IMG/VR virus record: IMGVR_UViG_3300010401_000003 | Span: 9,645 to 73,644 of that record | DNA: 64,000 bases | Source of the DNA: a virus | Strand: one strand, 5' to 3' | Part shown: piece after piece, positions 1-64,000 of the stretch | Layout: every line of letters starts with the position of its first letter | Position numbering within the stretch: position 1 is the stretch's first letter | The notes under the pieces: model-generated | Told to the model about the DNA's origin: nothing | The model's input: only the letters and a program-made list of their open reading frames with translations | The model's database searches: none | Translations under genes and position numbers: made by a program

Positions 1-1
1 C

Positions 2-391
2 GTGACGCTGCCGCTCACCTACGCCGTGCTCAATTCGATGGTGAGCAAACCCGTCAAGTGGCCGAGCCAAGTGCGCTGCATGACCGACTCGAAGATCCGC
101 GCCGGCAGGAAACGCGGCGCCGGCCACGGGTACACGTACACGAGCGGCCCGCGGCGCAATACGATTTGGCTCAATCACTACATGACCGAAGCCGGTTACT
201 GGCTGGTCTTCACGCACGAGAATCTCCACCACGCCTTCCCCGATGCGAGCGAAGACGAGATCAACTGCTCGCAATTGCCTTACGTTTTCGAGGAAGTGTT
301 CGGGCGCAAATGGCCGGGGCACGAGTGGGCGCGGAGCCAAGGCGTCGGCTCGCCGCAACCTGGCACCGGAGACCGAAGCTATTGTCGGTGA
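2..391 (+). CDS. Putative zinc metallopeptidase-like protein (5'-truncated by window edge)
   Basis: HExxH-like motif THENLHH followed by a downstream E (EDEIN); stop overlaps the next GTG start. Confidence 0.45.
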   Translation: MTLPLTYAVLNSMVSKPVKWPSQVRCMTDSKIRAGRKRGAGHGYTYTSGPRRNTIWLNHYMTEAGYWLVFTHENLHHAFPDASEDEINCSQLPYVFEEVFGRKWPGHEWARSQGVGSPQPGTGDRSYCR

Positions 392-747
392 AAGCCGCTG
401 GCCTCTTCGTCGCCGCTCGCTCGACGCGCGCGCACCTCTTCGTGCAAAACAGCACGACCGGCTGGTGGGAATCGACGGGCGGCCATATCGAGCGCGGCGA
501 AACGGCCATGATGGCCGCGATTCGCGAATTCTGGGAAGAGACCGGCTACCGGGGCTCGCTCACGATCGAAGACCACAACTATCAAGTCGGAGAGTTTCTG
601 CTGTTCGATGGCTGGATCCCGGTCGAGTTTTCGCCGGTGCTCAGCGTCGAGCATCGCGCGTATGCTTGGCGCCACCTCGACCACCCGCCTCGCCCGCTCC
701 ATCCGGGGCTCGAGGCCGTCATCCGGGAGAAGGGCTATGCTGTTTGA
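388..747 (+). CDS. NUDIX hydrolase
   Basis: Nudix box GGHIERGETAMMAAIREFWEETG. Start reassigned to GTG at 388 (GTGA overlap with upstream stop). Confidence 0.85.
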   Translation: MKAAGLFVAARSTRAHLFVQNSTTGWWESTGGHIERGETAMMAAIREFWEETGYRGSLTIEDHNYQVGEFLLFDGWIPVEFSPVLSVEHRAYAWRHLDHPPRPLHPGLEAVIREKGYAV

Positions 748-997
748 TGTCCACGTCGATCTGATCAAGAAAATGGCGCGCGACGTCGGCATCGGAAAGC
801 GCGACGCCGAAATCAAAGCCGTGAAGCTCGGCCCGAACGAAGTCACTTACGTCGGAGCCAAGAGCGAAGATGGGTTACAGTTCGTGAAGGATTTGCGGGA
901 CGGGTACAAGCTGCCGCTCATCGAGTACTCGCCCGATGACGACGACGAAGATTTCGACGGGGACGACGATGACGACGGAGACGACGACTCGGAGTAG
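737..997 (+). CDS. Hypothetical protein with acidic C-terminal tail
   Basis: ATG at 737 (MLFDVHV) after GGGAGAAGGG; ends in a poly-Asp/Glu tail. Confidence 0.6.
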   Translation: MLFDVHVDLIKKMARDVGIGKRDAEIKAVKLGPNEVTYVGAKSEDGLQFVKDLRDGYKLPLIEYSPDDDDEDFDGDDDDDGDDDSE

Positions 998-1183
998 CTA
1001 CGCGAACCGGATCGTCTTTCTGGCGATCGGATGCGGCTACGTCTGGGATGGCGTCGTCTGTAAGAGCGTCGGACAAGCCGTAGTCGACTGGTGCTTTTCG
1101 ACCGTGCTCTTGTCGTTTCTGATCCTGGACGTGTTTCTCGGCGAGTAGCTACTCGAAGCCGCGACGCGGCTTCAGGCGTCGCC

Positions 1184-1789
1184 TCACGTGCTGCCGCGCA
1201 CGGGCAAGAGCGCGCGGATCGGGTGCTGGGTCAAAACCGGCTGGGCGCGGCCCACGGTCGCAGGCAGCGGGCCGCGGAAGGCCGCGAGCTCGGCGTTGGT
1301 CGCCGCGTCGGGTGTCCACGCTCCGTTTGAATAGCGGTAGAAGCCGCAATCCATTTTCGAAAACGCGCGCGCGCTCGGGTCGGAGGTGAATTCCGATTTC
1401 GCGGCCGTCCAGGTCGAGACGGCTTGGTTTTCCACGTACCAGAGGTGATATCCCTTCGCTTGCTCGAAGGCGGTGAGCTCCTCGAAGGAAGCGCAAGCGG
1501 CCGCGGCAGGGGCGCTCTCTTTCTTCAACGCCCAGGCGACGCCGAAGACCACCACCGCGCCGATCGCGATCGCGAGGAGCGTGCCAGCCGGATCGGCATT
1601 CTCCAACATGGCTTCGTCGTCCTTGCCTTCGCGGCGCAGGGCCGCGCGGCGCTCGGCGGCGCTCATCTTGTGGTACCAGAGCGCGCCGCACACCGCGCCC
1701 GGGTTTCGCGCAGAGCGTGAAGCGCCGCGCACGCAATCGCGCATCCACTTCTTGGGCGGACGCCGCGGGTTTTCCTGTGCCGCAGTCAT
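1184..1789 (-). CDS. Membrane protein with basic N-terminal NP-motif segment (putative virion protein)
   Basis: ATG at 1789 overlaps upstream stop (TGATG). MTAAQENPRR..ARNPG..MLENADP, then TM helix LLAIAIGAVVVFGVAWAL. Confidence 0.65.
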   Translation of the reverse strand: MTAAQENPRRPPKKWMRDCVRGASRSARNPGAVCGALWYHKMSAAERRAALRREGKDDEAMLENADPAGTLLAIAIGAVVVFGVAWALKKESAPAAAACASFEELTAFEQAKGYHLWYVENQAVSTWTAAKSEFTSDPSARAFSKMDCGFYRYSNGAWTPDAATNAELAAFRGPLPATVGRAQPVLTQHPIRALLPVRGST

Positions 1790-2367
1790 CACAGAATCTT
1801 TTCGACCAGCGCGTAAGACAATCCGCCGAGCGCCGTCGCTGTGCCGGTCGCGCCGGTCACGCGAAGCTTGACGGTTTGGCCCGCGCTTCCCGTCGTCACG
1901 AAGGTCTCCGCCGTCGGTTGCGGCTGCACGCTGTTGGTGTTCGTGACCGGAGTCAGATACGCGCCGTGGCCCGCATGGATCGGCAGGTTGGTGATCGCGT
2001 CGACCCACTCGATGCCGAAATTGACGGTTTCTCCGCTGAAGGTCGAAAGCGCGAAGTGCGCGCTCAGTCGAAAGGTGCCGCTCGGGCCGAGGGTGAAGAT
2101 CCCCGTCGCGGGGTTGTACGCTATGTCGCCGAAGCCGGCGTCGTCGAAGCGAATGTCGGTGTTGTTCGCGAGGAGCTGTCCCGGGCCGAGCGCGTTGTAC
2201 TCGGTTTGCACGAAGTTGCCGCTCTGCGACGGATGCGACGACTGACCGGACGATCCACCTTGCAGCGATTCGACCGCGTCGCTGATTTTCTGCGCCCAGT
2301 TTCCGGCCGGCGAGGAAAGCTGAAGTTGTCCGCCGACGGCTTTCAACGCGTCTCTGATCAGGCCCAT
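1789..2367 (-). CDS. Spike/fibre-head protein with QLQLSSP adaptor and C1q/BclA-like beta domain
   Basis: N-terminus IRDALKAVGGQLQLSSPAGNW; C-terminal YNPATGIFTL..VKLRVTGATGTA; paralog of 23713-24333. Confidence 0.6.
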   Translation of the reverse strand: MGLIRDALKAVGGQLQLSSPAGNWAQKISDAVESLQGGSSGQSSHPSQSGNFVQTEYNALGPGQLLANNTDIRFDDAGFGDIAYNPATGIFTLGPSGTFRLSAHFALSTFSGETVNFGIEWVDAITNLPIHAGHGAYLTPVTNTNSVQPQPTAETFVTTGSAGQTVKLRVTGATGTATALGGLSYALVEKIL

Positions 2368-2371
2368 GTGC

Positions 2372-2656
2372 TCAACTCCCTTTCCAAAACCAGTACGCCA
2401 ATCCTACCAGCACCGCGACCACTCCGATCGCCGCGGGCGATAGGCCCGCGCCCGAAGTCTTCGGGGAGGCCGAAGGGTTGGGCGATGGAGAAAGACCAGA
2501 GGCAGGGAGGGGGGAAGAGCCGGTCGTGCCCATGAAGTCGGGCGGAAGAATCACGCTCTTCGCACATTGTCCTACCGCAGCGAGATTGCCGGAGCTCGAG
2601 AGTACTCGCCGCCCCTGCCGCGGAACGATCGCTTGGATTGGGTGAAAACCCAACAT
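2372..2656 (-). CDS. Small tail-anchored membrane protein
   Basis: AAVGQ motif, Ser/Pro-rich linker, C-terminal TM AAIGVVAVLVGLAYWFWK. Confidence 0.6.
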   Translation of the reverse strand: MLGFHPIQAIVPRQGRRVLSSSGNLAAVGQCAKSVILPPDFMGTTGSSPLPASGLSPSPNPSASPKTSGAGLSPAAIGVVAVLVGLAYWFWKGS

Positions 2657-2657
2657 T

Positions 2658-3431
2658 TCAGCCTACGTAGCACGCCGAGTCGGGTGCTTTGGGGTCGATC
2701 GCGTTCCAGCGGGCGGCGAGCGTCGCGATGAGAGCTGCAGGCATGACTGCCTTGGCCTGGTAGATGTGATCGGCCGTGCCCATCGGTATGTCCCTGTTTT
2801 CAAAGCCGTAAATGATGAGACCGCCGCGGCGGCGCGGAGGCTTTGAGGGTGGGATTGGGTAGGCGACGGTGCGATCCGGCCCGGTCACCGGTCCGCCTTG
2901 CACGTGGACGCTGGTCGGGAGGATCGGCAAGACCGGCGCTTTGGGGTCTTCCGAGGGCGCCAGGCCGCCGCTCAGCGTTTTCCAGAGCCAATCCGCGGTT
3001 TCGGTCGTGCTCGCGTAAGTGGGTTTTACGGCCGAATGGGTGATGGTGAAGAGGCGCTCGTTGAGAAACGCGAGCTTGGCGAAGTTCAGCCAATTGGTCA
3101 TCGCGGCGGGGGTGATGGGTTTTCCCGTGTGGATTCCATCGATTGCCACCGCCGCGTCCAAATGGCCGCCATCGCTCGAGGCCAAGAGCGAATGCACGCC
3201 TTGACACGAGGCAGAAAACCCCAGCGTCGCAATCCGCAGCGGCGTCACCCCGGGCGCGAATTTCGCGACGATCGCTCGTACCGGGGATGGCGAGGAATAG
3301 CTTGCGAGCGGTTGCCCCCAGCTCGCCGGATTCGGCAGCACCAGAAAACGCGTCGGCCGCTGAAACGCGGCCTTGGCCGCCTCGGGAAATCCAGAGTGCG
3401 CCCAGGCAATCACGATGTCCGCGTCGGCCAT
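2658..3431 (-). CDS. Alpha/beta-hydrolase-like protein
   Basis: Nucleophile elbow-like LGFSASCQGV, then AVAIDGIH and a late DH. Start reassigned to MADAD at 3431. Confidence 0.5.
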   Translation of the reverse strand: MADADIVIAWAHSGFPEAAKAAFQRPTRFLVLPNPASWGQPLASYSSPSPVRAIVAKFAPGVTPLRIATLGFSASCQGVHSLLASSDGGHLDAAVAIDGIHTGKPITPAAMTNWLNFAKLAFLNERLFTITHSAVKPTYASTTETADWLWKTLSGGLAPSEDPKAPVLPILPTSVHVQGGPVTGPDRTVAYPIPPSKPPRRRGGLIIYGFENRDIPMGTADHIYQAKAVMPAALIATLAARWNAIDPKAPDSACYVG

Positions 3432-3442
3432 CGAAGAGAAGG

Positions 3443-5284
3443 TTACCGCTTTTTCCGGCGGTTCGGAAGGCGGCGCCGGCGGCGCGGCGCGGGCGGCGGC
3501 GGCAATGGGTCCTTCGCGCGCTCGGCGCCGACCGCTAAAATTGCAATGAGCGCGAGCGCGAAGGCGCCCGCGGCCAGCCATTTCACCCAACGGAGGTCTT
3601 CGGCCGGCTTTTCTTCGGCGACCGGGATCGCGGCGAGCTCGCGGGTCACCACGGGTAATGCTGCTCGCAACGTCTCGGGCACCGGCAACGTCACCGCCGC
3701 CGGGATCTTCGGCACGCGCGCGAAGCGCTCGCGACTGAACGGATCCGCATAGCCGAACGGGATCCGCTCGAGCGGATCGGCGTAGTGCCAGCGCCCGTCC
3801 GCCCAAACAGCGACCAGAATGCGCTCGTCGCGGATTTGATAGGTGTGCGCCACGATCGCCGCATGAAGGCCCGCATCGATGTAGCCCGCGGCGAGCAAGC
3901 TCGAGAGTTGGAGGTCCGATCCGGGACTGCCGCGCACGGCGTCGAGGAGCTCCGCGGCGCGCTTGGTTTCGCTCTTCACTTTTCGCGCGTAGTAACGGCC
4001 CCACTCGAGGACATCGAGACGCTCTGCCTCGAGCGCGGACTTTTCAGCGATCGCGTCGACATCGGCAGCTGGCGCGGTTTCTCCATAGGTGTCGATCGGG
4101 GCGAAGTAGAACGATCCGCCTCCGGCGGCCGTCGAGCTCGACGACGGCGCGATCGGTTTTGGTTTGGTCGGTACGATCGGTTTCGGTTTGGGCGGCGTCG
4201 GAGGCGTCGGAGGCGTGAGACTGATGAGTGCGCCGGTTTGCGCAAAGGACGCGGACAGTGTGCCGGCGATGTCTGTGCGGGTCGTCAGATCGCCGGATTG
4301 ACCAAAGCTTGCGGCCGTTACAGCCGCGAACGCACCGACGCCCGCGAGCGTGGCCGATTGAGAGAAGAGCGCGGCGGAGACGGCGACGAGCGGCGCCTCC
4401 GCAGTTAAATCGCCCGTTTCTCCGAAAAGCGCGGCCGACGTCGTCAGAAGCGCGCCGGCCGCGTCGAGTGCGCCACTCTCGCTAAAGGTCGCGGCGGTCA
4501 AAGTCAGAAGCGCGCCGGCGCCGCTGAGATCGCCGGATTCGAGGAAAGTCGCCGCGGCCTGTCCGAGAAGGGCGGTGTTCGAGAGAGAGGCGGTCTGATC
4601 GAAGATCGCGGCGGCGGACGCTAAGAGAGCGCCAGACGCTTCTAGAGTCGCTGATTGAGAGAAGAGCGCGGAGGAGAGGCTCGCGAGGTCGCCTGCGCCG
4701 GCGAGCGCGCCCGTTTGGCCGAACAAAGCCGAGGTGATGCCTGCGAATGGTCCCGTCCCGGTCAGCGACTCCGTTTGACCGAAGACGGCGGAGATCGAGC
4801 CGGCGAGGGCGCCCGCGGCCGTGAGATTGCCGGTCTGGGAAAAGGTGGCTGGGTTATTTGCGGCGAGCGCGCCGGAGGCCGTGAGAGCGCCAGTCTGGTT
4901 AAACGCGGCGGGGGTCGTTCCTGCGAGTGCCCCGGAGCCGGTCAGATTTCCCGTTTGATTGAATGCGGCCGAGCTCGTCGCGGACAACGCGCCCGCTCCG
5001 GTCAAATTGCCGGTTTGCGCGAAAGTCGCGGCGTTGGTGGCGGCGAGGGCGCCGGTGCCGCTCAAAGATCCGGATTGGCCAAAGACCGCGTCGCTTACCG
5101 CTGCGAGCGCGCCGGCTCCGGCCAGGTTTCCGGTTTGGCCAAAGAGCGCATCGGAAGTCGCAGAGAGCGAGTTGTCTCCGGAAAGGGAAAGGCCCGTCGC
5201 CAGCGGATGAATGACGTTGGAAATCGCGATCGCGGTCCGCGATCCCGGCACCAGCGAAACTATCGGGCGAAACGCCGCAGGCAT
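3443..5284 (-). CDS. Repeat-stalk protein with inactive transglutaminase-like domain and C-terminal TM anchor
   Basis: About 16 x 20-aa repeats, a Pro linker, DGRWHYADP domain aligning with 40533-41279, a TM helix and an Arg-rich tail. Confidence 0.65.
   Translation of the reverse strand: MPAAFRPIVSLVPGSRTAIAISNVIHPLATGLSLSGDNSLSATSDALFGQTGNLAGAGALAAVSDAVFGQSGSLSGTGALAATNAATFAQTGNLTGAGALSATSSAAFNQTGNLTGSGALAGTTPAAFNQTGALTASGALAANNPATFSQTGNLTAAGALAGSISAVFGQTESLTGTGPFAGITSALFGQTGALAGAGDLASLSSALFSQSATLEASGALLASAAAIFDQTASLSNTALLGQAAATFLESGDLSGAGALLTLTAATFSESGALDAAGALLTTSAALFGETGDLTAEAPLVAVSAALFSQSATLAGVGAFAAVTAASFGQSGDLTTRTDIAGTLSASFAQTGALISLTPPTPPTPPKPKPIVPTKPKPIAPSSSSTAAGGGSFYFAPIDTYGETAPAADVDAIAEKSALEAERLDVLEWGRYYARKVKSETKRAAELLDAVRGSPGSDLQLSSLLAAGYIDAGLHAAIVAHTYQIRDERILVAVWADGRWHYADPLERIPFGYADPFSRERFARVPKIPAAVTLPVPETLRAALPVVTRELAAIPVAEEKPAEDLRWVKWLAAGAFALALIAILAVGAERAKDPLPPPPAPRRRRRLPNRRKKR
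4220..5190 (-). repeat. Tandem ~60-bp (20-aa) coding repeat LxGxGALxxxxxAxFxQTGx, ~16 copies
   Basis: Counted directly in the translation. Confidence 0.85.
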
Positions 5285-5299
5285 GGCCGCGTCAGCCTA

Positions 5300-6073
5300 T
5301 CAGTTGCGTGATGCGTACATCATCCACTGCGGAGTCAAGGTGTTCGAGGCGCTCGAGGTGCCCCAGATCACCGAGACACTCAAGCCCTGCGCGACCGTCT
5401 GATCGATGGTCGTCGGAATGAGGCCGCCAAAAACGCAGGTGGCCACCGTGGTCGCCGCAGCTGCGCCGGCACAGATCACAAATCCCGACCCGGTGATGGT
5501 CGCCGTGCTCGCGGCGACTCCAATTGAGCGGCAACCAAAGATTCCGGAGCCGTGGAAAGGCTGGGCTGTGAATGTGCCCAGCGTCATCGTCGGCCCAACG
5601 CCGAGGTCGACTCCGGTCGGCGGCGCGGCGTTATTCGTGCCGCAGCGGGCGCGAAAGCTGATCGCCGGTGTGCCGGTCGTCCCGTGCACGCCGCCGAAGT
5701 CGAGTTGCCAGGCACGGCCGCTTCGGATTTCGCCCACGGGGAGCGGCGCGAGAACGCCCGGATCCCAAAGGTTGGTTTCGGTGACCGTCGTGTTGATCGC
5801 TGCGCGGAGCGAAGCGGAAGGAAACTCGGTGTAGTCGCTCGAGGTGAAGCCCTGCTTCGAGCACAGCGCTTCGGAGAAGCGCTCTTCCTGCATACGAGCG
5901 AGGATTTTTTTGACCTGCTCCGGTGCGCGATCGAAGAGCCATGCGCGATGATACGGCCCGAACATCACGCCAGCGGCTTGCTCGCGCTCGATCGCCCAAC
6001 GGGGATCGAACTCTCGAGTTATTTTTTCGAGGTCGATCCCGTGTTCGTGGCTGACTAGCTCGATGAGGCGCAT
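5300..6073 (-). CDS. Putative virion structural protein (beta-rich C-terminal domain)
   Basis: Gly/Thr/Ala-rich beta-strand pattern within the fibre cluster; likely start MRLIELV at 6073. Confidence 0.5.
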   Translation of the reverse strand: MRLIELVSHEHGIDLEKITREFDPRWAIEREQAAGVMFGPYHRAWLFDRAPEQVKKILARMQEERFSEALCSKQGFTSSDYTEFPSASLRAAINTTVTETNLWDPGVLAPLPVGEIRSGRAWQLDFGGVHGTTGTPAISFRARCGTNNAAPPTGVDLGVGPTMTLGTFTAQPFHGSGIFGCRSIGVAASTATITGSGFVICAGAAAATTVATCVFGGLIPTTIDQTVAQGLSVSVIWGTSSASNTLTPQWMMYASRN

Positions 6074-6074
6074 G

Positions 6075-6523
6075 TCAATCCACGGTGCAAACGAGAGCAC
6101 CGATCGCGAACGATGGGGTGATGCCGGGGTTTATGACGAGCGAGGCCGTCAGCGCGCCGTACCAGAGCATTTCACCCGCGCCGCTCGTGTCGCGGCCGAC
6201 GTTGAAGTGCGTCATGGTCTGCGGGCCGCTTCCCGCCGACGCGTAGGTGATTGCGGCGACGTTTGCCGACTGCGTCGGGGCCGTGCCCGACACAGTCCAG
6301 CCGCCCGCCGAGCGCGCCACGGGCACGCGGGCGTAGTTGGTCCAGGTCGCTTCGTTGGTGAGCTGGGTGCCGGTTTCGCCCGGGTCGGCGGTTTGAAGCC
6401 CTATGAAGAACGATCCGGCCGTGGTGCTTCGCGGAGCCCCGTGGCATCGCCGAGGTTTGCCCAGTTGGTGTTGTTGAAGATCAACAACATCAGGTCGTTC
6501 TCGGCGGCGTTTCCTAAGCTCAT
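6075..6523 (-). pseudogene. Conserved phage fibre-associated structural protein, split by a 1-nt deletion near 6430
   Basis: ATG 6523 gives MSLGNAAENDLMLLIFNNTNWANLGDATGLR; the -1 frame continues (G)STTAGSFFIGLQTADPGE..NEATWTNYARVPVARS, a familiar phage protein pattern. ATGA overlap with the upstream gene. Confidence 0.7.
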
Positions 6524-6807
6524 GATTTGGCTCCCAGGTCAGCTTCACGAACGAGCCTGTCGACTTCGGCCCAGAGATCCTTCCCATGTTTCTTCTGCCG
6601 GTAATGCACGTCGTCCGGATCTTCGCCACTGGCGGCGGGAGGGGTCGGCAACTGTGCATGGAGCGCCTCGAACACCTTGGTGCGCGTGGCGCGCACGAGC
6701 GCCTCTTCTAGCGGCAGGTCGCCATGGACGCGGCGATCGCGCTCGTGCTTCATGATCTCGGCCTGATAGAGAGATTGGACGTCCGCCTCGGTGAGGGTGT
6801 GCTTCAT
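6520..6807 (-). CDS. Hypothetical protein
   Basis: MKHTLTE start at 6807; translationally coupled at both ends. Confidence 0.55.
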   Translation of the reverse strand: MKHTLTEADVQSLYQAEIMKHERDRRVHGDLPLEEALVRATRTKVFEALHAQLPTPPAASGEDPDDVHYRQKKHGKDLWAEVDRLVREADLGAKS

Positions 6808-7058
6808 TTGGGGTGCCTCTTCATTTCTCCGAGCACGAAGGCCGCAACGTCCTTCATGTCGACTCGGCCGTCCTTGGTTTGGCACTTCTCCATGGCTTCG
6901 GTGAGAAGCCTCGAAAGCGCGTCGATCGCAGTCGTGTCTTCCACGATCTGGTCGAGACGCTCGACCGCGGATTTGCCATACAACAGGCGCATCCGCTGGC
7001 GCAGACCCGGCGTCGGGCGGGCGACTCCGGAGAGCACGCCGTTGTCAACGACTTTCAT
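6804..7058 (-). CDS. Hypothetical protein
   Basis: Helical ORF coupled to the downstream gene (ATGA). Confidence 0.55.
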   Translation of the reverse strand: MKVVDNGVLSGVARPTPGLRQRMRLLYGKSAVERLDQIVEDTTAIDALSRLLTEAMEKCQTKDGRVDMKDVAAFVLGEMKRHPK

Positions 7059-7115
7059 CGCCCCAAGAGTAGCCCCATTTCAGTCCGCGTAGCACGCGGT
7101 AATCGGGCTAACCGC

Positions 7116-7496
7116 TCAGCAGCGCTCGATTTTGAAGTCCATGACGATGCCGCCGGCAGTCGGCGCCGCGAAGGCTACCTGAAATCCAATGGTCGCCTTG
7201 GCGGGGATCGCGAATTGCTGCAAGTTGCCCCCGAGCATGGTGCCGATCACGATGTAGTTGGTGTCGGGTTGCACGCAGCCCTCGGGGAACGGCACGAACT
7301 GACTCACCTGTCCGTTGGCGATCGGAACGTGTAGGAGACAGCAGCCGCCCGCCGCGGGCGCGTCATCGCCACCCAGATTGCCGCCACCTAAGCCAGCGAC
7401 CGCTTGAGCCAAACGCATGAGAGCTCGGCCTAGCGGCGATCCAAGCTGCACTTGGCTGCCCACATTTTTGACGATGTCTTCGATTGCTGTTGCCAT
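7116..7496 (-). CDS. Small fibre/spike-like protein with QVQLGSP adaptor
   Basis: N-terminus IEDIVKNVGSQVQLGSPLG; short beta domain; good RBS AAGGGAG. Confidence 0.6.
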   Translation of the reverse strand: MATAIEDIVKNVGSQVQLGSPLGRALMRLAQAVAGLGGGNLGGDDAPAAGGCCLLHVPIANGQVSQFVPFPEGCVQPDTNYIVIGTMLGGNLQQFAIPAKATIGFQVAFAAPTAGGIVMDFKIERC

Positions 7497-7511
7497 GATT
7501 TGTCTCCCTTA

Positions 7512-7811
7512 CTACTTCACCGGCACCGCGACGACCAGCGCGAGAGCGCCGTCCGGATCGTCGTAGGCGAATTTTGGGGTGTCCGAGGGGTCTTCGGGAT
7601 CTCGCGGCAACTCGCGGCGCGCGGCGTTCCAGCCGTCATCGGTGTAAGCGCGGCACTCGCCGGTCGCGTCGATCAGATGCGTGTGAAGGCTTCCCCTGTA
7701 GCCGAGCTCGGCGGCCGCGGCATGCAGGATGTCACTCACGTCGTCGCCATCGAACACGTTCGGGGGGTACGTTTTTCCAACGACTGTGATCGCGTAGGCC
7801 ATGGGTTTCAC
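7512..7811 (-). CDS. Hypothetical protein
   Basis: Coupled (GTGA) to the upstream fibre gene. Confidence 0.5.
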   Translation of the reverse strand: MKPMAYAITVVGKTYPPNVFDGDDVSDILHAAAAELGYRGSLHTHLIDATGECRAYTDDGWNAARRELPRDPEDPSDTPKFAYDDPDGALALVVAVPVK

Positions 7812-9475
7812 CAGTATCCGTACATGTGGATAAAATCCATTTGGTTATTGGTGGCGCCCTTCGAGCTCTGCACGCAGGTCGGACGAAGGTTGGTGGTGTT
7901 GAGCGGCAGCGTCGCGGAAATGTCTGCGTCGTGCACGACGGTGTTGGTAGAACGATTGATCAGCGTCGTGTGGATCTTGGTGTCATTGGGGAGCGCCCAC
8001 ATCTGCACCTCGAACACGCAGGGTCCGGCCGTGTTTGGGTCGCCGGTCACGAGCGAAGCTTTGGTGATGATTGCGGCCGACTTGGTGCTCCCACCGACGT
8101 TGTCAGTGCTGATGACGGTGATGTTGGCGTCTCCGGTGTCGGCTCCATAGACGACCCGGTTACCGCTCGCGCTCGGGTTGGCACCTCCGGCGATCACGGC
8201 GTTGTTGATGCCGATGGAAATGATCGAGTCGGTTTGGATGACCGCGACCGCGAAGCGGAAGCAAACGAAGAACCCACCCACTCCCGCGACGGCACCGCGG
8301 CACATGCCGGGGTCGGTGAAGTTTTGGCCGACGAGAATGTTGGCCGTCGAGGTCGTGGTGTTGTTGCGCGGGCTCGAGGTGCGGAGATCGGTGTTGGTCG
8401 GCGAAACGGTCGTCACGCCGGTCAGGGCGTTCGTGGTGAGACCGAGACTGTCTTGCAGACCGCCGTTGCTGCGCGGGATCACGTAACGAAAAGAACGCGA
8501 CAGGACCGCGGTGCCCACTAACGCTTGAGGGATGCGAGCGAAAGAGGCGGTGGAAGCTCCTGCCTGGAGCGCCGCCGACACCTGCACGTCGTCGGCGTTG
8601 ACGACGACGGAGCCATCGGCGTTTTGGCCGACGTCAAAGGTGCGATTGGCGGAGAGGTCGCCGCCGCCTGTCAGACCCGCTCCAGCTGTCAGCGTGCGCG
8701 CGGGTTGCACGCTGGTCGCTCCGAGCGCGGCTCCCGATTGGATCGCGGCGGACACCTGCACGTCGTTGGCGTTTACGACTACCGAGCCGTCAGCATTTTG
8801 GCCGACGTTGAAGGTGCGATCGGCGGAGAGGTCGCCGCCGCCCGTCAGGCCCGCGCCAGCCGTCAGCGTGCGCGTGTTCGGGACGGAGAAGGCTACGAGA
8901 GAGTCGAGTGCGGCCTTGTCGGCCGCGCTCATGAAGCCCGCGACGAGGTTGGTGGCTATTGCGTGGAGGGCGCCGCCAGAAAGGTTTCCGTGGTTTGCGT
9001 CAGCGATGACGCCCACACGGATGTCGTCCGCGCCGACGATGATCGTGCCGTCGGCGGCGACGATGTTAAACGTGCGATCTGCCGAGAGCTCGCCGCCGCC
9101 GGTCATGCCCGCGCCGGCCGTCAAGGTGCGTGTGACCGGAACGTACGGACCACCCGCGACCAGCGCATCGAGCTGTGCCTTGTCGAGGGCAGACATGAAG
9201 CCAGCGACCAGCGGCGTCGCCAGATCGTGGAGCGTGCCGCCCGGAAGATTTCCGTGCGCGTGGACGTGATCCGCGCGCGACGCAAAGAACGAGTTCCCTC
9301 CGGACCCGACGACCCCAACGGGCATCGCGGAGTTTCCGAACGGAGTCGCTCCGCCCGCAGCGATGATGCCCGCGTCGGCGAGACGCGAAATCAGTTGCAT
9401 CCACACGCCGAGCGGCGACGACAGTTGGATCTGTCCGCTCGTGGCCTTCAGAACGTCTTCGACTAACCCGGACAT
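7808..9475 (-). CDS. Fibre/receptor-binding protein
   Basis: QIQLSSPLGVW adaptor; 3x RTLTAGAGxTGGGxLSAxRTF and 2x AGFMSAxDKAxLD fibre repeats; SRADHVH; beta-rich head. Confidence 0.75.
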   Translation of the reverse strand: MSGLVEDVLKATSGQIQLSSPLGVWMQLISRLADAGIIAAGGATPFGNSAMPVGVVGSGGNSFFASRADHVHAHGNLPGGTLHDLATPLVAGFMSALDKAQLDALVAGGPYVPVTRTLTAGAGMTGGGELSADRTFNIVAADGTIIVGADDIRVGVIADANHGNLSGGALHAIATNLVAGFMSAADKAALDSLVAFSVPNTRTLTAGAGLTGGGDLSADRTFNVGQNADGSVVVNANDVQVSAAIQSGAALGATSVQPARTLTAGAGLTGGGDLSANRTFDVGQNADGSVVVNADDVQVSAALQAGASTASFARIPQALVGTAVLSRSFRYVIPRSNGGLQDSLGLTTNALTGVTTVSPTNTDLRTSSPRNNTTTSTANILVGQNFTDPGMCRGAVAGVGGFFVCFRFAVAVIQTDSIISIGINNAVIAGGANPSASGNRVVYGADTGDANITVISTDNVGGSTKSAAIITKASLVTGDPNTAGPCVFEVQMWALPNDTKIHTTLINRSTNTVVHDADISATLPLNTTNLRPTCVQSSKGATNNQMDFIHMYGYW

Positions 9476-9477
9476 GG

Positions 9478-11136
9478 TTATGCGAACGCTACAATCATCG
9501 CGCCGTTGCCAGTGCCGACAGTCACGCCGTCGTAGCCGTTCATGTACGGGATCTGCGCCCAGGTGCGCGCAGTTCCGCCGACGTTCGCGTCGGTCGCTCC
9601 GGTGACCGTAGGTTTGGTCGTATACATCGTCTTGCCGCCAGAGCGCACGCGCATGCCGACTCCAGTCGAACCCGTTCCCCAGATCAGATCGTTGCCGCTA
9701 AAGAGTGCTGCGGCTCGCACGTTACCGTCTTCGATGAGGAGTCCATCGGCGCCAGCATCGAACACCGCCATCGTTGCGACACGCAGCACGCCGTTGTAGC
9801 GCACGCGGATACCGTCATTACCGCTCTGGCTAAATAGCGTGTCGTAGTCGACGAAAAGGGTTGCCCCCGATTGCACCGACGGCCGTCCGCGCACGAGGCA
9901 CGCGAAGAACGAGGTCGAGCTCGGCGCCGCTGCGATCACGACACCCGTGTCGATGAAGCACGTGCACAGGTTTGCATTGAAGGGCGGGTGCATGCGGCAG
10001 CCGTAGGCTACTGGCGCATTCGTGACCGTGCCGATCGGCAGCATCGAGATCGGGATGTCGCTCTGGGTCAGGTAGACGTTCTGGAGGACAACCTGCGTGC
10101 CGTTCACGCTGGCGGCGCCGCCGTACTGCGCACTGATGTTATTGAGCGTGAGGTAGCCGATCGTCGTCAGGCTCTCGACTACGAACGTGTTTCCGGCCGC
10201 GACGTTGACGGGCGTCGGCGTGAAGGGCAGCGGGTTTGCCGCGAAGGACATCGTTGTCCATGGGCTCGTGCGGTACACGCCTCCGCCGAAGTCTCGATCC
10301 AACCACGCGATGGCGCCGGTGCTAGCGCCGCTCGTTGCGCGAATGCGCTGGCCGGTGCGGCCGGCGCCGAGGCCCGCCTCGGTGATCGCGCTCGCGGTTT
10401 GGGTGGCGCGGTTCAGGTTCGTGACGGCGGAGAAGCCTCCGCCTGGCGACGTGTAGATCGTCGTCGCAACACCGGTGATGCGGAGTACGCCCGCTGACCC
10501 GAGGATGAAGTTGAAGATGCACGGGTCGGTCGCGGGGACGTTGTTGAGATAGGTGACGGTGGTGTCGGCGACGATGTTCCAGATCGTTCCGACGCGACGC
10601 TGACGTTCAGCGTCGTGCTGGATTGCAGTGCCCGCAGTGAGCCCGTCGTTCGCATCACTTCCTGCGACTGGATCGATAAACCAAGCCGTCTGGGCTCGCG
10701 AAGCTACGTTGCCTACGCCGAGAGCTGGGTTTATTTGCAGGTCGTTCGCGTTGACAAGGAGCGTTGCGTCAGCATTTGCGACAACATCGAATGTTCGGTT
10801 GGCGGAGAGATCGCCACCGCCGGTTAGACCGGCGCCGGCTGTGAGCGTGCGCGTGGGCTGCACAGCAGTCGCGCCAGCCGCGGAACCCGCCTGAATGGTC
10901 GGGTTCACTCGAATGTTGTCGCCGTTGACGATGATGGAGTTGTCGGGGTTTTGGCCGACCGCCAACTGCGTTCCATTGGGCACGAGCCCCGGGCCGGCGA
11001 GCGCGTTCACTTCACCGGCGGCGATCGAGACTATTTCATCAACACCTTGCGAAACCGCGAGAATCCACCGCCCGTGGCGACTCGCAAGCTGGAGTTCGCT
11101 TGCGAGGGACTTCGCTATATCGAGTATATTTCCCAT
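9478..11136 (-). CDS. Fibre/spike protein with probable beta-helix head
   Basis: ELQLASRHGRW adaptor; one RTLTAGAGLTGGGDLSANRTF repeat; WFIDPVAGSDANDG motif typical of the start of pectin-lyase-like beta-helix proteins. Confidence 0.7.
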   Translation of the reverse strand: MGNILDIAKSLASELQLASRHGRWILAVSQGVDEIVSIAAGEVNALAGPGLVPNGTQLAVGQNPDNSIIVNGDNIRVNPTIQAGSAAGATAVQPTRTLTAGAGLTGGGDLSANRTFDVVANADATLLVNANDLQINPALGVGNVASRAQTAWFIDPVAGSDANDGLTAGTAIQHDAERQRRVGTIWNIVADTTVTYLNNVPATDPCIFNFILGSAGVLRITGVATTIYTSPGGGFSAVTNLNRATQTASAITEAGLGAGRTGQRIRATSGASTGAIAWLDRDFGGGVYRTSPWTTMSFAANPLPFTPTPVNVAAGNTFVVESLTTIGYLTLNNISAQYGGAASVNGTQVVLQNVYLTQSDIPISMLPIGTVTNAPVAYGCRMHPPFNANLCTCFIDTGVVIAAAPSSTSFFACLVRGRPSVQSGATLFVDYDTLFSQSGNDGIRVRYNGVLRVATMAVFDAGADGLLIEDGNVRAAALFSGNDLIWGTGSTGVGMRVRSGGKTMYTTKPTVTGATDANVGGTARTWAQIPYMNGYDGVTVGTGNGAMIVAFA

Positions 11137-11140
11137 GGCT

Positions 11141-11767
11141 TTAGCCCTGGGAACTTTGCACGATCGCGCCGACCGCTAACCCTCCGACTACGGCTCCGAC
11201 CGGACCGGCCACGAGCGCGCCGACTGCGGCTCCCGCGGCGGCTCCGATGAGCGTCGCCGTGCTGAGACCACCCTTGCTCGAGGCGACCGGAGTAATCGCT
11301 CCGCCGCCCGCCCCCGAACCAAGCCGGGGCTTCAAGACTGCCCATGCGGAGTTTTGCTGAGCGAGCGTTTGCGCCGCTGCGCGACTTCCGACGACGAGCA
11401 AGTGGTAGAGCTCGCCGGGCTGGCCCTGCATCAACTTCAACGTGTCGTTGATGTCTGCGAGCGTGATCTGATCGGCCGGCAACTCTTGGAGCTGTTGCGC
11501 GGCGGTTGGCAAGCCCTCGAGCTGGATGCCTTGCTGGTTCAGGGCTTGCGGAGTGACGGCGATGTAGCCGGTGGCTCCCGCGACGCCCGTGTTCTGGGGA
11601 TCGAGAACCACATAGCGGTTTTGCAAAAACAACATGACGTTGTTTGCAGCGTCCGCGCCGAGCTCCTGGACACCATCACTCGCGATCGATCCGATCGATG
11701 GCGCGGGCGCGTCTTGCGACAAGCGGCCTTGGCCGCGGGGTGCGGCCAGATTCTGATACAAGTGCAT
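11141..11767 (-). CDS. Tail-anchored membrane protein (glycine-zipper C-terminus)
   Basis: Leader ending GQGRLSQ; C-terminal GAAAGAAVGALVAGPVGAVVGG. Confidence 0.6.
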   Translation of the reverse strand: MHLYQNLAAPRGQGRLSQDAPAPSIGSIASDGVQELGADAANNVMLFLQNRYVVLDPQNTGVAGATGYIAVTPQALNQQGIQLEGLPTAAQQLQELPADQITLADINDTLKLMQGQPGELYHLLVVGSRAAAQTLAQQNSAWAVLKPRLGSGAGGGAITPVASSKGGLSTATLIGAAAGAAVGALVAGPVGAVVGGLAVGAIVQSSQG

Positions 11768-11779
11768 GGTTTGGTCCTC

Positions 11780-12193
11780 TTAGTTCGGGGGCGCGGGAGT
11801 CGCGGTCTCTGGCTTCGGACTTTCGATCGGATCGTCGTTTTGGACGATGACGATCGAAGACGAGGCACGCTTTTGATATTCGGTCGATTCGAGAAAAGCT
11901 CGAACCGCTGCGCGCATGAAGACGAGAGACACCACAACTCCCACGGTCGACACCAAACCGAGCGCGTAAACCGAGTGGACGACTGAAATCGCCGATACGA
12001 ACGCGAGCACGAGCAGGAAGAGCCCAATCACCGCGCCGGCCGTGAACGCGATCGCAAGCTCGGTGCGTCGCTTCAATTGGCCGTGGCTGAAAGCAGCTCG
12101 GAGGCTTTGCCCCTGCTCATCACGAATCGACTGAAGCCAATTATCCGCTTGATCACCGGGGGCTGTTTTGGCTTGCAGACTGGCGCTTTTCAT
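11780..12193 (-). CDS. Two-TM membrane protein
   Basis: Two long hydrophobic helices; divergent from gmd. Confidence 0.55.
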   Translation of the reverse strand: MKSASLQAKTAPGDQADNWLQSIRDEQGQSLRAAFSHGQLKRRTELAIAFTAGAVIGLFLLVLAFVSAISVVHSVYALGLVSTVGVVVSLVFMRAAVRAFLESTEYQKRASSSIVIVQNDDPIESPKPETATPAPPN

Positions 12194-12224
12194 CGTCGTT
12201 CTCAGAGCTTATGATGCGAGCACC

Positions 12225-13220
12225 ATGTCGGGCAAGCCGCGCGCACTCATCACGGGGATCACTGGGCAAGACGGATTTTACCTCACCCGCCTTTTGCTCG
12301 AAAAAGGCTACGAGGTTCATGGGGTTGTGAGACGGGGGCAAAACCCGGATTTGCCCGTGGGCGTGGGCGTCCATCTTGGGGATCTCACGGACCCGGCTAC
12401 CATTTACCAGGCGATCACCGACTCGGACCCGAGCGAGATTTACAACCTCGGTGCCCAAAGTCACGTCGGCGCGAGCTTCAAAGAAGCGTCGTACACGTTT
12501 CGCGCGACGGCCGAGCCGATCCTCACGATCCTCGAATGCCTCCGCGCGAACGGCGGCGCCGCGCGCGGCGTCCGCGTCTATCAAGCGAGCTCGAGTGAGA
12601 TGTTCGGGGATGCGCCGGCGCCGCAAAACGAAAACTCGCCCTTCCGTCCGCAAAGTCCGTATGCGGTCGCGAAGGTCGCCGCGCATCACACCGTCAGTCT
12701 CTATCGCAAGGCGTACGGCCTGTTTGTGGTGGGCGGGATCTTGTTCAATCACGAGGGGCCGCGGCGGCCCCCGAGTTTCGTCACGCGCAAGATCACGCGC
12801 GGGGTCGCGCGGATTTTCTCGGGTAACGACGACTCTCTCACGCTCGGCAATCTCGATGCTTGTCGGGACTGGGGCTTTGCGGGCGACTACGTCAAGGCCA
12901 TGTGGCTCATGCTCCAGCAGGACACGCCGAAGGACTACATCGTGGCCACGGGCAATACGCATTCGGTGCGCGACTTCGTGATCGCCGCCTTCGATCACGC
13001 CAACCGACTCACGGGTAGAAATCTCCAGTGGGAGATGTTCGTGAAGACGAGCGCCGACCTCCAACGCCCCTCGGAGGTGCCGCATTTGCTCGGCAACGCC
13101 AGCCGCACATGCCAAGAGCTCGGTTGGGCGCCCGAGGTCAACTTCGACGGCTTGGTCCGGATGATGGTCGAGGCGGATCTCGAAGACCACGGCGTCGCGT
13201 TGATCCGCGCGACCGGTTGA
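12225..13220 (+). CDS. gmd: GDP-mannose 4,6-dehydratase
   Basis: ALITGITGQDGFYL, YNLGAQSHV, YQASSSEMFG, SPYAVAK, LFNHEGPRR, RDWGFAGDYV. Confidence 0.95.
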   Translation: MSGKPRALITGITGQDGFYLTRLLLEKGYEVHGVVRRGQNPDLPVGVGVHLGDLTDPATIYQAITDSDPSEIYNLGAQSHVGASFKEASYTFRATAEPILTILECLRANGGAARGVRVYQASSSEMFGDAPAPQNENSPFRPQSPYAVAKVAAHHTVSLYRKAYGLFVVGGILFNHEGPRRPPSFVTRKITRGVARIFSGNDDSLTLGNLDACRDWGFAGDYVKAMWLMLQQDTPKDYIVATGNTHSVRDFVIAAFDHANRLTGRNLQWEMFVKTSADLQRPSEVPHLLGNASRTCQELGWAPEVNFDGLVRMMVEADLEDHGVALIRATG

Positions 13221-13247
13221 CATCTTGTTGCAAGATGTTACATCTTG
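13217..13247 (+). promoter_or_regulatory. Sigma70-like promoter overlapped by three ACATCTTG boxes (direct/inverted/direct)
   Basis: TTGACA at 13217; ACATCTTG 13220-27, CAAGATGT 13231-38, ACATCTTG 13240-47; ATG at 13252. Confidence 0.65.
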
Positions 13248-13251
13248 CTAC

Positions 13252-13923
13252 ATGGTGAAACTCTCGCATTCGTGGACCCATCAAGACATTCAACGCGTCT
13301 CGGCGGAAAGTTTGGTCGATACGCGTACGATCGAGCGGGCGCTGCGTGGCGATCCAGTTCGACCGGGAAGCCGCACGCGCATCGTTGCCGCGGCGCGCGT
13401 CCTTCGTCTCAAGCTTCCGGCCGTGCTTTTGGCCGCTCTCTTGGCGTTCGGGTGCTCGCTCGACTCCGAGAGCTCGCGGCTTTTCGGGAGCGGCGGGGCG
13501 GCGGGCGCGGCGGTCGATAGCGCGGCCGGCGGCGTGGCGGGCAGCGTGTCGCTCGGGGGCGGCGCGGGCCCGGGCGGGAGCAATACGGGAGGCGTCAGTG
13601 GCAGTCCGCCCGTGGATTCCGGGACAACGACGTGCAGCGACGGAGAAAAGCGACCGTGCGCATGCATCGGGATTGAGGGCTCGGAGCGTTGCACCGGCGG
13701 CACTTGGGAAGTCTGCAAGGAAGTGCTCGGCGGGCTCTGTTGCAGTCAGCCCGGGGAATGGCTCGGCTGCTGGGGAAGCGGGTGTTTGGTCTGCCAACAG
13801 GATATCGCAGCGTTCCCCCATTACATGGAGCACCACCCTGCTTGCGTGATCACCGATTGCGCGCCATCGGCGCGCGGCGCGTGTAACTCGGCTTGCCCCA
13901 TGCCGACGGCGGCCGACCAGTGA
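13252..13923 (+). CDS. LacI-like HTH fused to a Gly/Cys-rich lipoprotein
   Basis: IQRVSAESLVDTRTIERALRG..SRTRIVAAARVL, then lipobox LLAALLAFGC, a Gly/Ala linker and a Cys-rich domain. Confidence 0.55.
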   Translation: MVKLSHSWTHQDIQRVSAESLVDTRTIERALRGDPVRPGSRTRIVAAARVLRLKLPAVLLAALLAFGCSLDSESSRLFGSGGAAGAAVDSAAGGVAGSVSLGGGAGPGGSNTGGVSGSPPVDSGTTTCSDGEKRPCACIGIEGSERCTGGTWEVCKEVLGGLCCSQPGEWLGCWGSGCLVCQQDIAAFPHYMEHHPACVITDCAPSARGACNSACPMPTAADQ

Positions 13924-14789
13924 TCTCGTCGATTCGCGTCACCCGCGATTATCCGGTCTCGATTGCGGACAACGACGAATGGGCGCTCGGCGCGTGCCGC
14001 GGCGATGCGGATAACGTCAATTGGGACATGCTCTTTTCCCAAATCTCGCGCGATTGTTTGGTGGTCGACGTTGGCGCGCATCTTGGCACGTTCGCGGTGC
14101 GGGCGGCGGCGCTCGGCGCCTTCGTCATCGCGCTCGAAGCTGGGAGCTCGAACGTGGAGCACCTTCGCAGAACTGCGCGACTCAATCCGGATCTTCGGAT
14201 CGAGGTCGTCCACGGCGCGGCCTGGTCGAAGCCCGGACGAGTTCGGTTTCGCGAAGATCGCGCGTACGGAATGATCTGTGCGGAGGGCGGCGCAGAGATT
14301 GATGCCGTCACAGTCGACGATGTCGTGGATCTCTATCCGCGCTCGATGCGCAACCCCGACGTTTTCGTCAAAATCGATGTCGAGGGCTCGGAGCCGCAGG
14401 TGCTCCGCGGAATGCAGCACCTCCTTGCCTTCGATCCGGTGGTTTTTTACGAAAGCAATTCGCATACGCTCGCGCTCCAAGGCTCGGACATTCTTGAGCC
14501 CCGGCGGATTCTCGCGGAGAGTGGCTACGTCAGCTTTTTGATCCACGAGGGCGTGCTCTATCGCCTCGGTCCGGAAGACTCACAGCCGACGGTCTATACC
14601 GACGTGATTGCGCTCCGGCGGGAGCGGGCTATATCACCCGCGTCCGGAATGCCGCTTGCGCTCTTTCAATCGGCAATGCTTGCCGGGATGGCGCGTCTGC
14701 CCATTGAAGGCAAAGCGCACGTCCGGCGGGAGCTTCTCCGCCGTCCGGATCTCGCTAGCCCCGAGCTTCTCCATTTGATCGGCGAATGA
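13920..14789 (+). CDS. FkbM-family methyltransferase
   Basis: VVDVGAHLG, VKIDVEGSE; GTG start overlaps the upstream stop. Confidence 0.9.
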   Translation: MISSIRVTRDYPVSIADNDEWALGACRGDADNVNWDMLFSQISRDCLVVDVGAHLGTFAVRAAALGAFVIALEAGSSNVEHLRRTARLNPDLRIEVVHGAAWSKPGRVRFREDRAYGMICAEGGAEIDAVTVDDVVDLYPRSMRNPDVFVKIDVEGSEPQVLRGMQHLLAFDPVVFYESNSHTLALQGSDILEPRRILAESGYVSFLIHEGVLYRLGPEDSQPTVYTDVIALRRERAISPASGMPLALFQSAMLAGMARLPIEGKAHVRRELLRRPDLASPELLHLIGE

Positions 14790-16029
14790 CTCGAAACTCG
14801 GGCAGCGGCACAATGAACGCCCCACCGGCATCGAGGTAGGCCGCTTCGCGCTCGAGAAACTCGTCTAGGAAGTGCCACGGCAACACCAAGAAGTAGTCCG
14901 GCTTTTTCGCCCGCGCCTCTTCCTCGGAGATGATTGGGATTAACGAGCCGACGGTTTTCTTTCCCCACTTGTCCGGGTTCCGCTCGGCGGCGGCCGCGAT
15001 CATCGGGTGCTTCAAGCCGACATATTGGAGAAGCGTGTTGCCCTTGGTCGAGGCTCCGTAGACGTAAATGGTTTTTCCGCTCGAGCATTCCTTGGTGATG
15101 AAACTCGCTAGCTCGGTGGTTTCAGAAATCACGCGCTCGGCGAAGGACGTGTAGGCGTCGAGGCTGTCGAGGCCCATCCGGAGCTCGTCTTCGCGCATGC
15201 GGAGCACCGATGGGGAGGGAGAGCGGCCGAGCGCGGCCTTTCGCACGAACACGCGGATGCTGCCGCCGTTGACATCATTGTGCTCCACGAATTCGACCGC
15301 AAACCCGTGCGCTCCCAAGAGGCGCTCGAGCGAAAGCAGCGAGTAATATTCCAGGTGCTCGTGACAGATGTTGTCCCACATCGTTCGGTCGAGCATCGAT
15401 TTCAAGTCGGCCATTTGGATGATCCAAACGCCATCGGGCGCGAGCACGCTCGCAACATCGCGCACGAAAGCGTTTGGGTCGTCGAGGTCGTAGAACATCG
15501 CGATAGACGTCACGATGTCGGCGGGCGAGCTCATTTTTTCGTGGTAGGCCGCTGCGTTGAAAAAGTCGTTGATGATGAGGTTGTTTCCCTCGCTCGCGGC
15601 GGCGATCAGATTCTTCGCGGGCTCAAATCCGACGCGGGTGACGAAGTCGTCCGGGCGTCCGAGAGCGCCGCAGTAGGCGCGCAGCAACGTCCCGTCATTG
15701 GCGCCGATGTCGAGCGCGACCAACTTTTCGGGCAACCGATCGCGCTCTTCGGCGATCCAAGTGACCGCCAAGGCGGCGATGTCCTCGAGCTCTTTCGTCA
15801 TGGATCGGTTGGTGCTCGAGCGATACCAGTAATGCCGATACATTTCCTCGGGCGGCACGGTGTGACGGAGTTGCACCAAGGTGCAGCCGCGGCAAAGCAC
15901 CAAGTCGAGCGGGTAGGACGGCACGACGGTGTCGTCATCGACGAAGGCCGACAAGTAGAGCTCGCCGAGGCCCAGGACTTCGAGCAGATCGGCGGAGTGA
16001 CAAGCCCGGCAGACTTCGATGGTGCGCAT
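14755..16029 (-). CDS. NDP-hexose C-methyltransferase (Zn-binding, class I SAM)
   Basis: CRAC..CRGCTLVQL, LDIGANDGTLL, ICHEHLEYYS, YGASTKGNTLL, LPWHF. Confidence 0.9.
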   Translation of the reverse strand: MRTIEVCRACHSADLLEVLGLGELYLSAFVDDDTVVPSYPLDLVLCRGCTLVQLRHTVPPEEMYRHYWYRSSTNRSMTKELEDIAALAVTWIAEERDRLPEKLVALDIGANDGTLLRAYCGALGRPDDFVTRVGFEPAKNLIAAASEGNNLIINDFFNAAAYHEKMSSPADIVTSIAMFYDLDDPNAFVRDVASVLAPDGVWIIQMADLKSMLDRTMWDNICHEHLEYYSLLSLERLLGAHGFAVEFVEHNDVNGGSIRVFVRKAALGRSPSPSVLRMREDELRMGLDSLDAYTSFAERVISETTELASFITKECSSGKTIYVYGASTKGNTLLQYVGLKHPMIAAAAERNPDKWGKKTVGSLIPIISEEEARAKKPDYFLVLPWHFLDEFLEREAAYLDAGGAFIVPLPEFRVIRRSNGEARG

Positions 16030-16069
16030 CTCGACCCCGAGTGTCGTTCGAGAGGCCCGGTCCGGTCAA

Positions 16070-16570
16070 CTAACCGCGGGCAACGAGCGCGAGATTCGTG
16101 TCTTCTTCGGTGATCGATTCAACGACCATCCCGAGCCCGGCCATGAGATCGAGGAGGCGCGCATGGTCGAAGCCCGCATAGTGCGCGTTCAGGCGCCAGT
16201 TTTCTCTGCCGACCACGGCTTCGTGGCCGCCGTAGATCCAAAGGCTTGCCTCGCGCGCGTCGAATGTCCCATCGAGATAACGCTGACAGAGCACGCGCAA
16301 GTTCGGGACGCGGAGGGTCAGGCTCCCGCCGGGCTCCAAGACGCGTTTCCATTCGACCAGAACGGTCTCCGTGTGCATCCAGGACGTGTGCTCGAGAATG
16401 TCACCCGCCAGGATCTCGGAGAACGCGCCGTCCGGCCACGGCAGCGGGCCGAAGACATCGACCGTCTCGTCGCACGGCATGCCTTCGGCGATGTCGACGT
16501 TCCAGAAGTCGTCTCGCCAATCGGGGCCGCAACCGAGGTTTAGCTTGTTGAAGTCTTCTCGTTGTCGCAT
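16070..16570 (-). CDS. SAM-dependent methyltransferase (type 11-like)
   Basis: KLNLGCG, LEH, EWKRVLEPGG. Confidence 0.85.
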   Translation of the reverse strand: MRQREDFNKLNLGCGPDWRDDFWNVDIAEGMPCDETVDVFGPLPWPDGAFSEILAGDILEHTSWMHTETVLVEWKRVLEPGGSLTLRVPNLRVLCQRYLDGTFDAREASLWIYGGHEAVVGRENWRLNAHYAGFDHARLLDLMAGLGMVVESITEEDTNLALVARG

Positions 16571-19500
16571 CTATTCGATTCCCATCGCGCGGAGCATGTT
16601 CGGGAAAGAGTGGCGGGCGGCGTACGCGGACTGGCGCTCGAGCGCAGCTCTGCGCTTGTCGTCGTCTTCCAAGAGATCTCTCACGACCGCGTCCACTTCT
16701 TCTTTGTTTTCGTAGACGACGACCGCGCCGACGTGGCCGTGCAGGTCGAAGTAGGATTTGCTCCGGTCGACGACGAGCGGGATCTTAGCGGCCATGCAAA
16801 AACGCGCCGAGGCTGACGAATAGGCGCGACTCGTTGCGACGCGCGCCAGCAAGGCGACGCGGTGGCGCGCGAGCTCGGAAGCGCACTCGGCTTCGTTCAT
16901 GAAGGCTCGTCGGGGGCGAAAGCGGCGCCAGCCGCGGGTTTCGTACCATGACGAGATTTGGTCGAGCCGCGGTCCGTAGCCGTAGATCGGGACGCCGAGG
17001 CGCTCGGCGACGCCGACCAAGAGATCGATGCGACGACTCGGATCGGCGAAGCCCATGAAGGCCAGGCCGCCGAGTGGCTCACGGAAGGGCATTTCGAAGG
17101 ACGGTACCGGGAGCGGGCAGTAGATGCCGCCGGCCCATTCGAGCGCTTCGGGATGATGGAAGACCAACAGATCGGAGTGGTCGCGGTAGGCATGCATGTT
17201 GTGCAGCCACTCGAGCGAGGTTTCCGCGTGGTGATAGTTCACGAATATTTTCGCGCCGCGGGTCCGAAGGATTTCTAGATTTTTGATGTCGCCCGGTCCG
17301 AGCGCCTCGCCTGTTGGCTGGCAGCCCCATTGCACTTGCAAGATCACCGATTTCACCGGGCGCTCGTCGGACACTTGTCGAGCTACGTCGATCGAGCGCA
17401 CCCACGACGCGCGCTGGTGGGCGTCCCGCAAAAACATCGCATGGCTCGCGACCCCGTGGGGGACGGAATTCGGCCGGTAGACGATCAGGAGCTCGGACTT
17501 TTCTCGGGCGATGACCTCGGCGGCTTCGAGTGGGCGCTCGGCGTCGAGCAATTCACGCAAGGTGAAAGTTCGGGCGAGCTCGGCGACGTAATCGGAGGGA
17601 GCCTCACCGGTCCATTTTTCGTGAAGTGTGGCCGCGGCAAGCTTGGGGAGAGCGGTGTTTGCGTGGCCGCGGATTTCTACCGCGTGGACCTCGTGCGGGT
17701 GATGCACCTCGGCAGCCGGATCGGCGTAGATGGCAAATCCCGCGCGCCGCATGTTCTTGGAGAAGCCGACGACGTCGTCGGTCTCGCTGAATCTCACGCC
17801 GCCGTAAATCGGAGCCGCGCGACAGAAGAGAACGCTGCCCACGGACTCGAGCTCGATGGGCGATTGCGCGAACCTCGCGACCTCATCGCGCGTTGGCCCT
17901 TTGCCAAAGAGCGGATCGATATGGCCGGCGCTCCGGCGGAAGGCCCAGGAGTCGTAAAACTGATTTCCACGCCAAACCATCGGCGCCACAAGGCCCGCGC
18001 GGGGACGCTCGTCGAGTGTTCGTTGGAGCCGCTTCGCCAGATCGGGCGCGTACATCAAATCGGAGGTCAGGAAGAGCACGTATTCCACTTCGAGATGCTC
18101 GGTGATGAAGTCGAGGCCGACGTTGGACACGTGCGCGAGCGTCTTTAGGCGGACCGGGTTTAGCGTGGAGCCGAAGAGCGGGTTACCGAGCGAGACGTGC
18201 AGCACGGACACTCGATCGTTCTCCCTGGCCCACGCATCCAACAAATCCGGAGTCTCGTCGGTGCTGTCGCCCTCGACGCACACCACGAAAGGACGCTCGG
18301 CCCAGTCGAGCGATTCGATCTGCGCGCGATAACGACGCACGACCTCGGGGCATTGACGGAAGAGCGAGACAATCGCGAGCCGGTTTTTCTTCACGTCGCG
18401 CGGCGGCGGGCGCGGCGCGACTCGAGCGATCGTCGGCGATACCAAATCTTCGAGGAGCGTGCGCATGAGCGCACCGACGTCGGCCGAGGTGAAGCCTGCC
18501 CACGAACGCCGCTCTCTTTTCGGTAACGGGTGGGCAGCGGCCTCCTGCATCGCGGCGGCGGCACTGTCCAGATCGAAGTCCCACCACTTCGCATCAGGTT
18601 CCCAGCCGTAGACCGGATCGCACGGCAGCATCGCGCTCGCTTTCACGCGAATGTCGCCCTCGGCTGCAAACTCTTCGGGGCCGCCTGATTCGGAATAGAT
18701 CATCCGGTTTCCCGACAAGAGCGCGTCGAACGCCGGCATGTCCCATCCCTCTCCGTGGGAGAGCGACAGATAAACGTCGCCGTCGCGGTGAAGCGCCAAG
18801 AGCTCAGCCTCCGACCACACCTCGACGGGCACCCGCACCCACTGTCGTATTGACTCAGTCGTCCAGCCGTTTGCGCGCACCTCCGGATCAGCCAGCAGCG
18901 TCCAAAGATCGGCGAGGCTCCCGGCAACGTGGGTCGTCTTCAGTGTGAGGCGCGCTTCGCCAGGACGGAACGCGCGCAAAAACGCATGCAGGCTTTTCTT
19001 TTGGTCCTTGCGCGTGTCGAGCACGCCGATTCGATAGAAGTGGATCGGACCCGGTGAGCGCTCGCGGCCCAGCAAGCCTAGATGCGGATCGTTCGGGAAG
19101 AAGGGGACATGGACTTTGTGCAAACGGAAGTCCTGCACCCCGGAATTGCGAAAGGCATCGATGTTCTTTTGGTTCGGGAGCCACCATTGCTTGACGCGAT
19201 TGGCCTGAGCGACGCTTTGAGGACCGATGCGATCGCGCTCGATCATCGTCGTTAGCGCGACGGGCAACGGACGCGAAACAAGGCGATTTATTTCGGCCGC
19301 TTGCTCAGCATCGCCGCGGGTCGGGAAGCCACCCACGAAGGCGCTGACTGGGAGCGCGCGCAGCATGTCCATCACTTCCGCCGCGGCCTCGGGGCGCGCG
19401 TGGCCGTAGAAAGGATCGAGCGTGAGATACACCGGGAGCCGCGTGTCGCTGAGAGCTCGCGCCAATCGTCGCCATGCCGCGCAGATGCCCACACCCCAAA

Positions 19501-19708
19501 GCGCCCACGGGGCGTGAAACTCCGCGGCGCTGAGAGCGCCGGTGGCAACGGGCGGGGGCGGCGGAGCCGGCGGAGGCGGATACTTCGCTGTTACGCGCAC
19601 GGTCGGCTGCGCGCGATTTTTTCCAAAGCGTTGCTGCTGAAGCGCGCGGAGTTTTGATTGCCACTGATTGCGCTGCGTTTTGCTGTACATCAGAGTGTTT
19701 TCATCCAC
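16571..19708 (-). CDS. Tri-modular glycosyltransferase (GT4-like + GT-A/GT2-like + GT-B-like)
   Basis: RK..SHGEGWDMPA (GT4); VEGDSTDET..FYDSWAFR..ESVGS (GT-A); FMGF..YSSASA (second GT-B). Confidence 0.8.
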   Translation of the reverse strand: MDENTLMYSKTQRNQWQSKLRALQQQRFGKNRAQPTVRVTAKYPPPPAPPPPPVATGALSAAEFHAPWALWGVGICAAWRRLARALSDTRLPVYLTLDPFYGHARPEAAAEVMDMLRALPVSAFVGGFPTRGDAEQAAEINRLVSRPLPVALTTMIERDRIGPQSVAQANRVKQWWLPNQKNIDAFRNSGVQDFRLHKVHVPFFPNDPHLGLLGRERSPGPIHFYRIGVLDTRKDQKKSLHAFLRAFRPGEARLTLKTTHVAGSLADLWTLLADPEVRANGWTTESIRQWVRVPVEVWSEAELLALHRDGDVYLSLSHGEGWDMPAFDALLSGNRMIYSESGGPEEFAAEGDIRVKASAMLPCDPVYGWEPDAKWWDFDLDSAAAAMQEAAAHPLPKRERRSWAGFTSADVGALMRTLLEDLVSPTIARVAPRPPPRDVKKNRLAIVSLFRQCPEVVRRYRAQIESLDWAERPFVVCVEGDSTDETPDLLDAWARENDRVSVLHVSLGNPLFGSTLNPVRLKTLAHVSNVGLDFITEHLEVEYVLFLTSDLMYAPDLAKRLQRTLDERPRAGLVAPMVWRGNQFYDSWAFRRSAGHIDPLFGKGPTRDEVARFAQSPIELESVGSVLFCRAAPIYGGVRFSETDDVVGFSKNMRRAGFAIYADPAAEVHHPHEVHAVEIRGHANTALPKLAAATLHEKWTGEAPSDYVAELARTFTLRELLDAERPLEAAEVIAREKSELLIVYRPNSVPHGVASHAMFLRDAHQRASWVRSIDVARQVSDERPVKSVILQVQWGCQPTGEALGPGDIKNLEILRTRGAKIFVNYHHAETSLEWLHNMHAYRDHSDLLVFHHPEALEWAGGIYCPLPVPSFEMPFREPLGGLAFMGFADPSRRIDLLVGVAERLGVPIYGYGPRLDQISSWYETRGWRRFRPRRAFMNEAECASELARHRVALLARVATSRAYSSASARFCMAAKIPLVVDRSKSYFDLHGHVGAVVVYENKEEVDAVVRDLLEDDDKRRAALERQSAYAARHSFPNMLRAMGIE

Positions 19709-20880
19709 GTAACTATTTCGTTGCCGATGTGCTGAGCTCGGAAGCGATCGCGCGGCCAGTCGAGAACTTGCACGGGGGGCTCACTACGAACGCGAGCCAT
19801 GGCCTCGACGAGTTTTTCTAATTCATAGTCGGCGTAGGTCGACGAGTGCTCCCAGCCGTGCGCCGTGTAATCGGGATGCACCGGCACCTTTCCCGTCGAG
19901 GGAATGAGAATGTCCTCGGATCCCAAGAAGTCGCGTGGGCCGCCGGAGTCGGTGGTGATGACGCGCCGCTTGGCGAGCTTGGCCGCGTAGGCGGGCATAT
20001 CGAATCCCTCGCCACGCGAAGCGGAAACGTAAACGTCGCCCGGGGCGTGGATCAGTCGAATCAGATCGGGTCCGGACAGGGTGCGGCTCTCGATGCGGAT
20101 CGATTCCGACCAGTTTTCTTTCGTCCAGCCGTTCGTGCCGAAGCTCTCTGCCGCGACCGTTTCGGGCGTGGGCATGCTCCGGTGCACGTATTGACGCTTG
20201 ATCGTGAGCGTCGCGTCACCAGGACGAAACGCGCGCATGAAGGCTCGGATGAGATTGTCGGGCGCCTTGTGCGGACTCCAGGAACCGATCCAGTAGAATG
20301 CCTTCGCCTCCTGCGGCGGATCGAGGCGCAACAGCTCGTCCTCGTCAAAATGCGGTACGCCGAAGTGGCGGACGTTTTTCAGACCGAGCGCCTCGAGCGC
20401 CTCACGATTCGCGCTACAGGGCACCCAAACACCGACCAAGCGCGCGAGCGATGATGCGATCGCCGGATCAAAGTCTTGGCGCTCGAACATTGTATGAAAA
20501 ATGGTCTTCGGCTTGGTGGGCAGCGCTCGGATCGCGCGACCGAGCTTTTGCGCCGTTGCAAACGCGCCGGACCACACGCGGATATCGATATCCAAGGCGT
20601 TACACGGTTTGCCCAAGTGTCCGGCTTCCCTTGCCACTTCGTCAGACCGAGTCGGAATGGGCGGAAGCCGCACGTCGGCGCCAACTAGAGCGAGCGCGCG
20701 CGCCCAAGCGCGAGCTGCGATGTCCCAGCCCACCTCGAGCCGACTCCAAGGAATATCGAAGCGCACGTAGGGATCGCCCGCGCGGGGCGGGATCACGGGC
20801 TCTACGCCCGGGCGAAAGCGTTCCTCTTGGAGTTTTTTCAGGCGCTCAATCCACGTTATTTCAGGCATCGCTCGATCCAT
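19690..20880 (-). CDS. Glycosyltransferase, family 4-like
   Basis: HKAPD, YVSASRGEGFDMPA, TDSGGPRDF. Confidence 0.85.
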   Translation of the reverse strand: MDRAMPEITWIERLKKLQEERFRPGVEPVIPPRAGDPYVRFDIPWSRLEVGWDIAARAWARALALVGADVRLPPIPTRSDEVAREAGHLGKPCNALDIDIRVWSGAFATAQKLGRAIRALPTKPKTIFHTMFERQDFDPAIASSLARLVGVWVPCSANREALEALGLKNVRHFGVPHFDEDELLRLDPPQEAKAFYWIGSWSPHKAPDNLIRAFMRAFRPGDATLTIKRQYVHRSMPTPETVAAESFGTNGWTKENWSESIRIESRTLSGPDLIRLIHAPGDVYVSASRGEGFDMPAYAAKLAKRRVITTDSGGPRDFLGSEDILIPSTGKVPVHPDYTAHGWEHSSTYADYELEKLVEAMARVRSEPPVQVLDWPRDRFRAQHIGNEIVTWMKTL

Positions 20881-21971
20881 TCACTGAATTTTTTGGCCAC
20901 AGCTTCGGGCCGGTGAGCTTCGGGCAACGCGCGCTTTTTCGGCGGCCTCTCCTTGGCTTCGCGAAGCGCCCACATAAGATCCGAGAGCGGATAGTCGATC
21001 AGCGATTGGCCCTCTCCCCAAATTCCGGCGTACTCGGGGGCCGCAATGGTGCCCGTGGCGTGCACCAAGATGTCGTCTTGGTCCAAGAAGTCTTCGGGGC
21101 CGCCCGAGGCGGACGTCACGATGCGCCGGCCGGCAAGGCGGGCGCGGAAAGCGGGCAGGTCGATGCCCTCGCCGCGGCTCGCGGAAGCGTAAATGTCGGT
21201 GCGCGCTTCGAGCGCGAGCATCTCATCCGCAGACAGCGTGCCATCGATGATCTCGATCGCTTGGTGCCAGTTGTCGACACGCCAGCCGTTGTCTCGCGTC
21301 TCTCCGCACTCAAGCTCGGAAGCAATTACGAGCTCGGGGCCGGCGTAGACCGATCGCGTCCATTGGACGGCTCCGATCTTCAGGATGAGCTCCGCCTCGC
21401 CGAACTTGAAGGCACGCATGAATGCGCGAAGCAGTCGATCGGGGGCTTTGCGCGGCTCCCACCGGCCGTGCCATGCGAACACGCGAGGGCGGTCGCTTGG
21501 CGGCGGCAGCGACAAATGAGGATCGTCGTCAAAGAACGGCAGCGGGATCACGCCGACGTCGTCGAGACCCGCGGCCGAGAGACGCTCGCCGTTCTTTTCG
21601 CAGGGGACGAATACGCCTTCGAGCTCGGCGAGCTCGGCGACCACTTCCTTCTGCACCGCGATGCGCTCGAACATCGTGTAAAACATGCGCGGCCGGCGAG
21701 AGGCGCGGAGCGCCTCGAAAACATGACCCATGTTGTGAATACCGCCGAGCGGGCACGAAAAAATGTAGGCGTCCCACGAGCTCACCGGGATTGTGAGCGG
21801 CAAGTACTTTTTGATTTCTTCGTTCGGGGCCGATTCGGTGAAAACCTGCACCGGCGATTTCAAGCGGACATCCCAGCCGGCGAGAAGCATCGCGCGCGTG
21901 TAGGCCCGGGCAGCGATCGCCCAGCCGTCGGCGGGATTGGCCCACAGGGTCTCGAAGACGAGCGTTTTCAC
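20856..21971 (-). CDS. Glycosyltransferase, family 4-like
   Basis: RKAPD, YASASRGEGIDLPA, SGGPEDF; paralog of the adjacent GTs. Confidence 0.85.
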   Translation of the reverse strand: MKTLVFETLWANPADGWAIAARAYTRAMLLAGWDVRLKSPVQVFTESAPNEEIKKYLPLTIPVSSWDAYIFSCPLGGIHNMGHVFEALRASRRPRMFYTMFERIAVQKEVVAELAELEGVFVPCEKNGERLSAAGLDDVGVIPLPFFDDDPHLSLPPPSDRPRVFAWHGRWEPRKAPDRLLRAFMRAFKFGEAELILKIGAVQWTRSVYAGPELVIASELECGETRDNGWRVDNWHQAIEIIDGTLSADEMLALEARTDIYASASRGEGIDLPAFRARLAGRRIVTSASGGPEDFLDQDDILVHATGTIAAPEYAGIWGEGQSLIDYPLSDLMWALREAKERPPKKRALPEAHRPEAVAKKFSEWIERCLK

Positions 21972-22288
21972 TTGCCGAGGCTTCGCCGCGCGAAGCCCGC
22001 GAGGAGGGAGAGGGCCGCCTGGCTCGCAACTGTGCGCGCTTCCTTCGGATGTTCCTTGATGAATTTCCGGGTCTCGGCCGCGAGCTCGGCGGCTTTGCTC
22101 ATGCCGTTTAGGACCTTTTCGGGGTTTTCCTCAGCTTGGGCGAGTAGAGCCAAAAGCGCCTTCTTGGCCTGAATCTCGAGCTCGGAGGGCTTTCGCGGAG
22201 CAAAGCCGAGCTCGATGCGGATCGGCCGCGTGGTCTTTTTCTTCAGTCGCCTCGGGCGGCGACCATTTTTTCGATTTGTTCGTTTCAT
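21968..22288 (-). CDS. Basic hypothetical protein
   Basis: Start MKRTNRK at 22288; Lys/Arg-rich N-terminus; coupled to the GT gene. Confidence 0.5.
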   Translation of the reverse strand: MKRTNRKNGRRPRRLKKKTTRPIRIELGFAPRKPSELEIQAKKALLALLAQAEENPEKVLNGMSKAAELAAETRKFIKEHPKEARTVASQAALSLLAGFARRSLGK

Positions 22289-22369
22289 ACGCGCTCGTAG
22301 CCTACAACGGCTGTGCACTTTTTCGCTACTGGTGGCGCAGACCCCGGGGACCGCGCTACGGTCCCGGCC

Positions 22370-22966
22370 ATGGACCGCGACCCCACCGCTATCGTTTTTT
22401 CCCTTGGAATCCTGATCTTGGCTGCCGTTGCTATCGCGTTCGTCGGCATGTTTCTGCACCGTCGCCGCGAAACGGAAAGTCCGGCGCTTCGGCGCGAGCG
22501 CGAGATTTCGCGAAAGCGGAGCCTCGATGCCGGAACCCATGTGGCGCTTTCAGATGGCTCGATCGTTCCATCCTGCGAAGTGAACGGGTGCAAATCGGCC
22601 GCGAAGTGCCGCCCGCTGAAGTTCGCGCGCGAAGAGGGGCTCGGGGACTTCGTGCGGCGGCTCTTTGGAGCTCCGCCGCGGCTTCGGGTGATCGAAGACG
22701 TTTGGGGCGAGCCGGTCCGCTGCGAGAGCCATCAGTTTTTGGCTCGTGAGGAAATGCGCCTCAAGCTCGCCGACGTCGAACGGCGTCGGCAAGAACATCA
22801 GCGCGACGCCGAAGTCGAGCTCGGCCAATTCGAGCGCACGCTGAAAGACCGCGTCAGCCTGGTCGTCAGCAAACACGAACGACAGCTCGGCGGACGCAAG
22901 CGCAAGAGCGACGCTGGGAACGTGCTCCCTTTTTCGTCGTCGCGGCCGACCGGCACTCAGGGGTAA
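22370..22966 (+). CDS. Single-TM protein with Cys/His motif and coiled coil
   Basis: N-terminal TM, CEVNGC..CESH, charged helical C-terminus. Confidence 0.55.
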   Translation: MDRDPTAIVFSLGILILAAVAIAFVGMFLHRRRETESPALRREREISRKRSLDAGTHVALSDGSIVPSCEVNGCKSAAKCRPLKFAREEGLGDFVRRLFGAPPRLRVIEDVWGEPVRCESHQFLAREEMRLKLADVERRRQEHQRDAEVELGQFERTLKDRVSLVVSKHERQLGGRKRKSDAGNVLPFSSSRPTGTQG

Positions 22967-23401
22967 ATGAAAACTGCGGCGGCGATGTTTCTCGCGCTTC
23001 ACCCGTGGTGGGCGACGATCAAACATGAGGCCCGCCGCGAGCACGTCGATCCCTACGCGCTCGCTGGGATCGTTTGGCACGAGAGCCGCGGCAACCCGAA
23101 TGGGTTCTTTCAGGAGCGCGGGGGGCACTGCTCGATCGGGCTCGGGGGCGTTTTCGTAAAGAACTGCGATCCCGCGCGCGTCGCGGCGCTTCGCAATGGC
23201 CCTTACAACCTCCGCGTTTCGGCCAAGATCCTTTCGGGCTCGATCCGCTACTGCAAGGCGCATCGGCTCGAGCGGCGCTGCGCCGCGGGCGAACGCGTTT
23301 TCCCGGGCGGCGGCGGCGCCAACCTCTACGCGGGCAACACCACGCGATTCGCGGCGGAATTGGCCAAGATCCGACGCGACGTCCGGCGCGCCTTTCGCTA
23401 G
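22967..23401 (+). CDS. Lytic transglycosylase (SLT-like)
   Basis: ALAGIVWHESRGNP catalytic Glu motif, IGLGGV (GLMQ-equivalent), YNL. Confidence 0.65.
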   Translation: MKTAAAMFLALHPWWATIKHEARREHVDPYALAGIVWHESRGNPNGFFQERGGHCSIGLGGVFVKNCDPARVAALRNGPYNLRVSAKILSGSIRYCKAHRLERRCAAGERVFPGGGGANLYAGNTTRFAAELAKIRRDVRRAFR

Positions 23402-23712
23402 AGGTTGGGGTTTCTTACGCGCCAGCGCTGGGCGCCGGACGTGGACCGCGCTTTCGGGGTTTGCGATGGCGGTCGAGATCCGGTCGGCCGGTCGCGTCGT
23501 GAAAGCTTGAGCACGCGCACGAGATCGGCGTGGCGTCTGCGCCGTCGCTCGAGGAGGTCGAGGTACGCCTCGAGCTCGCGGCGGAGTTTCTCGCGGCGGA
23601 TCTCTTCGGGATTCGCACCGCGCCAAATGACGCGAGACGTCGCATCGCCGGTGCTTATGATTGTGATTGTCGAATTCGCGGCAACCACAAACTCTGTCTG
23701 ATCCGCGTACAC
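23398..23712 (-). CDS. Hypothetical protein
   Basis: Directly follows the fibre gene; charged helix. Confidence 0.4.
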   Translation of the reverse strand: MYADQTEFVVAANSTITIISTGDATSRVIWRGANPEEIRREKLRRELEAYLDLLERRRRRHADLVRVLKLSRRDRPTGSRPPSQTPKARSTSGAQRWRVRNPNL

Positions 23713-24333
23713 TTACCGAAGCTGCTTCACGACCGCGCCGAAAAAGTCGGCCGGGATCGACGCGGTGCCGGTGGCGTTGGTGACGCGGAGTTTCACTTGC
23801 GCGTCCGTCGTGCTCGAGGGGATGAACACCGCGCGGGTGCGACCGCCGTTGCTCGAGGCGTTGGTTTGGGTCGACGGCTTGTAGATGCCGGTGATGTTTC
23901 CGAAGAGCGGCACGTTGGTGTTCGCGTCGACCCAATCGATCGCGAAGAAGCCGGCGGCTGCGTCGCTGAAAGTTCCGACCGCACCCCCCGCGTCGAGCTC
24001 GTAGACTTTTCCGGGGATGAGCGTGTAAACGCCGGTGTTGAAGTTGTAGGTCGCGGATCCGCGAACGAAGATCGTGTTGTTGAGGATGACGTCCGAGCCG
24101 GTCGTCAGGAGCGTCTGATCGAGACCGGCGCGCTTGGTCTCGAGGATGTCGAGATCGAGGCTCGCGCCTCCGCCGCTTCCGCCGCCGCCTCCGACGGGCG
24201 TGACGCCGAGCGCGATCAAGAGCAGGTCCACCTGATCGATCACCTCGCTGACTTTTTGCGCCCAGTTTCCGACCGGACTCGTCAGTTGGAGCTGCGAAGA
24301 GGCTGCTTTCAGTGCGTCGCGGATGCGTCCCAT
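23713..24333 (-). CDS. Spike/fibre-head protein with QLQLTSP adaptor and C1q/BclA-like domain
   Basis: IRDALKAASSQLQLTSPVGNW; YNFNTGVYTL..IDWVDANTN..VKLRVTNATGTA; paralog of 1789-2367. Confidence 0.6.
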   Translation of the reverse strand: MGRIRDALKAASSQLQLTSPVGNWAQKVSEVIDQVDLLLIALGVTPVGGGGGSGGGASLDLDILETKRAGLDQTLLTTGSDVILNNTIFVRGSATYNFNTGVYTLIPGKVYELDAGGAVGTFSDAAAGFFAIDWVDANTNVPLFGNITGIYKPSTQTNASSNGGRTRAVFIPSSTTDAQVKLRVTNATGTASIPADFFGAVVKQLR

Positions 24334-24345
24334 GGTCGTTTTCTC

Positions 24346-24567
24346 CTACCAGTTTTTTTCTTCGGCCGCTGGAACCCATGATCCACCGGTGCCCCACGTG
24401 TTCGGGGACCAGCGCCACCAGCGCTCATACAAGTACGGCGGCGCGATCGAGCAGAAGGTCGGACCTTCGAAGGTGCAATTCGGAGCGAACGTGCGGACGT
24501 AGCCCTCGACGACGTGCACCCATTTGCCGTCAATCCACTGCTCTACGAGGCGGTAAAATAGGCTCAT
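24346..24567 (-). CDS. Small Trp-rich protein
   Basis: Fills the operon gap; 8 Trp and 2 Cys in 73 aa. Confidence 0.5.
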   Translation of the reverse strand: MSLFYRLVEQWIDGKWVHVVEGYVRTFAPNCTFEGPTFCSIAPPYLYERWWRWSPNTWGTGGSWVPAAEEKNW

Positions 24568-24571
24568 GTGC

Positions 24572-25387
24572 TCACCGGGTGAGGAAGATCGCCGCGGCGG
24601 CGACGGCTAGAACGGCCAGGACGATGGGGCCCGCGCTCGAAGAGCCCTGACTCGAGCTCGGCGCGGGAGTCGGCGCCGGCGGCACCGGGAGGGTTTGCGC
24701 CGGGGGCGGCAAGGGCGCCGGGGTCACCGGGATCGGCGGCAGCGGCAGCGGCCATGGAAGCTCGGCTGGGTAGCCCGGTGGCCGCGCTGGAGGCCACGGA
24801 GAGCACGGCCAAGTGCCCGGGGGCAAAAGCGAGCATGCGGGGGGCGGAGTCGCGGGAAAAGCGCCGGTGGGGGGCCAGTCGAGGCCGGTCGCTTCCTTCC
24901 AGCCAGGCGGCTCCGGAACGCCCGTCCAATTTTGCGGCGGCGTGGTTTGCCCCAGATGCCCGCTTTTGAGCGTCGTGACGGCGGCCCAGGACGCGCAGTC
25001 TTTCTGCCAAAATCCCGCATCAGTGACGAAGGAAAACGCCTTTTTCCAGTATCCCTCGCCCGCGTACCACGCCTCGATCGTGGTCGACGTGCCGGCGGGC
25101 AAGTGCGCTTTGACCCACTCGCACGCGGCGACGCGCGGATCTTCGGTCGGTTCGAGCTCGAGGTTTCCCGAGCTCGAGAAGCCGTTGACGACGAAGTGCC
25201 AAACCGGCCGCCTCGGCATAAGGGCCGAGGTGCGCGTCACAAACACTTGAGCGGGATTCGGGAGGGAGGAGCGGACGAGCCTCGGGGTAGTCGTTTGCAC
25301 CTGCACGCGCGAGGCGCTCGGCGCGACGACCACGGCGGAACGCACCACTTGTGCGCTCAGCGCGCCGGACCATTTCAGGAGGGCCAT
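24572..25387 (-). CDS. Tail-anchored membrane protein (W-leader family)
   Basis: MALLKWSG leader, internal GHLGQ, Pro/Trp-rich region, C-terminal TM. Confidence 0.7.
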   Translation of the reverse strand: MALLKWSGALSAQVVRSAVVVAPSASRVQVQTTTPRLVRSSLPNPAQVFVTRTSALMPRRPVWHFVVNGFSSSGNLELEPTEDPRVAACEWVKAHLPAGTSTTIEAWYAGEGYWKKAFSFVTDAGFWQKDCASWAAVTTLKSGHLGQTTPPQNWTGVPEPPGWKEATGLDWPPTGAFPATPPPACSLLPPGTWPCSPWPPARPPGYPAELPWPLPLPPIPVTPAPLPPPAQTLPVPPAPTPAPSSSQGSSSAGPIVLAVLAVAAAAIFLTR

Positions 25388-25911
25388 TAACTTTTATCCT
25401 TGGCAGTCGCGAAGGTTTGCACGAAGAGCTCGACGGCGGCGCTCGCCGCAAGCGAGTACTTCATGAGGGTTTTCGGATCGTGGACGCCGACGGCAGCGAG
25501 ACCGATGCCGACTTCGATCGCACGGGAGACGAACGACACGAAAAGCCGGAGCCATGCGCCGGACTTCCCCGCTCGGATTTCGTCGGCAATCTCGCCGGAC
25601 GGAAGCGGCTTTTGGCCGCGGTTGATGTAGGCGAAGGTCAGAACCGACGCTTCGATCGCGCCTCCGGCCGCGAGCGAGTATTTCACGAGGTCCGTGCCGC
25701 GCGCGCCGGCCGCTGCGAGTCCGGCTCCGATGATGAAGGACCGGCCGAAGTAGTGGAGCATCACGGCCCAAAAGGCGCCTGGCTCTTTCTCGACGAAGGC
25801 GTTGGCGCTTTCTTCCGACGGCAGCGTCACGCCCAAAAAGGCGCGATCGATCGCGCGATCGGCGACCGCGATCGCCGTCGTGTCGATTGGGGTGTTCCAC
25901 CGGAGCGCCAT
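25387..25911 (-). CDS. Internally duplicated multi-TM protein (W-leader family)
   Basis: MALRWNTP..AFLGV; halves repeat GAGLAAAG..KYSLAAGGAIE / GIGLAAVG..KYSLAASAAVE. Confidence 0.65.
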   Translation of the reverse strand: MALRWNTPIDTTAIAVADRAIDRAFLGVTLPSEESANAFVEKEPGAFWAVMLHYFGRSFIIGAGLAAAGARGTDLVKYSLAAGGAIEASVLTFAYINRGQKPLPSGEIADEIRAGKSGAWLRLFVSFVSRAIEVGIGLAAVGVHDPKTLMKYSLAASAAVELFVQTFATAKDKS

Positions 25912-25920
25912 GGCCTCATT

Positions 25921-26328
25921 CTACCTTGAATCCGGGTCCTTTCCGGTGGGTGTGCGGGATCGGTAGCCGGTTTCGGTGCGCTGGAGACGCACGGCGGGTT
26001 GCTCGCGGTCGCTCGAGGGGCGAAATCCTCCGAGGCGCTTGATTCCGTCGATGATCGATCGGTGTTCTTCGGCGGCGCTCTCGCCGGTCTGCTCGATGGA
26101 AGCCGTCAGCCCCTGGACGGCATTGGTCAGGGCTTGCAGCGCCTTGGTGTTGTCGCCGATCTGATCGGAGAGCTCCTTCATGCGCTCGAGCGTGCCTTCG
26201 ATCAGACGCTCCTGGTTTTTGGCGGAGGACTGCACGTAGATGATCGCGATCTTTCCCGCGAACCAAATCACGACGAGCAGGACGCCGAGCGCGCCGAATT
26301 GCAGGAGCGTGGGATCGATCACGTTCAT
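25921..26328 (-). CDS. Putative holin (single TM + coiled coil, BhlA-like layout)
   Basis: MNVIDPTLLQFGALGVLLVVIWF; ATGA-coupled directly after the endolysin. Confidence 0.5.
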   Translation of the reverse strand: MNVIDPTLLQFGALGVLLVVIWFAGKIAIIYVQSSAKNQERLIEGTLERMKELSDQIGDNTKALQALTNAVQGLTASIEQTGESAAEEHRSIIDGIKRLGGFRPSSDREQPAVRLQRTETGYRSRTPTGKDPDSR

Positions 26329-27098
26329 GCGGCCAGCTTTTGCTTCGCGAGCTCGGCCTCTTGGATCGCGTGCCACGTGTCCATGCCGACGACGCCGTCG
26401 GGCTGTAGACCGTGATAGGCGATCTGGAACGCCTTGACCTTGGCGGCAGTCTTACTCCCGTACCAGCCGTCATCGTCGATGCCCACGACGCGCTGGACGC
26501 GCTTGACGTCTTCGCCCCGGCTCGGGATCGGCACGAGCCAGGACCACTTCAGCACGCGCGCGAGCGGATCGAAGCCGTCGGGCATCTTTTCGCTGAGTGC
26601 GACCGCGGCGCGATTGACCGCCGAGCGGAGAGCCGCGTAGTGATGCGCGACGCGCTGCGCCTTGGTGGCGCCGAAACCCCGATAGTAGTTGGTGTCGTAA
26701 AGGGCTTCGCTCACCGCATACAGATCGCCGGTTTTGGCAGCCTCGAGCACCGAGGGGCGCTTCACGTACATCACGCGCACGAGGTCGGCCCAGCCGACCT
26801 CGGGGGTTGCGTAGCGCCGGAAGCACACCTGATAGGGCACGTTCGTGCCGGTGTTGGTCGGGTTGGTGTCCGTGTAGAGAAAGCTCGTTGCCGGATTGCA
26901 AGGTGGATTGCCAGCCTGGATCGCGCCGATGTTGTTCGAGCCCGCGCCGTCGCCGTGCCAGCCGGCGCCGTAATCGGTCTCGAGCCAGCCGACACCTTGG
27001 CAGGCTTGCAAAACCGCGCGCAGCGGCTCAGCCTGGACGCCGAAGTTTTTTTCGTAGCCGCGCGTGGTGTAGAGGCGCGCGTCTTTGTGCGTCGTCAT
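26325..27098 (-). CDS. Endolysin: GH73/FlgJ-like glycosidase + peptidoglycan-binding domain
   Basis: LETDYG..NNIGAI..FRRY..YY; C-terminal GEDVKRVQ..DGWYGSKT..FQ..DGVVGMDTW. Confidence 0.8.
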   Translation of the reverse strand: MTTHKDARLYTTRGYEKNFGVQAEPLRAVLQACQGVGWLETDYGAGWHGDGAGSNNIGAIQAGNPPCNPATSFLYTDTNPTNTGTNVPYQVCFRRYATPEVGWADLVRVMYVKRPSVLEAAKTGDLYAVSEALYDTNYYRGFGATKAQRVAHHYAALRSAVNRAAVALSEKMPDGFDPLARVLKWSWLVPIPSRGEDVKRVQRVVGIDDDGWYGSKTAAKVKAFQIAYHGLQPDGVVGMDTWHAIQEAELAKQKLAA

Positions 27099-27238
27099 CG
27101 AGCCCTCCTTGCCATTTGCCAAAACAGCGCGATGAAGCCCACGACCAAAACGGCACCGATGAAGGTCAAGCGCTCAGAGCGCGGCAGCCGATCGAATGGC
27201 AAGCCCAGCGTCATCGGTTTTTCCCAGCGGAGTATCAT
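27095..27238 (-). CDS. 47-aa tail-anchored microprotein (W-leader family; absent from ORF track)
   Basis: Hand translation MILRWEKPMTLGLPFDRLPRSERLTFIGAVLVVGFIALFWQMARRAR; ATGA overlaps at both ends. Confidence 0.75.
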   Translation of the reverse strand: MILRWEKPMTLGLPFDRLPRSERLTFIGAVLVVGFIALFWQMARRAR

Positions 27239-27486
27239 CCTCCGATTGGCTTCATTTGCAGCCACTCACCCGCGGCTTTCTTGTTCGCTATCTCGAAAGA
27301 AGCCGCCTCGAAGGCGCGCACCCAAACGGCCGGATCAGTGACCTTGCCGCTGGTCAGCGCGAAGTCGAGCGCGCTCTGAAGGATCGGCATGATCGTGTCG
27401 GCGACGAGCGGCTCCTGCTCGGCGAGGATCAACAAGCGATTGACCAGGCCGAGGTAGTTTTCCGGAATGGGGACGGGGACGTTCAT
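27235..27486 (-). CDS. Hypothetical protein
   Basis: MNVPVP start at 27486; coupled on both sides. Confidence 0.55.
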   Translation of the reverse strand: MNVPVPIPENYLGLVNRLLILAEQEPLVADTIMPILQSALDFALTSGKVTDPAVWVRAFEAASFEIANKKAAGEWLQMKPIGG

Positions 27487-27710
27487 TTTTGGCACCTCAC
27501 CCACTGCTTGAGCCGGTCGTGAAACTCGGCGTCGATTTCCTTCTTGGCTTCGCAGCGGTCGTCTTGCCCGTGGCACTTTTCGGCGAGGCTTGCGTGATAC
27601 CAGGCGCCGACCGCGGCCATGTCTTCCACCGAGCACGCTTCATTGTGGACCGAAGCGCACGCCGAAGCGGCCATCGCTAGGAGCCCGATGAGGGCATGCG
27701 CACGCGATCG
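27483..27710 (-). CDS. Possible small lipoprotein (start unclear)
   Basis: ALIGLLAMAASAC lipobox-like segment and Cys pairs; no clean upstream start codon. Confidence 0.4.
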   Translation of the reverse strand, partial: RSRAHALIGLLAMAASACASVHNEACSVEDMAAVGAWYHASLAEKCHGQDDRCEAKKEIDAEFHDRLKQWVRCQK

Positions 27711-27967
27711 GTTAGAATTTTTATCTTTACCTGGACAGCTACGAAGCCGACACGGAGACCGACGTGCGGATCGCCGATCATATAGGTCACTTGGACGTAG
27801 CAGGTCGGACCCGTGTACTCGCCCGCGTCCGCTGACCATTCCCGCAGCTTCAGGATGTCGCCGAGGAGAATCGGAGGTTGCGCTTCGCAGATCAGAAAGT
27901 GGAGACGCTTCTCGGCGATCGCCCGGTAGGTGGGGATGTGGAGTTTGATTTCGCGAAAACCGCTCAT
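27677..27967 (-). CDS. ASCH/DUF3850-like domain protein
   Basis: EIKLHIPTYRAI..GDILKLREW..YTG..VTYM pattern. Confidence 0.6.
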   Translation of the reverse strand: MSGFREIKLHIPTYRAIAEKRLHFLICEAQPPILLGDILKLREWSADAGEYTGPTCYVQVTYMIGDPHVGLRVGFVAVQVKIKILTDRVRMPSSGS

Positions 27968-28656
27968 GCTGCACGACTCACCACTTTCGTTAGCACGTAG
28001 ATCGCGCCCGCCACCAAGGCCACCAATCCGATCGCTGCGCCCGCACTGGCCCCCTGGGCAACACCGCCAGATCCGCCGCCACTCGGCATCGGCTCGTTCC
28101 GCGCTTTGGTGATCGCCTGGAGGTTCTTGGTCATGGCGGCAATGTGTTTGCTCAGCGCGAGCTCGAAGTAGTGCGACTCGCGGAGCGTCTTCGAGAAATT
28201 CGCGATGTCGCCCATGTTGGCCGCCGCGAGCACCTTCGGACGCTGCTTGTAGAGTACCTGGATGAAGTGCGTGAATCCCTCATCGGGCGAAGCGTACTTG
28301 CGAAAGCATGCCTGGTAGGCTGTGCTTCCATGCTCGGGACCGCGATGGTCGGTGGCCTCGAAGCAGCTGCTCGAGCAGGGCGGCAGACCGCACTGCACCG
28401 CGCCCATGTTCCAGGTGTTGCAAGTGGTCGTGCCAGCGGGGATGTTTTTGTAGCAGGCTTGTCCGTAGTAGGACTCGCCGCGCGAAACGGCTTGCGCGAA
28501 TTGGGCCTCTAGTAACGTCGGCGTTCGGCCGAAAACGACCTTGAACGCGTTTTCGATGAAGGTGCGGGCGGAAACGTCGCTTATTTGTGCCGCACCGAGG
28601 CCGACTTGGCGCGCGCCAAGCACTCTCACTTCACCGAGCCAAAGAAGCTTCGACAT
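27964..28656 (-). CDS. Membrane-anchored GH73-like peptidoglycan hydrolase (W-leader family)
   Basis: MSKLLWLGEVRVLGARQVGLGA leader; ESYYG..NMGAVQ..FRKY paralogous to 26325-27098; C-terminal TM. Confidence 0.7.
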   Translation of the reverse strand: MSKLLWLGEVRVLGARQVGLGAAQISDVSARTFIENAFKVVFGRTPTLLEAQFAQAVSRGESYYGQACYKNIPAGTTTCNTWNMGAVQCGLPPCSSSCFEATDHRGPEHGSTAYQACFRKYASPDEGFTHFIQVLYKQRPKVLAAANMGDIANFSKTLRESHYFELALSKHIAAMTKNLQAITKARNEPMPSGGGSGGVAQGASAGAAIGLVALVAGAIYVLTKVVSRAA

Positions 28657-30305
28657 TAGCGCCGACGCTTTCTGCCGCGGGCTCGTCGCTTGTGCGCGCG
28701 TTGGGCGGAGCGCTGCACTTTCGGCGAGCGATAGCCCAGTCGCACTACGCGCTCATGGGGCGCTGGACCTTGCGGCAAATCGCGGATTCCTGCCTCGGTC
28801 GGTCCGCGCCGCAGTCGCCGCGACACCATTGTGGCTGCCGCATCTTGAGAAGGCGCTCCGCTGACTCGATAAACGGTTCCGTCATGGTTGTCATAGACGT
28901 AATACACGCCAGGCGGCGTCTGTGGAGATTCGGCTTCGTCCAGTGGCGTCTTCTTGAACCAACCGGACCAGAAGGCGTTCTCGTTGCTCGGATTCGAACG
29001 TGCCGCTGGCCGCTTCGGCGTGGCCGCTGTAGCACCGCTACTTCCGCCACCGAATATCGCCGCGCCGAGACCGAGGAGCGCGAGCGCCCCGACCGCAATC
29101 AGGATGCCAGTGTTTCCGCCACTTTCCGAGCTCGAAGGCGTTCCCCCGCCCGGGATCGGAGTCGGAGGGATCGGCAGGGGCGTCACGACGCAGAGCTTGC
29201 TCACCGGATCCCAATGGAAGCCGGGATCGCACTGCGTGACGTCGCTCGGATTTCCCGGAACGGGAGTCGGCACGCGCGGAAGCGGCACTTGCGGAGTCGG
29301 CGCCGACGGAACCGGAGCGGATGGCGCCGGCGCGCTCGGAAATCCGGGGTTCGGGAGCTGTCCGGGGACGATCGTGATGCCCTTGGCCTGCGCCCAGACT
29401 TTCAACGAGTAAAGGCCCTGGGTCGTCAGGTCTTGCCACGCGATTTCGTTTTTCGTGGTGGGATTCGGGAGCGGTGGCGCCCATCCGGATTTGTTCCACC
29501 AGTTGTAAAAGTTCGCGAGGGTCCAGCCGTCGCGATCGCCCCAGACGAGCGAAATGTCGGCCGGCTGAAGACCATAGCTGCCGATCGAATTGTTTCCGTC
29601 GGTTCCGTTCCATGCGGCGAGAATCGCCTTGGCCATCGCGACGTCGGCGTCGGGAAGAGCGCCGAGATCGCCGGGACCTTGGATGGTCACGGGAGGCCGA
29701 TAGCGCGAGGTCGATGGAAAGATCGGAGCGATCGTTGTGAGAGGCTGGCGATATCCCGGGGGAGTTGGCATCGGTGCCGGGAGAGTGGGCAGGTAGGGAG
29801 GAATGCACCCGAAGCTGCCGTCGTCATGGACGATCTTCGAGTAGCCCGGAGGGCACGTGGTTTTGATTTGGGTGCCGGTGCTCAGAACTTCGTTGAGACT
29901 CTTCGAGACAGGGTCATAGCAATAGTAGTTAGCATTCCCACTGCCGGCGCTTTTGCTGAAATCGAAGGGTTCGAAGTTGGCGCCTTTCGGCACGAATTCG
30001 AGCGCGCACACCTTGAGCGGCTTCGATGTTTTCTTGGACCATTGCTCATAGAGCGCGCGCATGCGCTGTACGGCGACCCAGCGCAAAACCGTGTTGAAGG
30101 TGATTCCGCTCTGAAGTGGGAAATCTTCATGCACATAGTCATCGCCACCCGGGAGCGGGAAGACGGGGAATGGAGCCGCTGCGTTGAAAACGTAAATCTT
30201 CCACGCACCGCTCGTGTTCCACCACTGCCACTCGGCTGGCGTCATGCCGAGCTGCCCCGGCGCGCCGAGCACTTGGACCTTTTCTTCTAGCCATCGCATC
30301 GACAT
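28656..30305 (-). CDS. Multidomain membrane-anchored protein (W-leader family)
   Basis: MRWLEEKVQVLGAPGQLG leader; internal GDLGAL + TDGNN domain; Pro linkers; TM; RSNP and Arg-rich tail. Confidence 0.7.
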   Translation of the reverse strand: MSMRWLEEKVQVLGAPGQLGMTPAEWQWWNTSGAWKIYVFNAAAPFPVFPLPGGDDYVHEDFPLQSGITFNTVLRWVAVQRMRALYEQWSKKTSKPLKVCALEFVPKGANFEPFDFSKSAGSGNANYYCYDPVSKSLNEVLSTGTQIKTTCPPGYSKIVHDDGSFGCIPPYLPTLPAPMPTPPGYRQPLTTIAPIFPSTSRYRPPVTIQGPGDLGALPDADVAMAKAILAAWNGTDGNNSIGSYGLQPADISLVWGDRDGWTLANFYNWWNKSGWAPPLPNPTTKNEIAWQDLTTQGLYSLKVWAQAKGITIVPGQLPNPGFPSAPAPSAPVPSAPTPQVPLPRVPTPVPGNPSDVTQCDPGFHWDPVSKLCVVTPLPIPPTPIPGGGTPSSSESGGNTGILIAVGALALLGLGAAIFGGGSSGATAATPKRPAARSNPSNENAFWSGWFKKTPLDEAESPQTPPGVYYVYDNHDGTVYRVSGAPSQDAAATMVSRRLRRGPTEAGIRDLPQGPAPHERVVRLGYRSPKVQRSAQRAHKRRARGRKRRR

Positions 30306-30311
30306 GGAACA

Positions 30312-30932
30312 TCACCTCAAGAGCAGGGCAGCAAGACCGAGCACCGCGCCGACGATCGCAAGGACGCCCACCGCCCCAATGCCCTCCGAGCTCGGCGCTG
30401 ACGTGATCGGCGCGGGCGGCGCCGGTAGGGGCGTCTGATTCGTCGGAACCGGAACCGGGATCGGTACGGGCACCGGAACTGGTTGAGGTTGCGTGCGCGG
30501 ACCGCAGGCCGCGAGACAGGTCGCGAGATTCGCGAGATCGCCCGCGTACTTCTGTTGACACGCAAGCGCGCAGTTGACGGATGGCGCCGGAACTTGGCCG
30601 GGATTGATGACGCCCTTTTCCACGCCCCATTGCAGAAGCGCCTGGAGATGCTCGGGCTTCAGATCGATCCAGGTGTACGAGCCGGGCGCGGGGAAGACCG
30701 CGGGCTGCTTGTTGTTGGCCTTCCACCAATTGGCGAAGCAGGCGAGCGCGTTTCCATCGCGCGTTTTCCACGTGGTCGGATCGACGTCGTCCGGCTCGAG
30801 GCCGTAGCCGGTGACGCAATTGTTGCCGTCGGTTGCCACGAACGAAGCGAGCAACGCCTTGGCTTGCGCGTTCGAGGGCGCGTCGAGAGCACCCAAGAAG
30901 TCGACTTTCTTTTCTAGCCAGCGCATGCCCAT
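30312..30932 (-). CDS. Tail-anchored protein (W-leader family) with TDGNN domain
   Basis: MRWLEKKVDFLGAL; TDGNN..YGL..RDG..NWW domain shared with 28656-30305; Cys helix bundle; TM. Confidence 0.7.
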   Translation of the reverse strand: MGMRWLEKKVDFLGALDAPSNAQAKALLASFVATDGNNCVTGYGLEPDDVDPTTWKTRDGNALACFANWWKANNKQPAVFPAPGSYTWIDLKPEHLQALLQWGVEKGVINPGQVPAPSVNCALACQQKYAGDLANLATCLAACGPRTQPQPVPVPVPIPVPVPTNQTPLPAPPAPITSAPSSEGIGAVGVLAIVGAVLGLAALLLR

Positions 30933-30935
30933 GAC

Positions 30936-31514
30936 TCACCTCGAGAGAAAGAATGCCGCGAGGCCGATCACGATACCCGCGATCGCGAGCGCCACGCCGG
31001 TGCCGCCGCCGGACGCCGCGGGCGTCGTAGAGCTCGCGGGCGGCGTCGTCGTGCCACCACCGCCGCCAGATCCGGGACGGGGGATTTTCTTACCGCCGGG
31101 CGTGCCTTGCGTCGTGGGACCGAAGCCGCACTTCTGGCCGCACTGAATCGCGGCGGCTTTGAGCGCCGCTTCGTCGGTGCCTACCGCTTCTTGCTGGAAG
31201 GCGTCCATACATGCGTTGAAGCACGGGCTCACCTTTGCGCCGACCTTCTGCATTTGCTCGTGGTCGACCAAGATCCCCGCGCCGCACGCTTCGGTCATGC
31301 ACTGGTTCACGCACGGCCAAATCAGAAGTCCGCCCCAGCCGCCGATGCCGATCGCGGTGCAGATCGCGTAGCAGGCGTCCTGGTTATAGAGGTTTGCCTG
31401 GCACGCGGAAGTGGTCGGCTCGGTGAAAAGTCCGACGCCAACAGGCGCAGCAAGGCGGCCGTTCCAGCGAACTGAGGAACGCGGGCCGACCTGGCCGCGC
31501 CAAGCTACGATCAC
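30936..31514 (-). CDS. Cys-rich tail-anchored protein (W-leader family)
   Basis: GTG start 31514 (GTGA overlap); VAWRGQVG..GRLAAPVGVG; CxxxC repeats; TM. Confidence 0.7.
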   Translation of the reverse strand: MIVAWRGQVGPRSSVRWNGRLAAPVGVGLFTEPTTSACQANLYNQDACYAICTAIGIGGWGGLLIWPCVNQCMTEACGAGILVDHEQMQKVGAKVSPCFNACMDAFQQEAVGTDEAALKAAAIQCGQKCGFGPTTQGTPGGKKIPRPGSGGGGGTTTPPASSTTPAASGGGTGVALAIAGIVIGLAAFFLSR

Positions 31515-31882
31515 GGGTTTGCTCTCATGTGCCCGCGTCCGCCCGCGAACATGATCGCCGCGGCGACCGCGAGCGCTCCGCCGAGCAACCACACGATCAC
31601 AGGGACGCCCGCCGTCGCCGACGAGCTCGCGGGCGCGGGGGCCGGCGCGGGAGTCGGGGTCGGCGTCGGCGCGGGGACCGGAATGCCGGCGTTGATGACT
31701 TCGCCGATTTTAGCGGGGAGCTCCGCCGGGGTGAGGCCGCACGCCTTGAGGCACGGCTCGATGCACGTGAGGAACGGGCGAGCGTTGGCGCACGATTGCG
31801 CGCAAAGCGCCTCGCAGTTCGAGAGGGCGCCGAGGCGCCCGTTCGGGCGGAGGGCGACTTGTCCTGACCAGGATTGGATCAC
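31511..31882 (-). CDS. Cys-rich tail-anchored protein (W-leader family)
   Basis: MIQSWSGQVALRPNGRLGAL; six-Cys domain; PAPTPTP linker; TM; ends RANP. Confidence 0.7.
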   Translation of the reverse strand: MIQSWSGQVALRPNGRLGALSNCEALCAQSCANARPFLTCIEPCLKACGLTPAELPAKIGEVINAGIPVPAPTPTPTPAPAPAPASSSATAGVPVIVWLLGGALAVAAAIMFAGGRGHMRANP

Positions 31883-33090
31883 GCTGCCGCCCTTCTACGC
31901 TTCGGGGCCGAGCGCCGACGCTTTTGCGAACGAGCTCGCGCCGCGCGCGCGGGCTGCTTCGGGAGGTTCGGGGCACGCATGCCCAAGAAGATCGCGCCGA
32001 TGGCCGCGCCGATGCCGAGTAGCCAACCCCATCCGGAGCCGCCACCGATCCCGGCGGTGGTTGCCGTGGATTCGCAAGATCCGTCAGCTGCGCGCTTGTA
32101 ACCCGTCGGGCACTTGTCGACGCACGATCCGGACACGCACTCCTTGGTCGGATCGGTGCACGGCGTTGCGGGCGTGCACTCCGGAGCGGGCGGCGGAGGA
32201 GCACCACCGCCGCTTCCCGCTGCGGCTTCGCACTCGTTCAGTTGCTGTTGGATTTGGTTGACCTGCGCTTGCGCTGCGTTTCGCGCTGACACTTGTCCGG
32301 CATATTGCGCGTCGAGAGCTTGGCCGGTGGCCGTGTCTCCGTTTTGATACGCCGCGATGCGCGCGGCATCGAGGTCGACGATGTAGCTCTTGATTCCCGC
32401 CAGTTTTGCCTTAGCGGCCTGCAACTGAGCATTTAGCGCGTCGCACGCTTCGTTTTGCCCGAGCCGCCCCTCGCCCGGACCGAACAAGAACGGAACCGGC
32501 GGGCGCGTGATGCGCGTCTGAAATTGCGTGGTCGTGACGGTCGTTCCGCCGAACGGCTGAGTCCCGAACGGGCTCAGCGGGATGCTTCGCCGAAAGAACG
32601 ACGTGAACGGGAACGGATAGACGAACGGGATCGGATTGGGCGGAGGCGGCTGGTAGTTTCCGATCGTCGTCTTGACGCCGTCGTAGGTGCAGTACGAGAC
32701 CGGCTGCATCAGGATGTTGGTCTTGGTGTACGAGCCGCACACGGCCTTGTATTTCCAGACCGGAGTGGCGCCCGGTGGAATGCCGCCCGGCTGCCACGAG
32801 TTGAACGCCTGCGTGATGCCCGCGTAGCCCTGCGCGTGCGTTCGCAGATGCGGCCCGCTGGTGCCGACGAGCTGGCCGTTGTTGTAAAAGTAGTAGGTCC
32901 AGTACTCGAGCTCGTAAGGCGCACCGACGCCTTCCTTCGGTCCGAGCAACTGCTGAGGCCCGCCGGCTCCGCCGCGATCGTGCAAGAACACCGGCCGGAG
33001 ATTCGGCGGCATCACCGCGCTGCCGAAGTACGCTCGCGCGCTCGGTCCGGTTTGCGTCTTCACCGGGTCAATCCATTTCACGAGCGCCAT
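31879..33090 (-). CDS. Multidomain tail-anchored protein (W-leader family)
   Basis: Start MALVKWID at 33090; internal GRLGQ before a coiled coil; Cys-rich EGF-like module; TM; Arg-rich tail. Confidence 0.7.
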   Translation of the reverse strand: MALVKWIDPVKTQTGPSARAYFGSAVMPPNLRPVFLHDRGGAGGPQQLLGPKEGVGAPYELEYWTYYFYNNGQLVGTSGPHLRTHAQGYAGITQAFNSWQPGGIPPGATPVWKYKAVCGSYTKTNILMQPVSYCTYDGVKTTIGNYQPPPPNPIPFVYPFPFTSFFRRSIPLSPFGTQPFGGTTVTTTQFQTRITRPPVPFLFGPGEGRLGQNEACDALNAQLQAAKAKLAGIKSYIVDLDAARIAAYQNGDTATGQALDAQYAGQVSARNAAQAQVNQIQQQLNECEAAAGSGGGAPPPPAPECTPATPCTDPTKECVSGSCVDKCPTGYKRAADGSCESTATTAGIGGGSGWGWLLGIGAAIGAIFLGMRAPNLPKQPARAARARSQKRRRSAPKRRRAAA

Positions 33091-33980
33091 CAGCGTGGTC
33101 CTTTCGGTAAATCTTCGCAGCACGGGAAAAGCTCGACGGCCAAGCCGCCCGCGACTCGTCCGTAAACGACCGGCAAGGGTGAATCGAGCTCCTCGAAGGC
33201 AGAGACGAACTGATCCTCGGGGCGACCGACGCCCGCAGGGATGTTGAGGCCACAACGGCTGACCGGATTGGTCTGATGCACCGAGGCGTAGAAGGTCACT
33301 CGCCCAGGGCCGAGCACCGGGATCGAGAGCTCGCGCGCCGTCGGGTCGAGATAGCGCATGTCGCGCCACGTCCCGAGCAGGTCGACGTCAGCGCCAGGCG
33401 GGATGCCGGCGCCGGGGGGCTTGTACGGCAGGAACGGCGGCACATAGAGCAACGCCGCATCCTGGCCGCTCATCGAAGGGCTCGCGCCGTCCGGTTGCGC
33501 GGGATCGTTGACCGACTCGGGGGAGAAGCGGTGGGGCTCGTAGCGCAAATGCCAGGAGATGTTTCCGTCCTGGAAGTGCCAGCCGGGGGAAGTGATCTCG
33601 AGCTCGACCGGGACCGGTCCGCACTCGGTGCTGCGCGATTGAGGCACGGTGCGAATCGTCGCGTACTGCCAAATGCCGCGGATCACGATCGCGCGCTTCT
33701 TGTCGATTTCGACTTGAAGCAACCGAATCAAGTAGCGCTCAGCTTGCGATCGCGTCGCGTTGTCGGGCACGCGCACGCCAAGCGCGCTCGTGTCTCCCAG
33801 CCACGGCGTCGAACCGATGCCGAGCAAGTCGGGATCGAACGACTGCGTGAAGAGCTCGATCACCGCGCGGCAGTCCCAACGCGGATCGGCGCTCCCCAAA
33901 AACGAGGGATGGCCCACGACGCCCGCGCGCTTGGCGCGCTCGGCAGAGAGAGAGATTACGGATTTGGCGTTTGCCGACAC
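33090..33980 (-). CDS. Candidate capsid/vertex protein
   Basis: Soluble beta-rich protein, third of a three-gene block; assignment is from context only. Confidence 0.35.
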   Translation of the reverse strand: MSANAKSVISLSAERAKRAGVVGHPSFLGSADPRWDCRAVIELFTQSFDPDLLGIGSTPWLGDTSALGVRVPDNATRSQAERYLIRLLQVEIDKKRAIVIRGIWQYATIRTVPQSRSTECGPVPVELEITSPGWHFQDGNISWHLRYEPHRFSPESVNDPAQPDGASPSMSGQDAALLYVPPFLPYKPPGAGIPPGADVDLLGTWRDMRYLDPTARELSIPVLGPGRVTFYASVHQTNPVSRCGLNIPAGVGRPEDQFVSAFEELDSPLPVVYGRVAGGLAVELFPCCEDLPKGPR

Positions 33981-33994
33981 GGGCTATTCCCCTT

Positions 33995-34708
33995 TCAGGG
34001 GCAGCCCGGCCCCAAATCCCTCGGAGCGAAAACGCCCTCTGCCTGGAGCTCGTCGATGATCTGCGTGAAGTCGCAGCCGTTGTAGAGACCGGTCGGAAGC
34101 CGCGTCCCGTGAAAGGTGATAATCGCCTCGGTCGGTACTTCGTCGGCTTGAAGAGTGCGGAGGTTCGTGAAGAGGGCGTCGAAGGTGGCTGAGCACTTCA
34201 AGACCAGGCCGGCGGGGCAGACGCACTCGAAGACCGCTTCGATGTTCTCGAGGGGGGTCGGCTCGGTGTTGATCAGGTAGTTGCAGAACGAGTGGATGAT
34301 GAGCGAGTTCAGGTCGATGTTGGGGTTCAGGCGATTGAAGTAATCGGACTGAGCCTTCCAGATCGATCCTGCCGCGAAGTTCGGGCGGCGCACCGTGTAG
34401 GTGACGCGCCGGATCCAAATGTCGCTTTCGACCGTGCCGAGCATCTGACCCAGCACGGGCTTGTCCGCCGTGGTCGCATCCCAACGCGCTTTCACGCTGA
34501 GCATCACCCAGCCGTTGGTCTCGGTCACCAGCCAGCCGTCGCCAGCCATGCGGTAGCCGAGACCCTTTTTCGCGGCCTGCAAGAGCGTGTGCGCCAGCCG
34601 TGGCTCTTGGAGGGCGATCCCTCCGAGCCATTGCGGCGCCGCCGCTCGGCGCGCCCGGGCGAGCGCGGCCGAAACCTCGTCGCCCGGAGCTGTGTTGGGT
34701 GCGTTCAC
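33995..34708 (-). CDS. Candidate second capsid protein (jelly-roll-like)
   Basis: Alternating beta-strand pattern ending AIITFHGTRL; directly follows the MCP candidate. Confidence 0.35.
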   Translation of the reverse strand: MNAPNTAPGDEVSAALARARRAAAPQWLGGIALQEPRLAHTLLQAAKKGLGYRMAGDGWLVTETNGWVMLSVKARWDATTADKPVLGQMLGTVESDIWIRRVTYTVRRPNFAAGSIWKAQSDYFNRLNPNIDLNSLIIHSFCNYLINTEPTPLENIEAVFECVCPAGLVLKCSATFDALFTNLRTLQADEVPTEAIITFHGTRLPTGLYNGCDFTQIIDELQAEGVFAPRDLGPGCP

Positions 34709-34749
34709 TGGAGTGTGGCCTTGCCGATGACCTTACTTACCCGACGACC

Positions 34750-35934
34750 TTACTTCGCCGAGGCGAGGAGGTTGTCGAATTGCTTCTTGACGTCTTCCGG
34801 CAGGCCGTTCAGGGCGCCGCGGTTCGCGATGAGCTTGCTCGTCAGGTACGAGCCGATGCCCACCTGCTGGTAGAGCATTTCGAGCGCGCTTCCCGAGGTC
34901 ACTCCCGCGAGGTACTCCACGCAAGCCGCCGGCACGAGGTCGTAGCCCGCGAGGACCGCGCCGATCGTGAAACAGCCACCCGGCACCGTGTAGATCCCGG
35001 CGTTGCCCGAGCCGCACTCGAGCGTGTCCGTGAACTGGCTGCTCGGCAGAGTCGGAGTGGCGCAGTCGAGGACCGCGTCGCGCCGCATCGCCGGGAAGAA
35101 GCAGCAATCACCCTCGACGCGCGTGAAACGGACGTCGATGGTCATGCCGGGCAACCAAAGGATCGGGAACGGCAGCGGATAGCAGCGGTTCGAGATGCCC
35201 TTGGTGTGCTGGCTTCCCCACATCGCTTCCGCAGTCGGCGCGGGCATGCACTCGCTACCAGCGGCGGTGTTCTGGGGGATGAATTGCTTGTTGCAACCCT
35301 TGGCCACGAGCACGTCGTTGACGTCGCGATTGAACGGAGTCGTCGAGATGAGCGAGGTGCCGCTCCCGACGAATTCCATGGTCGCTCCGACGAGACCCAT
35401 GACGTGGGCCGCTTCCTCGAAAATCTGGAAATGCCGTCCGATGAACATCGAGACGCGGTACGCCTGGAAGAACTTCTCGATGATGTTCCAGGTCGGGTAA
35501 CCCCATGCGAGCACCGCGTTGTGCTCGTCGAGCGCGCCGGTGCATCCGGTCACGCAAGGGGTCGGTCCGCCCGAGGCGACCACGTTCTTCATGACGCCCG
35601 TGAGCGCGAAGCCCTGGCCCTCTGCGGTCGCCAAGATGCCGAAGCCCATCATGAGGAACGGAGTCTCGACGGTCGTCCCGCGCGAGAGATTGGTCTGGCG
35701 ACCCGGGCACGCTTGCGGCTGGTCGAGCGTGAAGAGTCGGATTTCCCCGGGGAATGCCGCGTCGAATTCCTCGGGCGTCATCGGCAGTTGGTACTGCGCG
35801 ATGTCGTAGAGGCGAGCGGTCAAGCGCGAGAGCGGGCTCTTGCCGGCCGTGATCTGGCCGAGGATGCCGCCCTTGTGGGTCGGCTCGATCTGCGAAAACT
35901 GCTTGTGGTCTGCCTTGATAACTTCGGTCGCCAT
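34750..35934 (-). CDS. Candidate major capsid protein (jelly-roll-like)
   Basis: LYD..IRLF..TNL..G..PFLMMGFGI..PILW..IDVRF..IGAVLAGY strand pattern; own A-rich leader with AAAGGA RBS; N-terminal GGILGQ; no HK97 hallmarks seen. Confidence 0.45.
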   Translation of the reverse strand: MATEVIKADHKQFSQIEPTHKGGILGQITAGKSPLSRLTARLYDIAQYQLPMTPEEFDAAFPGEIRLFTLDQPQACPGRQTNLSRGTTVETPFLMMGFGILATAEGQGFALTGVMKNVVASGGPTPCVTGCTGALDEHNAVLAWGYPTWNIIEKFFQAYRVSMFIGRHFQIFEEAAHVMGLVGATMEFVGSGTSLISTTPFNRDVNDVLVAKGCNKQFIPQNTAAGSECMPAPTAEAMWGSQHTKGISNRCYPLPFPILWLPGMTIDVRFTRVEGDCCFFPAMRRDAVLDCATPTLPSSQFTDTLECGSGNAGIYTVPGGCFTIGAVLAGYDLVPAACVEYLAGVTSGSALEMLYQQVGIGSYLTSKLIANRGALNGLPEDVKKQFDNLLASAK

Positions 35935-36036
35935 TTTCTTTATCGATCCTTTTTCAGCGGGGCCGGCCGGTGTACGTGCGCGGGCGACCCCGATGAATAA
36001 ACGTGTTGGAGCAAACTTTTTGGTGAATTTTCGCGA

Positions 36037-44779: not shown

Positions 44780-45409
44780 TTACGCGGTCGGGGAAACGTT
44801 TGTGCCGTTGGGTTTGGCGGCCGCCGGCTCTTCGTCGTCTTCGTCGTCGTCGTCGTCGGCGGTCTCTTCGGCCTGCACGACTTCGATGAGCTCGACGAGC
44901 TCTTTGGCGAGAATGCGATCGACCTCGCAAAATTGCTTCAAACGCGGGAAGCGCTCGTCGACCCAAGAGTTGATCTGCTCGTCGAGATCCGGATCGGGGC
45001 CGGGCGGGATCAAATCCTGATTGAGCGTATTCATCATTTTCCCGAACATATCGATGGCGTCGTTGAAGCCTTGCGTACGGCAAAGGCGCGCCACGTTGTC
45101 GGCGGGGATCTCGTGCACTTGCGTCTCTTCGGGGCACGCGGGGCAGCCCGCGCGGTTAAGGGGCTGGCACTCAGGACACATGCCGGGGTTTTTGATGCCG
45201 TGCATGCCGGCGGCATCGCGCATCAGCACGTAGTAGCGCTCGGGGCGGATGGTCTTCGTCAAGCCGTGGAAGCTTTCGACGATTTCCGACTCGTAGCCGA
45301 TCAGCCAGATGATGCCGCGGATGTTTTCTTTGCCCGTGTTGGGCCATTCTTCGTTGCAGGTGTAGACCGTGCCGTCCTTGCAAATCAGGCGGAAGTACTG
45401 TCGTTGCAT
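44780..45409 (-). CDS. Hypothetical protein with CxxC-CxxC and acidic tail
   Basis: CPEC..CPAC; poly-Asp/Glu tail. Confidence 0.6.
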   Translation of the reverse strand: MQRQYFRLICKDGTVYTCNEEWPNTGKENIRGIIWLIGYESEIVESFHGLTKTIRPERYYVLMRDAAGMHGIKNPGMCPECQPLNRAGCPACPEETQVHEIPADNVARLCRTQGFNDAIDMFGKMMNTLNQDLIPPGPDPDLDEQINSWVDERFPRLKQFCEVDRILAKELVELIEVVQAEETADDDDDEDDEEPAAAKPNGTNVSPTA

Positions 45410-45609
45410 CGATTACCGGCTCGCTTTCCCAGTGCACAAAATAGACACAAGCTCGGCGGGAGCGCCATAGGCCACAAAAAATCACGGCCACCTCGATCGC
45501 CCCGGCGGGTGGTGTTGTTTCCCTATATGGGAGACTCCGCCGAGCGCAACAGAAGTGGCCGAGACGAGAATCCGCGGTGAGCAGTCCTCGACGGCGAGGG
45601 TAGGCACTC

Positions 45610-47139
45610 TCACGCTGAAGCGCAAGTGGTGGAGAGTAGGTCGAAAAGAGTCGGGATTGGTGGGCCGCGAGCTCGAGTCACGTCCGGCCGCGGTGGAGCG
45701 TGCGGGCGCAGGGAGTCGATCGCGCCACAAGCTCGGCACTCGCAGTGCTGTTTTACCCAGAATTTTCGGCTAGCTGTGATGAGGCGCCCAGAATCGAGGC
45801 CGCAATAGACGGCGGAAAAAAGCCACGGGCTCATGAACACCGCGCCGTTTTTTCCCGACTCGATGTCTTTGGTCAGGTATTTGATGAGCTCGAGACCGAG
45901 GTCGAAGCCATCGACCGTGGCAGAATTCCCCCGCGGGGTCACGCGCTTGATGTGGACCATCGGGTAGGGGAGCCTCTGCGGCTGGTAGCGCGCCCAGGTC
46001 AGCGCGACTTCGTCGTTTGCCGCCTGGAGCTCCGCGACCACGGCCTTCTTGTCCATCCAAGCGTGCTCCGGCCAGTGCTCTTTCGGGAAGCCCGCTTTCA
46101 TCAGAGCGCGGCCCCACATGGCGCGAATGATCTGCACGCGAAGGAATGGCGAAAGAAGCCAAATGTGGATATGCACGTGCCCGAGCTCGTCGCGGCCGGT
46201 GGTCGCTTCGATCACACGCACGAACGAAATCAGATCGAGACCGGGATGTACGTTGCCTTTTCTCTTGAAGCGATTGCGAAGCGAATTCCAAAATCGACTC
46301 CACGCGTTTCGCACAAGATAGGCTTGCGCGTCGGGCCCGCGAAGCACCTTCCATGAGACTGTGCCGTCGGGGTTTTCGATCTTCGCCATGATGGATTGCT
46401 CCATCGTCAAGTGCGGACAGGTGAGCGTGATGAAGCGCTCGACCAGCGGATCGGATTTGACCTGACCGGGACCGAGGCGTGCGTCACGCACTCGTTGCAG
46501 GGCGTTTATGCGTGAGAGGGTGAAGCGCTTTCGGTTTTTCTTGATCTTGATTTGCCGGCAGTCGTGACAGAGCAGGATCGCTCCGCACATTTTTTTCAGC
46601 ACTAGAGGATTGCCGGCAGCGTCGGCGCATTGGTTTTTGCAATGCACGCACTGCAAGATGCCGCGCTCTTCTTTGCCGCACTCAGCGACGCGCTTGAAGC
46701 GCTCCTCTTGGCCTTTCGCTCGATGGGCGTGCCAGCGGCTATCGATGCGGCGATCGCACTCTTCGAAGATTCGGGTGATGTAGTCGCTGGTGAGCTCGTT
46801 GACTTCGCGCAGCAAACGCGCGGCGCCGCGGGTGCGCTGACGGATCTGCGTGTCCCAGCGGCGGAGGATCTTTTTTATTTCGGGCGTGCCGCCCGGCAGC
46901 GCTCGCCGCTTGGCGAGAGGTCCGCAGCCGCGCTCGTCATCCAGGGCTTGGCGGATGGTGTTCCGGACGAAGAGCGCCTCCTCGCTTCGCTGTTGACCCT
47001 TGTCGGAGATTCGGTCAGCGCGGTCTTTTCGGTGCGGGCGTGTGAAGCGCTCGGCGTCTGTTAGCCACCAATCGGGCTTTTGTTTGAGGCTCTTTGCGCG
47101 CGCGACCGGATTTGTGAGCGCAAAGACCGCGGCTTGCAT
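45610..47139 (-). CDS. rep: Rolling-circle replication initiator (HUH endonuclease) with Zn-binding domain
   Basis: Motif I FITLT, motif II HVHIHIW, motif III KYLTK in order; Cys cluster CVHC..C..LCHDC upstream; C-terminal CECRAC. Confidence 0.8.
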   Translation of the reverse strand: MQAAVFALTNPVARAKSLKQKPDWWLTDAERFTRPHRKDRADRISDKGQQRSEEALFVRNTIRQALDDERGCGPLAKRRALPGGTPEIKKILRRWDTQIRQRTRGAARLLREVNELTSDYITRIFEECDRRIDSRWHAHRAKGQEERFKRVAECGKEERGILQCVHCKNQCADAAGNPLVLKKMCGAILLCHDCRQIKIKKNRKRFTLSRINALQRVRDARLGPGQVKSDPLVERFITLTCPHLTMEQSIMAKIENPDGTVSWKVLRGPDAQAYLVRNAWSRFWNSLRNRFKRKGNVHPGLDLISFVRVIEATTGRDELGHVHIHIWLLSPFLRVQIIRAMWGRALMKAGFPKEHWPEHAWMDKKAVVAELQAANDEVALTWARYQPQRLPYPMVHIKRVTPRGNSATVDGFDLGLELIKYLTKDIESGKNGAVFMSPWLFSAVYCGLDSGRLITASRKFWVKQHCECRACGAIDSLRPHAPPRPDVTRARGPPIPTLFDLLSTTCASA

Positions 47140-47152
47140 GGATCCGCGGTGC

Positions 47153-47467
47153 TCAGACTGGCAAGCGGGCGCGGATCTGGGTTTTCAGGATCCCACGCAC
47201 GTCGATGGCCGCACGGTGACGCACTTCGAAGGCGGTAGCGTGCGGGGCACGCAGCCGCGCTTCGTAGCGCGCTTGGTCGAAAATCTCGACGATCGACAGA
47301 TCGGAGACTCCGAGAAGGATGAGCGCGTAGCGGAGCTCGGACTCGAGCGCGAGTGCATCGGTCTCGAGCGCGGCGTCGCGAATTGCGTCGTTGACTAAAT
47401 GCTCTGCGGGCTCAGTGATCCGGTCGGACGGAAGCCACGCGGGAAACAACACCATCGGAACGGCCAC
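47153..47467 (-). CDS. Hypothetical protein
   Basis: Co-oriented ORF upstream of rep. Confidence 0.4.
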   Translation of the reverse strand: MAVPMVLFPAWLPSDRITEPAEHLVNDAIRDAALETDALALESELRYALILLGVSDLSIVEIFDQARYEARLRAPHATAFEVRHRAAIDVRGILKTQIRARLPV

Positions 47468-47515
47468 CGTAAACGCGTGGCCGATCGAAGGTCAACAAAC
47501 GGGAGAAAGAAAAAT

Positions 47516-47959
47516 TCACCAGTTCTTTTGGCGCCAATTTGGATCGCAGGTGTCGAGAATCGCCACAGCCAAGAGCGCCACGCAGCGGCGGATCTTCACA
47601 GCGTTTGCTGAAGAAACGTCACGCATCCCACCGATCATCAATAGCAAAGAAGCGCCCCGCATGAACGACGCGGCGTTGCTCAGCACGGCGCCGGTGGCGA
47701 CATGCTCGAGCGAAGACCAGTCGGGAGCGTTGTCGGCGCGTGTTGCAATCGTGTACGCCTGGAGGCGGCGCTCCGACCAAAACGCTTGTAGACCGCCGCG
47801 CGCGGCGGTCGCCAGCGCCGCGGCCGCGTCGCTGTAGCCGCGCGCCTCGAGCCAGCGCGCAGCTCGCAGAAATTCGGGTGACGCGCGAAATTGCCGTTGT
47901 CTTCCCCGAGCCGCCTTTCGATAGCGATCGACGTCCGGTCCTTCGGGCGGCTCAACCAC
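47516..47959 (-). CDS. Hypothetical protein
   Basis: Co-oriented ORF. Confidence 0.4.
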   Translation of the reverse strand: MVEPPEGPDVDRYRKAARGRQRQFRASPEFLRAARWLEARGYSDAAAALATAARGGLQAFWSERRLQAYTIATRADNAPDWSSLEHVATGAVLSNAASFMRGASLLLMIGGMRDVSSANAVKIRRCVALLAVAILDTCDPNWRQKNW

Positions 47960-48130
47960 GCTCGGCCTTTGGAACTGCCGGCGGCGCCGGCGGGGCGGGA
48001 TCGGTCGGCGCTTCCGCCGGCTCGGTGGGCCGAGCGGGCGGGAGGATCGGAGGAACCGTCCCCGGAGGGGTCGGTTTCCAAGGTTTTGAAGGGGTTTCCG
48101 GTTTTGTAGGCGGCTCGTCCGGCGGGAAGC

Positions 48131-48463
48131 TCATGGCGATTTTTCCGGATCGTCGGGACCTACGGCCATTTCTCGCAAAATTCCGTCGATCGTTGTGACC
48201 ACGTGGGTTTTCAAAATGTACCTAACCGTGCGTAACATTTCGATTCCCACCACGTGCTCGGGGATCTCTCCTTTCGGATCTTGAGAAAGCTCTCGGAAAT
48301 TTTCAATTATTTCGAGGCATACGGCGATTTGTTTGGCGAGATTGTCGGCGTTGCTATCGGCCAGAAGCTCTTCCGCCCGCTCGATCATGACTTTGGTCGA
48401 GGCACGCTGGGCGTCGAACACGCGATTTTGCTTGGCACGCTTCTTGGGGCTGAATCTTTTCAT
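48131..48463 (-). CDS. Hypothetical protein (lower GC)
   Basis: Helical ORF with natural amino-acid composition. Confidence 0.5.
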   Translation of the reverse strand: MKRFSPKKRAKQNRVFDAQRASTKVMIERAEELLADSNADNLAKQIAVCLEIIENFRELSQDPKGEIPEHVVGIEMLRTVRYILKTHVVTTIDGILREMAVGPDDPEKSP

Positions 48464-48823
48464 ATGGTTACCGATGTATGGTCATTTCGTTTTTCACAGT
48501 TGTTCGATTCTGTATCGAGCAGAGAGATCAGAACAGAGCGCCGCGCGAAGCATCGGGCCAATCGCTTCCCAGCCGCGTCTCTCGCGCCGCGATGTTTTGG
48601 CAGATCCAGCCTAGCTTTTCGCGCTCGGCGAGCGCATTGGCCAAGCGGATCAGCTTTTTTCTGACCCGCGGAGAGTGCTTGTATCCGAGTGCAATACGGC
48701 GGAGTCGTTCGGATTTTCTCTCGGCTCGAATGACGAATCGGTGCCGCGTAGCCCACTGCGCATCGTCGGCTTCGGCCGATTGAATTTGACTCGGTCTCAT
48801 AAATTTGTGCATCGTGAAACTCC

Positions 48824-49255
48824 GTGAAACCGGTTGGCCATCGACACACGGAGGCGCTTCGGGCGGAACTGGCCCGGTGCTGGTGTCCTTGGCACAAGGC
48901 TTACCATCCGCGCGAGGAATTCGCCGTGTTCCGGGGCAAGCGCGACCGGTATTGCCGCGAGGCGCGCCGGGCTTACCAGCGGGAGTACTGGATCCGGAGC
49001 AATGGCACGGACAAGCGAAACGAGCGTTACTCGCAAGATCCCGAATTCAGGGATAAAGTTCGGGCGCGCTCGCGATTGGGGGGCAAGATCGCGCGCGGAA
49101 CGCTCCTGCGAGGAGAGTGCGAAGGCTGCGGGACTACTGAGAATGTCCATGGGCATCACGAAAGCTACGACAAGGACTGGATTATTTGGCTTTGTGCCAA
49201 GTGCCACGCCAAGCATCACCGGCGGGATTTTTTAGTTCGGATTGACGCGGCCTAG
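48824..49255 (+). CDS. HNH-like Zn-finger endonuclease
   Basis: CEGCG..VHGHHESYD..WLCAKCHAKHH. Confidence 0.7.
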   Translation: MKPVGHRHTEALRAELARCWCPWHKAYHPREEFAVFRGKRDRYCREARRAYQREYWIRSNGTDKRNERYSQDPEFRDKVRARSRLGGKIARGTLLRGECEGCGTTENVHGHHESYDKDWIIWLCAKCHAKHHRRDFLVRIDAA

Positions 49256-49305
49256 TCTCTCTCTGTTACGGGGATGGGCACCATTCGGGAGCGCAGACTG
49301 CGCCT

Positions 49306-50472
49306 TCACTTGCAGCCAAAACTTGCTGAAGTCCTTAGCTCTTTCGCCCGCTCCATCTGCTCGACGACGCTCTTGGCCACGGCGGCAGCGAGCGCCGGCG
49401 GCATGGCTTGGCCGATTTGCGACCAGCGCGAAATCTTGGTTTTCCCCGCGAACATCCAATCCTCAGGGAATCCTTGAAGGATCGCGGCCGCGAGCTCGGA
49501 AAGCACGACGGCGTTTGGTTGCGAGAGGATCGATCCCGTTTCGGGGTGATGACCGGGCGGCGGCAGGGCGGCGCGCGTGGTCACGGTGGTCGCGGGGCGT
49601 TCCCAGGGCCATTCGCACATGGACGCGCCTTGGGAGACGCGGCCGCCGTTGCACTTGATCACGAAGGCCGGATCGTCGGCGCTCGAGATGGGGTGCCGCG
49701 GGTGAGCATCGAGCACGACGCGCTCGCGACCGGTGCGCGAAGCGGTGACAGTTTTCCCGGGCTGGTCGGGGACGTGCTCGCGGGTCGAGCCGTCTTTACC
49801 GCGGATGCGACCGCGGGTTTTGACGGTGCGACCGATTTTTGCGGGTGGCAGGTGTGAAAGCGCCTGTTTCACGGTCACCCACGGCTCGAGGCGCGCGACG
49901 CCCGGCAAACCGAGCAGATGCGGCGCGCAGTGGGAGCGCTCGGGCCAGCGGATGCACGGCCCCGATTGGTGGCCAAACCAAAACGGCCGGACGCGGTGTT
50001 GAGGGACGCCGAAATCCGCGGCGTCGAGGCTCGCGTAGTCGAGCACGCAATAGTCCTGACCGCCGAGAAAGGTCCCGATGAGCGCCTGGACGATCGGCCA
50101 ATTGTCGGCCGTGTCGAGGCCGGGGACGTTGCCGATCAGGTAAGCGTGGGGTCGGAGCGCCGCGATGATTTCGCAGGTCTCGCGCAGCATGTCGCGTTCG
50201 TCTTTGGGGCCTAGGCGTTTGCCGGCGAGCGAGTAGGGCGTGCACGGCGGATCGGCGACGATGAGATCGATCGGCGAGCTCGGCGACCAACCGGTTTTCA
50301 CGAGCCGCAAGAGATCGCGCGCGTCCATTTGGATCGGCCGGTGGCCGAGGTTTTTTTCGTACGAGTCGCAAGCGTTGGGGTCTTTGTCGAACGCCCACGC
50401 AAACTCGACGCCCGCGCGGCGAAAGCCCTCGGCCATCCCGCCGGAGCAACAGAATATTTCGAGCGCCTTCAT
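49306..50472 (-). CDS. DNA cytosine-5 methyltransferase (atypical motifs)
   Basis: FCCSGG (I), DPPC (IV), GNVPG (VI), PQHRVR (VIII), LQGFP (IX), QIGQAMPP (X). Confidence 0.85.
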   Translation of the reverse strand: MKALEIFCCSGGMAEGFRRAGVEFAWAFDKDPNACDSYEKNLGHRPIQMDARDLLRLVKTGWSPSSPIDLIVADPPCTPYSLAGKRLGPKDERDMLRETCEIIAALRPHAYLIGNVPGLDTADNWPIVQALIGTFLGGQDYCVLDYASLDAADFGVPQHRVRPFWFGHQSGPCIRWPERSHCAPHLLGLPGVARLEPWVTVKQALSHLPPAKIGRTVKTRGRIRGKDGSTREHVPDQPGKTVTASRTGRERVVLDAHPRHPISSADDPAFVIKCNGGRVSQGASMCEWPWERPATTVTTRAALPPPGHHPETGSILSQPNAVVLSELAAAILQGFPEDWMFAGKTKISRWSQIGQAMPPALAAAVAKSVVEQMERAKELRTSASFGCK

Positions 50473-51427
50473 CTGCTCACCGCGTTCTCTCCTTCATGAT
50501 TTCGCGTAAACGCGCCTCCGCTACTTCGCGCGTCAAGTACGCTTTGTCAGGCGGCATGGGCAGCAATTGTCCGACGCCCACGATGACTAAGAGCTCGTCG
50601 TTGCTCTCGGACCACACCTCAGCCTCGAAGACCGCGGGGTCTCCGCCGTCTTCACGACCGATCACGTAAACCCGGCGTCGGGTGTTCATGCTTGGGCGCC
50701 CTCTCGAATTTTTCGTGCTCACCGCGTTCTCCTTCAGTCGGCCGCCGGGTTTCTGCGAATTTCTTTGACTCGATATTCGGCGAGCCCGCGATACTCGCCT
50801 CGTTCGGGATCGAGAAGCTTTGGCCGCTCGTGCGTGCAGAGCCACCACCAACCCTCGCTGCTGTTCGGGGGACGGCTGGGGCAGCCAGTCACCTCGCAGA
50901 TATGCGCGACGTGGGCGGCGCTCGCAGCTTGCAGCGCTTTCGCGTACTCCTCCGCCATTTCGCCTTCATCGAAAACGGCCACGGGCCACGTCCGATAGTC
51001 GTCGTAGATGCCGCTCGAGCCGCTTACCAGATAAACCTTGCAGGCCATTATGCTTGCGCTCCTTCATGAAGTTGCACGCGCACGCGCGCCCAAAACCGTT
51101 GCTCCTCTTGCACGCAACCGACGACGCACCGGAGCATGCCCATGGCTTCCACCGCGTCTACTTCGCAAAGCCAAGGCGTCACCTCCTCGAACATCGCCGG
51201 GACGTCGTGCTGGAGCTCGACGATGAGCCCCGCGCGCTTTTCGATTTCCATGACGATCACGGAGATGTCTTCGCCTACGCAGAAGAGGAATCCGAAGAGC
51301 TCAGTCAGGGGCTTTCCGTTTTCCTCGACTTGGGCGCAGAGAATTTCATGCGCGCTTTCGATGATGAGGTTGATCCACGTTTCGTCCGCGTCGCTCGCGT
51401 TGTCGGTCAGGCATTTCACCGCCATGG

Positions 51428-51682
51428 TCAGACCCTCACTGGCACCCAAAGCGGAAACGACACCGCGCCATCGGTGGCGAGCCGGATCTTGTCCGCGAAT
51501 TCGACGCTCACGCGCCGCTCGGGATCCTTCAGTTGCATCAAATGTCGGAAGTCGCGGTCGGACAGGCCCGCCTTCTTGGCAAACGCCGTGCGCGTCATTC
51601 CGTGGTCGCTGATCCAGCGGTCTAGGATGTCGTAAGCCAGGATTTGACAAGCCATGGGGCCTTCCCTCCGTGGGTACACCAC
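51428..51682 (-). CDS. Cro/XRE-like HTH protein
   Basis: GMTRTAFAKKAGLS..RRVSVEFADKIRLATDGAV. Confidence 0.7.
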   Translation of the reverse strand: MVYPRREGPMACQILAYDILDRWISDHGMTRTAFAKKAGLSDRDFRHLMQLKDPERRVSVEFADKIRLATDGAVSFPLWVPVRV

Positions 51683-53589
51683 TCGCGCAGTCCGCGCACG
51701 ATCGCCTCGAGCTCGTGAATGCGCTCGAGCGGCGCGGCTTCAGCGTCGATTTGCGTGACGCTAACGTCCGCGCCCGGATGCCAGCACGCGGCTTCGGCCC
51801 ACCAGGCGTGGCCGCGCATCGAGACGCAGAGCACACCAAACTCGTCCACTTCGGCTTCTACTTTCATCGTTCCCCTAACATGCGTTTGATTTCTTCCCAG
51901 GTATAGCCCGCGTGGCTGCCGAGGTAGCCGAGCGCGTAGGCGGCCCGCTCGGTCAAGCTTCCGTTGATGGCGAGCGCGACTCGACACGCGCGCCGAAACA
52001 CGATGCGGCGGCTCGGCTTCGGCATGGTCCGTTTTTTCTTCCGGCGCCGCAGCCTCACGTGCCGTCGAATCACTCGAGCCGCTCCACGTGGATGCGGTAG
52101 ATCGGCGACCGCTTCTTTTCCTCGAAGACCACGCGCTTGCCGCGCTTTCGCTCGCGCGGAACGATCGCGCAGCCTTGCTTCGGATCAAACTCGGTGTGCC
52201 AGTAGGCGCCCGGGCCGAAAAGCTTGCGGAGCGCGAGCGTGCGCGCCTCGAGCCGATCGTCGGCTTCCACTTGGCACTCGAGCGTCGATCCCTTCCGCTT
52301 CAGTTGGATGATAAACGTGCTCATGTCTCGGCCTTTCCCTTCGCCACTTCCGCTTCCAATGCGACCACGCGCGCCTCGAGCTCCTCGGCGGCTTTGGCGA
52401 TGCCCACCAGAAGCGCGGCGAATCCCGAGGTCACGCCTTGCCGTTGCGCTTCACGCGCGTGCTGTTTGACTCGCTCCTCGAACGTCATCGGGTCACCTCG
52501 TTTCGGGGTTCGGAGCATTTCGTTATCCGATCCATAGCCACGTCTCCCCCGGGCTCAGCAATCCTCCCGATTCAAGCTCGGCCTCGAATTCGTCGATGTC
52601 GTGTGCTTCGGCTTCGTCCACGAGATAACGGGCAATCTTCTTGCCGATCGGGCAGTAGACGCCGCTCGAGGAGGCGTTCAGGCGGATCCAGACGCGGACG
52701 CGGGTTGCTTTCTTGATCGCGGCGCGGAGTTCGTCACCGGTCATCCGACGCCTATCTTGCAGATCGCCTCGAGCAAGTCGGCCGCGGTGTGGAAGTAGAG
52801 CGTCACGATCGGCTCGCCGTCGGGCGCGTACACGCCGAGCACGTAGCCGCTCGCCCCGTCGGCTTCGGTCACGAGCAAGTAATGCTGGCCGACCGAACGC
52901 GTCCACTCCGGGCCGCCCGCGCCGCAGCCGTACTCAAAGCCGCTTTCGCGTAACGCTTGGTCGTCGGGGATCACGACGCGGCCTCGATCGCGCGCCAGAG
53001 ATCGACCAGCGTGGTCCGGTCGAGCTCGATCGAGTGCACGACCCCCTTTCTGTCAAACACGTAGATCAGAAAGACGCGCTCACCGTTGACGGTCGAGCTC
53101 GTGACGGTCGCGTTTGCGTCAGGGCGTACGCCCATGGTGGCGGGCGGCCACGGCGCCGCGAGCGCGTCGAGCGCGTCGAGGATCTCCGGGATGTGATCGG
53201 CGGGCGAAACTATGTCTCGGCCGCTGCTTAGCAGGCGCGCGCTCGTGCGCTCTTTGATGCGTTCGGAAATCTTTTTCATAGCGGATCCCAGATCCTTTCG
53301 ATGAGGCGCACCATCGGAGCCCCACTGGCATCGCTGATTACGGCTGTCCGAGAAGGTGCGTGCCACTCGACCGAATCGAGCCCGCGCGGCGCGTAGATGC
53401 GGAGCACTGCTAGGGCGTGTTCGAGCTCGACGTGGGACGCCTCCCAAAACATCAGCACAGTGCCGCCGTAGTCGATTTCCTCCCAGTCTTCGATCGGCTC
53501 CCCGGGCTTCCAATCGGCGTACGTCATACCGGGCGGAAGGATTTCCACGCCATAGCGCACCAAGCGCCGCTTCGCGTCTCGACGCGCCC

Positions 53590-53889
53590 TTAGTTCGGCC
53601 GACACGCGGGCGCCTCGCAGTGGAACCCGGCCACGCAATCGCAATCATGCGCGCACGGCCAAGCGCATTTCCCATAGGTGAGATTGCAGCGATGTCCGCC
53701 GCAATCGTCGTCGCTATCGCACGCGAACGCCAACTCGGCCGGCACGACTTCGCAGACCGAGTAAACGGGCTTGTAGCCGTCGGCCGAGGCGGCCGCGTCG
53801 GCCGCCTCCGTTCCATCGGGCGTGTTGATCGACGACGACGAGCAGGCCGCGAGCGCGAGCGCGACAAGCGCCGCGCGGATCACGGCCAC
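53590..53889 (-). CDS. Cys-rich lipoprotein (myxobacterial style)
   Basis: LVALALAAC lipobox; CDSDDDCGGHRC..CAHDCDCVAGFHC. Confidence 0.65.
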   Translation of the reverse strand: MAVIRAALVALALAACSSSSINTPDGTEAADAAASADGYKPVYSVCEVVPAELAFACDSDDDCGGHRCNLTYGKCAWPCAHDCDCVAGFHCEAPACRPN

Positions 53890-54136
53890 ACCCGACCTGT
53901 AACAGTCGCGTTGACGCCACCGAGTTGTTTTGCGCGCTTGGCCGCCGCAATCGCCGACGTCCGCCGGTGAAATCCAAACTCCAGGTCCCGCCAGCCCTCC
54001 GTAAACGAAAACCCCGCTCCGTCGTGCCGACGTCCTACGGCCGCACAGATCGCCTTGTCTCGCTCGCGATCGAATCCTTTATATTCCACCATCACCGAGA
54101 ACGGGGGCGGGGGCTTCCAGCGGACTTTCTGCTTTT

Positions 54137-54982
54137 TCATTTGGGTTCCCCCACGAACGTCTCGGCGATGCGCTCGGCCAATTGCCAGGCATTCCAGCCG
54201 GGGAAGCGTTGCCACGCGCCCGCGCTCGGAGACCAGCGAAAGCCGCTCGACTTGCAAAGCTTCCGGATTTCCTCGCTGGGCTTGCCCGGGAAGTAGATCC
54301 GGACGCGGTTTTCCTCTTCTGCGATGCGCACCTCGCCGATTTGCTTCGCTTTCGGCTCTGCCGCGCGTGCCATTCGGAGCGATTCGATGCGCCCCCGGAG
54401 CCGTTTTAGCTCGCCGCTGCTATTGGTGAGGCGATACGCGGGGATCCCGGTACGCCCGGCAAAGTCGGGCGTGAGCAACTCTTCGATCTTTTCAGCGCCG
54501 AGACCAAGCTCCGCGAGCGCGCCGCGGGGGTGCTTGCTGCGCACGGCGCGATTAACGCGCTTCCAAAAGTCGCGCGCTGCCTCGAGTTCGCGCACGCGCG
54601 CCTCGAGCTTTTCGACCGCGTCGGGATCGTCCGATGAGATTGCGCGGTTTTCCTCAGCCGTGTCTGCGCGCCGGTCGAGCGCGTCGGCTACCTTCACCGC
54701 TTCGAACCCCTTGCGGTAGTTGGTTTCGATGCGGCCGCGGTAGCGGCGATCGCGGCCTTCCGAATGATGCCCGACCAGGATCGGCTGACCGAGCGGAATG
54801 ATGCTCGCCATTTGATGCGCGCGCTCTACACGCGCCTCGCCTTCCTTCCGGAGCCGCTCGGCCCGCGCTCGGAGCCTCTCGACTTTCGCCGCGCGCTTTT
54901 CCTCGAAGGCGAGCCGCTGGGCCGCGCGCTCGGCCGACTCGTCAATGCCTTGGATTACTTGCTCATGGGTTAATCGTCTCAT
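54137..54982 (-). CDS. DUF3560-family protein
   Basis: IPLGQPILVGHHSE..ISSDDPDA..YRLTN..FPGKP..GFRWSPS. Confidence 0.85.
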   Translation of the reverse strand: MRRLTHEQVIQGIDESAERAAQRLAFEEKRAAKVERLRARAERLRKEGEARVERAHQMASIIPLGQPILVGHHSEGRDRRYRGRIETNYRKGFEAVKVADALDRRADTAEENRAISSDDPDAVEKLEARVRELEAARDFWKRVNRAVRSKHPRGALAELGLGAEKIEELLTPDFAGRTGIPAYRLTNSSGELKRLRGRIESLRMARAAEPKAKQIGEVRIAEEENRVRIYFPGKPSEEIRKLCKSSGFRWSPSAGAWQRFPGWNAWQLAERIAETFVGEPK

Positions 54983-55334
54983 GGCTCACCGCTTCGCTTT
55001 CTTCAGAGGTTAGGAAATCGATCCACTCGCGCGGCTCGCAAGCTCGGAAGCCGCGCTGCAAGTCGTACAGATAGCAATGGGGGTTCGGGGAGATTTCGCC
55101 GGCGGCAAAGCCGTTGCCGATGCTCTCGATTTCGCGCGATCGTTTGATGCGCTTCGCGTGGTCCGTTTCGGGCCGGACACCTTCTAAGAGCGTGGTTCCA
55201 TGCTCGTGCAGAACCCAGCCGAAGGGGTGCCCGTCGTGCACGCGGAGAAACGCGCGATCGTGCTTCGTGAGATCCGTCTTGAACGAAAGCGGCAGCCCGA
55301 GACGCGCGGACTCCGCGCGCATGGCGAGATACAC
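54963..55334 (-). CDS. Hypothetical protein
   Basis: DLTKHDR..FGWVL..GT pattern; co-oriented. Confidence 0.5.
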   Translation of the reverse strand: MYLAMRAESARLGLPLSFKTDLTKHDRAFLRVHDGHPFGWVLHEHGTTLLEGVRPETDHAKRIKRSREIESIGNGFAAGEISPNPHCYLYDLQRGFRACEPREWIDFLTSEESEAVSHETINP

Positions 55335-55624
55335 GGCCGCATCGTTGAACGTGGCGCGGCCGCGCTCGGATCGTCGTGGGCGAAAGTGTCACTTTGCACG
55401 GGCTCGACTATGAAGGTGCCTACGAGCGCACGTTCCGGCTCGGAGATTTGGCCGACGGTCATACAAAATGGTGGCGCGCTCGGGGACGATCCTTGTCCCG
55501 TTCGCGAGCCTGACGGACGCGGAGCTTCTCTCCGAGATTCCGAAAGCCGCGCGGCGTCCTTCGATCACGCGGCCTTGTCGCCGCGTGTCGCGATATTTGA
55601 CGTCGCGGATTTCGATCGTGCGGC

Positions 55625-56062
55625 TCATGACAGCACCGAACGCGTGCGGCCCGAGACTACCGCCACCACGATATGGTCACAGAACGCGATCCCGACCGCG
55701 TCACACCCCGCGCGCACGGCTTCCGTCATGAAGCGATCTTCCGGCGACGGCGTAGGATCCTCGCTTGGATGATTGTGAGAGAGAATGATCCGCGAAGCGT
55801 TCAAGGTGAGCGCCGCGCGAAGCACGTCTGCAACGGTCACCGCGCAACCATGCAAGCCGCCCCGCGCTACCTCGACAAGCCCGATCACATTGTTTCGGGC
55901 GTCGAGCCCGAGAAGTAGCAGGCACTCCCCCGCCGGTCGCATGACGCGGAACCACGCTAAGAGAGTGCGCGTGGCGTGGTCGAAGTCCGGCGCGCTCGCT
56001 TCGGCGACGTTTAGAACGCGTTCACGCCGTAGCGTGAGCCGATACTGGATAACCTTGGACAC
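55625..56062 (-). CDS. RadC-like JAB-domain protein
   Basis: E..LDARN..ILSHNHPSEDPTPSPED..DHIVV. Confidence 0.9.
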   Translation of the reverse strand: MSKVIQYRLTLRRERVLNVAEASAPDFDHATRTLLAWFRVMRPAGECLLLLGLDARNNVIGLVEVARGGLHGCAVTVADVLRAALTLNASRIILSHNHPSEDPTPSPEDRFMTEAVRAGCDAVGIAFCDHIVVAVVSGRTRSVLS

Positions 56063-56239
56063 TTTCTCACCGCTTTCTTTCGGGACAAGCCCCGAAGCCT
56101 CGAACGCTGGCGCTAATCCTTTGGTCAGGCACCCGCCAAAGCGGTGAAACCAAAGCGGGCCGTTTCCCTTGGTGCTCGGCCCAGCGTTCGAGGCTTCGAA
56201 GCGCGAGCCATGGTGGCTCGCGCCCGAATTTCCGCGCCG

Positions 56240-56856
56240 CTAGATGCGCGCGGGCATCACCACAATCGTCGCTTCTCCCTGATAGTCCGCGTTCTCGCCC
56301 ATGAACGAAGCATCCACGCGGGCCGGATCTAACTCTTGCCCAAGTCGCAACTGACAGAGCGTCGTTTTGCAGCCGTGACTTTCGGCAATCTCCCCCAGCA
56401 CACCGAGTGCCGCGAGATAGAAGGCATTGAACCCGACGCATGCGGCCGGCTCTGGCATGTTCGCGATCGTCGGAATGACTTGATCCGCGGGCGGGAAAGT
56501 CGCGTCGACTTTCGGAAGCGCGGCTTGGACGTCACCCGACGCGATCGTAAAGCCCTTTCCCCTGGGGTGACGCGGACCTTTGTGCGCTTGCTTCCCAAGC
56601 CCTTCAGCGCGGCTTGGAGCTTCTTGGCGTTGACTAGGTGCTCCACGGCTTCCTTCGTTTCGTTGTCGCGTGGCTCGGTCGACTTGGCCGCGTCGATCTT
56701 GATCAACCGGTGCCCGTCCGTTGCGACGACACGCCCGCGACCCGTATCGAAACAGACGCTGGCCATGTGCGGCCGCGTGAAGTCCGCGCTTGCGTAGGAT
56801 GTCACCGCGCGAAGCTCCGCGATCGTTGCCTCGAACGTTCCGTTTTCGTATTTCAT
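56240..56856 (-). pseudogene. DNA polymerase III beta-clamp-like protein, frameshifted near 56555
   Basis: ASAD.TRPHM.SV..VATDGHRL in frame 0; FPPADQVIP..VGFNAFYL in the -1 frame. Confidence 0.65.
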
Positions 56857-57272
56857 TGGCTCACCGCTTTTCATGTCGGGCTCGATTGCCCGAGTCGACG
56901 CGCTAGCCATGCTGGCGCGCCGAGTCGGTCTCGCGAGGTTACTTGGGGAAGTCCGGCAATCCGTTGATCCCGATGCGCTTCCAAGTGTCGATCGCGTGCT
57001 CACGCGACCGGTAGATCCAATGTCCGTCCGCTCTGAACCAACGTTCGAACCGTTCCCATGCGGCCGCGTTATTCATCGTCGCACGCGATTACCAGATCCC
57101 GGTAATCGTCCATTTCGTCGACGCCGTAAGCGCCGGGCGCCTGGCACTCGCCCGCATGCGGAGCGCAGTCCGCGACTTTGCAATCGGCGCAAAGTACCTT
57201 CCCGCTTTCACCGTCCGATGCGATCGCAATTTCGCAGCAATCGCGACAATTGCAGCAAACATAGCCGGACAT

Positions 57273-57638
57273 TTAGAAGCCCTCCGCTTGCACGTCGGCC
57301 GGCATGTAGGCTCGGAGCCAGGGATAGGCGCGTAGTGCCGCTCGGATTTGTATGTCGGCCGCTTTTCGGTCTTCGCCGTACTTGAGGCGCCAGTAGTCAA
57401 TCAAGCCCTTAAACGACAAGCGGACTTCTTGCGGCTTGTCGGCCGTGGCTTCCCGCTCGTTTCGGGCGCGGCATGTCTCACAAAGGTCCGTTTCGTCGAA
57501 TTGCGATCGCAACGCCTCCGCATCTTGCTTGCTCACGCGAGACCAGCGCTCCCAAACCCAAGAGTCGGATCCGCGCATGGGCGCGTGCTTTTCGCATGCG
57601 ATCGCGCCTCTTTCGCTCCAAAACAATGTTTTTCCCAT
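57273..57638 (-). CDS. Hypothetical Zn-binding protein
   Basis: CEKH..CETC; preceded by a start-associated sequence. Confidence 0.55.
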   Translation of the reverse strand: MGKTLFWSERGAIACEKHAPMRGSDSWVWERWSRVSKQDAEALRSQFDETDLCETCRARNEREATADKPQEVRLSFKGLIDYWRLKYGEDRKAADIQIRAALRAYPWLRAYMPADVQAEGF

Positions 57639-57741
57639 TGGCTCACCGCTTGTTTCGCGCGTCTTATCGGCGTCTTTTCCGATCGTCGTGCCATGTTCTC
57701 ACCGCTTGTCGTGCGCCCGACTCGGGCTCGTACGGACATCT

Positions 57742-57757
57742 AGCACCGGACATGCCA
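57742..57757 (-). promoter_or_regulatory. Sigma54 (-24/-12) promoter
   Basis: TGGCATGTCCGGTGCT versus consensus TGGCACG-N4-TTGCW, with exact GG-N10-GC spacing, heading the leftward early cluster. Confidence 0.6.
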
Positions 57758-57860
57758 CACCGGACCGGTGCGCCAAGCGCCCGAAACTACTATAACGACG
57801 TAGTTTTACCGCGTAGGACGATGCGCACTTGGCGCCCGGACGGTTCGCACTCGGAGCGAA

Positions 57861-58514
57861 CTACGGTTCGCCTGTCTTTTTGACCTTGGCCCAACGGTCA
57901 AAACGACCGTTTTTCCAGGTTCGGCCGGAGAGGATCGCCTTGATCGTTTCGTGCGACACGCCGAAAAGAGCGCCGATGGCTTTCCGCTTGGCGCCTAGCT
58001 TGGCGAGCCTACGGATGAATCGGACGTCCCTCTCGGTCAGTTTCGCTTTCCAGTGCCGCTCCCCTTGGCGGTAGCGGCCTTTTCTGGCGCAGTCCTGATT
58101 ATTCTCTCGGCGCGTCCCGAGGAAAAGATGACCGTCGAGCACGCAAAGCGGGACGTCGCAGCGATGACAGACGCACATGCCGGGCGGGATCGGTCCGTGG
58201 TGCAATCGCCATGCGACGCGGTGTGCCGACTCGCGCTTTTTGGTGTCGCGATCGTAGACGTAACCATAAGTCATTCCGCGACGATCCGTGCGAGTAGGGC
58301 CAATCCAGATCACGCATGCGCCCGATTGCTTCGTTTTCGACCAGAACCACTCATCCACGGCGCTTAACGCCGATTGTAGCGCTCTCACACAGAATTTTTC
58401 GCGCCTTTTGGTCAGTAGTTTTTTGGTGATTTCGTTACGGGGTTCCGCAACTTTGGGGATCCGCGGCCGCTCATCCGCCGCGGCACCGCCGCGGAGGCGC
58501 CACAAGCCGGCCAT
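57861..58514 (-). CDS. HNH endonuclease with C-terminal HTH (true start probably ~58390)
   Basis: CVIWIG..YG..AHRVAW..VCHRCDVPLCV..HLFLGT..N; AKLTERDV. Confidence 0.85.
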   Translation of the reverse strand: MAGLWRLRGGAAADERPRIPKVAEPRNEITKKLLTKRREKFCVRALQSALSAVDEWFWSKTKQSGACVIWIGPTRTDRRGMTYGYVYDRDTKKRESAHRVAWRLHHGPIPPGMCVCHRCDVPLCVLDGHLFLGTRRENNQDCARKGRYRQGERHWKAKLTERDVRFIRRLAKLGAKRKAIGALFGVSHETIKAILSGRTWKNGRFDRWAKVKKTGEP

Positions 58515-58542
58515 TGCGCGGCCGCTACGGCGATGTTATACC
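58514..58542 (+). promoter_or_regulatory. Putative sigma70-type promoter for the rightward cluster
   Basis: TTGCGC-N17-TATACC with TG extension, 8 nt before ATG 58551. Confidence 0.35.
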
Positions 58543-58550
58543 CGGCGCTT

Positions 58551-60588
58551 ATGAGCAATGAGACGGTGAGCAGCGGCCCCGATTTCGACTTCGATCCCGA
58601 TCGCACCGATTGCAAGAAGTGTGGCCGGCAGAATTGCCCAGACTTCCGCCGGCGCCCTGACGGCGGCGTGACCATCGGAGAGCACGTGGATGCGCTCGAG
58701 GGGCTCGAGGAGCCGCGGGTGGGCATCAATTTCAATGACGAGCAGGCGCGCGACCTGTGCGCTTGGCTCCGAAAACACGGCTACGGCGACTGAGGCGCCC
58801 GTGGATCTCTGGCTTTTGGCCTTCCAGGCCGCGGCGATGACGTTCGTGGTGACGCGAAGCGGGCTTTTTGCTCCGCTCCGAGAGCACGGCCCCGCGGGGT
58901 GGCGCTCCTTTATAGGGTGCTCGCTTTGCGTCGGGGTGTGGGTGGGGATGCTCCTCACCGCGGCGCAGCTCGCGGCGGCTGGCTATCGGCCGGCGAGCTC
59001 CGCGGTCTTTTGCTCTTGGGCGCTGATGGCCCTCGGCACCGGCGCTCTTTCGGGCGTGGTCGCCCTCGGCTTCACCGTGGCGATCGACTTTGCCGACGGC
59101 GTCGCGAGCTCAGTGGAAAAGCTCGCAACGCGTCCGATCGCCGAGCGCAAAAACGAATAGCGAGCCGACTGATGGTGCACACGAAAATCCGCGGTGAACT
59201 AACGAGCTTTACGCTGAGCTCGAAAGGCGAGGCTCTCCCGGGCGAATACGCCGAGGCGAGAAGCGCGCGTCGAGCTCTGCAATTCTGCAAGCACACGCTG
59301 CAAATGCTCGAGGACACGATCAACGTCGGCGAGCATCGCTTGATCACCAGCGTGGACCTCCGCTGCTATTCGCGGCTCTGCCACGACTGCTCCATGGCCA
59401 AGGCGCGGGAGGCGTTCAAGTGACGCCGCCGCTGGTGACGGTGCATTGGTCGGAGTGGCTGCTTGTCCCGACGACCGTGAAGATCGGCTGCGACGAGTCG
59501 AGCTCGAGCATTGCGATGATGACCGCGGACGGGCAAAGCGGGCTCGATGACTCGAGCCGCCGCTTCGACTTCGACACGACGCGCGTCACCTGCGCCGACT
59601 GCAAAGCGCTAATCGCCGAAGCGCTCCAGGTGCGGCCGTGAAACGCGCTTGTCCGTTCTGCGGGCGGACGCTCCGCTATCGGAGTCGGCACGCCTGCTAC
59701 AAGTGTTTGCCGCAACTGGTGTCGGCTCTGATTGCTCTCAGCAAGTTCGCGCGGAGTCTTCGGTGAGCTACGACACCACTCCGATCCCCGTGACTTGGAC
59801 GCACGCTTGCGGCTTTCGCGAAGTGGTGTGCGGCAAGAAAACACCTGACACGAAGCGCTACTGCAAGCGGCACCGGATCTGGACCGAAGAGCAGTGCCAC
59901 GAGTGCGCGCGCTGCAAAGAGTGCGTGGCAGCTCGGCGGCGCTCGGAAGTTGCTCGATGAAATGCGAGGCGCAATGGTTTTGCATCAACAACAACGGCAA
60001 GCGCCCGACGCCGTGCAAACAGCCCGCGTCGATCGAGCTCGAGGGGCGTCGACTCTGCTACGTGCACCATTCGGTCGTGAAGGCGGGTTACGCGACCCTC
60101 GCGCAAGTGCTCGCGGGAGAGCGACCGCGGCGTGCCACCGATCACTGCTCACCGCCCGGGGACGTGGTCTCGTGACCGACAAGCAACGCCCGTCGGTCGT
60201 TTCGTTAAACGGCATCTGCTCGAGTTGCTCTCGGATGGAGCCGCTCTTCCGGAACCCGCTCGGCCCCTTGGCGCTTTGCTACGAGTGCTTACGAGACCGC
60301 GAGCCGCTCGCGAGCGAGAGCCAGTGCACGTGTCCGCAGTGGGTGATTCGGGGCGACTGCCCGACTCATGGTTTTCCGATTCCCAGGTGACGAGAGGAGA
60401 ATGCGGTGAGCGACGACAAACGATGTAACCACGGATTTCTGCGCGGTCTCTGCGTCATGAATAACTGCGCCCACTTCGATGGCGCGAGCGATTGGAAAGC
60501 GCGGCTCAAGACGCGCTTCAGCCACGCCAAGGGTGACGGGCGCGTAATTCGGGTCAAGAGCGTCACGCAAAAGGAGCGGGCGCGATGA
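58551..60588 (+). other. Cluster of small, mostly Cys-rich hypothetical genes (58551-58793, 58801-59160 membrane, 59172-59423, 59420-59641, 59649-59960, 59957-60175, 60172-60390, 60406-60588)
   Basis: Coupled plus-strand ORFs with CxxC pairs. Confidence 0.55.
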
Positions 60589-61490
60589 GCGACGAAGCAC
60601 GCGCAGCGGTCGCTTACATCGAGCGCGATTCCGATCACCGCATCCTATGCGTCTGGAACAAACGTTACGGCGGATGGGGGATGCCGGGCGGAAAGGTCGA
60701 AGACAACGAGACCGTGGTGCAGGCGCTTGCTCGCGAGCTCGGCGAGGAAACCGGTCTATCGATCGCGGGGCAGCCCGAGGCGATCTACGATGCGCCGCAC
60801 AAGACCAAACCGATTCCCGGAGTCAGCGGCCGCGGCTCTTGGGTGATCGTGTTTCGCGTTTGGGCACGCGGGCAGCCCAAGGAGATGGAACCGGGCTGTC
60901 CGGTTACTTGGCTCACGCGCGAGGAATTCCTTCGGTGGTCGCCGTTCCGGGATTTTTATGAGCTGATGTTCGAGACGATTTTTCCTCCGGAGTGCAGCTG
61001 TGCGGAAATTCAGCGGAGGGATCCGAAGCGGCATTTCAAGGGATGCGCTCTCCGCGTCGAGCTCGCTGAAGCGCGCTGCTGTTGCGCGAAGATTCACTTC
61101 CCGTCGGGGGAGGTTTTCGGAAATCCCTGCCCCGCCTGTCCGCTCCACGGCGACAACGCTGTGCATGCAGCCCAACTTGGCCAGCGGCTGACCGGCGGCG
61201 GCCCGCTCACTTATCCCGACGGGAGTCTCGTAGAGGGTCCGGATCCGAAAGGCTTTCCCGAGTGCGTGCGCAACGGCGGCTCGAGCCGCATGTGCGAGCG
61301 CGGAACCAAGGGATGCGAGATCCACCACGGCGGTGTTTTCGGCTGCACCTGCAAATACCCCTATCCGCATCCGCTCAAAGGCGGCGGCGGTTTCCAAGTG
61401 CACCAATCGGACTGCGCGATTGGTGGGATTTCACCGGCCAAGGATTGCACCGTTCCGGAGACGGAAGGCTTTCGGGAGCGAAAAGAATAA
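60585..61490 (+). CDS. NUDIX hydrolase fused to Cys/His-rich modules
   Basis: GGKVEDNETVVQALARELGEETG; C-terminal CxC...C..H modules. Confidence 0.8.
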   Translation: MSDEARAAVAYIERDSDHRILCVWNKRYGGWGMPGGKVEDNETVVQALARELGEETGLSIAGQPEAIYDAPHKTKPIPGVSGRGSWVIVFRVWARGQPKEMEPGCPVTWLTREEFLRWSPFRDFYELMFETIFPPECSCAEIQRRDPKRHFKGCALRVELAEARCCCAKIHFPSGEVFGNPCPACPLHGDNAVHAAQLGQRLTGGGPLTYPDGSLVEGPDPKGFPECVRNGGSSRMCERGTKGCEIHHGGVFGCTCKYPYPHPLKGGGGFQVHQSDCAIGGISPAKDCTVPETEGFRERKE

Positions 61491-61494
61491 CCCC

Positions 61495-61971
61495 ATGGGC
61501 CGCCGCCTGAACCCAAACTGCACCGGATGCGGGATACCTCGCGTCAATGGCCCCGACTTCTACAAAGAGAAGAGCGGGAATCCGCGCCCACATTGCAAGC
61601 GCTGCATGGGCAAGTCGGCAGCTCGGTGGCGCGCTCGCAATCCAGACAAGCATCGGGTGATCTATCGCCGCTGCAATCATCGCGTGAATGTTCGCCAACG
61701 GTTTGGGTTGAGCGTCCAGCAATTCGGCGTATTGCTCGCATCATCGAACGGCAAATGCGCGATCTGCGCTCGCCCTGAGGGTCGCTCAGACCGACGGCGG
61801 CTTTCACTCGACCACGACTACACAACGGGAGCGCTTCGCGGCTTCCTCTGTTCGCACTGCAATCTTGCGATTGGCGTTTTTCACCACGACGTTGTCTGGT
61901 TGCAGCGCGCCATCGATTACCTTCGCAGCGGTGTCGATTTGCGTGATCTGCTGAAAGTTGGTGTCACATGA
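61495..61971 (+). CDS. Endonuclease VII-family (recombination endonuclease/homing-type) protein
   Basis: CAIC..LSLDHDYTTGALRGFLCSHCNLAIG; N-terminal CTGC..CKRC. Confidence 0.85.
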   Translation: MGRRLNPNCTGCGIPRVNGPDFYKEKSGNPRPHCKRCMGKSAARWRARNPDKHRVIYRRCNHRVNVRQRFGLSVQQFGVLLASSNGKCAICARPEGRSDRRRLSLDHDYTTGALRGFLCSHCNLAIGVFHHDVVWLQRAIDYLRSGVDLRDLLKVGVT

Positions 61972-63773
61972 CCGAACCGAGCCCGACTCTGCTTCCGATT
62001 CCAATGCTGCTGTGGTGTCCCAAGTGCGGCGAGCGTCATATCGACGCTGGAGAATTCGCAACCCGGCATCACTCGAGCCACGCATGTCAATTTTGCGGAC
62101 TGGTTTGGCGGCCGGCGATCGTGCCCACGGTCGGTGTCGCGTTTCTACCGGGGTTCAAGGACAAAGCGGAGGCACCATGAGCGAATACCAAATCGTAGAT
62201 GGCGTCGAGATTGCTCCCGAGAACGAGTGCATCGTTTGCGGGCTGAAGCGACAGGCGGACGTGCAGCGCTGGGGGATTTACCTTGCCGGATCGATTCCGC
62301 TTGGCGCGCTCGCTTGCTCGCCCCGCTGCGCCGCGCTCGCGGTCGATCGCATGAAGGAAACCGGGCGAGTCGACGATCGGAACGAGGAGCATTGACCGTG
62401 CTGATCACCGAACATCTTCCGGACTGTCCGCTCGGCTCTGCACTCGGCCCGGTCGCGATTGAGTGCATACACGGCTACGACGTTTGCCCGCAGTGCGATC
62501 CCTGCCGCTGCGACGGCACTACTAAGTACGCGATCGAAACATGGCAGACCGAGCGCGGCTGGTCCGCTCGCGAATCGTTCACGAGGCTCGAGGCAGTCGG
62601 CGGCTTGAGCGAACAGCACGCTTTCAACGAAGTCGCGGGCGCTCTGCTAATCGCTCTCGGCCATCGTCGACACCCGCCGACTCGGATCGCGCTCGTTACC
62701 GTGCGGCTCGGTTCCGATCCCGAAAGCAACCAAACCAAGGAGCCATGATGCGCTTGACGATCAGAAAGAGCGACTGGATCGACGATTGGTGGCTAATCGA
62801 ACGCGCTGAGCATGATGGCCGTCAGTGGATGGAGAAAGTAGGCCCAAATGCGATGGGATGCGGCAGTTGTAATTTTCCGCTTCGCACAAGCTCCCGGTTT
62901 TCGGACGCGGACGTCGAAGGATACGGCTCCGAGATGCTCTCTCTCGCGGCGGCGATCACCGAGCGCTCGAGCTTTCGCGCGAAACGCTGCGCCGTGGCAG
63001 TGAAGGGGCAGACCGCCGAGTTTTGGTCACCGCGCAATAGCCAGGAGCACGGCGTTGTGACCATCGAGGAGGCGGACGAGCTCGCCGCGCTGATTGTCGC
63101 CACCGTCCCCCAAAGCACCCAAACCCCGGAGCCGAAATGATTTTGCTTTTCGAAGTTCCCTGCGATGTCGATTTCCGTTTCTACGGCACCGTTGGCTCTC
63201 AGGCGACCGCGTGCAGCGAGGATCGGGACACGGTTGCAGTCGAATGTGATCCGGAGGATCGCCCCAAGGTGATCGCTCTATTTCGTAAGCTTCTTTCGCT
63301 GCTGGAATCTGGTCGGCCCACTGATCCGGAGCCGAACAAATGAGCACCGAGGGGCGCCTGGTGATCAAGGCCGTCATCACCATCTGTAACGGCTGCAAGC
63401 GCGAGATTACGTACTACCCGGATCCGCCGCTGGTTGGCGCCGAAGCGCTGATGGCTTGGACCAAGACGGAGCTCCGTCAGTGCAGTTGCGGGGCGGTCAC
63501 GTGTGATTTGAAGATCCCGCTTCCGCCGGACTTCGAAACCGGGCTGACGAGTGCGCCGAAGGAGGAGCCATGAAACAGCACACGCTTGTCGCACTGCTCC
63601 TGTCCGCCTGCGCCTCGAGCCAACAGCCCGAGGCTTGCCCCAAGTGCTACGCGATCGACGAAGTCGCGCCCTACGACCCCCCGAACCGCGTCGTCATCCT
63701 GTGCGATCAACCGGACGCAGGAGCGCCCGTGGACGATCCCGACGCGGAGCCGACGGGACCGATTTCCTTCTGA
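61968..63773 (+). other. Cluster of small coupled genes (61968-62180, 62178-62395, ~62392-62748, 62745-63140, 63137-63343, 63340-63573, 63570-63773 lipoprotein)
   Basis: ATGA-coupled ORFs with GGAG RBS; Zn-finger motifs; last has lipobox LLLSAC. Confidence 0.55.
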
Positions 63774-64000
63774 TCAAACCCACGGAGAAAGCAGCCAATG
63801 CAAGTGAGAGAGATCAAATGAGCACGGGGTGGTCGATGATCGCGCTTGCATCTGCGATGGGCCACGAAGGCGCGACGCAAGTACTCGAAGACCACGTCGA
63901 AGAGTGCTTCAAAAACTGGCAACCCGTGGACAGCCTAAAAGCGGAGAACCCAATGGACGAACCCATTCCCGACCTTCTGATCAAAGTTGCCGATGTCCTC

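Follow-up and report, generated by a model that had tools for sequence, protein, structure and literature searches.

A short N-terminal module shared by five putative fibre proteins of an uncultured soil virus is a candidate attachment unit for unrelated receptor-binding proteins

RESULTS

Five fibre-type proteins begin with the same module

Five proteins encoded by an uncultured soil bacterial virus open with the same module of ~37 aa, which is strictly N-terminal and sharply bounded. We propose, as the reading that is probably correct, that this is a portable helix-loop-helix N-terminus whose role is most likely to attach unrelated receptor-binding proteins to the particle. The base of a trimeric fibre would consist of three packed ~37-residue hairpins and would couple otherwise unrelated receptor-binding proteins to the virus. 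With the attachment end kept constant, whole genes could come, go or be exchanged, and the heads with them.

The window analysed here is a stretch of 64,000 nt taken at its full length. Its five module-bearing ORFs (Table 1) were recovered with the coordinates, the minus-strand orientation and the first residues reported in a first-pass annotation. That annotation had also called the genes dispersed, which is true of one of them, separated from the rest by a cluster of glycosylation genes; the other four lie in a single minus-strand block (1789-11136). P0004 has a start codon coupled to the stop of the gene upstream of it.

Table 1. Position and organization of the five module-bearing genes (coordinates are those of the window)
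Gene	Coordinates	Strand	Length	Module	Remainder of the protein
P0001, fibre gene 1	1789..2367 (start codon at 2367)	minus	192 aa	residues 1-37 (nt 2257-2367)	Gly/Ser linker; head homologous to the P0005 head
P0002, fibre gene 2	7116..7496	minus	126 aa	residues 1-38 (nt 7383-7496)	Gly-rich linker; small Cys-containing C-terminal domain
P0003, fibre gene 3	7808..9475	minus	555 aa	residues 1-38 (nt 9362-9475)	several TLTAGAGLTGGGDLSANRTF-type phage fibre shaft repeats; C-terminal domain without recognised fold
P0004, fibre/spike gene 4	9478..11136	minus	552 aa	residues 1-37 (nt 11026-11136)	one shaft repeat (78-136); then ~400 aa without recognised fold
P0005, fibre gene 5	23713..24333	minus	206 aa	residues 1-37 (nt 24223-24333)	predicted helix on to 42; disordered Gly linker 43-60; predicted jelly-roll head 61-206

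We have built a profile HMM from the five N-termini and searched all six frames of the complete 73,644-bp genome. The profile matched exactly these five proteins, each at its start codon (E 1.8e-22 to 1.8e-18), and the next-best match had an E of 2.2. With five matches at 1e-18 to 1e-22, the sharing is far beyond chance, which upheld the common N-terminus first noticed by the annotating model. Residues D6, K9, Q16, L17, S19 and G22 were invariant in the alignment of the five, identity to the first sequence was 33-55%, and P0002 had A/L where the other four copies had W24. The module ended sharply at residue 37, as a profile-profile alignment (hhalign) of two module-bearing families covered residues 1-37 only. 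In five of five proteins the same segment is followed by different distal domains, the arrangement of the functional class "shared N-terminal anchor."

The DNA of the five copies was well diverged (mean column identity of 61% over 189 columns, 60 nt upstream included), which argues for old paralogous modules kept by protein-level selection. Recent gene conversion among the copies was ruled out by this divergence. Neither an anchor family known from other phages (such as the T7 gp17 N-terminus or the P22 head-binding domain) nor a characterised domain with another role was matched in Pfam, PHROG, NCBIfam or PDB sequences; residues 1-37 belonged to no family in the first three, and the best E against the PDB sequences was 0.27.

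Gene content varies between relatives at the module-bearing genes

Module genes numbered six in the close relative G001 (75-97% nucleotide identity), three in L031, where they are adjacent within 2.2 kb, two in L022 and four in the L024 contig. The sixth gene of G001 (197 aa) is inserted exactly at window position 2657/2658. The more distant L024 has a P0004 homologue (61% identity), but the gene that comes next, in syntenic position, encodes a different spike of the beta-helix type; the Beta_helix spike with the module in this contig measures 683 aa. Gene content varied between relatives exactly at the module-bearing genes, and cassette exchange of these genes is supported by this comparison. 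The plug-in repertoire suggested previously has its counterpart in the extra gene of G001 and the different spike of L024.

This repertoire had been described as lacking a diversity-generating retroelement or an invertase, and our searches agreed. No reverse-transcriptase family was present in the 83 + 23 ORFs scanned, no template-like repeat was seen, and no convincing inverted repeats flanked the fibre segments. Long direct repeats occurred only within or between the fibre shafts and, as 60-nt units, in gene 3443-5284, and the 11 inverted pairs detected (24-30 nt, 70-88% complementarity) were all scattered and GC-rich. The sole recombinase was a tyrosine integrase encoded ~2.8 kb past the first fibre gene, outside the window.

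The module precedes varied C-termini in other proteins

A profile search of 1.84 billion representative proteins (E<=1e-3) returned 103 matches. A single module starting at residue 1-3 was found in 62 of them, which ranged from 56 to 818 aa and had varied C-termini; G22 was kept in 61/62 and W24 in 58/62. The conserved polar and Gly/Trp positions of the module were D6, E/Q14, S19, G22, W24, S29 and D33. Another 32 matches were 93-130-aa proteins consisting solely of two to three tandem modules, two combined several modules with a large C-terminus (three modules in P0012, two in P0035), one had the module at residues 25-62 and six were doubtful. Neither this genome nor that of G001 encodes a tandem-only protein.

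The Pfam scan of C-termini, which took in 68 of the module matches, revealed Kelch (P0012) and, above the cut-off, Beta_helix (P0079) and SGL/NHL (P0105). Below the cut-offs were BNR (P0035, P0102), collagen (P0052) and BclA_C (P0059; 33.5 bits against PF18573, cut-off 38). Sequence comparison therefore supports a module that is a portable unit on many unrelated receptor-binding-type C-termini, here and in other metagenomic contigs. A possible rule of one module per trimer chain and three in a single chain rests on little, since only 2 of the 103 matches had several modules and a large C-terminus, and the propeller-type P0102 and P0105 had one module each.

Heads and shafts of the five proteins

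P0001 and P0005 shared 40% identity over residues 1-188 (E 1.2e-26). The AF2 model of P0005 (pLDDT 89.0, and >90 over most of 61-206; pTM 0.72) had helices at residues 2-12 and 20-42, forming a helix-loop-helix, and then the jelly-roll head. Foldseek with this model gave 234 matches at E<=0.001, led by BclA, EDA-A1, C1q and TNF ligands (top match 2r6q, E 6.5e-7 and TM by target 0.70; 4oul, TM by target 0.78). The likeness lies in the predicted fold of residues 61-206, a jelly-roll beta-sandwich, whereas sequence identity is 9-16% and neither P0005 nor P0001 has a collagen stalk; neither protein matched PF18573 BclA_C in Pfam. Of the two C1q/BclA-like heads proposed at first, that of P0005 was confirmed by model and fold search, and that of P0001 follows from its identity to P0005.

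P0002 had no match in Pfam, PHROG or NCBIfam. The long repeat fibre attributed to P0003 was corroborated by tail families (phrog_21962, E 2e-14; phrog_1197, E 1.9e-8) and by solved tail fibres (9j1l FtbO, E 1e-4; 9d93 tail collar fibre gp4, E 2.1e-4), and the DNA repeats D1, D2 and D5 underlie its shaft. P0004 has the shaft repeat 78-136 in common with P0003 (9d93, E 7.4e-5) and belonged to no PHROG or Pfam family. Its label of "beta-helix-like spike" found no support: the P0004 family profile retrieved nothing from the PDB sequences, and in hhalign against two Beta_helix-bearing module proteins only residues 1-37 aligned.

Such fibre-type domains, together with the gene neighbourhood, point to a location of the five proteins on the virion. 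They might instead be secreted or cell-surface proteins made in infection or lysogeny (for superinfection exclusion or adhesion), with the module as a targeting or export tag, and the integrase makes lysogenic expression conceivable. We consider this very improbable, as the shaft repeats resemble those of tail fibres, in families as well as in solved structures, and the genes share strand and block with one for a GP4 gp80-type fibre protein (6075-6659; PF23140 Gp80, E 3.2e-17, 63.5 bits vs. cut-off 27). In addition, a simple export tag would hardly be expected to occur as stand-alone proteins of tandem modules, and no signal-peptide-like hydrophobic core was visible in the module of the five proteins.

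Models of the trimer and of the tandem modules

The P0005 homotrimer model scored 0.89 vs. 0.00 for the best of 3 controls, on a score calibrated with two copies and not three, so that the model supports binding and does not show it. Among proteins of solved structure, 20/30 pairs of one chain reached the mark applied, as did 1/23 single chains. The runs had contact agreement of at least 77% and partner pLDDT of at least 81, with residues 3-15 of one copy placed against 19-38 of its neighbours. The pass of this model may owe much to memory of solved TNF, C1q and BclA trimers. The model of P0010, which has three tandem modules, comprised six helices in three hairpins (pLDDT 76.4, pTM 0.70), and one module per chain in a trimer gives the same module number as three in one chain. 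The fold search with the tandem model revealed generic helical-repeat likenesses only (best Z 4.6, best Foldseek E 3.3), hence a closed three-fold bundle is a possibility and not a result. The models thus render the module as helices, and the trimer model puts it at the inter-chain interface, which supports the formation of a trimer base and favours the trimerisation role assigned to it at the outset.

Packing between chains is the one function of the module with direct model support, and the tandem-only proteins likewise model as packed hairpins. Both observations would suit a mere oligomerisation or registration clamp, foldon-like in role and without docking, with attachment left to another part of the protein or absent. 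We regard this explanation as unlikely. BclA/TNF-like heads trimerise unaided in solved structures, and a separate clamp would thus need no such conservation over 62 proteins as that of G22 and W24. Moreover, a clamp would account neither for the stand-alone ~100-aa module-only proteins nor for the charged positions that are conserved but absent from the named contacts. D6, K9 and D33 were absent from the named inter-chain contacts and may be free for a partner, a weak indication given that unnamed residues are merely uncertain. According to the preferred reading, the three-module base would dock to a virion component and all five proteins would use the same kind of site; we infer this docking from the analogous fibre anchors that are known in phages and in adenovirus.

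Genomic surroundings and particle type

Pfam/PHROG scans of the called ORFs revealed no large terminase, portal or HK97-type capsid protein. PF03354, PF03237 and PF04665 were also sought in six frames, with nothing at E<=1, and no real gene had a credible Walker A motif. These Caudoviricetes hallmarks have no recognisable copy here and may be present as very divergent versions. The candidates at 33090-35934, named earlier as docking partners, had no recognisable fold. The products of at least ten genes on the minus strand have a hydrophobic segment of membrane type at the end, followed in several by Arg/Lys-rich tails. The fibre genes are interrupted by a cluster of glycosyltransferase, methyltransferase and GDP-mannose-dehydratase genes, which has a syntenic counterpart in L024.

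The membrane-type segments, the glycan-related cluster and the lack of a found terminase, portal or capsid family would be compatible with anchoring of the fibres to a non-protein part, either a lipid envelope or inner membrane, through two amphipathic helices, or a virus-made glycan; the available text on CWB2 describes anchoring by tandem motifs (PMC4973711). Such an anchor seems to us decidedly improbable. Positions D6, E/Q14, S19, G22, W24, S29 and D33 suggest a surface for specific packing or recognition and not an amphipathic membrane binder of a generic kind, neither sequence nor fold searches linked the module to SLH, CWB2 or lipid-binding domains, and a virion membrane is itself only inferred. 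It is also conceivable, if doubtful, that the five are spikes of a hitherto undescribed kind of bacterial virus, lacking both tail and packaging motor, whose particle would form around a membrane that bears tail-anchored proteins. The three hairpins would then be a universal plug for one socket, contributed one per chain by trimers and three in tandem by single chains, and the ~100-aa triples of related viruses would be fibre-less plugs or adaptors for that socket.

DISCUSSION

The principle of interchangeable host-recognition proteins on one base is well known in phages; the module gives it a new form. A constant attachment end with a swappable receptor-binding end is a route to host-range change in many viruses and the basis of plug-and-play phage engineering. 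The present case adds a very small (37-aa) putative attachment module that no database describes, found across at least seven head-domain kinds in uncultured viruses, and the unusual stoichiometry test that it offers (one copy per trimer chain, against three tandem copies within a single chain or on their own). Being short and sharply bounded, the module would be an easy handle for the docking site and thence for particle architecture, which matters in a lineage without recognisable capsid, portal or terminase genes.

Tailed-phage receptor-binding protein anchors (T7 gp17-type; Klebsiella podophages KP32/K11/KP34 and KP192/KP195), as far as the available accounts describe them, also join a constant N-terminus to differing distal parts, several per genome. 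The module differs from them in the lack of a sequence match, in its ~37-aa helix-loop-helix, in its five to six copies per genome and in its stand-alone tandem triplets, and no gene for a tail, portal or terminase is recognisable in this virus.

In adenovirus, the short N-terminal tail of the trimeric fibre docks on the penton base, and in some adenoviruses this tail is common to two or more fibres. In PRD1, the spike proteins P5 and P2 at the P31 penton place a trimeric and a monomeric spike on one vertex. The module has no sequence relation to either. The branched spikes of Ackermannviridae attach to one another via larger N-terminal domains in a fixed hierarchy. These phages (CBA120 TSP1-4) and similar multi-spike phages display several receptor-binding proteins together and have acquired spikes as modules, according to the available text of PMC11414711. 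In contrast, all five proteins studied here share one short module, and no branching domain was seen.

SLH motifs provide a parallel for the single and triple copies, the three-motif unit binding cell-wall polymers. CWB2 is a short helical motif that, in the text available, also acts as a three-motif unit and anchors to cell-wall polymers (PMC4973711). The likeness of both to the module, three tandem copies in one chain, is an analogy only: no sequence or fold match was found, and the ligand there is a cell-wall polymer and not a virus particle.

Podophages GP4, VP1 and A1002 have chain-like fibres in which gp80-type dimers are strung on a rope protein (PMC13730344). The likeness concerns genes neighbouring the five and not the module proteins themselves, namely 6075-6659 (Gp80) and 3443-5284, a possible rope with 16 repeats of 20 aa. 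The end of the putative rope of this virus is formed by a membrane-type helix with a basic tail, a feature absent from the rope description in the available part of that source.

Five proteins share a short N-terminal module

The five fibre and spike ORFs for which the first-pass annotation had claimed a common N-terminus (P0001-P0005) all exist, with their sequences as quoted. Their first ~37 residues aligned without internal gaps, D6, K9, Q16, L17, S19 and G22 being invariant. An HMM built from the five N-termini and searched in six frames against the whole genome recovered only these five (E 1.8e-22 to 1.8e-18; next match, E 2.2), and every module match started at a start codon. Upstream, only ribosome-binding-type purine runs were in common, and the DNA copies of the module have diverged, so the similarity is maintained at the protein level. 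Profile-profile alignment of the P0004 family with two beta-helix-bearing module proteins covered residues 1-37 and then stopped (probability 97.8%), indicating that the module boundary is sharp.

Features of the virus genome and of one related contig (window coordinates unless a locus is named; L005 is the remainder of the genome)
Feature	Position	Strand	Details
P0001	1789-2367	-	192 aa
Putative rope	3443-5284	-	613 aa; 16 tandem 20-aa repeats (F-x-Q/E-S/T-G-x-L type), residues 48-354
Podophage GP4 fibre I protein gp80 (Pfam PF23140)	6075-6659	-	C-terminal ~110 residues, E 3.2e-17, 63.5 bits vs cut-off 27
P0002	7116-7496	-	126 aa
P0003	7808-9475	-	555 aa
P0004	9478-11136	-	552 aa
Sugar-modification cluster	12168-21971		between fibre genes; partly syntenic in contig locus L024
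SLT-type lytic transglycosylase-like protein	22967-23401	+	homologue in contig locus L022 matches PF01464
P0005	23713-24333	-	206 aa
Genes with single hydrophobic helix near C-terminus	24572-33087, 38486-40513	-	gene run
Cell-wall enzyme	26325-27122	-	C-terminal PG_binding_1 domain; matches endolysin PHROGs
Genes with common N-terminal motif	27964, 28656, 30312		M-x-M-R-W-L-E-x-K-V-x-x-L-G-A
Tail-anchored-type gene	31879-33087		13 R/K in 32 residues after hydrophobic helix
Capsid candidates	within 33090-35934		394, 237 and 296 aa
C-5 cytosine methylase	49306-50472
Tyrosine integrase	L005:7573-8664		outside the window; sole recombinase found
GDP-mannose dehydratase homologue	L024:7854-9872	-	672-aa ORF; matches in two pieces, query 1-182 and 501-661

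The module precedes diverse C-terminal domains

No Pfam, PHROG or NCBIfam model covered the module, and its best PDB sequence match had an E value of 0.27. When 1.84 billion representative proteins were screened with a profile of six modules, five of this genome and a divergent sixth from a close relative, 103 matched at E ≤ 1e-3 (11 at E ≤ 1e-10), and these we re-scored locally to set classes. In 62 of the 103, which are 56-818 aa long, a single module began at residue 1-3; 37 of these 62 measure 160-230 aa and so resemble the BclA-like class in size. One more protein had a single module at residues 25-62. Two combined several modules with a large C-terminus (P0012, three modules and Kelch; P0035, two modules and BNR-like), 32 consisted of two or three tandem modules and little else (93-130 aa), a kind of protein absent from this genome, and six were doubtful. 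Among the 62 single-module proteins, G22 was conserved in 61, W24 in 58, L17 and S29 in 55 each, D33 in 52, and L8 and G13 in 51 each.

The Pfam scan took 68 of the 103 proteins (55 of the 62 with a single N-terminal module, both multi-module proteins, the one with the module at residues 25-62, four of the 32 small ones and the six doubtful). It returned Kelch (P0012), Beta_helix (P0079) and SGL/NHL (P0105) above cut-off, and BNR (P0035, P0102), BclA_C (P0059) and collagen (P0052) below it. Twenty matches looked up by exact sequence came from JGI/IMG, ENA or Logan, were all without name or called "hypothetical protein", and had no NCBI record. P0004 and the database protein P0041 had no tblastn match in 50,697 GenBank phage records, and a literature search on Gemmatimonadota/Gemmatimonas phages and tail-fibre N-termini returned nothing on the module or the virus group.

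That several receptor-binding proteins are mounted by one constant N-terminal anchor is well known from phages. New here are the short module, helical in the model and absent from the libraries searched, together with the breadth of its fusion partners, the stand-alone tandem-triple proteins and the unclassifiable virus that bears it.

Heads and shafts behind the module

The structure of P0005, predicted from a 48-sequence alignment (mean pLDDT 89.0, pTM 0.72), comprised a helix (residues 2-12), a loop, a second helix (20-42), a disordered Gly-rich linker and a beta-sandwich (61-206). The sandwich matched the BclA C-terminal domain (2r6q, E 6.5e-7), EDA-A1, C1q domains and TNF-family ligands. 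The proposed C1q/BclA-like head was thus borne out for P0005, and P0001, 40% identical to P0005 over residues 1-188, probably has a head of this type. The long repeat fibre also held for P0003, whose shaft repeats matched PHROG tail families and the solved fibres 9d93 gp4 and 9j1l FtbO. P0004 has one shaft repeat in common with P0003, and its remaining ~400 residues matched nothing, so its description as a beta-helix-like spike is unsupported.

A predicted trimer base and its putative docking

The three-copy model of P0005 passed, with 0.89 against 0.00 for the best of three controls. In the calibration, made on two copies, 20 of 30 solved one-chain pairs attained this mark, as did 1 of 23 proteins whose structures are single chains. 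At least 77% of contacts were the same between runs, with a partner pLDDT of at least 81. Such a model supports rather than demonstrates binding, and likeness to solved TNF/C1q/BclA trimers could by itself have produced the pass. Beyond the head, the confidently predicted interface involved residues 3-4, 7-8, 10-11 and 13-15 of one copy and residues 19-25, 27-29, 31-32, 34-36 and 38-39 of its neighbours, so that helix 1 of one chain would pack on helix 2 of the next.

The model of P0010, a database protein with three tandem modules, contained six helices arranged as three hairpins (pLDDT 76.4, pTM 0.70). No convincing relative of this fold emerged from the PDB: the best Foldseek E value was 3.3, against a threshold of 0.001, and the best VIA Z score was 4.6, to generic helical repeats. 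Taken together, the two models suggest that three hairpins form one unit, contributed by three chains in the trimer and by a single chain in the tandem protein. P0012, with three modules ahead of its Kelch propeller, fits this reading. P0035, with two modules, shows no clear fit, nor do P0102 and P0105, in which one module precedes propeller-type domains; we therefore offer the rule of one module per chain or three in tandem only as a hypothesis.

We infer that the three-hairpin unit would dock onto the particle, from its N-terminal position, its conservation on heads able to trimerise by themselves and the precedent of phage anchor domains (PMC12692247, PMC13352976). The shared-module observation is confirmed and its first interpretation, as a common docking/trimerisation module, partly supported: module residues lie in the modelled trimer interface, but no docking partner was found.

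The 394-, 237- and 296-aa proteins, put forward as capsid candidates in the first-pass annotation, had no recognisable relatives. For the 394-aa protein, the best PDB sequence match had an E value of 0.71, the Atlas model was poor (pLDDT 0.25) and the best feature matches were weak (0.76-0.77), to RNA-virus capsid-like clusters; the 237-aa protein was equally uninformative. Besides these three, candidate docking partners in this genome are gene 11141-11767, immediately upstream of P0004, gene 11780-12193, the 73-aa gene 24346-24567, whose place beside the P0005 homologue is conserved in L049, and the ectodomains of the putative tail-anchored proteins at 27964-33087 and 38486-40513.

We also considered binding of the modules to the 16 repeats of the putative rope. 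Downstream of the repeats, this protein continues with a Pro-rich linker and a globular part, and it ends in a membrane-type helix with a basic tail (12 R/K in 26 residues). It might serve as the rope in a chain-like fibre of GP4/A1002 type, which would in this case be anchored in a membrane. Docking on the rope was set aside because in GP4 and A1002, according to PMC13730344, the rope binds gp80-type dimers, and a gp80-type protein is encoded next door. The true start of the latter gene is probably later than annotated, the annotated N-terminal 80 residues being non-coding-like.

Whole genes are exchanged behind a constant module

Contig collections were scanned with a degenerate DNA pattern, which gives many chance matches. 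The viral_contigs scan returned two loci, one of them true (the close relative G001) and the other, L019, a false match with no ORF starting there. The metagenome_contigs scan gave 31 loci, 14 with module ORFs (from 12 contigs) and 17 without. In genome_contigs, 1 of 18 loci was true (L066), and the 17 without module ORF include two further contigs assigned to the phylum of the L066 bin. Context searches with two of the tandem-only proteins added none: P0011 led to a single locus, in L069, where the ORF is primase/helicase-like and the HMM detected no module, and P0014, whose longest contig is 73,302 bp, gave no locus.

G001 (77.6 kb) and this genome are colinear, sharing 75-97% nucleotide identity, and G001 has six module genes. 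The extra gene is placed exactly at window position 2657/2658, a 1-nt gap between two genes here, and encodes a 197-aa protein whose module is divergent and whose head is of the collagen-like-minor-tail type (PHROG 30509, E 7e-11). In the more distant L024, the block of glycosyltransferase and methyltransferase genes is retained, as is a P0004 homologue (61% identity); after this homologue come a different 683-aa module protein, which has a Beta_helix domain, and one further module gene. Adjacent module genes were also found in L031 (three within 2.2 kb) and L022 (two).

The repertoire had been proposed to operate without a DGR or invertase, and this stood: the genome has neither a reverse transcriptase nor a template-like repeat, meaningful inverted repeats are absent too, and the sole recombinase is the integrase. 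The repertoire thus varies as whole genes are gained, lost and replaced, while the module stays constant.

Virus genome, host and neighbouring genes

The virus record, of which the window covers bases 9645-73644, has direct terminal repeats (123 bp as measured), is rated 100% complete at 73,644 bp and has a G+C content of ~64%; the minus strand holds most genes between 1 and 47 kb. L066, a 20,072-nt locus in the genome collection, is 100% identical to this genome and was assigned to a Gemmatimonadaceae metagenome bin. Since among 401 genomes of that phylum the module was present only in the bin holding this contig, binning is the sole host hint. Window positions 1-24000 had no megablast match in the 50,697 GenBank phage records. 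Neither ORF scans nor six-frame searches of the whole genome detected a family of terminase, portal, HK97-type capsid protein or A32-type packaging ATPase, and no real gene contained a credible Walker A motif. The genome also encodes RadC, DUF3560, two endonuclease VII genes, a methylase and two putative wall-active proteins (see table).

A hydrophobic segment of membrane type lies at the C-terminal end of at least ten minus-strand gene products, and in several an Arg/Lys-rich tail comes after it. Three genes of the hydrophobic-helix run in the table also have in common the N-terminal M-x-M-R-W-L-E motif, a second shared N-terminal element in this genome. The sugar-modification cluster encodes a GDP-mannose 4,6-dehydratase, FkbM and C-methyltransferases, a 1045-aa multi-glycosyltransferase and two further GT1-like genes; glycosylation of the particle or fibres by the virus itself is possible. 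In the L024 dehydratase, ~320 residues appear to be inserted, possibly as an intein or an inserted domain.
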